Under the pieces are notes generated by a model. It was given only the letters and a program-made list of their open reading frames with translations, made no database searches and was not told the DNA's origin. Made by a program: the position numbers and the translations under genes. A stretch of DNA of 64,000 nucleotides from a virus. Its lineage: Duplodnaviria; Heunggongvirae; Uroviricota; Caudoviricetes. Positions 1 to 64,000 of the stretch are shown one piece after another (the stretch's first letter is position 1; every line of letters starts with the position of its first letter). The DNA lies in IMG/VR virus record IMGVR_UViG_3300003310_000099, positions 266,295 to 330,294 of that record; one strand, written 5' to 3'.

Positions 1-1
1 A

Positions 2-457
2 AGTTGTTCTTAATCTGTCTTCTTCGGCAGCATATTCTTGTAATTTAGCTGTAAGCCATGCTCTGTTGGCTATCATAGCGTCTCGAATATGCTCTGGTCT
101 GAGTAAGTTTTCAATTACTTCTTGGACCATATTGAATGAGTCGTGGGCGCGGGCACAACGGTCTTTTAATTTGAGGCAACCAACATCCTGATCCCTTAAT
201 TTATCGTTTTCCTCTTCATAAGTGGTGAATTGGTGTCTTATCATCTTGACAAATTCAGTGCCATTGAAGGGACGTGGGGTGAATCTATTGGCGGCATGAC
301 CAGCTTGCATAGAGTCATAGATGCCCTTGGCCAATATGTCTTTTTTCTCCTGGGGCAATGCGTGAATTAGACCAGTAGTATATAAAGAATTCCACAATGG
401 GTATGCAGACCTGTATTTTAATGCACCCTCATTTAACAACCACTCTTTGAAGTTCAT
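2..457 (-). CDS. Partial hypothetical protein starting MNFKEWLLNE (possible virion internal protein); runs off the left edge
   Basis: Open frame read manually from CAT at 455-457; N-terminal FKEWL..E peptide; CTAAATA-AAGC-ATG upstream on the minus strand. Confidence 0.7.
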   Translation of the reverse strand, partial: MNFKEWLLNEGALKYRSAYPLWNSLYTTGLIHALPQEKKDILAKGIYDSMQAGHAANRFTPRPFNGTEFVKMIRHQFTTYEEENDKLRDQDVGCLKLKDRCARAHDSFNMVQEVIENLLRPEHIRDAMIANRAWLTAKLQEYAAEEDRLRTT

Positions 458-484
458 GCTTTATTTAGTGGGCAAGGATTAAAA

Positions 485-1003
485 ATGATTAAGCCTATCC
501 ATGCAAAAAAGCATTATAAACCCGATTTGGGTGATTTAGTCTGGGATTTCGATGGCGATAAAGTATCCAGATACTTGGTCGATGAAGAGGGTCCAGGCAC
601 CGATAAAATCATTCCTCTTGCTTGCGCTCATCCTAATCCTTTGGTTGCGTGCAAGATGTTTGACATTGATATTGCACCAATTAAGCTGCAATATGAGTGT
701 CCTTATACCAAATACGCTCATTTTTCTTTACTTCCTACTGCGTTGCTTATCAATGGTGACGTGCAGGTGTATAAGAATGTCCAGCACCATTCCCCCGATT
801 ACCTTTTAGATTGGGAATGGCATAAGCAAATGTATCCGAAAGACTTACTAGGTCTTTCTCAAATTCAAAAGATTATGCTGGGTAGTGGGTATACAAACAT
901 GACCCATTTTAATGATGGCAGCGGGAGTATTGTGGCTCGCAGAGTCATGCTTGATAATGGGGATGCGTTACTGGTTCATTTCCATGAATGGTACAATAAG
1001 TAA
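485..1003 (+). CDS. Hypothetical protein
   Basis: 172-aa ORF with AAGGA upstream; first of a tightly packed + strand run. Confidence 0.7.
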   Translation: MIKPIHAKKHYKPDLGDLVWDFDGDKVSRYLVDEEGPGTDKIIPLACAHPNPLVACKMFDIDIAPIKLQYECPYTKYAHFSLLPTALLINGDVQVYKNVQHHSPDYLLDWEWHKQMYPKDLLGLSQIQKIMLGSGYTNMTHFNDGSGSIVARRVMLDNGDALLVHFHEWYNK

Positions 1004-1278
1004 GGAGATTAAATGTTAATTCTCAACAGTACCAGAAAGCCCCGTGAACGGTATCGTATTGTTAATGGCGGCATGGGCTATTACAAAGACCCACAGGATA
1101 GCCCAAATTACAAATACCATATCGCCATTGGTATCGACCGTGGCAATGGCTACCAAGGCTCAATGTCAATTGAATATTTTCTCAAAGAGGAAAAGCCACC
1201 TTTACTCGCAAGAGTGAATTTGATAAAATTTCTTAAAGCCGAAGGGTATGAATCCTGGCTCAAAAGAAAGGGAATCAA

Positions 1279-1557
1279 ATGTTAGGTTGTTTACTTACTT
1301 TAGTCGCAATTATCTGTCCTAGAATTCTTATGATCTTTATTTTGCTTGCCACTAATTGGTTTAGCAGAGCTTATGATACATTTATCTGGCCATTCCTTGG
1401 CTTTATGTTCATGCCTTACACCACTTTAGCGTATATGGCAGCTATGCTTAACAACAATCATAGCGTTGATGGCTGGTGGGTTGTATTATTAGTATTCGCT
1501 ATTTTTAGTGATCTTACTACTGGTGGTTACGAAGTAAACAAAAGGACAAACAAATGA
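1279..1557 (+). CDS. Small membrane protein
   Basis: Three hydrophobic segments in 92 aa. Confidence 0.65.
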   Translation: MLGCLLTLVAIICPRILMIFILLATNWFSRAYDTFIWPFLGFMFMPYTTLAYMAAMLNNNHSVDGWWVVLLVFAIFSDLTTGGYEVNKRTNK

Positions 1558-4500
1558 ACGCAACTCCTGAGTTTTGGACACCGCAAGAGCTTACAGACAA
1601 AGAACTTAACGACATTTGTTCATGGCTTATGGCCTGGCAACGTGCATGTGTCAGTAGTGATTGTTTGGCTAGTGACTTCACTGAGGATGGGCAACTTTTG
1701 CCGAGTCAGAAACTTGACCCTAATTTCAAGACTGCAATGAATCATGTGCAGTCTTTAATACGGCACATCAGGGCTAAAAAGCTTAGCTGTACCGAGTAAA
1801 CAAAGGAGCCAAAAAATGACTGATGAAATTTTCCTGGTTTACGAAAATGCGGATTCTACCGAAGGTAGAGGTCCAATGATTATTGTCTCTGATTCTGGGT
1901 TCTTTCTTAGTGAGAAAGAAGCCTGGGATTTTGCCGATACTGTTCCTGGTATTATGGGGCAAAAACCGCCAAGCGGTAGCTGGCGTAAAGAACAGTATCC
2001 TGATGTTGAAGTGCGGAAATTCCTCCGACATAATTGCGACAAAGCCAAACAAAAAGTCAGTTTGCAGAAGCAGATTGCAGACCTACAACGCCAACTGAAA
2101 GCGATTTCCTAATATGTTAAGAAATGACGGCAAATACGAAATCTTCATCCTTGAAGCCAAAAAGGATAATGATTGGTTTCGTATTAGTTTTGATGGTGGA
2201 TTTAAGTACGGCAAGCGTTGGTACGCAGACGGCAGTGGTAAGGAATATGAACCTTACGAGAGTTTTAGTGCCAGTGGTAAGTGTTGGCAAGAGACTGGAG
2301 TACATGGCACTTACGATGTAGAACAGGCAATTAAACTTTACTTTATCCTCATGGAAAACAATCCTGATTATATGTTCAGGGTGGTTAAGAAGACTATTTG
2401 GCAGGATAGTGAAGTTTTATGGTGTGGCAAGAAATTTCACGGAACAGCGTGTCGAGCGACAGATGGGTAAAGGAATATAAGTGAAAACCGCATTTGCAAT
2501 TGTTCGTATTGACCATTTCCTTGGCGATGTGCCATTGGCAAATAAAATTACCGTGAAGGAAATCTTATTTGATTGGGCTAAGGCTGAGGAAGAAGTGCGA
2601 AGACTAAACCAATTAAATCATGACAAGGGCTGCGAGTATTTTGCTCAGCATACAAGACTTGAATCCGCAGCTTTACAAAACGAGAAATCGTAGTAGAATA
2701 GGAGGAGCGATGAAACTTTTCTTGTACGATGAGAAGCATCAGCAAGTACACAGTCATCTTGACCTTGGGCCGCTTAGCGAGCGGGAAATTGAGTTGCTGG
2801 ATCAAGTCACTGTATGGCTTGAGCGTGAAGGTATCTTCAACAGGTATCATAGCATAACTGTTGCAGAATCCTACAAGCAAACCTATGAAGATGGTGAATC
2901 CCAAATCGAATTTGAGGGGTAAACATGCCACAGTTAGTTGCAGACCTGGATAATCTACAAATTCAGTGGAGTTATTCAGAACGCAAGCGGGTAGCCGACC
3001 TACTTGTTTGGAATCCTGAAATGACAGAGATTATTAAAACTGTCAGGATTCCAAACAAGGTGGCGGAAATCTTGGCTGAACACGGCATGAACTCTGGAAG
3101 TTAGGGGAGAATTAAATGGCTGCTAAGAAGGATTTGTACGCAAAGGGCGAGTCTTACAAGTATCCGAGTTATTTCGGTTCCCATGCCAGCATGGTTGACG
3201 AAGAACTCACGGCTGCTCTGCAAAAGGTAATTGCAGGTGAGACTCCCGACCTGAAAGAAGATCAGCTTGCCGTTATTAACAAGTTGATTAAGCAACCAGC
3301 AGATGACCTTGTTGTTCTCCGTGACGAACACAAGGAACCTTATTCCACAAGCCGCAAGGTTTTGGATAATGGCATGGCAGACCCGAATCGCTATGCTCAA
3401 AACCGTGTGGAATATCTCTGCGCAGGCTCAGTCAAGAAGGAACAATGAAAACTCAGCCTCAATTGTTTGGTAATGACCCGCCAAACAAACTTGTTGGAAC
3501 AATAGCACCACAACCGCCTAAACCTCCCCAAACTCGACGGGAGGTAAAGGTGGGTTGTGGTTGCTTGAAATTAATTGTTATTACCGTAATAGCATTCCTA
3601 ATTTGGTATATGCTTAAAGGGTAATAACAATTAATTCATTTATACAAATATAAGAACCGTGGTAATAAGGGACACCCTTCCCTATAACCGCGCCTATACG
3701 CGAGGCAATAATGCACGGAATTATTTGTTATTGGCGTTATGTGAAGACAAAGAACAATTACGATAAGCAATGGGTGTTGGCAGAATCATTTGCCATTGAT
3801 CTTGATGGTCGTCCGCTCACAATTCCCTCAACTGGTGGTGGTGATCGTGTTGAATGGGATAAGTGGATGAATAAAAAGGTATATGCTAATAAGGAAGCAA
3901 AAGCAGAAGACGATTACGATTGGGAACCAATCATGGGTCGTGCTGTCACAATTTGCACCCTGGAGTCTGGTGTGAGGCTACTTGACATTCATCCGCCTGA
4001 ATGGTCGGATTGGCTATCTATTTCTTTTTATGAAGAATTGTGTAAGTCCGACAAATGGGTTAAGATGCTGGAACGTGGTTTTGATATGTATTTAGGCACT
4101 GCCAAAGAAGCTCGTAAGTATTGGATCAGCAAATGAAAAGATCGCTTCAAAACGGTAAATGGTTTGAATTAAAGTCTGAGGAAGAACATAAGCAATTGAA
4201 GGCTTATGGGTCTATTACGCCAAAAGACTATGGTTTTGCCAATGTTCAAATTGGTAAATATAATGGTCCTGGCAAATACATGCTCTTGCAATATAACCAG
4301 CGTTGTCCGCGTAACTGTTGTTATGATGATGTGAACGAATTATTGACAGTAGCAGATGTTGCTAAAGAAGCTAAGCAAGAAATGCTTAACTATGCCAAGA
4401 TTGCTCATGAAGCACAACCTATGAAGGTTTGTTTAATTCAAAAAGTAATTGAACATGATTGGGAACCTAATTTAGATTATAAAGTCCCATTTGCCGTCAG

Positions 4501-4877
4501 TCTGGATTCTGACCAAGCAGACCGTATTGTTGAGCAGTTGGACTATCGCTATTCTCATGTAGAGATTGACTTGCTGTTGGATTAGCTTAGCTGTACCGAG
4601 TAAGCCATGAATTGGACAAAAGAACTACCTACTGATGCAGGCTGGTACTGGAACCGCAAGAACAAGTACAAGAAGGAAAACATCTACTACGTCTGGATTT
4701 CTCTTGAAGAATCCTTGTTTAAGGACGTAAACGTATTACACTGTCGTCGTTCTGGTGAGTCACTTTTTGACAAAGAGCGTGTAGAATCTATCGGTGGCGA
4801 GTGGTACGGTCCAATCAAGGCACCCGAATAGCTTAGCTGTACCGAGTCAACTGTTCCTTTCAACAATCGGGGGTCAA

Positions 4878-5969
4878 ATGAAAACTCGCAGCAAGACGGT
4901 TGAATTGGTTAAGGAAGGTCATTTCGACAAAACTACGTTGAGTGGGCAGCTAGAGCGGATCATCAAAAAGGGCATTAGTCCCACGTTGCATAAGCAAGGG
5001 TGGACGTTCGTTCCGCCTGAGTTTATTGACAACATGAATATGACTATTGCCAAGATTCGTCTTTTGAAGAAGATGAAGCGTGAGCGTGAAGGCTCTGATG
5101 AAGTCTTTGCGCGTCAATCCGAAGAAGTTTTGCAGCGAATGGCAGTATTCTGTCGTGAATCCAACTGGTCCTTTAAGGACGCAGCAATTGAGAATAAGGT
5201 TTGTCCGAAACAGAATTTTGATTTCCCAATGCCCGAAGAAATCAAGCCTTATTTCGGGCACATTTATGATCGTGATGCGCATATTCGCCTGATTTATAGC
5301 TCTTTGAAGGCTGCTCAGGCGAGCGTGTTTGAACAACGCAATCATTGCCTCTTGTGGGGCAAGCCTGGATGTGGTAAAACCGAAACTGTTTTGAGTTTCG
5401 AGAAGATGGTAGGTGCCCAAAATGTAATCAAATTGGACGCTACTTCCACTACCAAGGCAGGTGCAGAGAATCTATTGCTGGAGTTGGACGTAGTACCGCC
5501 AATTCTTCTGATTGAAGAGTTGGAGAAGTGCAACCCATTGAATTTGCCGTGGTTGCTGGGCATCCTAGACCAACGTGGCGAGATTATTAAGACTAATGCA
5601 CGCATCGGCAGTCAGCGGAAGTCTGCTAAGTGTCTTTGCATTGCAACGGTTAATAATCTCCATGAATTGACGAATATGATGAGCGGTGCCTTGGCGTCCC
5701 GTTTCCAACATAAGATTTATTTTCCACGTCCCAATCGGGCGATTTTGGAAAAGATTCTTTTGCGGGAAATTGTCAAGGTGAAGGGCAATGAAGCGTGGAT
5801 CAAGCCGATTCTGGATTATGTTCTGGAAATCGAAAAGGTGAATGATCCACGTCGGGCTATCTCTTTGCTGGATGGCCGCGAGAAGTGGCTGACGAACGAG
5901 TACAAGGACGATTTGATGGCGGTGCGTGAAGCAATGCACACTGACAATGTAGAGTTGCCAGATAACTAA
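4878..5969 (+). CDS. AAA+ ATPase
   Basis: Walker A GKPGCGKT, Walker B LLIEE, sensor ATVN, arginine finger ALASRF; start reassigned to ATG 4878 after GGGGG. Confidence 0.85.
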   Translation: MKTRSKTVELVKEGHFDKTTLSGQLERIIKKGISPTLHKQGWTFVPPEFIDNMNMTIAKIRLLKKMKREREGSDEVFARQSEEVLQRMAVFCRESNWSFKDAAIENKVCPKQNFDFPMPEEIKPYFGHIYDRDAHIRLIYSSLKAAQASVFEQRNHCLLWGKPGCGKTETVLSFEKMVGAQNVIKLDATSTTKAGAENLLLELDVVPPILLIEELEKCNPLNLPWLLGILDQRGEIIKTNARIGSQRKSAKCLCIATVNNLHELTNMMSGALASRFQHKIYFPRPNRAILEKILLREIVKVKGNEAWIKPILDYVLEIEKVNDPRRAISLLDGREKWLTNEYKDDLMAVREAMHTDNVELPDN

Positions 5970-5980
5970 GGAGAAAATTT

Positions 5981-6424
5981 ATGTTGGATTTCAAGGGTTT
6001 GAACAAGGCACAGGTGTTAGCGGCTCTTTACAATGCTTCCCGTCCTTTGGGTATGGGTTTTATGCACTATAACCCTACCCCGATGACCGAAGAGGAAGCT
6101 CAAAAGGAATTAGAACGCACCACCTATTTTGATTATCTTAATGGGCGTGTGATGAAGCTGAATTTGGGCAAGGATCAGGTTGACCCTTGGCTGTATGACC
6201 GTGACAATGGGGAAGGGGCTGCTCAGCGTGCCATTGATGCTGCCGCAGCAGGCAATAAGGCTGCAATCATGGCCGCACATGTGCAAGGGGTCAAGGAAGC
6301 TGCTGGCGCTGCATTAGACTCGATGAATACTCCAATGAGTATCGAGGGGCATGTTATTAACATGACCCTGAATGACGTAAAGGATGAACTTGGTCCCAAG
6401 GTGGCTAAGGCTTTGGAGAATTAA
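5981..6424 (+). CDS. Hypothetical phage protein
   Basis: 147-aa ORF with AAGGAG RBS. Confidence 0.75.
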   Translation: MLDFKGLNKAQVLAALYNASRPLGMGFMHYNPTPMTEEEAQKELERTTYFDYLNGRVMKLNLGKDQVDPWLYDRDNGEGAAQRAIDAAAAGNKAAIMAAHVQGVKEAAGAALDSMNTPMSIEGHVINMTLNDVKDELGPKVAKALEN

Positions 6425-6431
6425 AGGAAAT

Positions 6432-6600
6432 AAGCGAAGCCAACATACCGAGACGCGATGGCTAAGCGTGTAGGTCGTTGGTAGCGGGATTCATGCGTAG
6501 GACATAACCTGTTGGCCTTGCATGAGTATAGACAATTGCTTCAATCCGAAACTGTCAACAGAGACTTCGGAGAACAAGAAGCTACCGCTGATAAACGCTT
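6432..6600 (+). ncRNA. Candidate structured non-coding RNA
   Basis: ORF-free gap with nested complementary pairs AAGCG/CGCTT, GGTAGC/GCTACC, TTCATGC/GCATGAG, TCCGAA/TTCGGA. Confidence 0.4.
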
Positions 6601-8483
6601 CTTCTTTACCTTAGCTGTACCAAGTCAAACATGAACAACCTCATCAGCGTTGAAGACATTAAGAAAATCTTAGTAGACAATTATGTTGTCTATGTTAAGT
6701 ATGTTCGCATTGGTGAAACCTATCGGTTCGCCCTTGATGCTGATTGGTTTACTCCAAAACATTCTCAGATGGTCAAGGCTGGTGAGACTGCCAAAAGTGC
6801 AGGTGGTTTCAAACTTTATCGTGATCGGCTTGAATGGGAAGTAACCTATTCACAAACTCTACATCTTGGCACTGCACCAGATGACGAAAAAAATCTGTGT
6901 GAACTATTCTACAATTAAGGAATCAAATGCTGCACGAATCTAAAGAGATTACGCGGGATGAAGCACGATATTTGCTTTTAACTCACCTTGCCAGTCTGGT
7001 GGATTATTGGGAGAATGAGAGTCGTGCAACCGAGTCCAAGAAGAAGTTGGAAGGCTTGCTTTTTAGCGTTTTGTCAGCTTTAGATGGTTGCTCTTGTGGT
7101 CTGCCAGGTTTCATGCTGATTCCGAGTCTGCACGAAAGCGATAAGGAATACGCAATTGAAAACCATTATGATTACTACCCGCATTTGGATAAGCTGCCAG
7201 AGGGCACTTATGACATTGGCGGTAGTCTTCACGAACAAATTCATAAATATCTGGACGGCTCGGTTGAGCGACCCAAGAATCTCCGCACGTTCAACGAGTA
7301 TGTAAACTACTGTCCCGTCCAACTAAGAGAGATGTGGTGGGATACCTTAGCTGTACCAAGTGGTGAAACTGACCAACAAACCCAGGAGAACTAAAATGAA
7401 GGAAATGGCTGGTTGTCTGACGGTAATTTTTGGTATGATCGGTGCAGTGATCGTTCTGGCAGTCCTTATGGCTCTGCCAACGATGTGGTTGTGGAACGCC
7501 ATCGTTCCCGATATCACCAAGAATGCCGTCACGGAATTGACCTTTTTGCAGGCTCTTGGTCTGAACTTCCTCTGTGGAATTCTGTTCAAGAGCAGCGGTG
7601 TCAGTGCCTCCAAGAGCGAGTAAACATGGACACCCCTGAATTCCTTAAAGTATTATTCAAAATATACTGCGAGGAATGCAAACAAAACCATGAACGGTAT
7701 GAATTTTGCGAGTGTCATGCTTGTATTATGAAGCATGGCACTCGTATTTCTACCTATCCACCACTTTACAAATGCGATAAATGTGGTAAAATGAATTGGT
7801 GGGAACCAAATGAAAATGAATGAAATCATCGAAGATTATATCAAGGGCATAGAGAATGTCCGTCGTCAAGCGGGTTATAATGCCGCAATTTGCGAAGAAG
7901 ATACCATGTATGGCGGTCAAACCCTTGATGAAGAAATCAAATTAGCAAAGGAAAGGCTTGAACGTGCAAAAGCTGACCTACAAGTGGAGCAAAAGGGAGA
8001 ATGATTTCATTATCAATTTCCCCCGTAAATGCGATGGTCATTTAGTTCATAGTTTCTTTGCTGGACATATCAATGGCAAAGAATTTATGGAAGAATTAGA
8101 GAAGCGTGGCTATGACCTCAAAACCCTCAAATTTGAAGTGAAGGAAAAGGAACCATGCAAGGATACTTAGGCGAAACCGAACTCAAGTCCACAGATGGCA
8201 CCCCATACCAAGGCTTTGGGCCTACCGAATGGGCAATGAAGTACATTGAATTCTATGGACAGATTGACGGTGGGCACCATAAGCAATGGGTTTTAGATCA
8301 AGTCGCTCGTATCCTCAAAGGTACTCCAGTTGAATTGTCCTTGGCTAAGTGGGACAACGGACAACAAGAATACCGTTTCAATACTGGTGAACCTTCAAAA
8401 GAGTACCTGAGTTGGGTTGAGGAAATGCGTTGTCCTGACGAAGACGGCAATGCCGAATATGAGTATGATGAGGGCTGCGCACC

Positions 8484-9209
8484 TTGAAGCTTTATATCTC
8501 TGCCCCATTTGGTAATTATTATAGCCACCCTGACGCTATCAGTGTATTAGGAACATATACACATGAACACAGGGCTGGTTTCATTAAGAAATGGTGGCGA
8601 GTATTAAAGACCCTTCGCCCCTATCCTGGTGGCTGGATCAATAAACTAGGATTACCCAATCCTGGTATTCATGCTGCACCTAAACCGACTGAAAATACTG
8701 TAATCAGTCTGCACGCTTTTGATAAGGATGAGTGGTTTAGGGTACAGTATATTGCTTATCAATATCTTGGTTGGCGCGAGGTAGAATTAAATCTATCTTG
8801 TCCTAATGTTGCAGCATCAACTATAGATGAAGCTGTTTACGCTGCACGGTCGGCCATTCTGTTTGGAATGGATGTAACCGCTAAGTTAGGTCCAGTTAAG
8901 CCAATGCAGTTTGTAAGACCTTTATCTGAGGCTGGTGTCACTAAATTTCATTTATGCAACACGATTCCAACGCCTAATGGTGGGATTAGTGGTGCAGGAT
9001 TAAAGCCATTTAGTCTGTGGGCTGTAGAAGAAGTTCGCAAGTATTATCCTTGGGCACATATTATCGGCGGTGGTGGCATCAATAATGAGCAAGACGTTAA
9101 AGATTACATTAACGCTGGGGCTAATGATGTTGCAATCGCTGGCGCACTATTGAATCCATTTACAGCAAGAAAAAAGATTGCTAATCTGGTGGAGTGTCTA
9201 AAACCTTAG
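8484..9209 (+). CDS. pyrD: Dihydroorotate dehydrogenase-like FMN TIM-barrel protein (compact)
   Basis: Motifs INKLGLPNPG, ELNLSCPN, CNTI, GGISG, IIGGGGI, AGA. Confidence 0.75.
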   Translation: MKLYISAPFGNYYSHPDAISVLGTYTHEHRAGFIKKWWRVLKTLRPYPGGWINKLGLPNPGIHAAPKPTENTVISLHAFDKDEWFRVQYIAYQYLGWREVELNLSCPNVAASTIDEAVYAARSAILFGMDVTAKLGPVKPMQFVRPLSEAGVTKFHLCNTIPTPNGGISGAGLKPFSLWAVEEVRKYYPWAHIIGGGGINNEQDVKDYINAGANDVAIAGALLNPFTARKKIANLVECLKP

Positions 9210-9225
9210 CTGTACCGATGAAGTT

Positions 9226-9897
9226 ATGTTCAACCGAGCTAAGCGACTTCTGAACCTGAAAGATTATGCGAATCATATCTCACCCATTGATTGTGGTGAG
9301 ATTAACTTGCAGCCGCCATACGTTAGGCAGTATGTTCTGCGGATGATGGTTCGAGGGCTGTATGGTTCCCAGATTGTTCTCCCTGATTCGCTACTCTGGT
9401 TGAAGGATACGATTGAGTATTGCGACGGTATTCAGAAGAAGCATGGCATCCATCATCAATTCATTTACATTACAGTCCGTCATGGGCTTGTAACCAGTAC
9501 GAATGATGATACTTGGCATGTCGATGGTTTCTCAATGCGATACGAACATCTGCCAGAACAAAACTACATTTATTCCAATGTATCTGGCACTGAGATTCTA
9601 AGGCAAGGATTCGATATCCCTGATGACTTTGATCCTGAAAAGCATCATATTCATCAGTATTTTCAAGACCATGCGAAGGGCGAATCATACGCTCTGCCTG
9701 TCAATAGGCTGTTCGTAATTGATCCTTATATCGTCCATCGTAGGCCAAATGTCAGTGGCCAAAGAACTTTTGTAAGGATTTCCTTCGTCCCAATCGAAAT
9801 TGAGGACGATACTTGTGAAAAGAATCCCTTAATGCCTTCACGAACCTATAACCGTGAAGACGTTAGAAAAACTCTGCGGAGGTACGGATATGACTAA
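9226..9897 (+). CDS. Possible 2OG-Fe(II) dioxygenase-fold protein
   Basis: WHVDG, distal H and R-T-F-V-R pattern; leaderless ATG 21 nt after motif 9205. Confidence 0.45.
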   Translation: MFNRAKRLLNLKDYANHISPIDCGEINLQPPYVRQYVLRMMVRGLYGSQIVLPDSLLWLKDTIEYCDGIQKKHGIHHQFIYITVRHGLVTSTNDDTWHVDGFSMRYEHLPEQNYIYSNVSGTEILRQGFDIPDDFDPEKHHIHQYFQDHAKGESYALPVNRLFVIDPYIVHRRPNVSGQRTFVRISFVPIEIEDDTCEKNPLMPSRTYNREDVRKTLRRYGYD

Positions 9898-10747
9898 GAT
9901 GCAAATTAAGCAGGCCAAAGCACTTGCGGCTCAGATTGAGAGGAAAAAGGAAGAAATCGCAAAGAATCGTGATGAATTGCGCAACATGCTTGCAGACCTT
10001 GAAGAACTTATTTGTAGTCTCGATAGCGGTATTGAAGAAATTGAAAATGGCTTGTCTTGTCTTGAAAATGGCTTGGATCATATTAGCGGGCTGCTCTAAT
10101 GAAGATTAGAAAGAGCTTCCTCAAGGAAGTAGAGCGGTTTGATAGCTGCAATAGGAATCCTAGCAGTCCGCAACGCACCGAATTAGGTATAGAACAGTTT
10201 TATGAGTGGGAATCTCATGGTAAGATGCCAGAGAAGCCCGACCCATATTTTACCCATTTACTTGATGGCAAAGCATGGTGGGAATGGACTCTTAATGAAA
10301 TTGCCAAAACCTATTTGACTGAGAATTGGTTTGGCTGGTATCAATATGCCAAAGATTTCATTGATGACCCCAAAGGCTTTCACCAGTTGAGACAAAGAAC
10401 GTATCAAGAACCAATCGACCCCGTTGACTTCATTTTGAAGATTGACAAGGATTTAACTTTAGAAGAGAAAAGGTACTACTGGCAAGGAATTCCCACCTTG
10501 CTCAAAACATTATGAAAAAATCAAAGAAAATGTATTGGATGGCATTTATTGCTGGTTTAGCCAATCTACCATTTGTATTTATGACAAGTCCAGAGAATCT
10601 TAGGAATCTCTGGTTTACTGTTCCAATGGTTGTCATGCTGTTCACTATGTTTGGTTTGGCTGTCCATGCGATGCGGCTTGAGGGCGAAGGCCGATAGCTT
10701 AGCTGTACCGAGTGGTTTGTAACCAACAACCCAAACGGAGAACAAAT

Positions 10748-11314
10748 ATGAGCCGTGAAATTAGCAATTCCGATGACGTGATTGATAGCCGCGACGTAAT
10801 TGCCCGTATTGAGGAACTTGAGAGCGATTTTGAATCCGCTCATGATTCCGATGTACTTTCACGCATCGAAGCTCTTGAGGAAGAACTCAAGACAGCACAT
10901 GAAATGGAACTCGAAGATGCTAAGGGTGTCGAGGGCATCTTTGTTGAACCTGATTTCGACAAGTGGCTTGAAAGCAACGATGATCCCAACGCGATTGAAT
11001 TGACTGAACTCAAGGCAGTTGCTGATTTCGACACTTGGCTTGAACAGAATGAGGATGATGACGCACAGGAGTTGAAGGCTCTGCGTGCCTTGGCAGATGA
11101 AGCGGAAGGCTATGCAGACGATTGGAAGCATGGTGCGACCCTCATTCGGGAGACTTATTTCGAGGAATACTGTGAGGATTACATTAGCGACATTGGCGAT
11201 TTGCCCAAGGAAATTCCTAATTATATCGTGATTGATTGGGCAGCGACTGCTAGTAATCTCCGTGTGGATTACTCCGAAGTTGATTACGATGGTGTGTCCT
11301 ATTTGGTGAGGTAA
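10748..11314 (+). CDS. Highly acidic ArdA-like antirestriction or DNA-mimic candidate
   Basis: Very D/E-rich; C-terminal EIPNYIVIDWAATASNL resembles the ArdA C-terminal YID.E...RDL region. Confidence 0.5.
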   Translation: MSREISNSDDVIDSRDVIARIEELESDFESAHDSDVLSRIEALEEELKTAHEMELEDAKGVEGIFVEPDFDKWLESNDDPNAIELTELKAVADFDTWLEQNEDDDAQELKALRALADEAEGYADDWKHGATLIRETYFEEYCEDYISDIGDLPKEIPNYIVIDWAATASNLRVDYSEVDYDGVSYLVR

Positions 11315-13266
11315 AATGAATACTTCTGCAAGCAAAACGAGTGTAATGCCATCTTATCACTATAAGAAAGCAGTGAAGGAAGTGAAGGCTATCCCCGACT
11401 GCAAAAAGACTTATAGTTCAGGTGGCTATTCAACTTACGAAACTCCATTGTTCTATATTCGTATTCTGGACAATGAGGAAAACGTACAGATTCAGTTGGC
11501 TGAACGTGAAACCTTCGACCGTTGGGCGAATTCAGTCAATTTTGCTGTTGAACGTAGCAAGACGCCAAAGTGTTATTACCCATTGGTTCTGCCCCAATAC
11601 CTTTGGGCAATCAAGGTGTTAAAGTCCAAACTGTTTAATTTCAACAGTTATATCGGGGCAATTGAATTGCCTTGGTTTGAGACGAAGAGGAACCGATGAA
11701 ACTTGGTGAAATGTTAAGTGATATGGTGCGTTATGGGGATATTGAGGAAGCCCCTTGGCCCGAAGAGTGGCTTAAAGAAGTAAATTGGCAGACAATTTAC
11801 AAGGAAGACCCCGAACTCTATTATAGACTCAGCATTGCCGCATCCATCCTTAAATTGATGAATAAATCAGAAGGTGGAAGCTGGTCAATACACGATGATA
11901 TTGTTCGACCATTCCTAAATCAAGAGGTGAATAATGGTTAAGTGGACACTTAAAGATACGATTGAATGCTACAAGCAAGGCTGGGCACCGTTCAATACGG
12001 ATTACGGCACTACTGAAATCATGGCCCTTGATGACCCTTATGGAGTAGCAAGCGACTTTGGATTTGAATTCAAAGGAACTTACTTCAAGGGAAAGAACCG
12101 AGACAGCAATGCCCTTCGCTCTGTAAAGCGCAAAGCTGCGAAGGGCAATGACCTATGCAAACGGGCGTTGCAGCTTTGTAAAAAGAATCAATTTGTAGGT
12201 GATTTGCTTCCTTTCATGGACTAGGAGCTATTATGTACGCTTTTGAACGAACCGTACTGCCCAAGGACAAGCTCGAAGGTATTACCAAATATGAAAATTC
12301 ATTTGGTAAAGATTGGGTAGAACGGTCTGTGCGGTGGACAAAGGCAGATGCCTACATTAAGGCTAACTTCGTCCGTATTGATAACGAGTCAAGCAGTAGG
12401 AGTTGTGGACGTTGTTGCGAAGAAGGCAAGATTGTTTATCGTCGCATTGATATGCAACCTATTACACAAGATGACCTATTCGCTTTTGCTCATTATGAAC
12501 TTGGCCAGGTGAATAAGATTCATGGCAAGCCAGGTGATTTGAAGGTGATGCAGGAATGGCTCTGCGACTCAGGAGATTAAATGTATAAAGCTACAGGCCA
12601 CATTGGTTACTTCTGGAAGGGTCCAGACGTAGACCTTGGAACTTATAAATGGTTTTTCTTTGCTTGGCTTAATGCTAAGATTTGGCTGCTCGATTGGCCG
12701 CATTCAACGGCAACTATTGTAAAGGTTTGAAAATGCAAATTACTCTAAAAATACCCGTCACTAACGATGAGATTAAGGAAGAAATTATGAATTTGCGGGA
12801 TGCTATTGCTCTCCGTAATTCCGAAATTCAACTATTACGGGACGCTATTGCTCATTATCAGAAGCAATGCAAGCATCCTGGTCAGAAAACTGGTTATAAT
12901 GAACGAGACGGCAATTGGGCTACCCCTTGTCCAATCTGTGGAGACTCACGATAAGGAGTAATAATGAGCAAGTTTATGGGCGAGAAGTTTATGGCAATGA
13001 TCCGTGATTTTAAGAACGTATCAGTCTCTGAAACTCCAGGTTTCCGCACTATGAAGGCATTTTATGCCAAATTACTGAAAGTTGGATTCTCTGAGGTCGA
13101 GGCTATCAACGTAGTTTGCAACACGGAAATTGACGTAAATCAATACTTCGCTGACAATTACCTTGAAGAAACGACCGATATTTTCGCTGACTTGGCATTA
13201 AAGATCAGGAAGGAATGCAACAAAGTGAGTCCGCTGTTGTTCTCAAAGTATATTGAGTGCAATAAG

Positions 13267-13482
13267 CTAACCATTAAGTTTACGACTTAGCCATTCGACA
13301 AATGAAAAAGATTCAGCTGTAGCTCCAGCGAGGGCGTCTTTATAACATTGCTTGCACATACCATGTGTAACTGGACGCTTATCGTTGGGGTCGGGGATGT
13401 AGCGGTTGCCAGCAGTTCCATCAGGCTTGATAAGTCTTTGCGGGTTACACCAAGCACAAACTCTTATTAAATCTTTTTCCAT
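13267..13482 (-). CDS. Small zinc-binding protein (CxxC...THGMCxxC)
   Basis: CAWC and HGMCKQC motifs; ATAAATA-CACCT-ATG upstream on the minus strand. Confidence 0.65.
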   Translation of the reverse strand: MEKDLIRVCAWCNPQRLIKPDGTAGNRYIPDPNDKRPVTHGMCKQCYKDALAGATAESFSFVEWLSRKLNG

Positions 13483-13492
13483 AGGTGTATTT

Positions 13493-14335
13493 ATGACAAT
13501 TAAAGAAACTCTGGTGTCGATTCGCAGGAAATATCGTCTATTGGCTGAGGCTGAATGCGAAAAGGCTTTCAATGACTACTATTGTAGCCAATTTGAAAAT
13601 GTTACGCTAGTCAAGAAAACCCCAGATTCCATTCAAATTGACGGTGATTTGGTCAGCAATATCAAAATTGACCAATACAACAATTTGAGTTGCGATACTA
13701 CGTTCATGCTGCCCGAATACCTACGCTATTTCCGCACAATCCTCAATACTCATTTTGAGAGAGAGGAACATGCGTATTATGGGCGTTTAGGCTCCCATTT
13801 CTTCATCAATTATTTTCGTCAGCATTATAAGGAAATTTGGGACGATTACCTTGAACACATGCTGTCCATTGATGACCACATGCTCAAGGAAAAGGGTGGA
13901 TTTTCATTCCGTGAATGGCTGTTGGGCCGCAATAACGACGGCAGAGGCGAATTGCGATATATTAGACCACCACTACTAAAGAATTTAGTGTCCACTAAGG
14001 AAGGTATTACATGGCATCCTTCCAAGGATAATTGCTCCATTTGTCATGGTGAAAAAGGTGGCGTAAAGGGCAATGAGAACATCATCGACGGAAAGTTAAT
14101 CTGCGATTATTGTTCAGTTGGTCTAAGTCACCCTTCACCGCCATTGGCATCGACATTAAGGCATCTTGTAAGTAAGATGGATGTGCCAGCCGAGCATAAA
14201 GATGATTTAATCTGGTTAGCCAAAAATCTGGCAACTAACAATAAGAAGCATCCAGATTTCCCAGAGGCCATTCATTTGGTGGCATCACTGCTCAAATTTA
14301 CAGGGCAAAATATTGAAATTGTCGGCAGGCCATAA
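13493..14335 (+). CDS. Hypothetical protein with internal FSFREWL peptide and CxxC pairs
   Basis: Long ORF; start reassigned to ATG 13493. Confidence 0.6.
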   Translation: MTIKETLVSIRRKYRLLAEAECEKAFNDYYCSQFENVTLVKKTPDSIQIDGDLVSNIKIDQYNNLSCDTTFMLPEYLRYFRTILNTHFEREEHAYYGRLGSHFFINYFRQHYKEIWDDYLEHMLSIDDHMLKEKGGFSFREWLLGRNNDGRGELRYIRPPLLKNLVSTKEGITWHPSKDNCSICHGEKGGVKGNENIIDGKLICDYCSVGLSHPSPPLASTLRHLVSKMDVPAEHKDDLIWLAKNLATNNKKHPDFPEAIHLVASLLKFTGQNIEIVGRP

Positions 14336-14346
14336 TATATAAATTC

Positions 14347-15326
14347 ATGATAAATGAATATGAAGCTTATGAGCCAGGTTGGGATGAAATGAATCCCGAC
14401 TCTGCCATGCACAGTTTTGGTGATGCTGACAAATTTACTGCTTTTATATGGGTTTATGATAGGAAAAGTGGTAAATCATTATTGTATTCACAACCTGGGA
14501 ATGAGTTTCATGGTACAGGCACAGGTCCAAAAGAATACGGCGGCACCGAGCTAAGAAAAGCCCTATTATTCAAAAAAAGGGATGCAGTTGCCTGTTTTGG
14601 TCGGTTTGGTGTGACCAATAAAGGTGGATTCGTCACTATTTGGAAATATCAAGAGGAAGAACCACTTACCCATTACGACCGCACTTACCAAAAAGAAGGG
14701 AATCGTGGCTTTAATTCACCAAATAAAGATGACATTAAAGTGCTTCTAAAGGGTTTAATGGCGCAGGCTCCCATGAAGGTAATTGGTAAATCCCCAGCTA
14801 AATTACCTATTACCGCCGATTATGTATTTGTTGTCGGTGGTAATGCACAGACCGTTGGCGAATTTATAGGAGATTCAGGCAAAGAACAAGACCCTCGTTG
14901 TAAAGCAATGGTGATTGATATTCAAGGTAGGCCAACACCATTAGACCAGATTCAAGCATCAATGCACATGGTTAGAGGGCAACAGCTTGCATTGCTCAGA
15001 GGCGGTTTTTGTTCTCAATATCAGGCATTAAAAAGGAATGCAGATACTGCACATTGCCAGATTCAGCATCGTCAAATAGATGATATTCAGAGTAAGTTTA
15101 AGTGCGGCGACGATCAAGATGAATACCAGAAAATGCTCAAGGCTGGTAGAGCAGATTATAAGCAGATTATAAGCAGAAATTAAGAGACATTTTCCGTTCA
15201 CCAGAAAAGATTGGTCAAGAATTCAGAACTCAGAGAGAAATAGATGCAGCATGGGATAAGCTCCAAGGTGAAGGTTTCAGTTTCAAAGAATGGCTGAATA
15301 CCTTAGCTGTACCGAGTAAGCCATGA
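14347..15326 (+). pseudogene. Hypothetical protein frameshifted by an 11-nt tandem duplication near its 3' end
   Basis: AGCAGATTATA duplicated at 15150-15171; removing one copy extends the frame to ...GFSFKEWLNTLAVPSKP*. Confidence 0.6.
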
Positions 15327-16723
15327 AACACCCAAACGAAAAACAGATGTTGTTCCACATGCTCGCTAGAATCGACTATAGCGGCACACTTCCAGAAGCC
15401 GAAATGGAACTAGGATACCTCTGTGGTGATTACTTTTTCCACAATTCCAAGTATTATGACAAAGCCAGAACATTGGTCAAACAACTGTGGCTTGAACTCC
15501 ATGAAATGGGTAAAGTAGCATGAAAGAAACTCCGTGCCGATGTGGGGAATTTTTCTTTGCCCACCCACAAGGAACTTGTCGTAAATCCTCATTAGGAATA
15601 AGTCCTATGACCCAAACAGTCAAGTTTAGCTACGAAGATGGTATGGATTTGATTAACGCTCTCGAAGCATTAGCTAAAATCCTGCCCAAATATGGCGTCA
15701 AGCTTGAAATGCTTGATGGCGGTGAGGGCTATGAAGAAATCCGCCTAACTAAAATTGAAGCGACCAATGAAATACGGTAATTGCTTAATTGGACTCATTG
15801 TAATTCTATTCACTATTCAGGAACGTGGTAGAATTATCATTCAGAAGTCCAAACACGGTTTTGTCCCACATTTACTGTTCCGAACCAATAAAGGTAGATT
15901 TTATCATTACCGTTTGGTAAAAGATGTTCTGCCTCATCCCTTGTGCTATCTGGTATTTCAAGGAGAATTCCATGATTATCTACGATAAGGTCCAACGATT
16001 CCATCCTGTCACTGGCAAGCCTGTTGAAAAGTGGATTCAAAAAGAAATTCGCTGTGATTACACTGGCCTAGTCCTAGACTACAACGACAATGGACCTGAA
16101 AGCTACTGTACCTATAACCTCAACTACGGCGACAACGATCCGTGCTTCGGGGCAAGTGGTGAAGAATATAAGCTAGGCCAAGATTTTAAGATTGAAGTCT
16201 TCCCCTTCATGAGCCAGGAATACCATTTCTATAGCAATGGTGGTTCCGACCTTAAAGAAGACTATGCGGAATGCCTCATGATGGAAGAAGCAATGAAGAA
16301 TTGCAATGACCCCAAGAGCGAATGGCATCGTTGCTATACTTTTGATGCTGTCTGTCGCCAAGCCCGTGTACGCACGGCTCGTAAACTTATTGAAAGCAAG
16401 GAAATCACCCCTGAACAATTGAATGAACCCTGTTTATATTAAGAGGAACACCGCTAATGCGTGAAGATTTACAGTATGCAATTAATAGGGAATGGTTTGG
16501 TTCGCCCAAAGATTGTGTCCCTAAGTCTGCATTACAACAGATTTTAGATGCCAATAAGCCAAAAAAATATGGTGTACTTGGCAATGTGGAAGGTTTCAAG
16601 GGACAAATAATCCCTTGTGAAACCATCCAAGAGATTAAAACACTGGTTAATGAAGGCTTTAGAATTTATGCAATTTTCAATAAAGAAGAACTGGAACAAG
16701 TAGTCGCCAAACTATGTTAAAGC

Positions 16724-17455
16724 ATGGATTACTTATCAATCTGTGCAATTTTCAAACAAGAAAATCCATTCCTTAAAGAATGGCTCGATTACTACGCAAC
16801 AAAGGTAGATTCATTCTACCTTTGTTGCAATGACGAAGACGACGAAGAAGCCAAAAATATCATTAAACCCTATAATGTTCACTATTATCATAAGATTGGT
16901 GAAGAATTACAGATGGGGTTTTACAATGAGGTCTTAAAAGAGGCTAAATCCAGGTGGATAGCATTCATCGACCTGGATGAATTCATAGTTAATATAGACA
17001 ACCTACCAGCTTACGAGCAATACGGTGGTTTGGTATTAAATATGATTTGCTTCGGAGCTAATGGATTAATTGAATTCCCAATATCTCAGACTCAACAACT
17101 CACAAAGCGTCTGCCCGACTATTGCGGTTGGCCAGGGCATTCGTTTATTAAAAGTATCGTAAACCCTGATAAGGTATTGAGATACGGCAATCAGCCTCAC
17201 GCACCTATTTACAAGGATTCATTTGCGGTTAATACCAAGCATGAGATTGTGACGGGGCATTTCACTACGCCAGAAGTATCGGAGATAATGAGGATCAATC
17301 ATTATTATACTCGGAGCAGGAAGTGGTGGGAGATTAAGATGAATCGGGGTCATGCGGACAACAAGAATAATAAATACTACTGGCATGATTTCCTGACTAT
17401 CGAAAAGAACGCTACGGTAGACGATTATACCTTAGCTGTACCGAGTAGTCCATGA
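16724..17455 (+). CDS. Glycosyltransferase (GT-A fold, GT92/GT2-like)
   Basis: LSICAIFKQE..LKEWLDYY, WIAFIDLDEF, KSIVNP, INHYYTRS. Confidence 0.8.
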   Translation: MDYLSICAIFKQENPFLKEWLDYYATKVDSFYLCCNDEDDEEAKNIIKPYNVHYYHKIGEELQMGFYNEVLKEAKSRWIAFIDLDEFIVNIDNLPAYEQYGGLVLNMICFGANGLIEFPISQTQQLTKRLPDYCGWPGHSFIKSIVNPDKVLRYGNQPHAPIYKDSFAVNTKHEIVTGHFTTPEVSEIMRINHYYTRSRKWWEIKMNRGHADNKNNKYYWHDFLTIEKNATVDDYTLAVPSSP

Positions 17456-19875
17456 ACAACACTCTTTATGAAGTCACCGATGCTTTCTTGGAAGACTATT
17501 CTCTCCCTTACCATATTAACAATGGTAGTTGTGAAGAATGGGCCAATGAAGTTTTTGACAAGCTAAAAGACACTGACCATCAGGTTGAAATTTGGGCAAC
17601 TCCGTTTGGATTTGCTGACACTACGCACGTTTTTCTGCGTATTGACGGCAAGTTCTATGATGCTGAATGCCTTTCAGGTGTCGAAGACCACATGGATTTG
17701 CCTCTGTTTAAGAATTTAATGCCGAAACGTCAGTCTGTTTGGCTGGAAGATCATAATGGCCGCAAGCCCATTGTTGAAAACAAACGGGACATGACTGATG
17801 AAGCAGTGGCAGAATATCGAAAAGAAAATGGAATTACATGGTAATTAAAGCTAAAGACCTAAAAGTAGGCAACAAGGTGGTGGTACATGAATTTGGCCAC
17901 CGTCATGTTTATGAGTTAATTACGGTTAAGGAATATCCTAAATTGCCTGTGGGCGGTTCTGGATTCATTGCAGTTAGCACAAATGAATGGCAATGGGGTG
18001 TTCCTGGGCTGGGCGGCAATCTTGACTTGGACGAAGAAATAGAGATTGAATAATGACAACACTATACACTTTGGTTAAAATTCATGGTGGTAAGGAAACA
18101 GTCTATATGACTGATGTTCTTCCCAAGGTGAAAGCTCGTAAGAAAGCTCTGGAGCAGAGTCAGAGGGGTCAGCGACCTAACTACTCCATTCGGCCAGCAC
18201 TACCAGAAGAATTGAAGTATCGGCGTCCACCGAGTTTCAACTTCGATCCTAGTGGGGATGCAGGTAGTGATAAATACATGCGGCGGAAGGCTGGAGCTAA
18301 AAGGATTAAGCAGAAGAATCCCCGTAACAGAATCAAACCTGAATCGGAGTCACAACCATGATTTACGAATTGGTTGTATACTGTGGTTCAACCAAAGTGT
18401 TTCGTGTGCTAAATCTGTTTACAGGCACCGTCTACTCCAATACTTATGATACCTTTGAGCAGGCTTCTGCCTCCATTGAAGATGGTGTAATTCGGGCAGG
18501 CAAGGTAGTTAAACGTACTACCTTGGAAGAAATCAATTGGAAATTGGAGATATCATGATTCACTATTGTATTCAGGCTGGAACGGTCAATCGGTATTTCG
18601 ACCGTCATGACAATGACCTTTACCAATTACAAATTGGGTCTGTGAAGATTGATATTGATAAGGAAAAAGCGGAGAAGTTAGTTGTGGAGAGTTTGCCAGA
18701 AGATCAATTAGTCTGGCATATTAACCCTAAGAAGGGTGAAATCTTTTTCAATGAACTTTATCCTGAATGGTCATTAGTGCCGCATCCGATTAGCTGGGTT
18801 GCAGGCAACATCTATTATTCAAGCAAGAAAACGGCCATTACTGCACTGCGTCAGTATATTCAGCGTGAAATGAATAAGTTGGCAATGAATACGCAGGCTC
18901 AACTGAATGTCATGGGTGTTCTGCGAGATAGCTTAGGAGAATGATAATGAACCGTATTGTAAATGCAATCGCAAATGCCACTATTCCAGTTTCTTTTGAG
19001 ATTTGGGTTATTCGTAACCTAATTATAACGGCATGTGCGGTTCTCTGCATCTGTCTAAATGCAGATAGATCAATCTTTGTGGCAATGGGTGTACTCGCAA
19101 TCATCATTGCCTGGAAAGCTTAGCTGTACCGAGTAGTCCATGATTAACCAGAAAGTACAAGCCACTGTTTGGTACTACGTTCCTAACATCTATGGCGATG
19201 ACGTAGACAAAGACTTCCTTGGCGATATCATTGGCACTGTTGAATCAATTGCTCCCTACAACCCGAACATTCTGCGAATCAGGGTTGAGAAATTCAGACC
19301 GAATTTCATCAATGCTGATTGGACTGATGATCTGAGTCCTATTAAATTTGCGTGCCATTACAAAGATGGCTACCTGGAGGAATGGGATTACAATGCGCAG
19401 CGAGTATGAAATTCTGAATGATTTGAAGCGTGTTGAATGCGAATTGTCGCCAGAAAACCTGACCTGTGATGGTGAATTGCCGCCAAGTGCCTATACTATT
19501 AGGGCAAATGAACTCTACAAAGAGCGTGCCAAGTTGGTGAGGGAACTAGGCCGAGAACCTACGGGCAAGGAACTTTGGGGGTATTAAATGTACATTATCC
19601 GAGTCTTTACAGGCGATGAAACCCTCACCTATAACTTCCAGAACACTTCTTGGGGTAAAGGTGGCGACGATGCACTAGGAATTGTTGTATTCCTGGGGGC
19701 GTTCAAGAAATACTACGAGAATCATAGACAACCCGCATCGGTTCGTATTATGAACGATAATGGGCTATTCTATAACCCTAAACTGAACAAGTACGTCCAT
19801 ACGGATAATTGGAAAGAAATCTCCATTCCGTTGAATGACGCCGCAGAAAAAGAGCTTAGCTGTACCGAGTGACTT

Positions 19876-20541
19876 ATGCACTACAAAATCCTAATTGACG
19901 AACAGAAGTTTGATACTTTCTTCAACTTTCTTCCCGAACTGGAGAAGGATGAAGTTTACTATCTTTCTCTGTTTGGTCGGCATAAGTATGCTCAGTCTAT
20001 GCCGAATCTGAGAGACAATCAGCTTGTTCGCTTCACTTCCTCCAAGGAAAACTTGAAGGAAAAAATCTTGAGGCTCCAATGCTCCATTGGTGGCTACAAA
20101 CGCGATGGCGTCGATGTTCCTCAAGAAGCCTTGGCTCTGTATATTGCGGTTAATCCCCGTAATAAGATCAAGGCGAACAAGGAATTGCTCGTTGAATTAG
20201 CCAAGTGCTTTGCGGATGGTAAGTCTGACTTTAATCCGCTCTCTTTGGCTAACACCGCAATTCATCAAGCTACCAATCGCAAGGTCTTTGTCGATTTTGA
20301 TTATGATAACATTGAGCCGCAAACTCATTTGAGCAAAATCAATGAAGTGCTGCCCAATAATGCTTACAAAATCCTCAAAACCCGTGGTGGTTTCCATCTG
20401 CTGGTTTTGATTGACAAAGCACCTAAGTCTCAGTGGTTCAAGGCTTTAGCAGCTTTGGAAGGCTGCGACGTTAAGGGCAGTAATACCATGATTCCTGTCC
20501 CTGGTTGTACTCAAGGTGGCTTCTGCCCTTACATTCAGTGA
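19876..20541 (+). CDS. Hypothetical protein with primase-polymerase (AEP)-like motifs
   Basis: FVDFDYD followed by KTRGGFHLLV. Confidence 0.45.
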   Translation: MHYKILIDEQKFDTFFNFLPELEKDEVYYLSLFGRHKYAQSMPNLRDNQLVRFTSSKENLKEKILRLQCSIGGYKRDGVDVPQEALALYIAVNPRNKIKANKELLVELAKCFADGKSDFNPLSLANTAIHQATNRKVFVDFDYDNIEPQTHLSKINEVLPNNAYKILKTRGGFHLLVLIDKAPKSQWFKALAALEGCDVKGSNTMIPVPGCTQGGFCPYIQ

Positions 20542-21631
20542 GGAAACTTCTCTATGAACGAAGTTGAAAAACTGGTTGAGAACTTAAAGCCGCACATTCT
20601 TAATCACGAAGGCAAGGAATGCGAATGTTGGGTTAATGTAGGCGGCAAGACATACCGTTTAACAGGCGGCGTCTCCACTTATGGTAACTTGGTGGTGTTG
20701 TTCGCCACCGAGACTGGTAAGCCTACTTTTTGCAGCATGGTCTAAAGGTGTTCAAATGGCAAAGCTAATCTTTCTCGAAGACATTGAACTTGAAATTGTT
20801 GAATCTTATGATGAAGACGACGATTCGTATGAATCGGTTGATGAAGTCTTCCATAAGGGTGAAGAAATCGAAGACGTGGATATCATGGATAAACACGATG
20901 ATTTCTTCAACGTGCAATTTGGGGATGGCTCTGTTGCCTTCGGCGTCCCTTACGTTGCCGTTAAGATAGAGGATGATAATGAAGAGTAAGAAGCAGACAC
21001 AGAAGGAACATGCCAAACGGCGCTTTGCCGAAAGGCTGAATCTCAAATACAGTCAATATATTAACGATATGCTTTTGCACATGATCCATTCCAATCGTGC
21101 AAAAGTCGTTAAAAAGCAATCTAATCGGGTTTCAGTCTATGAAGTGACCTTTACTCCTAGACTGCAAGATAGTCTCGATGGCATTGTCAGCGAAGTGACT
21201 GTGCATATTGTATACGATAAATTCAGAAAAACCATTGTGACAGTCTCTGAACCTGGGTCTGCTTTCGATAGCGAATTGGAGGATGTTTAATGGACATGGA
21301 CAAATTGTTCCTTGCTCAGACTATTCGCCATCTTCATGAAGCCTATGATAAGATGGGCGAGGCTCTGAAAGGTGCGCAGGCCGCAAAGAATGAAAAGCTT
21401 TTTGGCCTCATTTACCAGAAGCAATGGGAAATTGCGGAATTGGCGGCTACACTGATTGCTGAAACTAGACAACCGCAAATTGAATGCGATGATTGTGGTC
21501 ATAAGAATAATGACCTGATTACCAAGGGCGATCATCACGGCGGGCAAAAGACCGTTTGTCGTGATCGTAACCTATGTCACTCCAGGGGCGGATAGCTTAG
21601 CTGTACCAAGTATAACTCAAGGAGCTAATAA

Positions 21632-22009
21632 ATGCACTCCGAAGAAGCCAAAGATGCCGCCCGTAAAATTGGTTTGTTCTACCTGGAAAAGAACAACAAC
21701 AATTATGAAGCAACGGAGCAGGAGATTAACAAACTCCGTATTACCAAGGTGGACGTGACCGATAATAAGGTCATTATCATCACCGAACGCCCTGGATTAC
21801 TCATTGGCAAGCGTGGTGAGAACATTGACAAGCTTACCGAAGCACTCGGTATGAATGTCCATATTATTGAGGAATTTGATCCGCTGTCTGCTTACCTAAT
21901 CCCTTACGATTACAGTGAGTATGAGCGTGAATTAGAAGATCGTTATTACGATAGTCTTGAGGAATCGGTGAAAGACCCTTATTATATGGATGAACTCAAT
22001 GATTATTAA
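21632..22009 (+). CDS. KH-domain RNA-binding protein (ribosomal S3-type KH)
   Basis: IIITERPGLLIGKRGENIDKL. Confidence 0.75.
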   Translation: MHSEEAKDAARKIGLFYLEKNNNNYEATEQEINKLRITKVDVTDNKVIIITERPGLLIGKRGENIDKLTEALGMNVHIIEEFDPLSAYLIPYDYSEYERELEDRYYDSLEESVKDPYYMDELNDY

Positions 22010-22984
22010 ACAAGAATATCAGCAGACATATTCCATGAATGGCATACAGTGGTTGCCATGTGGCGCGCAAATTGCACGCTTCCAGCCAAGAGATTTCGTC
22101 TGGACCGCTGAATCACTTGAAATGTTCACAAAACTGTTTTGTGCATTCTATCCTTACAATTTGTACGAACCACTGCCGCTCTTATTGTGGCTCGCTTTGG
22201 TGCGTAGAGCAAATCTTAGCTGATTCAAAGAGGTGAAAATGTCAATTTTTTGGCAAGAAACCAAGGTTCCTGATGGCGTCTATGGTGGCATCCAAAGTGG
22301 TTATGAAGTCGAAATCCTGGTCAATGATAAAAGGGTGAGGTTCCATACCGAACGTGGACTAAGGGGAATAAATATCCCTGTGACCGTGACCATTAAGGAT
22401 GGAGACTTAATCCGACTCGACAAACCTTAGCTGTACCAAGTGATTCAAAGGGGTACAAAGTGAAAGAGATTACACTCGAAATCACCATTGAAAAGTCTCA
22501 ATGGGTTGAAACAAATGCTCTTATTCGGCGGATTCAAAAGGAACTTGAATGGCCGCTTGCAACTGGTGGCTGTTCTATCGTCTCTATTCAGGAGAAACAA
22601 CATGCTGGTTTGGAAAAAGATTCTGTGGCTCCGTGAACGAGTCCGTGAACAGCAGAAGTGGATTGACCGTTGTGGCGGCAATCTTACAGGCTACATTGAA
22701 TACTATGGCGACCCTGGCGTACCTCCGTTGAAGGACGGCAAGACGCACATTCTCACTGTGCCTGAGAATAAGCAGCATTTTATTGAGAATACCCATAAGC
22801 GTGTTCCTGGGACTACTGACCAGTTTTACGCTAACCATTACGGCGACGGTGGCACCAAGATTTATGAGGCAGATTATAACCGTCTCATGCAGTGGAAACA
22901 GGAATTGAGTAAGCTTGAATCTAAAAATCCTTCTGCCAAGATGAAAGCGGATGCCAAGCTCTTGGCTATTATGGATGGTTATGT

Positions 22985-23287
22985 ATGAGCGAAATCAGAC
23001 TGTGGCTTGATGATGTGCGTGAAATGCCCCCAAGATATACACATTGGGCCAAAACCGCACGCCAAGCCATTGAACTTCTCGAAACTGGAGAAGTCACTGA
23101 ATGTTCACTTGACCATGATTTAGGCAATCAGGTTGAAACAGGCTATGACGTTGCTAAATGGATTGAGGAACATGCCCACAATGGCACACTTCCCATCATC
23201 CGTTGCAAAGTTCATAGCCAAAATGCCGTAGGTGCAAAGAATATCAAAATGGCTTTGCAAAGTGCCTATAGAGCATGGGGAATATGA
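22985..23287 (+). CDS. Cyclic-phosphate-processing receiver-like domain protein
   Basis: LWLDDVR, SLDHDLG, TGYDVAKWIEE, HSQNAVG. Confidence 0.75.
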   Translation: MSEIRLWLDDVREMPPRYTHWAKTARQAIELLETGEVTECSLDHDLGNQVETGYDVAKWIEEHAHNGTLPIIRCKVHSQNAVGAKNIKMALQSAYRAWGI

Positions 23288-24167
23288 TTAAACTTAAAAT
23301 GGAAAAAGACCTGACGCTCACCATCAAGGGCGTCAACTATGATGAAATGCGGTCCATTCTCACCGCCGCCAGTATTCAGCACTATGAATCTGAAAAGGAA
23401 ATTGATGCCAAAGTTCCTACTTCCAAGGAAGATTGGCTAATTGAAGTAGAAAAGGAAAATATCGCTGACGAAAAAGAGTGGGCTAAAGAACAGCGAACCA
23501 TCATTGACTCCCTATTAAGGATGATTGGCGATGAAATCAACCGACACAATAAAAAGCGAAGTAGACGCCGAAATTGAACTCATTGATTTCCTTACATTCG
23601 ATGAACTACTTGGAAAGTTAAAGGAACACGCCAAGGAAATTCATCCAGATAAGGAATTCATACCCTTTTGGCGTCTACTTCTCCGTGGCAACGAGTTAGT
23701 GATTCGTGCAACCGTAAGCGATGGCAAGGTTGGTCCTCAAGAGCCAGTAGAGTTAGTCCGAAACCTTAGCTGTACCGAGTAATCCATGAACACTTGCACT
23801 GGCAGCGGAAAGCTAAGCTCTGTATCAGACTTTAACGTGCTTACCAAGCACGCTAATTGTCCTGTCTGTCACCAAAAGGTACGCATCACTATACCTGATA
23901 GGAAGATGCACGCTAATCGTGCAAAATTCGCAAAGCATAGGAGGGACAATGGACGCGACAATTAACCTGGAAAAGCGTAAGCTAACTGTAGGCCAAATGG
24001 CTGAACTGTGGTCCGAAATTGATGATTGTGGCTACAAGCTGCGTAATCTGAACATTCAGACTCAGAATTCAGGGGAATTCTACAAGATCGTGGACCGTCT
24101 AGTTGAATTGCAAAAGAAACTCAAGTGGCATGAAGTGGCCGAAAAGCTTAGCTGTACGGAGTAAAGC

Positions 24168-24629
24168 ATGAACACTTACGAAGTCACTCCTATCGCCCGT
24201 GAACTCATGAATCAGCATGGCCTTGGCCACTGGACCTTCCAGTATGATCGGGCCAAACGTCGTGCAGGTTTGTGCCAACATCGTCGGCAGACTATCTCCC
24301 TCAGTGTGAATTACGTTCATCGTAATGACATTGTGGATATCAAGGACACCATTCTTCACGAAATCGCCCATGCTCTGGTTGGCCCTGGTCATGGCCATAA
24401 TAATGTCTGGAGAGCGATGTGCGTCAAGATTGGTGCAAAGCCTCAACGGTGCTGCGGTGAGCATGTCGATATGCCCAAGGGACGTTGGCAGGCTCTTTGT
24501 CGTGGTTGTGGTAAAACCTTCCACAAGCATCGTCGTCCCAAGTATATGACTGGAACTCATTGCCGTAAGTGTGGGCCAGTCTTGGGCGCTCTGGTTTGGG
24601 GTGGTGGATATGTCGAAATACAGGGGTAG
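24168..24629 (+). CDS. SprT-like zinc metalloprotease
   Basis: RRAGLC, ILHEIAHAL, HGHNNVW, C-terminal CxxC pairs. Confidence 0.85.
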   Translation: MNTYEVTPIARELMNQHGLGHWTFQYDRAKRRAGLCQHRRQTISLSVNYVHRNDIVDIKDTILHEIAHALVGPGHGHNNVWRAMCVKIGAKPQRCCGEHVDMPKGRWQALCRGCGKTFHKHRRPKYMTGTHCRKCGPVLGALVWGGGYVEIQG

Positions 24630-27095
24630 GCGGTGCTTAGCCGAGCAACTAGAGGGGCATAATGTTCTCTAGTTGCCTCGCCCCTTTAACCTTAGCTGTA
24701 CCGAGTAAACTATGAAACTAAATGAAAATCAACTAAACAGCCTACGCCGTAATATCGAAAAGGATATTGCAGACGCTACTGGACTTGAAATTGATAACGT
24801 CGAACAACGATGGGACCACTATCGAGCATGGTTCTCCTATGAGAACCGCAACGATAAGCTGATTCGTGGTTACATTGATTTTAAGGCCCATTTCTGTGAG
24901 AATAACCTGGAAGATTTTACTGAGGTGTAAAAGTGGATGAACGCCCTCACATGGTTCAAGTAATTCGCAATCAGCATCAAGGCAATACAGCAATTCTGCT
25001 TGCTTTGAATGAATTAGAATTTCATCTGTGCAGACATTACACGGAAATTCTAATTCAAAAGGAAAAAGAGTTTAATAAAGCACTCGAAATGAGGCAAACT
25101 AATGCACTTCAATGTAATCAATGATGAATACAAGGAAGAAGTTAGGGTTGCTGTTCACGATGATGAATGGAATCCTATTGAATTCTTCCGTTTTCATTCA
25201 GGGCATCCTTTGATTGGGAAGTCTGATGAACGAATCATCGCCTATTGTATGGAGAAACTCAATGCCAAAAAGTAAAATTCCTGTCAGTACCCTACGCCGT
25301 GGCCTTCCCCAAATCCCTGTCAACGTAACCAATGTTACGTTAAAGGAAACCGAACGTCATGGCGACGTGAATGACCCCGAAAAGGGTAATCGTGCCGATG
25401 TTTATTTCGGCGGCACCATTACCGTCAATGGCAAGGTTCTCCCTTGTGAAGTCCACCTATTTCGAGTGGATAAGGAAGGCTGGAATAAAGGTTCATGGTA
25501 TGTCACCATGAGCGTGAATGAAAATAAGAATTGGAATGAGAACGTATCCACAAGGGATATGTTCGATGCACTGCCCGAACACTGCAAGGAATGCCATAAG
25601 GAAAGCTATGTCGGCAAGGCATTCGCAGAAGCTGTTTTCCCATTGCTCCGCAGCAAGGGGTTTAATCTGGCCCCTGGTGTCGGCTACAGAGGCCAAAACT
25701 GCGATTGGTGGATGATGGACGTTACTTGTGATAAACAAGGTGAACGAATTGCGGGTAGTCGCTCCCGTCGATTCACCTACAAGCAACGTCGCCAAGTGAC
25801 CTGTCCTATTCATGGCGAATTCATTCAAGAGACTGAGGAATCATCGCTGTGATTAGAATAGAAAAACGATACCCGAATCATCCTGAATCCCCTTATCTGG
25901 TCATTAACCAAAAATCACCAGATAAGGGGCAAATTATCGCAACCATCATCCCTCATACTTTCCTTGAGGATGAAGATAAAATCGCCCTGGACAAGTGGCT
26001 CAAAAACCTTAGCTGTACCGAGTAAAACATGAACGACAACGATTACTTCAATCTGATGCGGAAAGAAACTGCCCAAAAGTTGCTCAGTGAGACTGCCATT
26101 ATTGCAGCCGCACTGGAAGACTTGGCCAATGACCGTAATGTAAGCGAAGCACAACGAACGCTTCGTGACCACATTGATGGTAATTGGCACGCTGTTGTAG
26201 TGGGCAACTGTACATCAGTGGGCCATCTTCTATACGAAGATTGTCCTGAACAGGAGAATTAAATGGACCTGGATGATATTCCGCAAAACGAGATTGATTT
26301 GCCAATGGGCGTTACGGAAGTTGAGTACGATACAGAAGCTGAAATGAAGGCTTTTATCGACGGGCTTCAGTTCGCTGATGACATTGACGTGAACAATAGC
26401 AATTATTTCGTGCGGAATGGCAAATTCATCGTGCGTGTTGTCGTCGGTGATTGGGACGAATAAACCTTAGCTGTACCAAGGAGAATGTAATGCTTGATGC
26501 AATTATGCTGATGCTACACGGTATGGGGTCAGTTGACAGTGGCGTTGAAACTGTCCTGAATGAAGACACCTACCGAGGTTTCATCAATCTGATTCAGTCA
26601 GTGTATGGCGATCATGCCGCTGACGTTGTTCTGTCTACATTCGTCAAGCGTGACGACGGTTCCTATGCGTGCGTCATGGAATCGACCGACGAAGCCTTTG
26701 AACTCTGTCTACTTGGAAAGGGCTAAACATGGATTTGCCGAAGCTGAAAGATTATGGCAATTCGCCTTCGACCCGATTCCTGAATATCGGACCCGTTACG
26801 GTCTGGTTCAGTTATGAAACGCCTATTGCGTTTCGTGTGGACGGTGGACCGCAACGAGTGCTGGACTATAAGGGCAGTCGCACCACTTTCCGCCATCTGA
26901 ATATGATTGATGGCGGCAATAAGGATGCTCGTCTGTCTCAGACTGAATTTCAGAAGCTGTGGGAAAAGGAAGTGGTGCTGAGGGCGAAAGCTTAGCTGTA
27001 CCAAGTGATCTGAGCGGAACGTTGCTCTCCGCTATATAAGACAGAGCAACTTAGTCGGTGGTAAAGGCTTCGAGCCGTGACACTGGATGACAAAA

Positions 27096-27146
27096 GCCTC
27101 TGTGGTAATGAATCTGAAATCGCTGGTTTGATCCCAGCCAGAGGCG
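27096..27146 (+). ncRNA. tRNA-like minihelix (acceptor and T arm only) in an ORF-less unit between two motifs
   Basis: GCCTCTG/CAGAGGC acceptor; GCTGG-TTTGATC-CCAGC T arm; only about 19 nt in place of the D and anticodon arms. Confidence 0.45.
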
Positions 27147-27206
27147 ACAAAAGCTTAGCTGTACCAAGTAGTTTGTTCCGACACTGATAACAAAGGGGAG
27201 AACAAA

Positions 27207-27920
27207 ATGGCAAAGAAGAATGACCGTCCGACGTTTGCAGTTCCTCAAGCAATTCTGCCGTCCGTTGAGCGATTCATCGCTGCAAAGCAAGTCGCTGAAA
27301 TGGCCGAAAGCCGTATGAAGGCCGAGGAAGGCATCGTCAAGGAAACCATGATTGATAGCTTTGCGGAAAGCATCGTCAAGCTGCGTTGCAAGCCCACCAA
27401 TCCGCGTATGACCATCGCCAAGGATGGTAAACCCGATATTGAGTGCTTGTTCCAAGTTCAGTCCAAGTTCTATCCCCAGGCCGCACAAGGGGATGGACCA
27501 GTCAGCGAACGCCTCAAGGCTGCTTTCGTTGCCGCTGGTGTCTCTGACGAAACCGCCGATAAGCTGCTCAAGTTTGAAGTGGCTTGTGAAGATAAAACCA
27601 CTTTGCGACCATTCAGCGAATTGATGAATGGTGCGCCCGTTGAGCAAGAATTGGCTGGTCGGGTTATGAAGCTCTTACTCGAAAACTTCACCGATCAGGA
27701 ACGCGCTTTGATCCTCCAACCAAGTGAGAAGATCGAAGTCAAGGATGGTTTCTTTGAACGCCTTGGTATGTACGTCAAGGATAAGGCGGAAGCCTTGGCT
27801 GCGATTCGGGTTATGAAGCCTGTTAGCTTTATGTCTCACATGAAGCTGGGCCTCAGTGAAACGCCGCAAGGTCGCCTCAACCGCCTCTTTGAGTACGCCA
27901 AGAGCATGATTTGTGGCTAA
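27207..27920 (+). CDS. Hypothetical protein
   Basis: 237-aa ORF with GGGGAG RBS, followed by a terminator. Confidence 0.8.
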   Translation: MAKKNDRPTFAVPQAILPSVERFIAAKQVAEMAESRMKAEEGIVKETMIDSFAESIVKLRCKPTNPRMTIAKDGKPDIECLFQVQSKFYPQAAQGDGPVSERLKAAFVAAGVSDETADKLLKFEVACEDKTTLRPFSELMNGAPVEQELAGRVMKLLLENFTDQERALILQPSEKIEVKDGFFERLGMYVKDKAEALAAIRVMKPVSFMSHMKLGLSETPQGRLNRLFEYAKSMICG

Positions 27921-27925
27921 ATTAA

Positions 27926-27963
27926 AGAGTCCAGAGCGTAAAAACCTCTGGACTCTCTTTCTT
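27926..27963 (+). terminator. Intrinsic terminator
   Basis: AGAGTCCAGAG/CTCTGGACTCT stem with pyrimidine tail. Confidence 0.65.
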
Positions 27964-30900
27964 GCCTGAGTAAACTATGAACCTAAAAGATGAAATCACC
28001 CGTATTGAACAAGAAATGGCCAATATGGTTAATAAAGCCATGAATAGGAGCAATATGAACGAAGATTACGAAGAAAACATCTTTGAAGATGACGACCTCA
28101 CTCCAGATGAGGATGGTTTACTCAATCGTGGCGAAATGACTTTGGCCGAATTTGACGATGCAAATGTCCCCGTTGATATTTGGCTTGAAGAATTGAATAA
28201 AGATAATGCCGATGATGATTTGGCCATCTATAATGCAGGCTATCGCTATTCCCTTCGCTGTGGCAATTATATGCCGCGTAAAGGTAGCGTAAGTGAAGGT
28301 GCCGTCAATGCCTTTGGCAAAGATAAAGAAACAATGCAGAAGGCAATTAACAAATACATTCTGCCTTTGTATCAGACTGCCATTAGCAAAATCACTAAGA
28401 TGGCTGAGACAGGCAACGGCGATCTGTACTATTGGAGCAACGACTAATACCTTAGCTGTACTGAGTAAATCATGAACACCCTCGATAATTGGTTCAAAAA
28501 GATCGAAGAGTATAAGCAAAAAGCAAAGCTGGGTACTCTCACCAAGGAAGAACAAGAAGATTGGGATTTCATGGAGGAAAAGCTTGAAGATTGGCGCTCC
28601 GATTATTACGGCATGGAGAATTACTAATGGACAAAGTTACGGAAGCTATGGGCTATGAAGTTGACCCACAACAAATCGAAAATGCTGTCCATGAGCATCA
28701 AAATGTCAGTACCGCACGCCTCAAACGTGAACTCAAGCGATTGGAAACTGTTTTTAACGCTAAGGGTGGACGTGGCGTAGACTTGGCCGATCAGATTGAC
28801 AACATCCGTATCGCTATCGCAGTAAGGGAGTAAAATGTGGTTTCTTTATCACCTTGATAATCAAGGTATAATTTTGGACAAAGTTGACTTGGAACTGCAT
28901 CACGCCGATTGGGTAAATAACAACAATAAGGCTATTTTCCCAAAAATGGGAAAGGGCGATAGCGTAGTAGCTACCCAAAATGATATGCCTGTTGGTGTCT
29001 CTAATTGGGAAACTACCCTCTGTTGCCCAAAGTGCCTAAAGTACCACTACACATATCAGGAGTGTAAAGTGAAGAATATCGCCATTGACCCCATTGAACA
29101 AACTATCAAGTTAGGCGTCATTACGCTTGGCATTATTGCAGTGCTGGCAATCGGCAGTACCGTACTCTTTATCGTTTTGCTGATTAGCCTGTTCTCCATC
29201 CTGTTCGGCGGCATTGTCCTGGCCCTTATACCTTAGCTGTACCAAGTGAACTATGAAACTCAAAGTCAACGATGTTATCCTGGTTCATGGCTTCGTCATG
29301 CTCAGTGGGCTGGAAGATGGACAGAAATACCGTGTCCATTCTACCCCTGATTATTACCAAAACCCAACCTATCAGTTTACCAAAGCAAAAGGTAAAAAGG
29401 TTGTCTGCCGTCACTATGCAAGCAGTGTCGATGCCATGATTCAGGAAAATAACCTTAACCGAATTGAGGTGCTGTAATGGACGAAATTTTCTTCACGGTG
29501 GTTGACCCAATCAGCGAAGGTCTGGAAAACCGTATCTATATCGACATTAACAAGGAAGATGGCTTTGCCACCGTTGCAGGCACGTCAATCGACGCTCAAC
29601 AGTTGGCCGAATTGGGCATCCTTTTGTTTGCCATTGCCAACCAGATTGGCAAGCCTGACCTCGATTCGTGCAATGAATTGCTCGATGGCTATAACATTCC
29701 TCTCCCCAAGAATGCACTCATGGAGGTTGCTACTGATGCCTAGAATCTATACGTCAGCCAATGACCCCATTGACTTCTGCCGCCGCTGCTTCCCCAAGGA
29801 ATCCACGGCAAATAAACTGTACGCCAACGTAGGTGATGGTCCCGACAAGCGTGGCAATTGCTTCGATTATGACGCCGACCATCCCAATTACGAAGAAACC
29901 GATTACAAATGCTATAGCTGCCGTAAGCTGTTGACCGAAAAGGACAACTATGCTCTGTCCTAATGTTACAACACAACCAGACCGCGATGAAGATGGTAAA
30001 CTTGTCTTCAAAAAGCGGCCCCATAAAATCATGGGCAAAGGTGTCGTCACTTGCACCAAATGTAATACTTCTTGGTGCTGCTGCGAATGCGCAGTCGAAT
30101 GCGATGCACTCGATCATCACTATTTTGATATGATTTATGAACATGAAGGCAAAACACCACCAGTCTACGAAGTGGTGTGCTGCAAGTGTTCGGGTAATAA
30201 ACCATCGTGGACCGACCGCGATTAACCTTAGCTGTACCAATGAGAAAAGATCAACCACTGTATCGTCAATACCTGGAAGCTGTTATCAAGTCACTCCTTG
30301 CCGAACGTGAATTAAACGGCAAGGGTGATTTTGATAAGATTGAAGGCATAGATTTTCAAGGCAACTCTGCCTATTATATGCCGTACAACATTAAAGAGGC
30401 TATCAATGAAAGACTTTAATTCGGGCGAACGCTTGGCCCTGGAATGGGTGCAACAGCAGCTGGAAGACCTCCTTGATAAAAAGGATATTACCGATAAGGA
30501 AGTCAAAATCGTCTCGGAACGTATCTGCCGACGAATTGACAAAATCTGGAGCGAACAGTGAACGAGTTAATCTTCCAAGATGCAGTCAGTGGCCTCACCG
30601 AATACTATCCATTTTTAATGGATGAGTCACTGGTAGGCGAATTTGAATCCTGTATCAAATACCCCAATTCAGGCAATAACCAACTAGATTACCAAAACGT
30701 CAGGGATCAATTAGAAAAAATCTGCCGTAAATTTGAATATCTTTTGATCTACAAAGAAGTAAAGAGGATGCCGTGAGCGAAAAACAAGAATTCAATGATG
30801 TAGTCGAAGCTATCCAGTTTAGATTGGAACAACTGAATAGCATGGGCTATAAAATGACCGATCAATTCGTTGCCCGATTGATTGCTAAATACTGCGTTGA

Positions 30901-33900
30901 CGTGGCACCAATCATCGTCCGAGAAGGAATTAAAGAATGAAAAAAATTCACGCTGGCCTCACAATCCTACTCAAATACGGCGATGGCCATATTTGCGCAG
31001 AACATGACGAAATCTTTGCAGGTAGCGATAAAGCTACCCCCGAAACTATGTCCAAAGAAGATTTAGACGCACTTGAAGAACTCGGCTGGTCCTGGCATGA
31101 TACCGATAGCTGGCACCATTTTGTCTAAACCTTAGCTGTACCAAGTAAACCATGAACCACTGCAAAAGCTGCCTCGAACCTGAAACTCAACCCGATGGTG
31201 TCATCGACCTAATCGAAGGTCTTTGTGACTATTGCCGCGAAAAACAAGAATACGGCAAAATCCTCACCCAAGACCTAATCGAATCTGGAGATTTTGACTA
31301 TGAAACTACTTAATCGCCTTACCCAACTGTCTATGCTGTGGCTGCTCTATTGGAGAAAACGATGAAAAAGTATAAATATAGCATCGAATTTATTACCGAT
31401 GCCCCAATCTCCGAACGCGAACAATGCCTGCTCGCTGAAAAATTACACCAGCTTATCGTTGAAGCTGGTGCCGCAAGCGGCGAAGAAGTCTATGCAATGG
31501 CAGGCTTTGAAAAGCCTGTTGAAGTGACTGAATCAGAATTAACCCAATTCAAATTGGAGGCAGGGTACTAATGCCACAAGTAATCGAAATCCTCGATAAT
31601 GTCATCATCGGTATCCATAAGTGCAAAACCAATGTCCAAGCCATTGACCTCTTCAAATCTATCATCAAGGAAAATATCCACGGCGCAGACCGTTGGCCCG
31701 ATGAAGATTTTAACTCCGTGGTCGGTGAAGGCTATATCATGCTCGATGGTCAAAATGGCTCCATCTGCCTTAATATGGAGTAAATCATGACAATGCAAGC
31801 AGTTAAGAAGAAACTGGATGAACTTAATAAGGCTATTAAAGCCTTGGAAACACCCCAGCCAAAGGTTATTAAAATGCCACTGGCCATTATGGGTGTGTTC
31901 CGTGGCGATGTGTGGTATTACCCTCCAAACAAAAAATTTGGTATCGTTTACTACACCGTCAAATCGGTTAATAAGAGGAAGAACCGAGTAGAATTCACCG
32001 ATGGCGGCTGGAATCCCTACGACGATATGATTAAAGGGCAATGGGTACTCGTCGCACGACAATTCACCGCAACCATCCGTAAGAAAGCAGAAAACCTTAG
32101 CTGTACCGAGTAAACCATGAAGACTAAAGAACACTACGAGTTTGGCGAATGCCCTGATTGCGGCGAAGATATCCCCCGATAATGCCGTAAGTGGCGAAGA
32201 ATGCCATAACTGCGGCCATGTCTGGAATACCGTCTGCGATGATTGTGGCACTGAATTCAAATCCTTTATGAAAGAAACAAACTCAACCCTGGAGGAAGTT
32301 TATGGCTGTCCGAAATGTTCTTAATAAACTGCGTTGGTGGCTCTTTCATGCAAAACACCCCAATTATGCCCATGAACACTCTGTCTTTAACACCAATGGC
32401 ATGAAAGATTTCCAGAAACTACTCGACAAAATTACCTTCCCTGGCTACACTTTCGAGCTAGGTGAACAAAATGGTAATATGTTCGTCCGTGTTAAATACA
32501 ATGAACCCGATGTATTCACAGGCGTCAACGAAACTCAGTACGGACGGAAATGGTGGCTTGAACCCGAAAATGATGAAATGCAATTCATCCAAACCTGTTT
32601 CAAAGCCCTACTAACGTCCCTCGAACATCGCGCCAGAGAAAATTTCAAGTACGATGGGCTGCCCATTAACTTCCCCCACCGTACCCTCAAAGAAGCCTGC
32701 GAACAGGCTAAACGGGAAAAGTCAACCGTAAATATGCCCCCAATCGAATTCACCTTCAAAGATGAATTCAAACAACATCTGAGGGCACAGTTTAATAAGG
32801 CAGTATATGAAACAAAAAATCCTTAATCTAGTCACCTTAGACCAATCGCTCCGCTCCAAAGTTGACTCCTGGGACGCCGAAGATGGGGAGCTAATTGACT
32901 TAAATAAGGAAATTGGCCTGTCACGCTCCCTAAGTGTCCCATATTACCAAACTCCAATGCACGCCATTGGTGACGGGTGGCGGCTTATCGCCCCTCCCGT
33001 CTTTATCAAAAATTACATAAACGATATCAACGCCTATGAATGGTGGTTTGAAAAATGAAAAATTATCACTACCATTGGCTCCATATCCCTACAGGGAAAT
33101 CAGGCACAAGCACAGTCGCTAATATCGACCGCCTAACATTCCTCGAATACCTCAATCGCTGGAACCAAAGCGGGTCCGATTGGAAGTATTGGGAGATACC
33201 TTAGCTGTACCAAGGATATCATGTTCAAAATCCTAAAACGTACCGTCAAAAACAACACATTGGGCAATTGGTTCCCTATCTGGTCCTCCACTGATGGACA
33301 AGATACCGCCAATTACCTCAAACAATGCGTCGAAGCTCAACCCGATGCCCATTTCAAAATGGTGTTTGAATGTTTACCAACGAACAAGCCCAAGTAATCG
33401 CTGAATCAATCTACCAGTCTTGGAAATGGGGCGATACCTCCCTTGAACCTAATGACTGGTTCATGGTAAAAATGCCCCAGGATGTTCAAGACCTTTGCCA
33501 CGAAAGACTTGACAATGAAGTACACAAAATCACTGAATGAGGCTCTGCAAAATGCCCATCTTGAAGCTCTGTGTTTGAAAGCATGTGCCCTTACGTTGGA
33601 AGATGCCGATAGCCATAACCTTTTTCGGGAAATAGCAGATAAAATCAAACAGTGCAGAGAATTACTCAATAAACACGAATGGAAAACTATATGAAAGTCC
33701 ATGCAGATGATCTGTTCGCCGCCCTTGTAACCGCCATCGGCTACCAAACCGATAATGAAGTTAATTCCCAAAAACAACAAGGGCCGTTCCGTAAATCCCA
33801 ATTTCTCAAGAATTTAGAGAAAATGCTGGATGCCGTCAAACGTGGCGAACAACTACAACTGGTCTACCCCGATGACCTCAATGAATTAGGATAAACTATG

Positions 33901-35379
33901 AAACCAAACCAACTTAAATGGGACATGAACGACCCAACTACTGACCCAATGACCTATCTGCTCGATGCAGCAAATAGAAAACAAATGATCCAGGTAGATG
34001 CCTCTACTTTAGTCAAGTATCTTACCAAGGCTAAAGAGATTGCAGACAAAGCTACCAATATCGGCGGCGATCAAGCTGCACGCTTGAACTATCTCATGGA
34101 GGATGTTGTCAACTCCATTCCCCAAATGTTTCGCGTTATGGCCGATCCCCCCGATTACCTCGTTGGCATCGGCCCCGATCATGAATTCACCGTCACCGCA
34201 AGAACTCTGTCCAAAGAACGCGCAAAACAGATTGCGAACCTACTCAATGGCTAAAAAGAAATCCAAAAAAGATGAACTCGCCCAACTAGAACAATATGTC
34301 AGCTTCCTAAAGAACGCAATGGAGTCCGAAAACTTCAAGCAAAATGACCCCGAACGCTACGAAAAAGAAAAAGCTAAATACCAAAAAGCTAAATTCAGAC
34401 TGAAATGCCTGAAAGGGAAACCTTAGCTGTACCAAGTAAACTGCCCAAACCAAAGGAGATTATCATGAACGCCGAAAATATGAACCCCGATGCCTGCGGC
34501 GAACTCTACCCCAAAGGCTACCTAACACTCATCGACACCATCGCTAATGATATCTGCGATAGTAGCGATAACCCCGATAACCCACACGAAAATGAAATCG
34601 AAGCCTACTTTGAAGCCCTCGTAGGTGATGTTAAAGACCTACTCGAACGCCGTAAACTTACCTCAAGTCAGGAGTAAAATGGTAGAATTATCCAAGGCCC
34701 AAGTCGATGCAGGGGAATTAAATAACTTTAACCCCGAACGCTATGACGCCAAATGGAACCCCGATGGCAGCGTTACCCTCTATCCGCTCCTCTGGTGGGA
34801 TGACCAAAGCTATATAAGATACCAAACCCAGGAGTAACCAATGGCGGCTAGTTTTCAATATCCCTGTCACCCCTTCATGGACCCCAAGAAACGCTACCGT
34901 GTCCCTGTTAGATTCGGACAAGATAAAATTAGACATAGCCGCTGTAAAACCTGTGGGAAACGATACTCAATCCAACTTTCACCCAATGGACCTATTATTA
35001 AACATGAACCAAACTCAATACGGTAAATCCATTGGCTATGAAGACGCCTACCGTGAAGGCTATGCAGCAAAATACGAAGAATGGTTAGTACGCACTAACC
35101 CCTACCCAGAAGATACCGAAGAATTCCGTGGCTATGAAGATGGCTATTGCGAAGCTGTCCTGTTCTCCTGAGAGGTAATAACCTATGTGGCACCAAGACG
35201 ATAAAGATAGTTATACCATCGAATCATCCATGATGCAAAATGGTAATTGCCCCAAATGTAATCTCCCTATAACCAAAACACACCTGACCAAAACCGATAC
35301 CGATGCAGCAGGTGAAGATGTTTATGGTTGGCGTTATTACCATCCCTGCGGGGCTTCCCTGTTAATCATCAATGATTAA

Positions 35380-36260
35380 CTAAAAGTTATTAACGTCACA
35401 AATCTGCATCACAAATTATCCAGCTTGTGATGCCTAATCCTGTGATGCGTATGCACATGTGCGCGAAATTCATGGTTGCGTTAAATGGTTGAAAAACAAT
35501 AATTAGGTTGTGAATGGGCTTGTGATGTGCGTGCGTATGCACATGAGGGGTCTAGCCCCTCCTCATATAAGCCCCGCAAATCATTGTATAAAGCTTTAAT
35601 GTCAATTAAATAAATGAAACTAAAGAAAAGTGACCCTAGCCCCGTCTGTAATCTTTTCCTATTCAAAATAATCATTAAATTGATATTTAGGAAAAGATTA
35701 CATTGTGATGGGTGCGTGTTGTGATGGCGTGTATCCGCGTGTTGTGATGCGTATGTGCGTATGTGCGTATACGCACACATGAGGGAGGGGGAATTAAGAT
35801 GAAATTAAGGTTCAAGGGAACTGATACTTATTTGAATCACGATGGGATTATAATTGAATTCACCGAGTTGGTGGCTGAATGGTTATGTAAAGATTTCCCT
35901 GACCTGGAAATCGTTTATCCTCACGATTATCAAATCTAGTTTTGTGACGCAGGCACGCTCACATGTGTACATACGCTCACATGTGCCCTCGCGGGAGCGT
36001 ATGTACACATAGCATAGGTACATAAAAATAGACCAGGAAGAACTTTCGTCCTTCGCTGGTCTATTGAGAACCAACTCTGTCGCCCATCAGGTTGGTCCTA
36101 CACTCTTATCCTACCACATCCTCCACCATTGTCAAGCCACTATCCCCATTTTCTCCCAATTCATGCCACACCTCAACTTTCATGGCGAATTGGGTGGTGG
36201 AGTGTACAGCGTATGGTAGGGGGTGGGTAACAATATAGATGTGTTAAAATTTGCGTCAAT
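35380..36260. other. Long non-coding region with short iterated repeats; candidate replication origin
   Basis: Repeated TGTGATG, GCGTAT and CACATG units; AT-rich block at about 35590-35700; C-rich to G-rich strand switch across the gap. Confidence 0.5.
36108..36135 (-). promoter_or_regulatory. Sigma70-type promoter facing left
   Basis: Minus strand TTGACA-N16-TAGGAT with extended -10 TG. Confidence 0.5.
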
Positions 36261-36637
36261 TTAATTTAGCTTAGCTGTACCGAGTGGGTTGAGGCTCGAC
36301 GGAAATCTAACTGGAGGAAGCAGATGCGGGATATGGAGGGGAAGAGTTACGCTGACAGGGTTTACGCTACTGGTACGGCACAGAAGAGGAAGCGTGAGGC
36401 GGCAGACAAGGTGAGGGTGCGGCGTACCAGTAGGCGGAAGGCGAAAAATAAGCTTAGCTGTACCTAGTCGGTTGCGGTTTGACGCCGCAAGGTGGTGTCC
36501 CGTAACGTTTTGGGTCTTGGGGGCGGTTTATTCTGGACTAGAAAAACTGAAACTAGATTTACAAAACGTAGAATTGGGCTAGAATAAAGCTTAGCTGTAC
36601 TGAGTCGAGTGGGTCGAGAACACAACTTTTCAGGAGA

Positions 36638-37627
36638 ATGACAATGGTTGCAGCACTGGAACTGAACGCCAACGGGACCGCGAACATGGCTTATGTTGGT
36701 GAGACGCCGTGGCATCGTTTGGGTACGGTGGTGGATGAGGCGGCGGCGTATGACGCTGAGGGTTTCATCAAGGCGGCTGGTTTGGATTGGGAAGCGGAAA
36801 AGGTGCGGTTGCAGACGTGCGACACTCAGGAAGCGGTGGACGCCTATATGGTTCGTCGGACTTCGGACAAGAAGAAGTTGGCGGATTCGGTGGGCGCACG
36901 GTACACGATTCTTCAGAATCGGGATGCGTTCAAGTGGTTCCAACCGTGGCTGGACGAAAAGGCGGCTGCGTTGCACACTGCGGGCGCTCTGTTCGAGGGT
37001 AGTCGCATCTGGATTTTGGCCAAGTTGAACCGTGATCCGATGGAGATTGCGGCGGGCGACATTGTTGAGAAGTATGTGCTTCTCAGTCATTCGCACGACG
37101 GTACGTTGGCGATTCGGTGCGGTTTCACGCCGATTCGGGTGGTTTGTTGGAATACGTTGAGCATGGCTCATTCCAACGATGCGTCGAAGCTGATTCGGGT
37201 GAAGCACAGTAAGAACGTCATCACGAATTTGGAAAACATTCGTGAGACGATGAACTTGGTGAATGCCGAGTTCGAGGCGACTGCGGAGCAGTATCGCATG
37301 TTGGCTTCCAAGTCGATCAATCAGGCCGACTTGAAGAAGTACATCAAGAAGGTTTTCTCCCTGGACGGGGTTGAAGACAAGGACATTAGCACGCGGTCCA
37401 AGAACATCATGGATGAGGTGATCGGGCTTTGTGAGGCGGGCAAGGGCAACAATCTGCCCTCCGTTCGCGGAACCTACTGGTCCGCGTACAATGGCGTAAC
37501 TGAATACCTCAGTTACGTTTCGGGCCGCAACGAGTCCAACCGAATGGATTCGCTGTGGTTCGGGAAGGCGAACGGCACGAATGCCGACGCCTTGGCCTAC
37601 GCCGTGGAAATGGCGATGGCGGTTTAA
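36638..37627 (+). CDS. DUF932 family phage/plasmid protein
   Basis: ETPWHRLG, AGLDW, YTILQN, TAGALFEG, SHDGT, TPIRVVCWNTL, GTYWSAYNGVTEY. Confidence 0.88.
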   Translation: MTMVAALELNANGTANMAYVGETPWHRLGTVVDEAAAYDAEGFIKAAGLDWEAEKVRLQTCDTQEAVDAYMVRRTSDKKKLADSVGARYTILQNRDAFKWFQPWLDEKAAALHTAGALFEGSRIWILAKLNRDPMEIAAGDIVEKYVLLSHSHDGTLAIRCGFTPIRVVCWNTLSMAHSNDASKLIRVKHSKNVITNLENIRETMNLVNAEFEATAEQYRMLASKSINQADLKKYIKKVFSLDGVEDKDISTRSKNIMDEVIGLCEAGKGNNLPSVRGTYWSAYNGVTEYLSYVSGRNESNRMDSLWFGKANGTNADALAYAVEMAMAV

Positions 37628-37635
37628 GGGATGAG

Positions 37636-37669
37636 GTGAGGGGGAGTAAAATCTCCCTCACTTTTTTTT
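37636..37669 (+). terminator. Intrinsic terminator
   Basis: GTGAGGGGGAG/CTCCCTCAC stem followed by T8. Confidence 0.8.
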
Positions 37670-38817
37670 GGGTTTAACTCATTTATATCTTAGCTGTACC
37701 TACAGGAGATAGAGATGACGACAATCCATTATGAATACCAATTGAGCATTCTTTCAAAATGCGGTTTAACGCAAGGGGCTTATGAGGCGGCGGTGACTGC
37801 ATTATTGACTCAACAGTATCCAGGGGCTACGATTGAAATAGCCATAGGCACTGACACCTATGGGACTTCGGACGAAATGAGGATATCGGACGCTGACATA
37901 ATTACAGTTGCTGACAATGCGATGGGTGAATTATGTTCGATACCTTAGCTGTACTGAGTGAAGCATGAAGACAGAACAAGCACTTTTGAAGAGGATTGAC
38001 GAATCGCCGCACAAGCGAACTTGTGTATTATGGGGATATCGGACACATCGCAAGAGGGGCAGTTATGGTAATCGTGAGTTCAACGCGATGATTAGGCTGC
38101 GGGATGCTGGGATTATTGAGATTATCAATAGTTCAAAGTATCAGGATTGCGGACGCACTTCGACTGACAACTGGCATGAGACGATTATACAAAGGAAGCC
38201 CATTTAGCTAAGCGCTTAGTTAGATTGGGTTTAGGGATAGCATACTCCCCTTTCAAGGGAGGGGTGGGGTGAAAGACCCTACGGGCCGAATGTGCCTAAT
38301 GGTGTAAAAATCCCCTTTGTATATCTTAGCTGTACCGAGTCAATTCTTTGGAGTTCAAAAATGCTGACGGGCAAGGACTATCCTCATCTATGTTCGGCGT
38401 GTCAAGCTGCCATTGATGATATGGCAAGTTTGTATGGGGATGGTTTGATGGAAGACACGGACAATGAGGAAGCGGCTTGTGATGCCGTATACGATCATCG
38501 CATGTTTTGCGGTGGTGGGGAGTGTGTGAACAAGCCTATCAAGTATGTTCACGCACCTTATTGTCCAGGGCCGATGATGTGCAACTGTTACCCAACAAGG
38601 TGAAAATGGAAAATCCAGTTTATCATGCGTGTCGGGTTGCGTTCAACTGCGGTACGGATGGGGTGCCGTGGCACATGGTATGTCACGCACTGAGGCAGGG
38701 TTTAGGATTGAAGTCTGCAATGACCTATACTCTTACTGAGAAGGACTTTGCAGCATATCCTGATTTACGGGAACTGGTGGATAGATTGGGCCAGACAGGT
38801 TTCGACAGCGACCCTAA

Positions 38818-38924
38818 GTGACAGGCTTGACCGTGGTAGGTCAGACGCGAAAAGATGCCTCAATTCAAGTAGCGTAGTTTGTCAGCAAGTCGTCTGGAAT
38901 CGGGTTCAAATCCCGACTGGTCCA
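38818..38924 (+). ncRNA. Degenerate tRNA-like element with expanded anticodon loop
   Basis: D arm GACC-GTGGTA-GGTC; AGACG/CGTCT stem around a loop of about 43 nt; canonical T arm TCGGG-TTCAAAT-CCCGA; weak acceptor. Confidence 0.45.
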
Positions 38925-39031
38925 CTTAAAGCTTAGCTGTACCAAGTGGTTTGTGTCGGGGAGGTGACTAAGGAAGTTTGCCAGTAACTCTCCAGTACCG
39001 ACATTAAATAAATTCACGGAAACTGGTATGC

Positions 39032-39116
39032 GGACACTGTTCCATACGTCCAGCTGTAACCTGGATGCCATTAAGATGTATGGTGGTGGCGGTGGGTTCG
39101 ATTCCTACAGTGTCCA
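39032..39116 (+). tRNA. tRNA-Tyr(GTA)-like element lacking a D arm
   Basis: GGACACT/AGTGTCC-A acceptor; GTCCAG-CTGTAAC-CTGGAT anticodon arm; long variable arm; GTGGG-TTCGATT-CCTAC T arm. Confidence 0.5.
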
Positions 39117-39586
39117 TTAAATCTTAGCTGTACCAAGGAGTTTGTGATGATGAAGGCATTGGCATTGGGCGTGGTGTGGGAGAGTGGCGAGAACAACTCG
39201 ATGGAGGTTGACGCCGACCTTGGTGCGCAGGAAGTTGCGGACCTCATGGAAAATGAATTTGGTTGTGAGTTTGACGACATTTTCATGGTGGTCAATGGGG
39301 ATGGTTGCCCTGATGTGGAGCATCATTGGCGGCGTGGCAAGCACTTTAACAGGGGATAGCAATGCAACAGTTTCGGGTTGAATTGGTGGTGACGGTGAAC
39401 ACTCTTGATACGGTGAGTGAGGCGGAAGTGCAGAGGCACTTGGAGGGCTACCTGGAAGATTTCGACATTGGGAATGCTGAGGTTCAGGAGTGTAAGGAAA
39501 TCTAAACCTTAGCTGTACCAAGTCAGTTGTGAGCTAAGCATGACGTGCTAAACATGCCGAGTACCGCCGCGTTAGTGCGGGCATTT

Positions 39587-39658
39587 GCCGCATTCGACTT
39601 CTAGTGAGGTCATCTGGCTTTCACCCAGAGTAGACGGGAGCGTAACCCGTATGCGGCA
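39587..39658 (+). tRNA. tRNA-Glu(TTC) with non-canonical T loop
   Basis: GCCGCAT/ATGCGGC acceptor; GACT/GGTC D stem; TCTGG-CTTTCAC-CCAGA anticodon arm; ACGGG-AGCGTAA-CCCGT T arm. Confidence 0.7.
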
Positions 39659-39714
39659 CTAAACCTTAGCTGTACCGAGTGAATTGTTACTTTTCTCTTT
39701 CTAAGGAGTTTGGA

Positions 39715-40158
39715 ATGGGTCGTTACAACAGCAGCAACATCGGTAACATGCTGGAAGAACTCATCAATGATGCGGTGGAAACCGCGATCAACGAGACGGA
39801 TTTCGAGGACAAGATCAACGATACGCTGCCCAATTTCGAGGACATGATCGAAAGGGCAGTCGATAACATCGACATTGACGACAAGGTGAACGACGCGGTT
39901 TCGGAAGCGTTGGACGAGTACGACATTTCCGAAAAGGTGGAGAAGGAAGTTGAGGCGGAACTGACCGCCCACCTCCACGAATACGTTGAGAACGAATTCG
40001 ATTCGTTCTCCAAGACCGACAAGTTCAAGGAACTGGTCATGGCGGAAGTGAATCGGGTATTGGACGCACGGGAAGCGGCGAAGCGTGCGAAGCTGGTGGA
40101 TTACGTCAAGTTTGGGCCGCTTCGTCGGTGGGTTGCGGCTTGGGGTAGCTGGTACTAA
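39715..40158 (+). CDS. Acidic helical-repeat hypothetical protein
   Basis: AAGGAG RBS; repeated D(F/I)ED(K/M)I..AV units. Confidence 0.75.
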   Translation: MGRYNSSNIGNMLEELINDAVETAINETDFEDKINDTLPNFEDMIERAVDNIDIDDKVNDAVSEALDEYDISEKVEKEVEAELTAHLHEYVENEFDSFSKTDKFKELVMAEVNRVLDAREAAKRAKLVDYVKFGPLRRWVAAWGSWY

Positions 40159-40249
40159 GAAACAGGGAATCGCCCTCCCTGCTGGAAAGCTTAGCTGTAC
40201 TGAGTTAGTTGTGTCACTTACTTTTCTCTTTTTGAAAGGGTTTCGAGCA

Positions 40250-40558
40250 ATGGTCAAGAACGAACTGGTGCATGTTTGCGGCAACGAGACTTCCGAGGGT
40301 TTCAAGGTGCTTCCGCTGGTGGTTCGCAAGCCGCGTAAGGCCAAGGTGGTGAAGGCCAAGGGCAAGGCGGGTCGTCCGCGAGTGTACAACGGTACGCAAC
40401 GTCGCATCGTGGCGGCGGCGCTGAAGAAGCACGGTCTGACCAAGGGCTTGGAGTTCTTGGCCAAGGAACGCAAGCTCAAGGTGTCGATGACCTTGGCGAT
40501 TGCGGTTGCCAAGGAACACAAGATCGAGTTTCAGCGGGGCCGTCCCAAGGCCGCGTAA
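40250..40558 (+). CDS. Small basic protein (possible nucleic-acid binding)
   Basis: K/R-rich with GRPR and GRPK AT-hook-like peptides. Confidence 0.65.
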   Translation: MVKNELVHVCGNETSEGFKVLPLVVRKPRKAKVVKAKGKAGRPRVYNGTQRRIVAAALKKHGLTKGLEFLAKERKLKVSMTLAIAVAKEHKIEFQRGRPKAA

Positions 40559-40837
40559 GGGCTACAAGGGGGGACTGCAACCCCCTTGCCTGCGAGATTT
40601 CTAAATTCTAATTGGGGATTGCCATGAACCGTGAACGCATGATTGACACGATTTGCCTTGACCTGGAGGGTTGGCTTGAGCGTGATCGTCAAGAGTTCCT
40701 GAATCATGTGGAGGAACTGGAGCGGGCTTATCTGAAAACGAAGTCCGACAAGGAACTGACGGAGATTTACGAGGCAAGCGTATAGCTTAGCTGTACCGAG
40801 TGTGATGTAAGATTTCTTTTTCTCAAAGGGGATTTGA

Positions 40838-41080
40838 ATGGCTCGTCAGGAAACGACTGCTGGTTTCGAGGTTCTGCCGTTGCCGACGTATCGCACTTCT
40901 GCCAAGGAGTTTGCGGAGAAGGCCAAGGTCGATTATGCCGTGGCTCAGGGTTTCATCAAGTTCCTGGTCAGTCAGGGCATTGCGAAGGAAGTGGAGAAGC
41001 GTAAGGTTGTCGGTGCCAAGGGCAAGCCGACGAATGTGTATGAATTGCCGACTGAACTGCGGCTCAAGTTGGCGGCGTAA
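40838..41080 (+). CDS. Small winged-helix-like protein
   Basis: SAKEFAEK...FIKFLVSQGIA...GKPTNVY pattern. Confidence 0.55.
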   Translation: MARQETTAGFEVLPLPTYRTSAKEFAEKAKVDYAVAQGFIKFLVSQGIAKEVEKRKVVGAKGKPTNVYELPTELRLKLAA

Positions 41081-41116
41081 GCCAAACAGGGGGGAACAAA
41101 CTGTTCCCCCCTTGAG

Positions 41117-41200
41117 GGCCGCGTGGTGGAATTGGCATACACAAGGGACTTAAAATCCCTCGCCTTTATCGGCTTATGGGTTCGAGTCCCATCGCGGCTA
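41117..41200 (+). tRNA. tRNA-Leu(TAA)
   Basis: Full cloverleaf: GGCCGCG/CGCGGCT-A, TGGTGGAATTGGCATACAC, AGGGA-CTTAAAA-TCCCT, long variable arm, ATGGG-TTCGAGT-CCCAT; no encoded CCA. Confidence 0.92.
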
Positions 41201-42758
41201 TTGCTTAGCTGTACTGAGTTCTTAAACGGAGGAATTTCGATGTACGTTCTGAATGGGTGGAATCGGCGTGATGGTGAACTGGAGCAGAATTTCACCAAGA
41301 ATGAGGGTGAGACTGCTTTGGCGATTGCCCGAATTTGGCTGAGTAAGGGTTGGCGTCCTGTCTTGAAGTCTTACGTTGGCGGGATTCATCTCGTTCCTCT
41401 TTCTGTTCCGCTGCGTAAGGCTGCGTAGTGCCAGGGTAATCGCCCACCCTGCATAACCTTAGCTGTACCAAGGAGAGCATGACATGGAACCGCTGCCGAT
41501 TGGGACTGAGTATGATGGCAACGTAATTGTCGAAGTGGTCGATATGGACCCTTCTGACACTTATCAACCTTTCAGCTATCTCTTGGACAATGGTGAGATT
41601 GTTTGGATTCCTCAAGGGGAGGAACCGCAGTATATTATCACCGAACAAGGCAGGAATGTATTGCGTGCCAATCTGTAACCTTAGCTGTACCAAGGAGCTT
41701 GTGATGTGGTGGAAAGTTTTCGCTGACGGCTCCGAGTACGACATTGTTTTCGCCGCAAGTGCCGAAGCAGCGATTGCTTACGCCAAGTGGAAGCATGGGG
41801 AAGCTGTTTGGACTGCACGTCTCTATTAGGAGCAGCAATGCCGAAGATTGATTTCTGTTTTAGTGGTTGGGTGCGTGGCGTCAACGTCACGGAAGCGACG
41901 GACGATGAGGGCAACACGGTTGACGTATCCAAGATGGATGCAGGCGACCTTGCCAGGGACTTGGAGAATGGCAAGCTATTCATTTCCCTTGGCGATTATC
42001 TCTATCAGAATCGCAAAGGTGAAATTGAACTGACCGACTTCGAGGCGACTGACTATCCTCATTTACCTTAGCTGTACCTAGTTCATTGCCCAATCATTCA
42101 GGAGTCAGTCATGGGTAATCCTGTTGTGACGCCAATGGACATTGCGTGGAACGGTGAAATCATGGAAGATGTTTACGGGTCGATGGAAGAGTATTGGGAG
42201 GAACAAGATGACGTGGCGCAGCCTGATGCGGGAACTCAGTCGAATGAGCGACAACAAGCTGGACGGGCAGGCGATGATCTACCGCCCTTCTAGGGAGTTT
42301 GGGGCGGGTGAAGCCGAAGTTATTGCAATCAAAAGTCTTACGACCATTGACGGCGATATGGCTGAGGAATTCGATTTGGTGGATGGTGATCCAATTGGAT
42401 TAGCTTAGCTGTACCAAGGTGGATATGAAAACACGCAAGTTCAAAATCACTGGAATGCCTTCTGAGCGTGAGTACAATGCTATGCCATTTGGCAGGCAGC
42501 TTGAGTTTGCTCAAAAGCTCAAGGACTTCAAGGCAACGGCCAAGTCAACGTGGCTGAGTCAGAAGCGACAGACGTACCAAAAGGCAATCAAGGAAGCGAT
42601 TGCGTTGCGAGACGTAAAGGAATACTACTGCGAGTTTTACAACGAACCGCAGTGCAAGGACGACGTTTTCGAGTTCTGGTATAAATAACAAAGGAAACTA
42701 ACTATTAAGACCATACGAGCGCCGCCCGCAAGGGTATGAATTTACCACTTAATTAGAG

Positions 42759-42792
42759 GCAAGAGGGGAAAGTAAACCCTCTTGCTTTTTTT
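42759..42792 (+). terminator. Intrinsic terminator
   Basis: GCAAGAGGG/CCCTCTTGC stem followed by T7. Confidence 0.8.
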
Positions 42793-43291
42793 GTCTTTTT
42801 AGAATAAGATTAGCTTAGCTGTACCGAGTGAGTTGTGTCAAGGATACAATTCATGGAGAGAAACATGACTCAACGCGAAGCGGTTTTTCAGGCGTGTGAG
42901 GATTTGGATGTGCGTTCGAGCGTGCCGACTTTGTTGAATGCGGCTGAGCGGATTTACGGTGGGGACATTACCTATCAGGCAGCGGTGAGTTATCGGTGCG
43001 AGTATCGCAAGCTGCACGGTATCAAGACGGACTGCCGCAAGAACGGGAAGAAGGGCCAATGGCGTCGGGACATGAAGAATGACCATACTGCTTCGTTGAA
43101 GCAGGTGAAGCGGCTGCATCACTTCCTCAAGTTGAAGCGGCCATCGGTGTCAAGTCTGGTGGCTTTGATGGGGGATGGCAGTGAAATGTTCCATAGCGTG
43201 GAACAGATCAAGAACGCGATTGCGGAATTCAACGAACTGCGAAAGGTTGCTTAACCTTACAGGGTTCGCCCCCTGCTTTGGAGAATTTAAG

Positions 43292-43774
43292 ATGTGCAGT
43301 GTTAAGGGATGCGATAAGCCATGTGCTACAAATCGCAAGATGTGCGAACAGCATTTGGAAATATATCGTAATCGCTCAAAAAAAGTAATACAACAATATA
43401 TTGCAGATGGAAAATGCAGATATTGTCCTCAATTAAGGTTGCCTAATTTCCAAGTATGTGAAATGCACCTTTTGAAAAATAGGGCAAAATGTAAACTTCG
43501 TGGTGAAAAGCTAAGGCAAGAAGTTTTTGACCACTATGGAAAGCAATGTGTCTGTTGCGGCGAGTCAGAAATTAAGTTCTTGACCATCGACCATATCGGG
43601 AACGATGGCAGCACTCATCGTAAGAAGGAAAAGGTTGGGTCGGGAGGCAGTTTCTATGCTTGGTTAAAAAGAAATAATTTTCCTTCTGGCTTTCAAGTTC
43701 TTTGCTGGAATTGCAACGCGGCCAAGGGGCTATACGGTTCTTGCCCACATAACTTAGCTGTACCGAGTAAACAT
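43292..43774 (+). CDS. HNH endonuclease domain (no stop codon; reads through into the downstream kinase)
   Basis: CVCCGE..LTIDH...QVLCWNCNAAKG; N-terminal Cys/His knuckles; GGAG RBS. Confidence 0.8.
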
Positions 43775-44200
43775 ATGAACAATAAAATTCTCGTCATCAT
43801 GCAGGGGCACAGTGGTTCAGGTAAGTCTACCTTGGCGAAACAAATCGCCAAGGTAATTGACGCAGAAATCTTCTCCACGGATGAACTTTTCATTGTAAAC
43901 GGAGTTTATAAATTTGACCCTTCAAAATTAGGATTCTTCCACAAGAAGAACCTTGATAATTGCATTGCAGCAATGAAGAGGGGCGTGAATGTTGTGTGCG
44001 ACAACACAAACATTCGTCAATGGGAAGCTAAAGGGTATGTGGAAGCTGCCCTTGATTTGGGTTTTGAGGTTAAATTCATTCGAGCAACTGGAAACTTTCA
44101 GAACGTGCATGGCGTGCCGAATGACAAGGTTGAGCAGATGCGTGCGCGGCTGGAAGACTTGACGGTGGAAAGTGTCATGGCGAGCAAGAAGCCTTTTTAG
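43775..44200 (+). CDS. P-loop kinase (AAA_33 / polynucleotide kinase-like)
   Basis: QGHSGSGKST, STD, VVCDNTN, NVHGVP. Confidence 0.85.
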   Translation: MNNKILVIMQGHSGSGKSTLAKQIAKVIDAEIFSTDELFIVNGVYKFDPSKLGFFHKKNLDNCIAAMKRGVNVVCDNTNIRQWEAKGYVEAALDLGFEVKFIRATGNFQNVHGVPNDKVEQMRARLEDLTVESVMASKKPF

Positions 44201-44850
44201 CTTAGCTGTACCAAGTCAGTTGTGAGATTACTCTAACTGGAGCGACCGATGAACGACCTGGAAAATGACGGGAACGAAAAAGACCTGTTGGATGAACTCA
44301 TGGAAGAGACGCCGACCAAGGGCGCGCTACTGCAATTCGATGACCTGGAAGCTGGTCAGTTGATTTGCGTCCACAGTATCAAGGGCAGCAATGATGCTGC
44401 TCCGATCATGGGGCAGGCGATGACGGTCAACGCCGTTTGCTTCCCGTTCTTCGTGGCGTCACTTTACGCGAATGGGGAAGTGCTGACGCTGGACGTGCGT
44501 TTCCTCAATCTCATGAAGTGCAACAAGGAATTCGCGGAAGCTCAGAAGAAGGCTGCAATGGCCCATAAGCGTGGGCCACAAGCCTAAACCACATAGGCAT
44601 TTGTGTCCTGTGACCTTCATGGTCTATGGCACAATGTAAGACCTATTCTTGCTTATACCTTAGCTGTACTGAGTTGAGTGTAACTAAACTTGGGGGAGCT
44701 ATGGAAACGAACTTCTGCGATTACTGTCATCAGCCGTGTGGCCAACGTCGCTTCTGCGATGAAGTGTGCTATGAGGAGTATGAGAACGAGTACGCTGCAT
44801 TCATGGAATGCGTGCGGGAAGAGAATCACGACACTGACGATTGAATCATG

Positions 44851-44982
44851 GTCCCTGTAGTGTAATGGTAGCACGGGTTTAACCGTTTTCTAATGGTGGC
44901 TATAGACGCCATGTAGAACGGCATAGTGCGCACTATGTTGCGAGGTGAAAACCAAGTGTGGCGTCGAAACCCACCAGGGGCA
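44851..44982 (+). tRNA. tRNA-like gene with a structured insertion of about 61 nt in the anticodon loop
   Basis: GTCCCTG/CAGGGGC-A acceptor; TAGTGTAATGGTAGCAC D arm; GGTTT/AAACC stem enclosing 68 nt; degenerate T arm GTGGC-GTCGAAA-CCCAC. Confidence 0.6.
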
Positions 44983-45637
44983 GCCTATACCTTAGCTGTA
45001 CCAAGTCCATTGTAATCGCCCGCGTGTTGCTCCGAGCGAATCGGAGCCTATTTGGAGAATGGCCATGCGGTACGCTGATCGTTTTTGTCAGTACACGGAA
45101 TCGTTCGAGAACGGTCACGTCTACATTTTCACTGGTCCGTGTGTGGTCACGGGCAAGCCTGTTACGGTCAAAGTGCCCGCCGAGGGGCTGTTTGCCTATC
45201 GGTCTGGTGCCCACATTCAGGACGCCTTCCCCACCCTATCCTCTGATGACCGTGAATTCCTCATGAGTGGGATAAGCAAGGAAGCGTGGGATGAGACTTT
45301 CAGTGGGGAAGAGGAGTAATCCTTAGCTGTACCAAGTTCGTTAACTAAACTCTGGAGAACAGCTATGTCAGTGATCGAAAAGATTCAGGCTGATTTCGCG
45401 GCTGCGGGCTATCAGTGGCAGGAACACATCTACAACGATGGTTTGCCTGGATGTAGCATCATGTTCACCAAGGACAAGAATCCTCACTATTTCGCTGAAC
45501 ACCCATGCGGTGATTTTGGGTGGGGCCGCTTTGAACGCTGGTGGGCATGGGCACAGGCTCATGAATGGTTGCTGAAAAGGCAAGCAGCATAGCTTAGCTG
45601 TACCAAGTCTTTTGTAATCACCTTTACTGGAGCAATC

Positions 45638-46081
45638 ATGTATCAGCAGTATCCGAGGGACTTGGTTGTTAGCACGCCGTTGGGTTCGGTCAAGGTGGCT
45701 ATCACTGATGATAAGCACGCCTACGTTGAAAGCAATGACGTGCTTATCATCAGTGGCAAGCCGATTCGGGTTACGCTGCACATTTTCCTACGGGATGGGC
45801 AGTGGACCGACAAGAACGAGAACGGGCGCAGCACGATCTACGCCAAAAAGCCCGACGTGTGGACCAATGATGAGGCAACGCCACTCCAAAAGGAAAAGGC
45901 AATCAAGGCAGTGGTGCCGACTGTGGGCAACTTCATCAATGCCAATGCCCATTTGCTGAAACAGGCACAAGCGGCACACGTTGCTAACGCTGTGGAAACG
46001 CTGGAAGGCCGCATTGCCGACAAGCGTAAGGAAATCGAAGAAATGGAAAAGGAAATCGCTGACCTGAAGGCGACTCTGTAA
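45638..46081 (+). CDS. Hypothetical protein with C-terminal coiled coil
   Basis: Single-gene unit between motifs 45593 and 46085; GGAG RBS. Confidence 0.8.
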   Translation: MYQQYPRDLVVSTPLGSVKVAITDDKHAYVESNDVLIISGKPIRVTLHIFLRDGQWTDKNENGRSTIYAKKPDVWTNDEATPLQKEKAIKAVVPTVGNFINANAHLLKQAQAAHVANAVETLEGRIADKRKEIEEMEKEIADLKATL

Positions 46082-46688
46082 TAGCTTAGCTGTACTGAGT
46101 ACAGTGTAACCTTACTACGGAGAACGAAAATGCAGGTCATCGACACTCCCGAAGGAATTCGTGCCTATCGTCTGTTGGCTTTGCGGGCCGCTTTGGGACT
46201 GGAAGTCAAGGGGCTGAAAGGGCGAGTGAACGCCTACGCCACAATCAAAAAGGAATTCGGCCTCAAGGGAACCAAGGCAAAGGTCTATGCCTTGTATGAG
46301 GCCAAGTTGCAGGAAATGGGGATTCTTAGCTGAGCGGAGGGCAGAAATCCTCCCAAGACGGGGAACCATAGGGTAAGAGCGGTGCTGGCTTAGGCCAAGA
46401 ACCTCTATGGTTCCCCGTAATTAGCTTAGCTGTACCAAGTAAAGCATAACCCTGGAGAAACCATGTTGGAAAGCTGGATTCTGGCTCGTTACGATCTGAA
46501 TTACGAGATTGCTGTTGATGAGGGTCATCAGGAAGAGGCAAGCCGCATTGCTTGGGAGTGGACTGAGAAAGAGTACACTCGGATGTTTCATCGGGTCAAG
46601 GGCCAGAAACAGGCGCAGCAGCAGGAAGAAATCGCCCTCCGCGATTAGCTTAGCTGTACCAAGTTCATTGTAACCTACCTTTTGGAGA

Positions 46689-47003
46689 ATGGTCATGGAT
46701 ACGCTGGAACTTGCTTCGGCCCCCGTTGGTGAAGAGTGCGCTCAACTCGGTAGTCCCGACTATTACGAGCGGGCAAAGAAGGAATGCAACGCTTTCATTG
46801 GCCAACTTCGCCGTAAGTTCGGCAAAGAGCCAGTCGGCGCAAGGCTTTACGTCAAGGCCAACGCACATGACTTCGGGAGCTATTACGAAGTGGCGTGCAA
46901 ATTTGACGGAAGCAATCAAGAGGCAATCGAGTACGCTTTCGATCTTGAGGCCAATCTGCCCGAAAATTGGGACAAACAGGCCAAGAGCGAACTTGGGTTG
47001 TAG
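46689..47003 (+). CDS. Hypothetical phage protein
   Basis: Single-gene unit with GGAG RBS. Confidence 0.75.
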   Translation: MVMDTLELASAPVGEECAQLGSPDYYERAKKECNAFIGQLRRKFGKEPVGARLYVKANAHDFGSYYEVACKFDGSNQEAIEYAFDLEANLPENWDKQAKSELGL

Positions 47004-47600
47004 GGTTCAGGGTTCGCCCACCCTGCTTAACCTTAGCTGTACTGAGTTGGTTAAATCCCAAGGCTCGGAGTGTCTGGCGATGATTAACACGGCGGAAGAA
47101 ATGATTCGGGTAGTTCTCGATGAAATCGGCCTTCAAAGCAGCTTAGCTGAGATTCGGAACCGAGTGGTCCAATCTCTGAACGAAATTAGAAAGAAATCGG
47201 CAACGGAAAGGATATTGCGTGAAATGGCTAAAGTTTGGGAGAGTTTTGCAAGAGGAGAACAGACATATGAGGCATGTCTGAAAAAAATCGAGCTATGGGC
47301 TGCGTTTATTTGGCAGGCCAATGACGACTCTGGGTATCTGTATGAGGGTTGCACATTAAACCCCGACCACATTTGGCATGAGTGGTGTGCCTGGATTTAT
47401 GTCGCAAATCCAGAAGGGTATAGTGTTGGTTATCCGAGTCTGGCATATTGTTGCCAGATCAGGAAGAAGGTGCAGAGGGAACGTGGCGAGGAATACGACT
47501 GCCGTACCTATGAAGGTCAACCCGACCGCAATATGATTCTGGTCTGACCAACAGGGTTCGCCCACCCTGCTTTACAAACCTTAGCTGTACCGAGTACATC

Positions 47601-48695
47601 ATGAACACTCAAGAATATCTGCGTAACGGCAAGACGTTGGAAGACTTGACCTCTGAGTTTCACATCAACGTCACGAAGCACGATACGTTGCCGTTGGTCA
47701 TCCTGAACTACGATCAGATTGAGTCGCCTAAGACTCATCCGATTGTGCGGGAATGCCGTGGTTTGGTTCTCAACTCTGAGGACTATTCGCTGGTGGCGCG
47801 GGCTTTCGGACGGTTTTTCAATTGGGGTGAAGTGGCGGATGAGATGCCGTTGTTCGATTGGGATTCGTGCGTAGCTCACGAAAAGGTTGACGGTTCGCTG
47901 GTTCTCATCTACTACTTCGATGGACGTTGGCACGCGAATACGCGAGGCTCGTTCGCTGGTTGGCCGCTGTTCAACGATGAATATGTGGCGAAGTATTACG
48001 GTTTGCCGACGACGTTCAAGTGGTCCGATGGTTTCCTCAAGGCTTTAGGTGTCAATTCCCTTGAAGAGTTGAACCTTGACAAGTCGTTGACGTATGTATG
48101 CGAGTTTTGTTCGCTCTGGAACAAGGTAGTTCGGACGTACAATGAACCGTGTATGTATATGTTGACGCGGTTTGCGGGCATGGAGGAAATCGGGCCGACG
48201 TATCATCCGAACTTCAAGACGCTGGGGGCTTATCCGTTGAAGTCTGTACAGGATGTGCAGTCGTTTGTGATGGATCATCCCGAAGCGACTTTCGAGGGTG
48301 TAGTCGTCAAGGATGATGCGCACCGACGTTGGAAGTTGAAGAATCCGCGATACGTTGCGTTGCACCACATGAAGGGGAACGGTACGGAAATCTTCAAGCC
48401 TAAGAACTTGATGCCGTACATCCTCAAGAATGAGGGCGACGAATTGCTGACGTACTTCCCCGAAGTCAAGGATGTGTTTGCGGAGTACAAGGGCAAGGTT
48501 GACGATGCCTACAACGTCCTAGAAACGCTCTGGAAGGCGAATAAGGATATTCCCGTCCAAAAGGATTTTGCGTTGTCTATCGTGGGCAAGACGCCGTTTA
48601 CTTCAGTTCTGTTCAATCTCCGCAAGCAAGGGGGAACGTTGCGGGATGAATGGATGAAGCACGGGGATGGCATTCTGAAAGTGTTGTTCAAGTAG
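47601..48695 (+). CDS. RNA ligase, T4 Rnl1-like
   Basis: RECRGLVL, RFFNWGE, motif I EKVDGS, FEGVVV, RWKLK; leaderless ATG 21 nt after motif 47580. Confidence 0.88.
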   Translation: MNTQEYLRNGKTLEDLTSEFHINVTKHDTLPLVILNYDQIESPKTHPIVRECRGLVLNSEDYSLVARAFGRFFNWGEVADEMPLFDWDSCVAHEKVDGSLVLIYYFDGRWHANTRGSFAGWPLFNDEYVAKYYGLPTTFKWSDGFLKALGVNSLEELNLDKSLTYVCEFCSLWNKVVRTYNEPCMYMLTRFAGMEEIGPTYHPNFKTLGAYPLKSVQDVQSFVMDHPEATFEGVVVKDDAHRRWKLKNPRYVALHHMKGNGTEIFKPKNLMPYILKNEGDELLTYFPEVKDVFAEYKGKVDDAYNVLETLWKANKDIPVQKDFALSIVGKTPFTSVLFNLRKQGGTLRDEWMKHGDGILKVLFK

Positions 48696-51600
48696 TATCG
48701 AGGGCAGGGGAAAGCCAACCCTGCCCATTACCTTAGCTGTACCAAGGTGAATATGAAAACCAAAACAGTTTACGTCTGCGTCAAAGTCAAGGTGGAAATA
48801 CCCGACGTGCTTCCCGAAGACGTGGAGGATGCAGTCAACCTTGTAGTCAATGAACTTGACTACACCATGTCTTACGATCAGGATGGCATCAAGATCGTGG
48901 GCACGGAAATCATGGGCACGGTTGAGGCGGATTCAATTATCTAAGTCAGGGTATCGCCCACCCTGCTTAACCTTAGCTGTACCAAGTCCAATGCAACCAA
49001 ACTCATTGGAGTCAAGTATGTTTAACTTGATCGCAATCGCTGCCAGGTCACTTGGCCACCCGACCACTGGTGACTTCGCTTTCGCTCTATGGGAAATGTG
49101 CAGCGGCAACCGCCTGGACGTTCGGGACGCCAAGGCGTTGTATGAGGCGTGCGGTTATCTTCCTTTCAACGGGTATCCACTAACAAGGGCAACAAATGGG
49201 TTGGCAACGGAAACAGAACGACAAGCGTAAGCTGAACGGGCAAAAGGATTGGACGCGAGAACAAAAGGAACAGGTCAAGCGGTTTCTCAAACAGTATCCG
49301 CAAGGAGCGCAAGATGAACGACAGCAACGAAAAGCTGGATGATCTTTGGATTGACATTGGCGGCGAAGGCTAAATCTTAGCTGTACCAAGTAGAATGTAA
49401 CTCAAGTGAACCTTAATGAAAGGAAGCTATATTGCGTATAGTTTAGCCCAGAAGTAGCTCATTAGTTGGAAGTGGGACTAATGAGTGTGGGGCCTTACCA
49501 CTACTAGCTTTCTCTTACCTGGAGCAACCATGTTGAAGATTTACACTCAGGACCACGGTTACAGTGGCATGATTGTTGCAGTCGCCAAGAATGAGGCGGA
49601 TGCAAGGAAGATCATGAAAGCTGCCGCCAACTACTATGAACATACGCCAGTTGAGGAACATGAAATCAAGGAAGGTTTCATGGAATACAATATGGGTGAC
49701 GGCTAAACCTTAGCTGTACCTAGTTAATTGTAACCTAACTGGAGCCAACACATGGCGAAGCTGACGAATGCGGAACGGGAACAGTGGATCAACAACGATG
49801 AGGGTCTGTATGACTGGAAACGGTCGTCAAGGCTCTCAATGCGGGAGTTCATCAAGCAGAACAAGGAAGAGATTGACCAGTGCATCAACAACGTGCTGGG
49901 CAACAAACAGCCTGCCCATTACCTCAAGTATGGGCGCTACCCTACATGGCGGTAGCATCAATCCCAACGCTTGGAGTTCATCCCGTGGAAAACGAATTCG
50001 ATCTTTACATCATCATGGCACACGCTGAACATTTGCGGCGTCAGTTGCTGAACAACGAAAAGCCCGATGCGTGGCGTATCAAGCGGCTGAGTGAATTGGC
50101 TCAAAACATCGAACGCGAGTACGATGAGCAATACCAAAAGTGGTGCGATGAGCAAGAGCTTAGCTGTACCGAGTGAGTTGTGATAACTCAAGCGGAGAGT
50201 ACCATGAAGCTGGACCCGACTGGTTGCATCGACACGAACAACGGCAAGGGTTACTTTCAGGTCCGCGACAATTGGGAAGGCAACGGCTATCGCCTCTACT
50301 TCGGGGGCGATAGGTATGTCTCTCAGGTGGACGGTGAAATCAATGGCAAGGTTTACCGTACCATTAAGGCGGCAAAAGCTGATTGCTTCCGTCGCTTCAA
50401 GCTAGAAGCGAAGCGTGTCTATGACTGATGCCTTCAAGTCTATAGATAAACTCTGTAGACTTTATGGCACTAACTTCTACATTCAAGTTTCCGAGTGTTC
50501 CATTGGCATCTACAACGTGCCAGATGATGACTTCCATATCTTCACTTGGAGCGAAAATCGCTATGTTCTGACCAACATACAAGACTATATCCCCAATTGG
50601 CTATCCAACAAAGTGGGGATATAGCCTAGCTGTACCAAGTCCATTGTAATTCAAATCACTTTGGAGAATGGTCATGACTGACAGCGTTGCCAAGATTGCC
50701 CGTGTCAACCCGACCTTGGCCAACAAGATCAACGCACAATTCACCTTCCTCACCAATGAGGACATTGCCGAAGTCGAGAAAATCGACCGCATGATGATGG
50801 TGCTGGTGCGTTGCGGCAATGGCCGATTCGTCTGCCCCGTTCAGAACGCACTACACTTCTGCAACATCATCGACAAGGAAGGCACCGACTACGTTCGGGA
50901 TATGAGCTTCCCAAGTAATGGGTAGAACAGGGTTCGCCCACCCTGCTTAAACCTTAGCTGTACTGAGTGTAATGTAACTCATTCAGGAGGACTTCAATGG
51001 CTCAGTGCTGCGGCGAAGAAATGTACAAGGACTGCAACGGCCAACCGCGTTGTGAACAGTGCCAACCGCCGTGTCCGTGTTGCTATGATGGCGGCATGGA
51101 TGACCAAGAGGAAGAAGAAGAATTTTGGCTGACGTGTCTGGATGAGATGGATGCACGATACCGTAAAGGAACGAAAAATGGAAACTCCGCTCCAGAAGCT
51201 GCCATTCGATGAAGCCCTGTACCAGACATTCAATTTCGTTAGCAAAATGTCTGAGTCAATGGATGCTACGTTTACTGATGATGAACGGGCAGCTGTCAAG
51301 ATCACTTCACGCATACTCGCCCAAATGGTTGTGGAAATGCACGACGATACCTTAGCTGTACCTAGTAAGTTGTAACCCAACCCCAAACGGAGAGTGCCAT
51401 GTACGAAGTCATCCACAAGGGTCGCAGCTTGTTCCGCAACGTCAGCATCGAGCGTTGCCGTCAGTTCATCGCACGGCACAATCTCAGTGGGGCTATCATT
51501 CAGCCCCTCAGTCAAATGTTGGCTGCTTAACTCCAGGGTTCGCCCCCCCTGCGCCACATCTATTAAGGAGCCAAACATGTATGAGGGTGAAGCCGATTAC

Positions 51601-52260
51601 GTTCCCTACTTCTGGGAACGCAAGACACCAGTGCAGACCGTTGGCAAGGTGCGTATCTACCTTGTCCAAGACGAAGCTGCACAATTCGATGATCTGATGG
51701 GACGAAGCCAACTCAACTTGGCCGAATGTTCCAACGGCAAGGTCATGGAAATAGCTTAGCTGTACCTAGTTAATTGTAACCTTACTCTGGAGCAAACACA
51801 TGCAGGTACATCTTTACGGCAAGCCTCTGGTTGAGGGGAAGACTGTGACGCTGGACCATACGGTTCAGAAGTTCGAGATTCTGATTCGCTCCATGAGTGG
51901 GGTTCATGCACAACGCTTGAAAGACCTCATTCAGAAGCAGTTTGAGGTCGTCAAGATCAAGGAAGTGGACAGCATTTCTTACGTCATCTAAGGGGCAGGG
52001 TCGCCCACCCTGCTTAAACCTTACGGAGTCCTACCATGAAGATCATTGCTGCCTACAACAAGTACACCAAGGAAGCCTTGACCAACGAACAGCGGGAAGC
52101 TGACATGGAGGCACTACTTGAGGCACATGAAGAAGAAGTGAAAACCAACCCCACATGGAAGTATTTCGGGGGGCATCATCGAGCTAGGCGACCACGAATA
52201 CCAAGTGTGCTAAACCTTAGCTGTACTGAGTACAGTGTAACCCCAACACTTGGAGCAAAC

Positions 52261-52626
52261 ATGGACAAGCATTTGCAAGAGCGTATCGACCGTTTCGTGC
52301 AGGCCGCTGATCGGTGCGTGGAAACCTACTGGACGAACAGTGGCTACACCCACATGTCACCGCCCAAACATCGCGCCAACGAGATTAGCGACAAATGGGT
52401 GCGAGTTGTGACGGTCGAAGAACGCAATGGCGTTTGGCAGGATTCGAGCGTCTACGCCTTCATCTGCCTCAAGGACTATTCGACCAAGGCTTTAGGTCAA
52501 CTCAAGAAGGGCGACATTCACAAACCAGCGACCTACAAGGCCGCTGCGAAGCACGCAAGGGGCAACGTGTTCGACAACGATTTTGAGAAGTGCCTGACGC
52601 CGTGGGGTATCGTCTACTTGAAGTAA
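52261..52626 (+). CDS. Hypothetical phage protein
   Basis: KGDIHKPATYKAAAKHARGNVF; GGAG RBS after motif 52216. Confidence 0.75.
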   Translation: MDKHLQERIDRFVQAADRCVETYWTNSGYTHMSPPKHRANEISDKWVRVVTVEERNGVWQDSSVYAFICLKDYSTKALGQLKKGDIHKPATYKAAAKHARGNVFDNDFEKCLTPWGIVYLK

Positions 52627-53960
52627 GGGGCAGGGTCGCCCACCCTGCTTAAACCTTAGCTGTACCGAGTAGAGTATGAACAAACAAGAATACGCTGAGT
52701 ATGAGGCACGGGTAGCCGAGTTCTTCAGCCACGGTTTGGCTAACTTGTCAACCAAGTCGGATTGCCATGAACCGTTCTTTTCGTGGCGTCCGTGTCAGTG
52801 CTGCGGGACACACTTAGGCGGCAATCGCTATGAGTGTGACGGGTACAATGAGAAGACAAAGGAAGTCGAAGAGTACGACAACATTTGCGAAGACTGCGTA
52901 TATTACGCAGAATACGGGCAGCTTGACGATACCACTATGGCCAATCTGGAGTAACCATGAAACTCAGCGAAGCTATCCACAAGCTGCAATATACGCTCAA
53001 TCTCCACGGCGATAAGGAAATGAAACAGTGGAAGTATAGCGACGGCAAGGTACAGTCTGTGCCCGTCAAGCTGGAAGTAGCCGAAAACCCCGAAGATGAT
53101 ACCATCGGCGTCATCCTCAGTGCCGAATAACCTTAGCTGTACCGAGTAAAGCATGAACACATCACTTGAAAAGAAGATCAATCATAAGCGGCGTTTGCGT
53201 GTGCTGCGTGAGAGACTTCGCAAGCTGCTGCTCCAATACTACGTTCATTCGGACGCGGGCAAGCTGGAGAAGCATGTTCGTGTGATGAACAAGCTCCGCA
53301 AGGCAATCAGAAAGCTTAGCTGTACCAAGTAGGTTGTAATCACCCTTACTGGAGTCAGCCATGCAAGACCACGTTCTCGACAACTGCCTCATTCATCAGA
53401 AAGATGCCATTATCGACCTCATCGACAGTGGCAAGCACGATGAGGCGATAACGCTGCTCAAGTTCGTCAAGGAACTGTGGGAAGCCGCGAGCTACGACTA
53501 CAAGTACAGAGAACTCAAGGAGCGCGGCGTCAGAGCGGCGGATAACCGAGAGAACTGCCGCCACTGGAAGCACGTCCAGTCACTCACGGCCATTCAGAAC
53601 AAGTATCGTTCACTGTAAGGGGTGGATAGGGGAGAAAGCCAATCCCCTTATCCTGCTGATACCTTAGCTGTACCTAGTGCAGTATAACCCTTACTGGAGA
53701 AGACACATGAAGGTTTGCCAGAAGTGCGGGGATGAGATTGGCACCAAGGACGGGGACAACTATTGTGGCAAGTGCCACAAGAAGAAGGATGCGGCCAAGA
53801 GACGGAAGGAACGGGAAGACGTGTTGCGTAGTTGTGGGTTGGTGAAGGTGCGTGGGGCAATGGGTGGAACCTATTGGGAATAACCCAATAGGTCGCCCAA
53901 CCCAGCATAGCTTAGCTGTACCAAGTGCATTGTGACAGTCAAACCCCTGGAGTCAGTGCA

Positions 53961-54317
53961 ATGCGGTATTTCATCAAGTTGGCCAAGAAGAACGACCGTG
54001 GCGAACCCGTCAACACGGGTTGGTATGAAGAGGTGGATGAGTACACGTTCAAGAACGCCAAGTATGCGCTCAACGATTGCGGCGATGGTCCGCGTTACAC
54101 GAACGACGCTGTGATGGTGGACGGCGATGAGGTCACTGCACGGTTGGTCGCAGCCCCAATACGGGACTTGGCCATTCTGACGCGATACTTTCAGGCGTCG
54201 GAACCGAACAAGGTGGAAGGCGGTTTCGTCCGCGAGCAACCGAGTATCAAGTTCAACATTCGCGGCAAGATCAAGCTGCGTGAGAAGGACGGTAGCATCT
54301 GGAGCAAAGCAGCGTAA
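53961..54317 (+). CDS. Hypothetical protein
   Basis: Single-gene unit with GGAG RBS, followed by the TCGCCC hairpin. Confidence 0.7.
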   Translation: MRYFIKLAKKNDRGEPVNTGWYEEVDEYTFKNAKYALNDCGDGPRYTNDAVMVDGDEVTARLVAAPIRDLAILTRYFQASEPNKVEGGFVREQPSIKFNIRGKIKLREKDGSIWSKAA

Positions 54318-54970
54318 ACCAACAGGGTCGCCCACCCTGCTTTACCTTAGCTGTACGGAGTGGAGTATGAGCTACCTTCGTCACATGCGGACTACTGCTG
54401 AATGCCGCGCTGAAAGCGGGGCCGAAGAACAAGGCGTCAAGGTGCGTGCGAAGCGTAATCGCCGCAATATCCCCAACGCTTGGGACGACGTGCCTCATGC
54501 CCGTCGCCACAAGTGCGACCGCCACAAGGATCATCGTCGCTAACGGGCGGGTGTACGGTCTGGCGGCGGGGGCCGTCAGCGTAAGGTAGGCAAACCTACA
54601 CCGTACACCTGCCCAAAAGTACAAAGCTTAGCTGTACCTAGTATAGTGTAATCACCCTTACTGGAGACAGCCATGCACGCTACCACCGAACGCAAGAAGT
54701 CCAACAAGAACGATTTCACCGTCACCACGACGGTCAAGGATCGCGCCATTCACATCCAGACCATCATTATGATGGCAGCAAGGTCCAACCGCGAACCCGA
54801 TAAGCGCCGCAAGCTGCGGGAACGCGACGACCGCCGCATGAGGGACTGATGAGCGAACAAGAAATTGCCGACTGGCTCGCAGAACTACGCGAGTCAGTCG
54901 GCACCAGACCCCAAGGATAGCTTAGCTGTACCAAGTAGGTTGTAACCAACACCCTTACTGGAGAGTACAC

Positions 54971-55354
54971 ATGACCGCTACCGTGTCCCTCAGCTGCGAA
55001 CGCTACTTCCCCGAAACCAACAAGCGGGGCAAGAATGGCAAGCTGCAACGCATTTGCATCGACGTGCGCAAGATGCAGATTCGCGGCGACTTCATCACCA
55101 CGACGGGCTTTGAGGTCAACTACCTCAAGCGGGGCGGCGAATTCCGCTTCTACGTCAAGAGCATCGTCAAGCCTGTCAAGTCGATATGGCAGGAATTGAA
55201 CACCCGTCCGCAACCCATTATCCCGAAGTGGGAGCGGGAAGGCAACTACAGTCGGGATGAATTCGTGGCGTGGCTCAAGGCACGCCGTATCCAAAACGCC
55301 GAAAGCCTTGTCATCGCTCTGATGACGATGCCCCCCGAAAACTTGGCAGCGTAG
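54971..55354 (+). CDS. Hypothetical protein
   Basis: Single-gene unit with CTTACTGGAG leader. Confidence 0.75.
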   Translation: MTATVSLSCERYFPETNKRGKNGKLQRICIDVRKMQIRGDFITTTGFEVNYLKRGGEFRFYVKSIVKPVKSIWQELNTRPQPIIPKWEREGNYSRDEFVAWLKARRIQNAESLVIALMTMPPENLAA

Positions 55355-55580
55355 CCAACAGGGTCGCCCACCCTGCATAGCCCATAGCTTAGCTGTACCA
55401 AGTAGAGTGTAACCAACACTCAGGAGTCAGCACATGCGGGCCAAACATCGTAACGACCACAATCATGGCAAGAGCGGTTGGGTCGGTGGCAATCCACGTT
55501 ATGGCCGTAAACGTGGCTTCCGCAAGTCCGATCAACCCAAAGACAAAGCCGCCTGGAAACGCGAAGTCAAGTAAGGGGTG

Positions 55581-55610
55581 AGACAGGGGACTGCCAACCC
55601 TGTCTTTTTT
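55581..55610 (+). terminator. Intrinsic terminator
   Basis: AGACAGGG/CCCTGTCT stem followed by a T-tract. Confidence 0.8.
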
Positions 55611-55615
55611 CGTTT

Positions 55616-55856
55616 CAACCTAAACTCAGTACAGCTAAGCTTTTACACCTCCATACTGTACAAAGTGCTTCACCTCTCAAATGCGATTAAATGCGTTTTA
55701 AGCCACTCTGAGGTCAAGGTGACTCTCGACCCACTTAACCCATTTGAATCGCTTCTAGGGCCATCCTAGCGTCAGCAAATGGCATCCGCGAATCCAATCC
55801 CGAATGTTCAAAGACCGCACCGAATCCTACCCTAATTAAGCTTAGCTGTACCGAGT
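55616..55856. repeat. Non-coding element of about 240 bp, copy 1, bounded by outward-facing 16-bp motifs
   Basis: Inverted motif 55624-55639, direct motif 55841-55856; colinear with 57945-58186. Confidence 0.92.
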
Positions 55857-56179
55857 ATATTGTTCTAAACCACCCCATACTGGAGAACACGAACATGCGT
55901 TGCGAAGATGCCCCGTGCTGCGGTTGCTGCCCGTCCTACTACGATCACGACGCCTACGATGACATGGAGCAGTACGACGACCGCGACGACGCACGGTACG
56001 ACGACGTTGAGGAAGACCACATCCTTGAGCAGCAGGAGCTTGAGGACTTCGAGCAGGCCGACGAATACTTCGGCCACTACAACGATTGGGAGTAGGGGGA
56101 AGGGGTCGCCCACCCCTTTATAATAAGTTTACCTTAGCTGTACCTAGTCCAGTGTAACGCTTCTTACTGGAGTGCAGCA

Positions 56180-56665
56180 ATGCTGACCGTCACCGAACTC
56201 CGCGACAATCTGATGGCCCTGAAGGGCGCAGCGATCATCACGATTGAGGCCGAGACGGAGCCTCAGATGCGCAAGACGGATAACCCCTACGTTGGCACCG
56301 TCAAGGTGTCAAGCGTCAACGGCGTCATCAACTGGATTTACGAGATTGCCGTCAACAACCAACGGCTGCGGGAAGACAAGGAAGCAGACTTCGTTGCCTT
56401 CCCCCGTAAGTGGGGCAAACGCATCAAGGGCACCCCACTGGTGGAACACAAAGGCAAGTTCTACCTTGAAATGAAGGTGCAGAGCGCCAAAGCCAAGTAC
56501 GTTCACGGCGATGCCGAGATTGCCGTAAGTGAGCTAATCCCCTACTTCTACGAACGGGGCAAGTCTCGTCAAGGCGTCGATAAGGAAGTCATCCTACGGG
56601 ACTACGCTCTTGAGAACATCAAGGGCATTCGCTGGGGTGGCGAACTCATCAAGGTAGGGGCATGA
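56180..56665 (+). CDS. Hypothetical phage protein
   Basis: Single-gene unit with CTTACTGGAG leader. Confidence 0.8.
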   Translation: MLTVTELRDNLMALKGAAIITIEAETEPQMRKTDNPYVGTVKVSSVNGVINWIYEIAVNNQRLREDKEADFVAFPRKWGKRIKGTPLVEHKGKFYLEMKVQSAKAKYVHGDAEIAVSELIPYFYERGKSRQGVDKEVILRDYALENIKGIRWGGELIKVGA

Positions 56666-56980
56666 TGCCCTAATTAGGATAGCTTAGCTGTACCTAGTAC
56701 AGTGTTCCTCAACCCCTGGAGACGCACATGACTCTACACTGCATCCTCTGCGGCGAAGAAGCGGCCTTGACGCTGAATCTGCAAGATGGGGAAACCGTGT
56801 CTTGTCCCGAATGCGGGAACGACTTCACGACCGCCGACGTGAAGGAACGCATCGAAGAGTGGACGCAGGCGTTAGCCTGGATCAACAACATGCCCAAGTA
56901 ATGGGCATGGTCGCCCTAATTAGGATAGCTTAGCTGTACCTAGTAGAGTGTAATCACCACCACCTTACTGGAGAGTACAC

Positions 56981-57346
56981 ATGGGCGTCCGTCTCTACCC
57001 GAACACGACCAACGCGGCGAAGCTGGAGAAGTTGGCTGGTGTCCCCGAAGGGACGCACAAGCGGATGGAAGACATGGCAAAGCGGCACGCGGAGGAACGC
57101 GCTGCGGCCACCAACTGGAACGAGTACGAAGACGGCTACCGCCAATGGAAGGAACGGGACAACGACGGTCCTATTGGCGACTTGGACGCCTTCCTTACCT
57201 TCGGGTGGGGCAAGTTCCGCCCAATCGACGGCATCGGGGAGGATTACGCGGGCAACGAGAGCGACCCACAACGGGCCGCGAAGCTGCTCCGATACAACGG
57301 TATCGGGGTGGACGTGAGCCTAACGGAAGGCGTCCACTGGTGCTAG
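56981..57346 (+). CDS. Hypothetical protein
   Basis: Single-gene unit with CTTACTGGAG leader; terminator at 57352-57377. Confidence 0.75.
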   Translation: MGVRLYPNTTNAAKLEKLAGVPEGTHKRMEDMAKRHAEERAAATNWNEYEDGYRQWKERDNDGPIGDLDAFLTFGWGKFRPIDGIGEDYAGNESDPQRAAKLLRYNGIGVDVSLTEGVHWC

Positions 57347-57915
57347 TGGACAGGGGGCGAAAGCCCCCTTTTCTTTTATACAACCATTACCTTAGCTGTA
57401 CCTAGTGGAGTGTCCCCCCTTCACTACTGGAGCCGCACGATGACGCTGAAACAGCAGCTGGAAAAGTTCGATGCGCAGGCCGACACCTACGCCAAGGCCA
57501 CGAAGGAGCCTTGGGAGTGCGAGAGCTACGCTGAATGGGTGGCTTCGCTGCCCGAAGAAGAACAACCTTATGAAAATGAGTAACACGGGCATCGCCCGCC
57601 CTAATTAGGATAGCTTAGCTGTACCTAGTAAGTTGTTCCAACCAACCCCATACGGAGACACGCACATGGCCACCGTCATCGCTTCCAACCTCACCGCCGT
57701 TGTCGTCTACCGCGTCGAGAAGACGCTGGGGCCGAATGGCCGCGTCAAGCAGCTGACCGACGTGACGATCAAGGCGGGGCCGCTCACGGTCGCCACCAAG
57801 ACGCTCTGGGGCCGCTACAGTCAGAGCAAGGCTCTGGTGGAGTTCAAGCGGAACCCCAAGGGCTGGACGGTGCTGGATGCCGCCGCGTCCAAGTTGCCGA
57901 TTGCGGCCTAACGAG

Positions 57916-57940
57916 AAGGGGGCTTCGGCCCCCTTTTTTT
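57916..57940 (+). terminator. Intrinsic terminator
   Basis: GGGGGC-TTCG-GCCCCC followed by T7. Confidence 0.85.
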
Positions 57941-57944
57941 ATTC

Positions 57945-58186
57945 CAACCTAAACTCGGTACAGCTAAGTTTTATGTAAAGATTACTGTACATAAGTGCTT
58001 CATGGCTAGAATGCGATTAAATGCGTTTTAAGCCACTCTAAGGTCAAGGTGACTCTCGACCCATTTGAGCAATCTAAACGCCTTCTAGGGCCATCCTAGT
58101 GTCAGCAAATGGCATTCGCAAAGGCAAACCCAAGAGGCAAACCGACTGGCCCAATCCTACCCTAATTAAGCTTAGCTGTACCTAGT
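57945..58186. repeat. Non-coding element of about 240 bp, copy 2, bounded by outward-facing 16-bp motifs
   Basis: Inverted motif 57953-57968, direct motif 58171-58186. Confidence 0.92.
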
Positions 58187-58224
58187 AAGTTGTAAGATTC
58201 ACCCCCCTTACTGGAGAGACGGCC

Positions 58225-58548
58225 ATGCACACCAAGGAAAGCATTGCGGCGCTGTTGGCCACGAACGACAAGGCCGTGTATCGCGCTCTGGTGGTGCTGT
58301 TCGAGCGGCAGACCGCCGACGAACGCGACTCGGAGCAGACGAATCACCTCAACGGGATGGGCTTCAACGGGCGGGACGCCAAGTTCGGCACCTCGTTGGC
58401 CAAACAGGTCATCCGTTGGCAGGACGGGTTGACCAACTACCGAACGCCGTTGACGATGGCGCAGACGAGCGCCGCACGCAAGATGCTCCGCAAGTACGCG
58501 GGACAGTTGGCCAAAGTCGCCAACGAGAAGGCCGCAGTCGGGGTCTAA
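58225..58548 (+). CDS. Hypothetical phage protein
   Basis: Single-gene unit; terminator at 58553-58574. Confidence 0.8.
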   Translation: MHTKESIAALLATNDKAVYRALVVLFERQTADERDSEQTNHLNGMGFNGRDAKFGTSLAKQVIRWQDGLTNYRTPLTMAQTSAARKMLRKYAGQLAKVANEKAAVGV

Positions 58549-58837
58549 GGGGAAGGGGGCTTCGGCCCCTTTTTCCTTTTATAAGGATTAGCTTAGCTGT
58601 ACCTAGTACAGTGTAACGACGACTGGTCTTCATCATATAGTGGCCCTTCCCTCACCCTGTTCTGGAGTCGGCAATGAAGTACGTCTATGGTGACTTGGTG
58701 CTGAGTGCGGTGCATGGCTGCTACGTCCGTGTCAAGGAACAACAGGGCTGCTACTTGGTTGTCATGGATCGCAATACGCTGGTCGAGTTGCCCGACCACA
58801 TCCACATATCGCAAGCCACGTTCGCCAAGTAGCATGA

Positions 58838-58876
58838 GATTAGCACTAAGCTATTAGGTATAGCTTAGTGCTAATC
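58838..58876. repeat. Perfect 17-bp-arm inverted repeat containing TAGCTTAG half-motifs
   Basis: GATTAGCACTAAGCTAT-taggt-ATAGCTTAGTGCTAATC. Confidence 0.9.
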
Positions 58877-59169
58877 ATATTGAATAGCTTAGCTGTACCA
58901 AGTAAGGTGTAACATAATTAAGAATGGAGAAATTAATTTCAAAAAAGTTTGAAAAAAAGAAAATAAAAAGGAGGGGGCTACCCGCCATACGAGCCTTCTT
59001 ATACATGAAGACAAGAAAAAATTCCACAGGTAGGTTTTCAAATTTCAAATTATAGAAAAAAATTCCCAATTTCGTGTTTCAAAAATTGGGAATTTCAAAA
59101 TTTTCATTTTCCGTTATTAGCTCAAAACTTTACCAAAATCCGATTTCCAAAAATAGCATTGCTGGATTT

Positions 59170-59985
59170 TTAGCACTGGCCTTCAACCCATTTAAAAATC
59201 TCTATACCCTTATCAATTTCCAGTTTATACCATTCATTCTTTTTGTCTTGGAAGACCGCCGCAGGTTGTAATATGCTTTTCAAGAGATTTTCTGCCTTTG
59301 TGCGGTTATCAAATACTTTTGATTTATAATGTCTTTTATAATCTCTAAAAGGCGCGCCAGTTTGATAACTATCTACTCTTTCCTCATAATCAAGTGACTT
59401 ACCAACTTTAAAATATCCTGGCCATGCAGGATTAGTTAATAAATATAAATATCCTTTTTTAATACCACACTGTTTATTTTTCAATGTTGCCAGTATTGCA
59501 TCTCGTTCTTTTCTTATCTCATCTAATTCTTGGTCAAATTCTGTTATTTGTTTAGGAACTATTTTACTAGCAATAAAATTTCGGTCTTCGGCAGATAGAG
59601 GTAATACTACAGGCCGATCATAACAATTACTTACGTTTAATTTTGCACCCTTTCCAGTATCGTAAACCACTAACTTACCTTGGAATAATTTTATAGATGG
59701 AGATGCATCTGGATAGAGTTTTCGGAATTCCTCGACAGCAGGCACCATTGTATTCAAAAATGTCTGGTAGTCTATGCCGATAGATAACAAAGTATGCTTC
59801 ATTCTTCTCCAGCATTCCTTAACTCTACCTAGCACAGTTGAATAAAGTTGGCGGTAATTTTTCCTGTGGCATTCAAGACAAATACTGTCTCGGTCATAAC
59901 GGTGTCCATATCCAGTTGATTTTTTGAATTCATTGAGTAATTTTTCGTCCCCGCAATTTCTACATTTTATTTTTTCAGTAATCAT
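59170..59985 (-). CDS. T5orf172 / GIY-YIG-like domain protein (probable homing-type nuclease)
   Basis: N-terminal CxxC...CxxC; C-terminal GYLYLLTNPAWPGYFKVGKS..RVDSYQTGAP..AE..NEWY. Confidence 0.8.
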   Translation of the reverse strand: MITEKIKCRNCGDEKLLNEFKKSTGYGHRYDRDSICLECHRKNYRQLYSTVLGRVKECWRRMKHTLLSIGIDYQTFLNTMVPAVEEFRKLYPDASPSIKLFQGKLVVYDTGKGAKLNVSNCYDRPVVLPLSAEDRNFIASKIVPKQITEFDQELDEIRKERDAILATLKNKQCGIKKGYLYLLTNPAWPGYFKVGKSLDYEERVDSYQTGAPFRDYKRHYKSKVFDNRTKAENLLKSILQPAAVFQDKKNEWYKLEIDKGIEIFKWVEGQC

Positions 59986-60070
59986 AAATTTAACCCTTTG
60001 TTATTAATGTCATTTGTCATTATAGTATCTTGGTAACAAAAATCAATAAAATATTTTCATATATAACTTC

Positions 60071-61681
60071 ATGTTATTTAGTCAATGGTTAGAGACGGAG
60101 CTTAGTCAAGCTGAGCGAGAAATGCTTGGCAAGCCCAAAGTAGGTAAATCTGGCAAGCCGAGTGCATATAATTATCCGAGTGAGGAGGAATGGGGCAAGC
60201 TTCGTCCTTACTTGGTTAATAGAAGTAAGGCATCTAATCCAAATTTAGATCAAGATTTAACGGCATATACTCCTGGTGAAACTTTAACCATATTAAACAA
60301 TCCTAAGATTAGGGCATATCATGACAGGGTATCGCATTTCAGGGTGCCCGACAATTTTGATACGATAGTATTGGTGCCATGTGCGAAGAGTAAGCCGTGG
60401 GGTGCTGGGTGTAAGAGTAATTTTTACAAAGCGTATCATCAATTGATGGGTGATCCTGAGATGGGTAAAGTCTACATGGCGACTATATCGGAGCCATTGG
60501 GGGTAGTCCCTAGTTCGGATTGGGAGAATTTTCCTCAGTATGACAATCCTGGGTTATTTGATGATACGGCGATGCAGAGTAGTTTAATGACGAAGGATTG
60601 GGGTAAGACGCCTGTGGGGTCAAAGAGGATAATGCCATTTGATGTTAATTCGTACAATCAATCTATAGATGTATTGTCTAAGGTGATAGCATCATTTATG
60701 AAGGTGAATAGTGACAAGAGGTTTGTGGCATTTGTGGACGATCCGAGTGGGAAGTTGACGACGCATGGGGACATGTTGAATCGGGCATCAAGTTTAAGTG
60801 GGATACCGATTACTCGTTTTTCGAAGAAGCCAAAGACAGGTAGGGAGAAGGGGACGGTATATCCATACATGAAGAGTAATATTAGGTTTAAAGAGTGGTT
60901 GATTGAGCAGACGTTTAACGAATTTGAAAGATGGTTGCAGGTGAACAATATTGATATGGGGGATTTAATAAAGCAATTACAGAGTAAGGAACCAGACGGG
61001 CATGGGGGTAATGCGGTATTTTACAAGATACCAGGGACTCAATTTGGGGTAAAGATTATTAAGGGCACGAAGGGTATTGGTCAGTTGAGGGCGGCGGATG
61101 ATGAATTGGGGGATGAGAACTACGGGCAGGCGATTGCGCATTATGGTTCAAATATACAAATATTAAAATTGCAATCTGGGATTCCTGCGGGTCATCCTTA
61201 CAAATATGATAAGGATGATATGGAAGGTGCGAAGGCAAGGTATTTGGCAAATTTGGAGTCGGCTGCGGGGATGCCAGTGTCTGAATATGAGCGTTTATTT
61301 AGGAGTATAAAGAAGTTAAATGATAGGGGTTGGGTAATTGATCCGAGCAAGAGTGGGAATTTATTGATAGACAGGGGGCGGTTTAATTTGGTGGACATTA
61401 ATAAGCATGAGGGGGATTACAGGAACAATGCGGGTGAGGTGGTGAGTATGTTGATAGACAATTTTCATTTTGGCAAGTATTTTACGAATGACATGAGGGT
61501 AAAGGGGTTGGCGAAGCAGATAATAGAGAAGGCGGATGAGGCGGCGGCGAGGGTAGGATTTCCTTACAACAAGGAATCATCGACTTCGCAATATTCGCAT
61601 CAACATGCATATGGTCCAGTGGAGGAGCCTTGGAAAGCAGTGGTGAATAATGATAAGGAATTTGGTTGGGATCATGTATAA
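60071..61681 (+). CDS. Two-domain protein: DUF5591-like N-terminal half and kinase-like C-terminal half
   Basis: VLVPCAKSKPW, ISEPLGVVP, PQYDNPG; C-half G.GGNAVFY..VK and D.SKSGNLL...LVD. Confidence 0.55.
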   Translation: MLFSQWLETELSQAEREMLGKPKVGKSGKPSAYNYPSEEEWGKLRPYLVNRSKASNPNLDQDLTAYTPGETLTILNNPKIRAYHDRVSHFRVPDNFDTIVLVPCAKSKPWGAGCKSNFYKAYHQLMGDPEMGKVYMATISEPLGVVPSSDWENFPQYDNPGLFDDTAMQSSLMTKDWGKTPVGSKRIMPFDVNSYNQSIDVLSKVIASFMKVNSDKRFVAFVDDPSGKLTTHGDMLNRASSLSGIPITRFSKKPKTGREKGTVYPYMKSNIRFKEWLIEQTFNEFERWLQVNNIDMGDLIKQLQSKEPDGHGGNAVFYKIPGTQFGVKIIKGTKGIGQLRAADDELGDENYGQAIAHYGSNIQILKLQSGIPAGHPYKYDKDDMEGAKARYLANLESAAGMPVSEYERLFRSIKKLNDRGWVIDPSKSGNLLIDRGRFNLVDINKHEGDYRNNAGEVVSMLIDNFHFGKYFTNDMRVKGLAKQIIEKADEAAARVGFPYNKESSTSQYSHQHAYGPVEEPWKAVVNNDKEFGWDHV

Positions 61682-61737
61682 AATTGGTAGAAGTTAATAA
61701 AAACGGGATTTAGGTTAGGTAGGAGATATATAGGGTT

Positions 61738-62370
61738 ATGTATAAATTCAGAGAGTATGTTTCTAAAAGGGATGAGGTCAATTACAATCCTAATTTAGGG
61801 AAGGTATTGCCACAATCTGTTCGTGGGAACGTAGATTTTTCGATACCTACGGCAGCGATGAAGACAGGGGCGGCGGCATTACAGGGAGTTGGGACATTGG
61901 CTGGTGGTATGGTGGCGGCATTGAGTGGGGTGCCCGTAACGATTCAGGCGATGCAGGATGCGAAGACAAGGTTTGAGAGGGCACAGAGGTATATATTACC
62001 TTATTTGGCGAAGGATGAGGGAATGAGGGCTAGGGTATTACAAAAGGTAGATTCGGCATTGGCATTTTTGCAGAGTAATCAGGACAAGGGAGTTATTAGT
62101 GGTGGTGAGGGTTTGCCTGATGTAGGGATGGGTGGTGTACATGGTGGTGTTGGGTCGGCATTATGGAAGGGTTTGAGTGCTACTTTCAAGAATTTATATG
62201 ATACTTTATTAAACAGGAGTAACAGGGCTGGTCCGTTCTTGGAACAGTTTAAGGTTATGTTTGAGTCATTGGGGGAAATGACTAAGGAGGTAGCTTACGG
62301 CAAGTTACGGGCATTCAAGCAGGCTGCTGAGGTAGGCAGCACATATATTGATCCAGATACGATGAGATAA
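61738..62370 (+). CDS. Hypothetical protein (possible virion internal protein)
   Basis: Starts MYKFREYV..RDE; ATATATA-N5-ATG upstream. Confidence 0.7.
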   Translation: MYKFREYVSKRDEVNYNPNLGKVLPQSVRGNVDFSIPTAAMKTGAAALQGVGTLAGGMVAALSGVPVTIQAMQDAKTRFERAQRYILPYLAKDEGMRARVLQKVDSALAFLQSNQDKGVISGGEGLPDVGMGGVHGGVGSALWKGLSATFKNLYDTLLNRSNRAGPFLEQFKVMFESLGEMTKEVAYGKLRAFKQAAEVGSTYIDPDTMR

Positions 62371-62383
62371 GGATATATAGGAT

Positions 62384-62578
62384 ATGATTACATTTACTAA
62401 TTGGTTAAAGATGAAGGAGGCATCTGCTTTTACGAGGAGTAGGACTGCTGCTGCTTTAGGTACAGGCCCAACGATTCCAGATGCACAGATTAATAGTCGT
62501 AGTACAGCAAGACCTTGGGAGGCCAAGGCTATCAAGAAGAGAAACAAGAAAAAGTGCAAACCAAAGAAGAAAATGTGA
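62384..62578 (+). CDS. Small basic hypothetical protein
   Basis: Starts MITFTNWLKMKE; ATATATA-N4-ATG upstream. Confidence 0.65.
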   Translation: MITFTNWLKMKEASAFTRSRTAAALGTGPTIPDAQINSRSTARPWEAKAIKKRNKKKCKPKKKM

Positions 62579-62595
62579 GGCTGATGGTTTATTGG

Positions 62596-63119
62596 TTAGT
62601 TTAGCCAATCCTCTGATTTATAATTTCCTAATTGGTCACTTTGTTCTAGTATTTCGATAGTGGAGAAATACAGATCATCATCACTATTAGAATCAAAGCC
62701 AGCTTCACTTACCATGACAATGGAACTTAAAGATGAAACTGGCTTATTTTCTAGCATTTTAAAAGCATCAATTGCTGCTTTTTTTGGAGTAGGTCGATCA
62801 ATAATTTGTTTAAAGTCGCCTGAAATAACATAATATTTTGCCATTATTTATCATTCTCTGCTAATTGGTTGAAATGTGCTGCACCCATTTGGAGCAGTTC
62901 TGCGAGTTCGCTTTCTGGGATATTACGATAATTGATATCCCAACCTTTGTGTAAGGGGCTTTGTTCACCTTTTGCTTCTATATTAGAGTGGAAGATTACG
63001 CCTGCGAAGGTTGATCTTTCGATAATTTCTTCGATTAATTCTTTGGTTGAGTAAAATTCCAGCGCATTTGATCTTCGGACAATTTCATCGACTAATTCTT
63101 TGGTGGTATATTCGTTCAT
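62596..63119 (-). CDS. Two coupled small hypothetical proteins (62844-63119 and 62596-62844)
   Basis: GGAG RBS before the first; TAATG stop/start overlap between them. Confidence 0.65.
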
Positions 63120-63128
63120 TATAAACTC

Positions 63129-63740
63129 CTATGCAAAATTATGTTCAACAGTTATTTTCAAGCTAATTTCTGGCAAGTGTATATGGTTACACAGTTTATG
63201 TTTTTTGGCTTCTTTTGCATTAAGGAACCATTCAGCGTGGCTTTTTTGGTGGATTAGGTCTAAGAAGTAGTTGGGTGGTTGGCCACAGTTTTTGGCTAGT
63301 AGTGAGAAAATATGTTTGTTAAGGCGTTCGGTTTGTCCTACATCGGCTTTAAGTTCTTCGATTTTGCCGTAGGTGAAGTTTGAAACGTCATGAAGCATGA
63401 TGGTAGCATGTTCAGACATAAATCGCAAGCCATGATTTCCGAACCCAAAGAGAATTGCGCCTGCGGACATTGCCTTGGATTCGCAGATAGTGGCAACTGG
63501 CAATTTGCAATTTTGGATTTCTGAAATCATGGACAGTAGTGCATAAACTTGTCCACCGTAGGAATCTACGACGATGGGTACGACGGTTTGTCCTGAATTG
63601 CAGGCTTTATTGATATCTTCTGAGAAATGTTTTGAGCCATCTTCGTCAAATTTGGTGATTCTAATTACGATAGGGAGGTCAATAAGGTCTTCAGCTGCTT
63701 TTATTTTAATTCTGGGATCGACTTCGATTCGTCTATGCAT
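63129..63740 (-). CDS. clpP: ClpP-like serine protease
   Basis: VDSYGGQV, AMSAGA, ATIMLHD, WFLNAKEAK; probable start at ATG 63740. Confidence 0.85.
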   Translation of the reverse strand: MHRRIEVDPRIKIKAAEDLIDLPIVIRITKFDEDGSKHFSEDINKACNSGQTVVPIVVDSYGGQVYALLSMISEIQNCKLPVATICESKAMSAGAILFGFGNHGLRFMSEHATIMLHDVSNFTYGKIEELKADVGQTERLNKHIFSLLAKNCGQPPNYFLDLIHQKSHAEWFLNAKEAKKHKLCNHIHLPEISLKITVEHNFA

Positions 63741-64000
63741 TGTATTTCCTTTGCCAGCCAAATAATTCTATTTTTACGGATATAGGTAATACTACAATTG
63801 GTTATTTTACCTATACTTGATATACAATGAGTAATCTGAATAACATTTTGAATAAAATCCGTATGTGTAATCAGTATAGACTTTTCTGGGATGGAGTCAA
63901 GGGTTTTTACAAGTCTGTCGCAGAAATCTATTTCATTTTCTTGACGTTTGCTGAGGTTGTCATATGGAGCAAAATGTACTTTACAATTTTGTTCAATGAT
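63701..64000 (-). CDS. Partial ORF, possibly the C-terminus of a histidine phosphatase
   Basis: Manual translation gives SILITH...NCSIT; truncated by the right edge. Confidence 0.35.
   Translation of the reverse strand: MIEQNCKVHFAPYDNLSKRQENEIDFCDRLVKTLDSIPEKSILITHTDFIQNVIQITHCISSIGKITNCSITYIRKNRIIWLAKEIQCIDESKSIPELK

Follow-up and report, generated by a model that had tools for sequence, protein, structure and literature searches.

Promoters of the single-subunit phage RNA polymerases (T7, T3, SP6) are about 20 bp long, information-rich and phage-specific. Mycobacteriophages carry stoperators, which are repressor sites without a fixed distance to starts, as well as start-associated sequences, which always lie 3–8 bp before a start codon. 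Leaderless middle and late transcripts were reportedly described by Sevostyanova in 2007 for the Thermus phage phiYS40.

The holoenzyme containing gp36 of phage phiEco32 recognizes a single element, tAATGTAtA, without a −35 element, and starts transcription 6–8 bp downstream (PMC8948821, PMC12276001). PeSLs, the promoter-early stem-loop cassettes, are found in the T4-type phages RB49, phi1 and KVP40/nt-1 (PMC2839356, PMC4122927), and −10-adjacent leaderless genes occur in Deinococcus-Thermus (PMC12340547).

Here we analyze a 64,000-nt stretch of a Caudoviricetes genome (positions 266,295 to 330,294 of IMG/VR record IMGVR_UViG_3300003310_000099; hereafter the window), in which a first-pass annotation had described a 57-kb array of promoter-gene cassettes separated by copies of one 16-bp motif. 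This 16-mer, CTTAGCTGTACYNAGT, probably makes up most of a single-element promoter of 20 bp specific to the 373-kb phage.

Results

The 16-mer has 73 exact matches in the window, 71 on the + strand and two on the − strand, the outermost at 1782–1797 and 58888–58903; none is expected by chance (100 dinucleotide-preserving shuffles of the window). Its 11-bp core, CTTAGCTGTAC, occurs 85 times (83 + and 2 −), in line with the 'about 85' of the first-pass annotation. The 83 co-oriented copies, 71 of them exact for the full 16-mer, form an array at 1782..58903 (+), and these ends match those first proposed, but the element is not confined to this region: the whole genome (373,404 bp) holds 94 exact and, near-exact copies included, 113 in total, mostly between 196 and 325 kb, with 111 on the + (gene) strand and two on the − strand.

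Across the 113 copies the conserved unit is 20 bp, A-W-A-S-CTTAGCTGTAC-Y-N-A-G-T, with an information content of about 2 bits at 14 positions. The 'WAS' prefix noted earlier is real but slightly too short, as conservation extends over AWAS from position −4 (A/T in 88/25 copies at −4, A/T in 50/61 at −3, A in 111 of 113 at −2, C/G in 48/59 at −1). From −45 to −6 the information content is zero, so a −35-like element is absent, as had been stated. The motif is not an inverted repeat, and as RNA it has no conserved secondary structure.

Before 36 kb the window contains 27 copies at a median spacing of 1104 bp. The dense part, 36270..58903 (+), contains 56 at a median of 398 bp, so that nearly every small ORF or small RNA there owns one copy, which bears out the earlier description of 36–59 kb. 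GC content is 0.49–0.56 in the dense part versus 0.41–0.45 elsewhere. The cassette ORFs (n = 76) have a median length of 76 aa, and no paralogs were found when the 76 were compared among themselves. Payloads behind the element include accessory genes of early type, rIIA, tRNAs and a tmRNA; the phage also has RNA repair genes (polynucleotide-kinase-like and RNA ligase). Motif 41204–41219 begins 4 nt after tRNA-Leu(UAA) (41117–41200, +), and the tmRNA (38788–38927, +) is followed by motif 38932–38947, which heads an ORF-free cassette with a tRNA-like RNA.

Orientation with the genes (111 of the 113 genome copies) and position at gene junctions both proved as first described: an ORF of at least 35 codons starts no more than 110 nt downstream of 108 of the 113 copies, and the stop codon of the upstream ORF falls within the element (−4 to +18) in 34 of the 83 window copies. 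At motif position 22, which lies 6 nt past the motif end and 15 nt from the T of TGTAC, 105 of the 113 copies have a purine. An ATG begins at this position in 27 copies, with at most five at each neighboring offset, and the 5′ ends of tRNA-Met, tRNA-Val and tRNA-Pro fall at positions 22, 24 and 27, respectively.

The leaderless geometry (class A) is exemplified at 47576..47603 (+), where AAAC, the motif (47580–47595) and ACATC precede the ATG at 47601 of the RNA ligase gene (47601..48695, +; Pfam RNA_lig_T4_1), a genuine conserved gene that served as the anchor for finding relatives. The orthologous RNA ligase starts in relatives L198, L199 and L200 also place the ATG exactly 15 nt past the T of TGTAC, which in L199 is reached via one extra ATG codon; in all, four lineages show this +15 ATG and three others have a leader instead. 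In a class B example at 54917..54973 (+), with the motif at 54921–54936 and a predicted start at GTAAC, the ATG lies at motif position 51 behind an unstructured, C/A-rich leader that contains CTGGAG. Counting against a start site at position 22, the GAG of the motif lies 6 nt before the ATG in class A copies (position 13 is G in 18 of 25) and could serve as a weak ribosome-binding site; the constant spacing would then not indicate where transcription starts.

The phage has three genes for sigma-like proteins: one of 159 aa, FliA/WhiG-like and with regions 2 and 4; one of 110 aa in which only region 2 is present; and one of 275 aa that resembles SigA/RpoS. Each of them has a homolog in LR756511.1. 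Searches for a phage RNA polymerase gave no match to PF00940 or PF00623 in six frames of the genome (the T7-type Pfam search lacked a positive control) and no DxDGD or DxDxD catalytic motif or T7-type motif B/C in long ORFs, although very divergent polymerases could escape; of the two largest unknown proteins examined, one looks like a tape-measure protein and the other like a non-polymerase. Of the two readers proposed in the first pass, sigma factor or RNA polymerase, these results narrow the choice to a sigma factor.

A promoter with some other reader appears unlikely, whether an unrecognized phage RNA polymerase, a virion-delivered factor, or an activator that would recruit the host polymerase to a 20-bp site in the manner of MotA/AsiA. 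Twenty nearly invariant bp are indeed closer to a single-subunit polymerase promoter or the site of an activator than to a sigma −10 element, and exceed what sigma regions 2/3 normally specify, so that a second protein may be involved; the early-type payloads listed above also fit, as does the fact that most large proteins of the phage match no family. Apart from the polymerase searches, the five weakly conserved bases between block and purine argue for a sigma-type discriminator, T7-type promoters being conserved through −1, and with an activator box centered near −30, transcription of the 27 class A copies would start within the ORF.

Both here and in L198, L199 and L200, copies come directly after intrinsic terminators, and at such sites a new promoter is needed. 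In the window, a GC hairpin with a T run at 57352–57379 (+) precedes motif 57391–57406, and a terminator at 58549–58585 (+) precedes motif 58592–58607. Hairpins upstream of the element are more frequent than in controls (MFE ≤ −15 for 16 of the 113 copies versus 4.9%). In one hairpin family of 12, CAGGGT(T)CGCCCACCCTG, with a member at 47552..47569 (+), nine sit 6–12 nt upstream of the motif and make up a terminator-like module at the 3′ end of the cassette. The two minus-strand copies both lie just past + strand terminators and form divergent pairs, 55624..55639 (−) with the + copy at 55841 and 57953..57968 (−) with that at 58171. Relatives L098 and L200 share the latter arrangement, and LR756511.1 also has a divergent pair, 628(−)/716(+). 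Strong TTGACA-N16/17-TGnTATAgT promoters are abundant at 16–200 kb of the genome and rare at 260–340 kb, and at 44–59.5 kb of the window sigma70-like promoters are not enriched (7 found versus 12.8 ± 4.1 expected); the element is the only conserved upstream signal in this region.

The same data bear on an RNA-level signal, at which a phage or host endoribonuclease would cut polycistronic transcripts about 5 nt downstream to yield monocistronic, often leaderless mRNAs and tRNA 5′ ends. Such cleavage would produce identical geometry, a point against the promoter reading: it would account just as well for the strand bias, the location at junctions, the constant spacing to the ATG and to the 5′ end of tRNA-Met, and the copies between tRNAs, and RNA repair genes are at hand. 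We nevertheless consider it decidedly unlikely, as little read-through RNA is expected past canonical intrinsic terminators, divergent pairs and minus-strand copies occur amid otherwise + strand genes, no enriched alternative promoters in the array would make the precursor, and the motif lacks conserved RNA structure. Very improbable, too, is an asymmetric, co-oriented operator of the stoperator type, through which a phage repressor would silence the region, for example in a lysogen or late in infection. Like the stoperators of L5-type mycobacteriophages, the copies are numerous and asymmetric, share one orientation and occur at gene junctions, and the IMG/VR record is labeled 'provirus'; however, for repressor binding the spacing to start codons, to the 5′ end of a tRNA or to a conserved purine need not be constant, the genes would still need promoters in an array where others are not enriched, and the element follows terminators.

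Relatives, including phages of 590, 595 and 623 kb, carry lineage-specific variants around an invariant TGTAC: CTTAGTTGTACCAAWW in L199 and L200, AATTGCAATTGTACCA in L202, TTCCAGCTGTACTAAGT in L203, and tAAAGCTGTACtaAa in LR756511.1. The +15 purine is kept in at least 93% of copies in each variant lineage except LR756511.1 (purine in 56 of 79 copies, A in 50 of 79). At 27 junctions orthologous with L198, the element shows an identity of 0.92 and the flanks 0.48–0.50, and position 12 has switched from C to T in concert. Selection and co-variation appear to act on the element by lineage. Together, directionality, upstream terminators, fixed spacing and lineage co-variation support the dedicated phage promoter that the first-pass annotation had suggested.

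Its second proposal, a role in cassette crossover, also gained support when checked against a close relative: entire units, from one motif to the next, occur in only one of the two genomes or have been replaced. Of the 22 indel or replacement breakpoints, twelve are no more than 10 nt from the element, with 2.2 expected, which argues for cassette shuffling, although such breakpoints could in part reflect a conserved island within diverged DNA and not the actual crossover point. The motif-to-motif unit at 41458..41679 (+), at either end of which homology stops within the motif, and the unit at 49709..50158 (+) are absent from L198; that at 47032..47579 (+) is replaced there by an unrelated 266-bp unit (6827–7092), both breakpoints being within motif copies. 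Hardly any weight attaches to a site that is primarily recombinational (attC-like or a crossover hotspot), at which a dedicated recombinase would shuffle cassettes with expression secondary: this would fit the exchanged units and the unrelated ORFan payloads of higher GC, but no array-linked recombinase was identified (in a search that was not systematic), the motif lacks inverted symmetry, the geometry to start codons and RNA 5′ ends is left unexplained, and ordinary homologous recombination between 20–30-bp direct repeats suffices, as for PeSLs (PMC2839356).

Discussion

Like T7, T3 and SP6 promoters, the element is about 20 bp long and information-rich, with lineage variants around a common core; unlike these, it occurs where no T7-like polymerase gene was detected, and its conserved block stops 5 nt before the putative start, whereas theirs runs through −1/+1. 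With stoperators and start-associated sequences it shares a short, asymmetric motif, co-oriented at gene junctions or just before start codons, but only 27 of the 113 copies abut an ATG, the others having separate ribosome-binding sites or heading tRNAs. As in Deinococcus-Thermus and phiYS40, a −10-type element stands at a fixed short distance from the ATG, with a putative start at its A; those systems depend on a TATAAT-like motif and the primary sigma of the host, whereas the motif here is phage-specific.

The middle and late phiEco32 promoters read by gp36 are likewise single −10-region elements without a −35 that contain TGTA, and their start 6–8 bp downstream compares with a conserved purine 6 nt downstream here; both phages encode their own sigma and have sigma70-type early promoters. 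The putative promoter here differs in length (20 bp, not 9), sequence and number (more than 100 copies, not 6), and heads accessory early-type genes and tRNAs instead of middle/late genes. PeSLs are similarly composite terminator/promoter modules, in about 50–100 copies concentrated in plastic regions, that lie immediately upstream of small ORFans, between a stop codon and the next ribosome-binding site, and contain the indel or replacement breakpoints between close relatives. PeSL promoters, however, match the host sigma70 consensus (−35, −10, AT-rich upstream region), which the phage-specific element does not; their hairpin lies within the promoter and not upstream of it, and about a quarter of units here have leaderless geometry. 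The motif sequence was not found in the phage literature searched. What is new is thus this sequence family, and the first-pass label of an undescribed system holds to that extent; the kind of system is already known, from phage-sigma single-element promoters and PeSL promoter/terminator cassettes (PMC8948821, PMC2839356).

On balance we favor a single-element promoter used by the host polymerase with a phage sigma, often yielding leaderless mRNAs; its activity, its start site, the sigma that reads it and its timing are what we infer in this best explanation. Host core RNA polymerase with one of the three phage sigmas, and not host sigma70, would bind the element as an extended −10-type site without a −35 partner, its TG-TACYNA portion placed about where a −10 hexamer would be, and transcription would start at the conserved purine at motif position 22. 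In about a quarter of copies this purine would be the A of the ATG, hence leaderless mRNAs, and once the first base of a tRNA; the remaining copies would give a 15–35-nt unstructured leader with a CTGGAG-type ribosome-binding site. Besides the length of the nearly invariant block, some further features count against this model: in the −10-like hexamer TACYNA the canonical final T is missing, the TG directly abuts this hexamer and is not one base away, and two of the three sigmas have region 4, yet a −35 element is absent.

The sigma genes themselves carry no motif copy, and one is preceded by a consensus sigma70 promoter, suggestive of a cascade in which host sigma70 acts early and a phage sigma then serves the motif class. 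Since many units end in a terminator or the recurrent hairpin, the region may be seen as a chain of terminator-promoter-payload cassettes. Because the copies are dense, co-oriented and near-identical repeats, they may double as sites of crossover where cassettes are lost, gained and exchanged.

Extent and anatomy of the motif array

The 16-bp motif (positions numbered 1–16) is described by the pattern CTTAGCTGTACYNAGT, which has 73 matches in the window (71 on the plus strand, 2 on the minus strand) spanning positions 1782 to 58903, where dinucleotide-preserving shuffles predict 0. The 11-bp core occurs in 83 plus-strand and 2 minus-strand copies, so that the count of about 85 in the first-pass annotation was right. 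Copies are separated by a median of 1104 bp before 36 kb (n = 27) and by a median of 398 bp between 36 and 59 kb (n = 56). The source record, of which the window is positions 266,295–330,294 (373,404 bp in all, with an estimated completeness of 98%), contains 94 exact and 113 near-exact copies (111 plus-strand, 2 minus-strand), most of them within 196–325 kb.

A logo of all copies defines a 20-bp block, A/T-A/T-A-C/G-CTTAGCTGTAC-C/T-N-A-G-T, with information concentrated at positions −4 to +16 and weaker at 17–25; positions 17–21, which separate the block from a conserved purine, carry 0.2–0.7 bits. In the same logo the information between −45 and −6 is approximately zero and there is consequently no −35-like element, bearing out the earlier observation that none is conserved upstream. 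Genome-wide 9-mer enrichment with the motif masked revealed no second repeated signal, and no convincing late-promoter motif emerged from the sequences preceding putative structural genes.

Distance to start codons and RNA 5′ ends

At position 22, 6 nt past the end of the motif, 105 of the 113 copies have a purine, with T next to it on the 3′ side. An ATG begins at this position in 27 copies (class A, with a leaderless geometry), neighbouring offsets accounting for at most 5 each, and a second, broad set of starts lies at positions 33–55, preceded by a CTGGAG-type ribosome-binding site (class B). Copies that do not abut an ATG lie 12–90 nt upstream of a start, or head tRNAs and other RNAs: the 5′ end of a tRNA-Met (genome position 124488) falls exactly at position 22, those of a tRNA-Val and a tRNA-Pro at positions 24 and 27. 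Start-associated sequences always lie a few bp before the start codon, unlike the present element, only 27/113 copies of which abut an ATG. In the window, 34 of 83 copies contain the end of the preceding ORF, making the element a compact stop-signal-start junction.

Full-length homologs establish the start codon of the RNA ligase gene. Its ATG falls at position 22 in this phage and in two related metagenome contigs, L198 and L200, while a third, L199, regains the distance through an extra ATG codon; in contigs L202 and L203 and in the uncultured phage LR756511.1, the gene is instead preceded by a leader that carries a ribosome-binding site. A protective 5′ hairpin opening the class B leaders was not borne out, structure being weak and 12 of 45 pairing from the first base.

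A 341-aa ORF at window 43175–44200 holds a copy of the motif at 43753, 6 nt beyond which lies an ATG (∼43775). This ORF is probably two genes, the ∼43775 ATG heading the P-loop kinase (AAA_33) part; the corresponding kinase in L198–L200 is ∼137 aa long.

Terminators, hairpins and sigma70-type promoters

Motif copies stand straight after predicted canonical intrinsic terminators at window positions 37689, 42814, 57391 and 58592 and at genome positions 42466 and 151816, and the same order recurs in several cases in L198, L199 and L200. Stable hairpins (MFE ≤ −15 kcal/mol), several with T runs, lie upstream of 16 of the 113 copies, compared with 4.9% of random positions, and of the 12 members of a hairpin family, CAGGGT(T)CGCCCACCCTG, 9 stand 6–12 nt before a motif copy. 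At window 51996–52020, a CAGGGTCGCCCACCCTG hairpin copy is followed by CTTAAAC-CTTACGG, which resembles a decayed motif and is a possible example of promoter loss fusing two units.

Consensus sigma70 promoters (TTGACA-N16/17-TGnTATAgT) are common at 16–200 kb of the genome, indicating that the host polymerase reads the usual consensus, and rare at 260–340 kb; between 44 and 59.5 kb of the window, sigma70-like promoters number 7, against 12.8 ± 4.1 expected. The motif itself lacks a TTGACA/TATAAT architecture. Given the scarcity of sigma70 promoters in the array, the motif is thus the sole conserved candidate for re-initiation after each terminator. Some genes are preceded by a motif copy and a sigma70 promoter in tandem (genome 196410/196439), as expected of two temporal classes. 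A very strong sigma70-type set, cTTGACA-N16/17-(TG)nTATAgTaag, found at genome 16–200 kb (for example at 27490, 39235, 42005, 155038 and 194104), probably comprises early promoters.

Both minus-strand window copies pair divergently with plus-strand copies, an arrangement kept in relatives, and LR756511.1 has a back-to-back motif pair at 628(−)/716(+). A ∼190-bp non-coding element carrying AATGCGATTAAATGCGTTTTAA and CTAGGGCCATCCTAG is present in two copies (window 55640–55840 and 57970–58170), each lying between the minus and plus members of a divergent motif pair, just after a plus-strand intrinsic terminator. It also occurs at positions 750–950 of L098, a contig from a relative ∼78% identical, and may be either a DNA site or a small RNA.

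Lineage variants of the element

Scanning metagenome contigs with the motif yielded short contigs 65–85% identical to this genome, in which the motif is kept exactly. Using the RNA ligase as an anchor, we recovered flanks from five lineages (L198, L199, L200, L202, L203). The same element recurs 32 times in L198 (93% amino acid identity), mostly with a T as base 12, and CTTAGTTGTACCAAWW is found at nearly all junctions in L199 (76%; 30 copies) and L200 (74%; a 590-kb contig with 53 copies). Other variants are AATTGCAATTGTACCA in L202 (62%; a 623-kb contig) and TTCCAGCTGTACTAAGT in L203 (64%). The closest GenBank record, the 595-kb LR756511.1 (rIIA 54% identical at the amino acid level), carries tAAAGCTGTACtaAa, with 47 plus-strand copies at 0.7–19 kb and 30 minus-strand copies elsewhere (0–1 for a control pattern).

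The pentamer TGTAC does not change across these lineages, and 15 nt past its T at least 93% of copies have a purine in every lineage but LR756511.1, where 56 of 79 copies do (A in 50 of 79). In a comparison of L198 with the window at 27 orthologous junctions, sequence identity averages 0.92 for the element and 0.48–0.50 for its flanks, position 12 having changed in concert. Such lineage variants and concerted change are the pattern expected when one evolving protein reads many sites.

In IMG/VR the exact motif gives single chance matches only, on 34 contigs; neither the 355-kb contig among these (G001) nor a distant relative of 159 kb (G002) carries the motif. L077, a contig encoding the same DUF932 protein, is 100% identical to this genome and thus provides no independent variation.

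Candidate readers of the motif

The genome encodes three sigma-70-family proteins, all with Pfam Sigma70_r2 and two also with Sigma70_r4: a 159-aa protein containing regions 2 and 4 (FliA/WhiG-like by PDB match), whose gene (genome 16864–17343) has a consensus sigma70 promoter 133 nt upstream (genome 16731); a 110-aa protein (genome 96335–96667) in which region 2 stands alone; and a 275-aa protein (genome 157512–158339) that is SigA/RpoS-like by PDB match. None of the three (0/3) has the motif upstream and all have homologs in LR756511.1; no single one could be assigned to the motif. The LR756511.1 homolog of the 275-aa protein is seemingly split into adjacent open frames of 202 and 129 aa (190499–191312).

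A six-frame search for a T7-type polymerase with PF00940, run with no positive control, produced no candidate, and one for the beta-prime domain (PF00623) was negative with all controls detected. The catalytic motifs DxDGD/DxDxD and T7 motifs B/C are absent from the long ORFs, as is Rx3Kx6-8YG from every ORF of at least 450 aa, and the largest unassigned proteins inspected resemble a tape-measure protein and a non-polymerase. Where the first-pass annotation had proposed a sigma factor or an RNA polymerase as the reader, the sigma half stands, with three genes, and the polymerase half is countered by these profile and motif searches.

The anatomy of the element fits a sigma-type site, with its hexamer TACYNA, which contains TA and lies seven bases ahead of the purine, an adjoining TG, a discriminator-like, poorly conserved gap, and no −35. 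Precedent is provided by the gp36 promoters of phage phiEco32, which consist of a single element, tAATGTAtA, with experimentally established starts 6–8 bp downstream (PMC8948821), AATGTA being centred at −11.5 (PMC12276001). Here too the element is single and lacks a −35, and sigma-70-family proteins are phage-encoded. A start at a similar distance has indirect support from the purine 6 nt downstream (105/113), the ATG there in 27 copies and the tRNA-Met 5′ end at the same place. Because no polymerase was found, sigma factors are present, the anatomy is of the sigma type and phiEco32 sets a precedent, we favour host core polymerase carrying a phage sigma factor as the likely reader, although the 20 invariant bases leave room for an extra factor beside sigma.

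A rival reading, and an unlikely one, is that an unrecognised polymerase or activator reads the motif. The most far-reaching view, in which the TGTAC elements are read by an unrecognisable apparatus (for example a new family of DNA-binding initiation factors or polymerases of huge phages) and the cassettes are also actively captured and exchanged, making an integron-like accessory-gene platform common to a clade of 370–620-kb phages, strikes us as improbable. Promoters of T7-type single-subunit polymerases are conserved continuously through −1/+1, unlike the weakly conserved positions 17–21 here, and no T7-like polymerase emerged from the PF00940 and motif searches. A MotA-type activator box was rejected since class A transcription would then start within the ORF. 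Readings of the motif as an RNA-processing signal, a stoperator-like operator (mycobacteriophage-type stoperators come with a cognate immunity repressor and a temperate life style) or a dedicated recombination site are all argued against by its placement after terminators, the absence of other promoters from the array, its divergent pairs, and its conserved spacing from start codons and from one tRNA 5′ end.

Payloads and genome setting

No close relative at the DNA level was found among 50,697 deposited phage genomes, and megablast of 44 kb of the window returned a tRNA match only; IMG/VR labels the source record ‘provirus’. Accessory functions of the type found in the rIIA neighbourhood are encoded in the window (an AAA ATPase, DUF932, a polynucleotide-kinase-like protein, RNA ligase and a glycosyltransferase), and a copy of the motif precedes rIIA itself, which lies outside the window. 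Among the 76 ORFs downstream of window motif copies, whose median length is 76 aa, no two are paralogs; what is repeated is therefore regulatory rather than coding sequence, and tandem gene duplication is out as the origin of the array. GC content rises from ∼0.43 to 0.49–0.56 in the dense array (window 36000–58000; 0.41–0.45 in the rest of the window), which, together with the small paralog-free ORFs there, suggests that the payloads are of foreign origin or under different constraints.

The genome contains 58 tRNA genes and one tmRNA (window 38788–38927; Rfam RF00023, 49.8 bits, gathering threshold 47), after which comes a motif copy at 38932. Two ORF-less cassettes may encode tRNA-like RNAs with inserts: one, at 38932–39122, has a T-arm-like GGTTCGATTCC and an acceptor-like 3′ end but no ARAGORN call, and the other, at 39566–39659, is called ‘tRNA-???’ by ARAGORN, with an odd anticodon loop. 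Outside the window, one of the 58 tRNA genes (genome 167507–167581) is called by ARAGORN as a CUA-anticodon tRNA of ‘tRNA-Pyl’ type, an amber suppressor, and a 1052-aa protein (genome 344114–347272), with its best relative in LR756511.1, is split by an intein with a LAGLIDADG endonuclease domain.

Exchange of cassettes between relatives

The motif had also been proposed as the crossover point at which cassettes are added, deleted and shuffled, a claim to be judged by comparison with a relative. When L198 and window 39.6–53.9 kb are both cut at the motif, they are for the most part colinear unit for unit. Units at 41458–41679, 46425–46648 and 49709–50158 are present only in the window, one at L198 11699–11952 is present only in L198, and the unit at window 47032–47579 is replaced by an unrelated one in L198; a ∼95-bp hairpin module is joined to different units in the two phages. 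Gaps of at least 50 bp are flanked by 22 breakpoints. On the window side, 12 of these fall no more than 10 nt from an element, where 2.2 would be expected (P < 1e-4; a count of 12 was not attained in any of 10,000 permutations), and 9 do so in both genomes. A further contig, L089, contains homologous segments in another order.

These comparisons show that exchange occurs at cassette borders, with whole units gained, lost and replaced, as had been proposed. Crossover within the motif itself would be compatible with the breakpoints but is not proven by them, because a motif under selection stays alignable amid diverged flanks and coincides with gene borders.

Discussion

Exchange at promoter/stem-loop cassettes, the PeSLs, is experimentally established in the T4-type phages RB49 and phi1 (PMC2839356), and the finding was widened to further T4-like phages (PMC4122927). 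The array described here resembles them in its associated stem-loops (predicted terminators and enriched upstream hairpins) and in having indel and replacement breakpoints at elements (12/22). In contrast, the PeSL promoter is a host sigma70 consensus with AT-rich upstream sequence, which the present motif does not match.

The motif strings do not occur in the literature searched, where matches were to unrelated primers, and we found there no description of promoters from this clade of huge phages. The earlier suggestion of an undescribed system thus applies to the motif itself, while the kind of system – single-element promoters read by a phage sigma, and promoter/terminator cassettes that are shuffled – is known already. 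Its interest lies in its extent (more than 100 units per genome, in a clade reaching 620 kb), the series of TGTAC variants, and the predicted leaderless class.

For a clade of huge phages that has not been cultivated (this 373-kb genome and relatives of 590, 595 and 623 kb, among them LR756511.1), the element opens the transcription programme to sequence analysis: in each genome, one class comprising more than 100 probable transcription units can be picked out from DNA alone. The lineage variants around TGTAC constitute a natural series of putative promoters and readers in which the question of which phage sigma reads what is testable, and such pairs could yield orthogonal expression parts. 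The fixed geometry predicts ∼27 leaderless mRNAs in a single phage, and the RNA ligase gene, by its geometry leaderless in some relatives and leadered in others, offers a clean natural experiment on how leaderless messages are translated. Finally, the comparison with a relative, in which regulatory repeats serve as seams for the exchange of ORFans, widens the PeSL idea beyond T4-type phages and sigma70 promoters.

Follow-up and report, generated by a model that had tools for sequence, protein, structure and literature searches.

A repeated 20-base element in an uncultivated phage genome as a candidate promoter with predicted leaderless transcription units

The 64,000-nt stretch of phage DNA analysed here (the window) contains a repeated motif, behind which an ATG recurs at a fixed distance of 21 nt from the first C. 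This geometry raises the question of whether the motif is a promoter whose transcription start coincides, in part of its copies, with the start codon.

The repeated element and its putative start-site signature

A motif scan allowing at most one mismatch within the 11-mer core identified 84 forward and two reverse copies in the window, and 111 forward and three reverse copies in the whole 373-kb uncultivated phage genome (Table 1). The co-oriented window copies have a 20-base block of the full form WWAS-CTTAGCTGTACCNAGT, with the first C lying between 1782 and 58888 and a median spacing of ~1–2 kb in the 2–36 kb region and ~400 bp in the 36–59 kb region. A sequence logo of the 111 genome copies, numbered with +1 at the base 21 nt after the first C, revealed a near-invariant, contiguous block from −25 to −6 (consensus W-W-A-S-CTTAGCTGTACC-N-A-G-T), a weakly conserved, purine/A-rich 5-nt spacer, and then Y−1, R+1 and T+2. 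The initial annotation had placed the motif at −21 to −6 of a promoter; the promoter assignment is supported, while the block itself includes four further conserved nucleotides (W W A S at −25 to −22) upstream of the first C. No −35-like block was found at the canonical distance from the motif.

In 24 window copies, an ATG follows the first C at a distance of exactly 21 nt. The 23 listed previously were all exact, each behind CTTAGCTGTAC(C/G/T)(G/A)A(G/T)(T/G) and five variable bases, and the 24th is at 41479. Genome-wide, the ATG is found at this offset in 27 of 111 copies, against 2.6 expected (P = 4.8 × 10−20), and each of the other offsets from 11 to 35 has at most five. Besides the 24 ATG, offset 21 in the window has GTAA in 24 copies and GT in 40; the T|GTAA leaders reported at 10719, 26487 and 54942 are present as described.

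The preceding base, said to be C or T, is a pyrimidine in 78 of 84 window copies (binomial P = 7 × 10−20), with a purine at +1 in 80 (P = 3 × 10−17) and both in 76. Corresponding genome counts are 101 of 111 for Y−1, 105 for R+1 and 78 for T+2. The rule is equally strong in copies without an ATG, with Y−1 in 74 and R+1 in 78 of the 84 such copies in the genome.

A repeat of this kind could also be mainly a recombination or cassette-shuffling site, an integron- or PeSL-like crossover with no part in forming RNA 5' ends. Gene turnover between copies is fast, since only 8 of the 25 predicted leaderless genes have an orthologue in the 390-kb relative G001 although the genomes are syntenic, and PeSL elements of T4-type phages mediate such shuffling (PMC2839356). 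A pure crossover would not, however, impose Y−1R+1T+2, a fixed ATG offset, a single strand or the tRNA placement given below, and shuffling in PeSLs is a by-product of repeated promoters, so that it would come in addition to promoter function, not instead of it; on its own we regard it as highly improbable.

We consider it likely that the element constitutes a phage-specific promoter spanning −25 to −6, which the core RNA polymerase of the host would read together with a sigma factor of the phage. RNA synthesis would begin on the purine that follows the first C by 21 nt, within the sequence Y(−1) R(+1) T(+2) R(+3) A(+4). If an ATG begins with this purine, the mRNA would lack a leader and be translated from its 5'-terminal AUG, as predicted for roughly one unit in four. 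In the other units the transcript would begin with GTAAC, GTGA or GTTC and run through an 11–47-nt leader with a GGAG Shine-Dalgarno (SD) sequence, or into a tRNA.

Table 1 Features of the repeated element in the window. Leaderless units are predicted.
Feature	Position	Strand	Details
Array of 84 WWAS-CTTAGCTGTACCNAGT copies	1782..58909	+	motif scan
Type leaderless unit, ATG 4607	4582..4831	+	block 4582-4601 (−25..−6), spacer 4602-4606, 74 codons
Leaderless unit, ATG 6631	6610..6918	+	95 codons
Leaderless unit, ATG 9226	9205..9897	+	223 codons
Leaderless unit, ATG 15323	15302..15523	+	66 codons
Leaderless unit, ATG 17452	17431..17844	+	130 codons; upstream ORF ends in overlapping ATGA
Leaderless unit, ATG 19140	19119..19409	+	89 codons
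Leaderless unit, ATG 19876	19855..20541	+	221 codons; G001 orthologue also ATG +21
Leaderless unit, ATG 23786	23765..23965	+	59 codons; G001 orthologue also at +21
Leaderless unit, ATG 24168	24147..24629	+	153-aa SprT-like protein; G001 orthologue also at +21
Leaderless unit, ATG 24712	24691..24930	+	72 codons; strong hairpin immediately upstream
Leaderless unit, ATG 26029	26008..26262	+	77 codons
SD-inside-promoter example, ATG at +4	26466..26726	+	T−6 to G, giving AAGGAG at −9..−4
Leaderless unit, ATG 28472	28451..28627	+	51 codons
Leaderless unit, ATG 29253	29232..29477	+	74 codons
Leaderless unit, ATG 31152	31131..31313	+	53 codons
Doubtful unit, ATG 32117	32096..32182	+	21 codons only
Leaderless unit, ATG 33221	33200..33397	+	58 codons; variant copy, AAGG at −9..−6
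Leaderless unit, ATG 37965	37944..38207	+	80 codons
Doubtful unit, ATG 41479	41458..41678	+	15 codons only
Leaderless unit, ATG 42425	42404..42688	+	87 codons; AAGGTG variant
Composite hairpin-promoter example	47009..47047	+	CAGGGTTCGCCCACCCTG, 6 nt, motif
Leaderless unit, ATG 47601	47580..48695	+	364-aa T4-type RNA ligase; hairpin CAGGGTTCGCCCACCCTG 10 nt upstream
Leaderless unit, ATG 48753	48732..48944	+	63 codons; AAGGTG variant
Leaderless unit, ATG 52676	52655..52954	+	92 codons; hairpin 7 nt upstream
Leaderless unit, ATG 53153	53132..53332	+	59 codons
Leaderless unit, ATG 54367	54346..54543	+	58 codons; GGAG at −10..−7; hairpin 6 nt upstream
Type leadered unit, ATG 54971	54921..55354	+	29-nt leader; +1 = G of T|GTAACC at 54942, GGAG after
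Reverse-strand copy	55618..55639	−	−1/+1 = G/T; hairpin within 15 nt after; no ORF behind
Second reverse-strand copy	57947..57968	−	layout as in 55618..55639 copy

Predicted leaderless and leadered units

Frames of at least 51 codons are opened by 25 of the 27 offset-21 ATGs, compared with 26% for random ATGs. These 25 ORFs have a coding-like in-frame score and show no paralogy among themselves, and none has an in-frame alternative start preceded by an SD. Every leaderless start is an ATG; a GTG at +1 in all cases precedes an ATG that has its own SD. The reading of the offset-21 ATGs as leaderless starts is credible for 22 of the 24 in the window and 25 in the genome; those at 32117 and 41479 are probably not gene starts because of their short frames, and the gene at 41458–41678 likely starts at ATG 41484, behind an AAGGAG embedded in the motif/spacer. 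The SprT-like protein has a Pfam match from residue 19, corresponding to profile position 18, and its promoter copy carries GGAG at −10 to −7.

Analysis of leader lengths revealed a bimodal distribution, with 25 genes at 0 nt, others at 11 nt or more with a GGAG, and none at 6–10 nt. The few leaders of 3–5 nt belong to eight genes whose SD lies within the promoter itself: a complete SD, AAGGAG or a similar sequence, occupies −9 to −4, and the start codon follows at +4 to +6. Besides the example in Table 1, members in the window start at 37689, 39123, 41458 and 41680. These eight copies argue against a +1 start, since a transcript beginning there would lack that SD, and they therefore indicate that read-through transcripts are translated too. 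Stop codons of upstream ORFs often lie inside the motif (TAG at positions 3–5, TAA at 16–18); together with the GAG or SD embedded in some copies, this likewise points to read-through translation. In the unit of ATG 4607, the preceding gene stops at 4583–4585. The promoter model would include read-through transcripts, served in a minority of copies by an SD inside the promoter.

The starts had been described as mostly lacking an SD. This stands for 4-nt cores (GGAG, AGGA or GGTG), which are present in the motif or spacer of only 5 of 27 ATG copies, but not for the GAG trimer, which occupies −9 to −7 in 19 of 27; G is found at −9 in 19 of 27 ATG copies against 33 of 84 non-ATG copies (P = 0.007), and T in 0 of 27 against 22 of 84 (P = 0.002). 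The ORF upstream either terminates 3 nt ahead of the ATG (stop at −6 to −4) or overlaps it in 7 of the 27 ATG copies. Given this enrichment and these seven stops, weak-SD or termination–reinitiation translation from read-through RNA could contribute. A stronger version, in which the ATG genes are not leaderless and the 3' half of the motif (GAG/GGAG) is a ribosome-binding site or its built-in stop (T−6 A−5 A/G−4) couples translation to that of the preceding gene on polycistronic RNA, could also appeal to the eight copies that clearly use an embedded SD. We consider it very unlikely: the other 20 copies have an upstream ORF whose end is 16 nt or more distant, some with terminators between, and the signature at −1 to +2 does not depend on an ATG. 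Most ATG copies in G001 have no G-rich 3' half, consisting there of A, T and C only (CCAAAAttccc, CTAAAAaccat, CCAATTcaatc), so an SD is not required. The empty 6–10-nt leader class would also be left unexplained.

The signal is not translational, as tRNA genes also begin near the proposed start site: the 5' ends lie at +1 for tRNA-Met, +3 for tRNA-Val and +6 for tRNA-Pro, and at +3 for the tRNA-Glu of a relative. Motif copies also lie 4–5 nt after tmRNA and tRNA 3' ends. This placement, together with upstream ORFs that end inside the motif and so imply its transcription in read-through RNA, would fit a processing site at which a sequence-specific endoribonuclease cuts long polycistronic RNA 5 nt after the block, which would produce the 5' ends, AUG-terminal ones included, and free the tRNAs. 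RNase E prefers U at +2, which the T+2 recalls. Several copies, however, immediately follow strong hairpin and T-run terminators, at 37689, 57391 and 58592 in the window and at G000:42466 and G000:151816 (the last then leading into a leaderless 134-codon ORF). The 20-kb dense region has no other promoter type to make a precursor; sigma-70-type promoters are not enriched in motif-dense 40–59.5 kb (10 found, 16.3 expected). In addition, the motif has no conserved RNA structure, lineage differences being uncompensated; two copies point in the other direction, in which there is no gene transcript; and orthologous positions in relatives are bona fide sigma-70 consensus promoters. Processing is accordingly an improbable explanation for the motif.

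A conserved hairpin lies 6–12 nt upstream of ~13 copies, forming composite hairpin-promoter units between 40171 and 57600. Many copies abut the stop codon of the preceding gene or a hairpin, and the promoter model would make these one-gene hairpin/promoter cassettes.

Candidate polymerases

The motif has the geometry of promoters used by bacterial multisubunit RNA polymerase together with a sigma-70-family factor, in its TG at −15/−14, its block end at −7/−6, its 5–6-nt 'discriminator' and its CA or TG start, but differs from usual sigma-70-family recognition in being a contiguous 20-bp block. In phiEco32 gp36 promoters, AATGTA is centred at −11.5 (PMC12276001). Their TGTA is nearer to the start by 3 nt than that of the motif here, which means that the position assigned to the start could be wrong by a few nucleotides.

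The near-invariant block without a −35 element also resembles T7-group promoters, and its private specificity in each lineage is as in that group. The same promoter and +21 start could thus be read by a divergent phage-encoded polymerase, single-subunit or virion-delivered, for which there are large unannotated ORFs (1583, 1070, 713, 684, 576 and 558 aa, and further 495, 485, 443, 430 and 408 aa). Searches of the genome with the profiles PF00940 (this one without a positive-control match), PF00623, PF00562 and PF04552 found none, and no polymerase was identified among the ~35 largest ORFs by PHROGs, Pfam or PDB. Three ORFs in the genome contain Sigma70_r2, two of them also r4, and two of the three genes are conserved in G001. 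The gene of one of the three, a 159-aa protein, lies behind a near-consensus TTGACA-N17-TATTAT promoter. The TG and block-end positions, Y−1R+1T+2, the hairpin and T-run terminators, and the perfect TTGACA/TATAAT promoters found in the same genomic role in relatives also fit the bacterial enzyme, and we hold a divergent phage polymerase to be unlikely. As no phage RNA polymerase was found and three sigma-70-family genes are present, the probable reader is the host core enzyme with one of these phage proteins. Genome-wide, sigma-70-type promoters fill 0–200 kb and are depleted in 280–373 kb.

Related lineages

The pattern is repeated in five related lineages with diverged motif versions. G001 has 101 forward copies of CTTAGTTGTACCAA.., with 25 ATG at +21. 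Y−1 and R+1 each reach at least 90% in L084 (33 copies, four ATG), L086 (TCCAGCTGTACTAAG, 20 copies, two ATG) and L088 (TGNGGTTGTACTAATT, 43 copies, three ATG). With the ATG excess, the bimodal leaders and the tRNA ends, these relatives support in silico the earlier proposal of a promoter with about one-quarter leaderless units.

Among the eight leaderless genes with a G001 orthologue, six retain the ATG at +21; an exception is the gene of ATG 53153, whose orthologue has a candidate ATG at −5. RNA-ligase orthologues in G001, L084, L085, L087, L088 and L089 each begin at +21 relative to the motif version of their lineage, and those in L113, L114, L115, L118 and L123 lie behind TTGACA-N17-TACAAT-N6-ATG, a canonical leaderless sigma-70 arrangement. 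The more distant L094, L103 and L122/L095 have unrelated blocks of like geometry, each ending near −7 and followed by Y|R at a distance of six nt; in L094, GTAAC leaders are found, and ATG occurs at +1 in 4 of 18 copies.

The conserved block and the inferred start site

The window covers positions 266295-330294 of the phage genome (373,404 bp), in which ~57 tRNA genes, genes for tail and baseplate and a homologue of rIIA were recognised, most other ORFs being unannotated. The repeated motif of the initial annotation (CTTAGCTGTACCNAGT) was found in 84 forward and 2 reverse copies in the window, and in 111 forward and 3 reverse copies (one reverse copy degenerate) genome-wide, with 95 of the 111 forward copies located between 244 and 325 kb. 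Taking the base 21 nt after the first C as +1, alignment of the 111 copies gave a logo with a conserved block W W A S C T T A G C T G T A C C N A G T from -25 to -6, followed by a weakly conserved spacer. A promoter had been proposed at -21 to -6; its promoter-type geometry is retained, with the upstream boundary of the block moved to -25. No -35-like signal was present upstream of the motif, information content at -40 to -27 being at most 0.11 bit in this logo. Sigma-70-family promoters typically place a -35 about 17 bp upstream of the -10, which extended -10 and gp55-type promoters do not require.

Analysis of the start region revealed a pyrimidine at -1 in 101/111 copies (G in none), a purine at +1 in 105/111 and T at +2 in 78/111, with R preferred at +3 and A at +4, which bears out the proposed pyrimidine-purine rule genome-wide. 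For the window copies, binomial P values were 7e-20 for the -1 preference and 3e-17 for the +1 preference. The 84 genome copies lacking an ATG follow the rule as strongly as the ATG copies (Y at -1 in 74/84, R at +1 in 78/84), and start codons are therefore not its cause. C|A accompanies the ATG copies, and T|G the GTAA/GTGA/GTTC class. All 23 ATGs originally cited lie exactly 21 nt past the first C of the motif, and the T|GTAA positions given as examples, three in number, were likewise confirmed. Across the genome, 27 copies have an ATG at offset 21 against 2.6 expected (P = 4.8e-20), with no more than 5 at every other offset from 11 to 35.

Open frames of at least 51 codons follow 25 of these 27 ATGs, compared with 26% for random ATGs. 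No similarity was detectable among the 25 encoded proteins, which makes them independent cases, and all 25 ORFs score as coding in frame (mean 0.19, versus 0.03 for antisense ORFs). In none of the 25 was an in-frame alternative start behind GGAG, GAGG or AGGA found within the first 40 codons, and in 19 an in-frame stop at -6 to -4 makes an upstream start impossible. Among the products, an SprT-like protein can be aligned to its Pfam profile almost from the N-terminus (residue 19 at profile position 18), and an RNA ligase is full length. The start codon at +1 is always ATG, and copies with GTG at +1 are followed by a Shine-Dalgarno (SD)-led ATG further on. This agrees with the 5'-terminal AUG needed by leaderless mRNAs (Brock et al. 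2008, as cited in PMC5312081).

Leader length was measured from +1 to the downstream gene assigned to each copy. Leaders are 0 nt in 25 copies, 3-5 nt in 8 and 11-47 nt for most others, with a few longer and none of 6-10 nt among the genome copies; the 11-47-nt leaders carry GGAG 5-9 nt ahead of the ATG. Such a bimodal distribution is expected if +1 is the RNA 5' end, which leaves either no leader or room for an SD. All eight copies with 3-5-nt leaders are variants with an AAGGAG-like 3' half (T-6 changed to G), and their SD lies upstream of the inferred RNA start, so that these genes would need read-through RNA for translation. They complicate the promoter model and do not contradict it. In 25 credible genes the ATG stands at the inferred +1. 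A predicted promoter with its start at +1, and with about a quarter of its units leaderless, is well supported in silico; if confirmed, motif+21 could be used as an annotation rule in this phage group, setting transcript starts and fixing 25 start codons that gene callers relying on an SD would place wrongly.

A single copy lies inside a long open frame, of 341 aa, where an in-frame ATG at offset 22 would yield a 141-aa P-loop kinase (AAA_33). The orthologue in G001, a syntenic 390-kb relative, spans residues 172-341 only, and the frame could hold an internal promoter or represent two fused genes.

Proposed transcription units and read-through

Several features tie the motif to transcription. 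A tRNA-Met gene begins exactly at +1 of one copy, tRNA-Val and tRNA-Pro begin at +3 and +6 of theirs, and a G001 tRNA-Glu begins at +3. Classical hairpin and T-run terminators stand directly 5' of several copies, and a conserved hairpin, CAGGG(T)TCGCCCACCCTG, lies 6-12 nt 5' of ~13 copies. The 45-nt segments just 5' of the motif form more stable folds than control segments from the region (Mann-Whitney P = 4e-5). Folding of the motif itself as RNA was considered and dropped, since it forms no stable hairpin and the changes from one lineage to another are not compensatory.

In the 20 kb where copies are densest, sigma-70-type promoters show no enrichment (10, versus 16.3 in shuffles), leaving the motif as the sole candidate promoter for ~50 consecutive gene cassettes. 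Genome-wide, they occupy 0-200 kb and are depleted from 280 kb on. Promoters close to the consensus TTGACA-N16/17-TATAnT, of which 25 match it at 11 or more of 12 positions, fall almost all within 0-270 kb, a confinement that divides the genome between two promoter classes. Other abundant strand-specific k-mers, considered as promoters, proved to be coding repeats within a single gene for an 1877-aa protein, probably a fibre.

Upstream ORFs often stop within the motif, using the TAG of CTTAG or TAA/TGA at -6 to -4, or up to 5 nt before it, indicating that the motif is also transcribed in read-through RNA. For 7/27 ATG copies, the preceding ORF stops either 3 nt short of the ATG or in overlap with it. 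GAG at -9 to -7 is enriched among ATG copies (P = 0.007) and T at -9 occurs in none (P = 0.002), with a similar trend in G001. The suggestion that the leaderless starts mostly lack an SD stands as regards SD cores of 4 nt, and is qualified by this GAG enrichment. Some genes probably have two translation routes, one leaderless from their own promoter and one weak-SD or coupled on read-through RNA.

Irregular arrangements of the motif were also noted. The two reverse copies in the window break the Y/R rule, run directly into TTGGAATAAAAAAAGGGGGCC-type hairpins and have no ORF behind them; they pair divergently with forward copies around non-coding stretches. Elsewhere, the conserved hairpin is followed by CTTAAACCTTACGGAGT, which resembles a motif copy minus GCTGTAC and looks like a decayed promoter ahead of an SD-less ATG.

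Coordinates of motif copies and associated features (window positions unless marked; genome, G000, the whole phage record; L numbers, metagenome loci or contigs)
Feature	Position	Strand	Remarks
SprT-like gene	ATG 24168		ATG at +1
RNA ligase gene	ATG 47601		ATG at +1
Short frame	ATG 32117		21 codons
Short frame	ATG 41479		15 codons
Copy at tRNA-Met	genome 124467
Terminator-preceded copy	genome 42466		heads tRNA array
Terminator-preceded copy	genome 151816		then leaderless 134-codon ORF
Terminator-preceded copies	37689, 57391, 58592
Three copies in 340 bp	36270, 36453, 36590	+	last two in tandem ahead of DUF932 gene (ATG about 36644)
Frame of 341 aa	43175-44200	+	copy at 43753
Putative decayed promoter	52002-52045	+
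Reverse copies	55639, 57968	-
Promoter of 159-aa sigma gene	genome 16731-16765		TTGACA-N17-TATTAT
Sigma-70-family genes	genome 16864-17343, 96335-96667, 157512-158339		96335-96667 on - strand
Short tmRNA gene	38788-38927	+	Rfam RF00023, 49.8 bits, E 1.4e-17
tRNA-like elements	38953-39116, 39566-39659	+	copy at 38932 would begin RNA at 38953
tRNA, anticodon CTA	genome 167507-167581 (L009:7507-7581)		ARAGORN label 'Pyl'
1052-aa protein	genome 344114-347272 (L015:14114-17272)		LAGLIDADG PF03161, 3.9e-25; Intein_splicing
1877-aa protein	genome 360853-366486 (L017:853-6486)		near-identical AGTTTTGCACCATTCCCAAG and GTGTTTCTGTGAACC units, many copies
CRISPR-like array	L097 (= L145) 18200-18900		~ten 36-nt direct repeats (ATTGCAGTACTTAAAACAAAAGATGAGTATGTCAAG), spacers ~35 nt

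Lineage-specific versions and the candidate reader

The relative G001 was reached through the RNA-ligase gene and carries its own motif version, W-T-A-S-CTTAGTTGTACCAA.., in 101 forward and 6 reverse copies clustered as in the phage genome. Y at -1 was observed in 83 copies and R at +1 in 91, and 25 ATGs lie at offset 21, with at most 6 at any other offset. In most G001 ATG copies the 3' half consists of A, T and C only, and the arrangement accordingly does not need an SD. Eight of the 25 leaderless genes have G001 orthologues, six of which start at +21 there; of the other two, one is without a motif and one has a candidate ATG at -5.

A metagenome scan with the RNA-ligase alignment returned 60 loci. 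Locus L084 has the same motif as the phage genome (33 copies, 4 ATG), L086 has TCCAGCTGTACTAAG (20 copies, 2 ATG), L088 has TGNGGTTGTACTAATT (43 copies, 3 ATG), and L085 and L089 have further versions. In all of these the offset to Y|R is identical and GYTGTACY at -17 to -10 is invariant, with the upstream half differing by lineage. More distant lineages carry unrelated private blocks in the same architecture: TAAYCGGACACCGGGAAG in L094, TAACACCCACAAG in L103, (G/T)ACACCYGCTTG in L122, L095 and L148, and GTTAA-N12-GACGAGTTAAAT in L121. In L094, Y at -1 was found in 18/18 copies and R at +1 in 16/18, leaders start with GTAAC, and ATG is at +1 in 4/18 copies. Loci L113, L114, L115, L118 and L123 have approximately one perfect TTGACA-N16/17-TATAAT promoter per gene in the region, and their RNA-ligase orthologue lies behind TTGACA-N17-TACAAT-N6-ATG, a textbook leaderless sigma-70 arrangement; together these indicate that bacterial promoters fill the role of the motif there.

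Searches by other routes added no relatives. The exact motif gave single chance matches only in 34 IMG/VR contigs, among which a 355-kb contig considered as a relative proved unrelated. A 20-kb part of the window had no megablast match among GenBank phages, and searches with the 275-aa sigma factor or a Ro/TROVE-like protein found none besides G001.

We consider it a tentative reading, with slightly less than an even chance of being right, that a broad clade of large or huge T4-related phages shares one architecture in which each lineage has rewritten the recognition block. In this reading, each small gene in the clade would have its own promoter, whose block ends at -7 ahead of a Y|R start; transcripts would open with either a GTAAC-type leader or an ATG at +1, and now and then a tRNA would stand at +1. 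With the same reservation, the blocks may grade from canonical TTGACA/TATAAT into GYTGTACY versions and on to unrelated ones, CGGACACCGGGAAG among them. One architecture with lineage-rewritten blocks would imply that phage sigmas, or else a polymerase not yet recognised, have repeatedly co-evolved with over 100 promoters in each genome, and that leaderless translation is in routine large-scale use. If confirmed, the series from sigma-70 consensus to private motif would be a tractable case of genome-wide specificity rewriting, and the diverged promoter specificities with their candidate sigmas would form a natural set usable as orthogonal expression parts.

Several classes of polymerase were weighed as readers of the motif. 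The -25 to -10 span suggested a sigma-54 promoter, a type with GG at -24 and GC at -12; the motif instead shows W/A at -25/-24 and A-C at -12/-11, and no sigma-54 protein (PF04552) was found in the genome, arguing against it. A promoter for a phiKZ/AR9-type multisubunit phage polymerase is not supported, as neither beta/beta' domain (PF00623, PF00562) was found in the genome and no ORF of at least 400 aa has a PHROG polymerase match. A T7-like enzyme is considered less likely, with no PF00940 candidate in 373 kb in a search whose control set held no positive. PHROGs, Pfam and PDB searches of ~35 large ORFs revealed no polymerase, and the largest proteins lacking annotation (1583, 1070 and 1052 aa) had no polymerase match there. 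The 1052-aa protein is interrupted by an intein with a LAGLIDADG endonuclease, and its G001 orthologue matches residues 1-492 only in one piece.

Three sigma-70-family proteins were identified in the genome, all with Sigma70_r2 and two with r4. A 159-aa protein has regions 2 and 4 and is FliA/WhiG-like in PDB searches, a 275-aa protein with both regions is closest to primary sigmas, and a 110-aa protein has region 2 only; G001 orthologues of the first two share 82% and 57% identity, respectively. The geometry of the motif (TG at -15/-14, block end at -7/-6, CA/TG starts) is that of the bacterial enzyme, whose promoters have a -10-region element ending near -7, a discriminator of 5-7 nt and a purine start mostly after a pyrimidine; it is repeated in at least five lineages, and the L088 block (TGTACTAAT) is near the extended -10 consensus TGnTATAAT. 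Because of this fit and resemblance, we infer that the reader would be host core RNA polymerase with a phage sigma, as for phiEco32 gp36.

The gp36 element of phiEco32 is AATGTA centred at -11.5 (PMC12276001). In that element TGTA is 3 nt nearer the start than it is here, and the start we assign could accordingly be misplaced by a few nt; +1 as assigned is favoured by the Y/R/T signal and by the position of tRNA-Met.

Comparison with known systems

In organisation, the system is closest to the PeSL cassettes of the T4-type phages RB49 and phi1, and in mechanism to phage-sigma systems such as phiEco32 gp36. Like PeSL genomes, this one has ~100 near-identical promoter units, mostly one per gene, in hyperplastic regions of small ORFans (PMC2839356, PMC4122927). 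The promoter is often paired with a GC-rich stem-loop terminator in PeSL cassettes, with fast cassette gain and loss between close relatives; the present genome shows a promoter per small gene, ~13 hairpin copies and fast cassette turnover. T4-type genes (rIIA, a gp5-like OB domain) are also present. PeSL promoters, however, combine a strong sigma-70 consensus (-35, -10 and upstream sequence rich in A and T) with SD leaders, whereas the putative promoter here is not sigma-70-like, being a private contiguous 20-bp block without a -35, with a hairpin at ~13/84 window copies and a predicted leaderless quarter of genes. The PeSL-like sigma-70 version is present in distant relatives of the L113-L123 type.

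Middle and late promoters of phiEco32 are read, together with gp79, by the phage sigma gp36, a distant sigma-70-family factor that sends host core polymerase to a private -10-region element with TGTA (PMC12276001); the corresponding sigma here is a candidate. In phiEco32, host sigma-70 promoters serve the early genes, that for the sigma among them (PMC12276001), and the 159-aa sigma gene of the present phage lies behind a promoter of this type. The gp36 motif is 6-9 bp, whereas 20 bp are conserved here, with TGTA at -15 to -12, and leaderless transcripts are not reported for that system.

T7-group promoters resemble the motif in being long, near-invariant contiguous blocks of lineage-private specificity with a purine start, dozens on one strand. 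T7-type promoters span -17 to +6, start included. In contrast, the CA/TG start context and spacing here fit the bacterial enzyme, and the search for a T7-like polymerase gene was negative.

Leaderless mRNAs are well known, as in lambda cI from PRM, and are abundant in Actinobacteria and Deinococcus-Thermus. The units described here would share with them a first transcribed triplet that is the start codon (ATG only) and a -10-type element ending 6-7 nt before the A. They would differ in their scale, ~25% of the more than 100 units of a single phage, and in being tied to a promoter private to it. Both jumbo phages whose 5' ends have been mapped are without them: no leaderless transcript was found for phiKZ (PMC8244752), and UTRs of AR9 are 26-491 nt (PMC5312081). 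Leaderless translation for about a quarter of a promoter class would, if confirmed, set this huge phage apart from both. No description of the element was found in the literature library searched, either through the motif strings or under jumbo-phage leaderless transcription. A CRISPR-like array was observed in another huge-phage contig of the metagenome set (458 kb; Ga0214923_10000003 / IMGVR_UViG_3300023179_000009).

Leaderless tRNA genes of Nanoarchaeum equitans have a fixed-distance promoter and are transcribed from tRNA position +1. The tRNA-Met at motif+21 is alike, with tRNA-Val and tRNA-Pro 2 and 5 nt later; it is the one exact case here, and most of the ~57 tRNAs lie in arrays without their own motif. 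Among the ~57 is one of amber suppressor type. A motif copy lies 5 nt past the 3' end of the tmRNA gene, and copies bound each of two tRNA-like elements, which have T-arm-like GGTTCGATTCC or odd anticodon loops, one being called 'tRNA-???' by ARAGORN.
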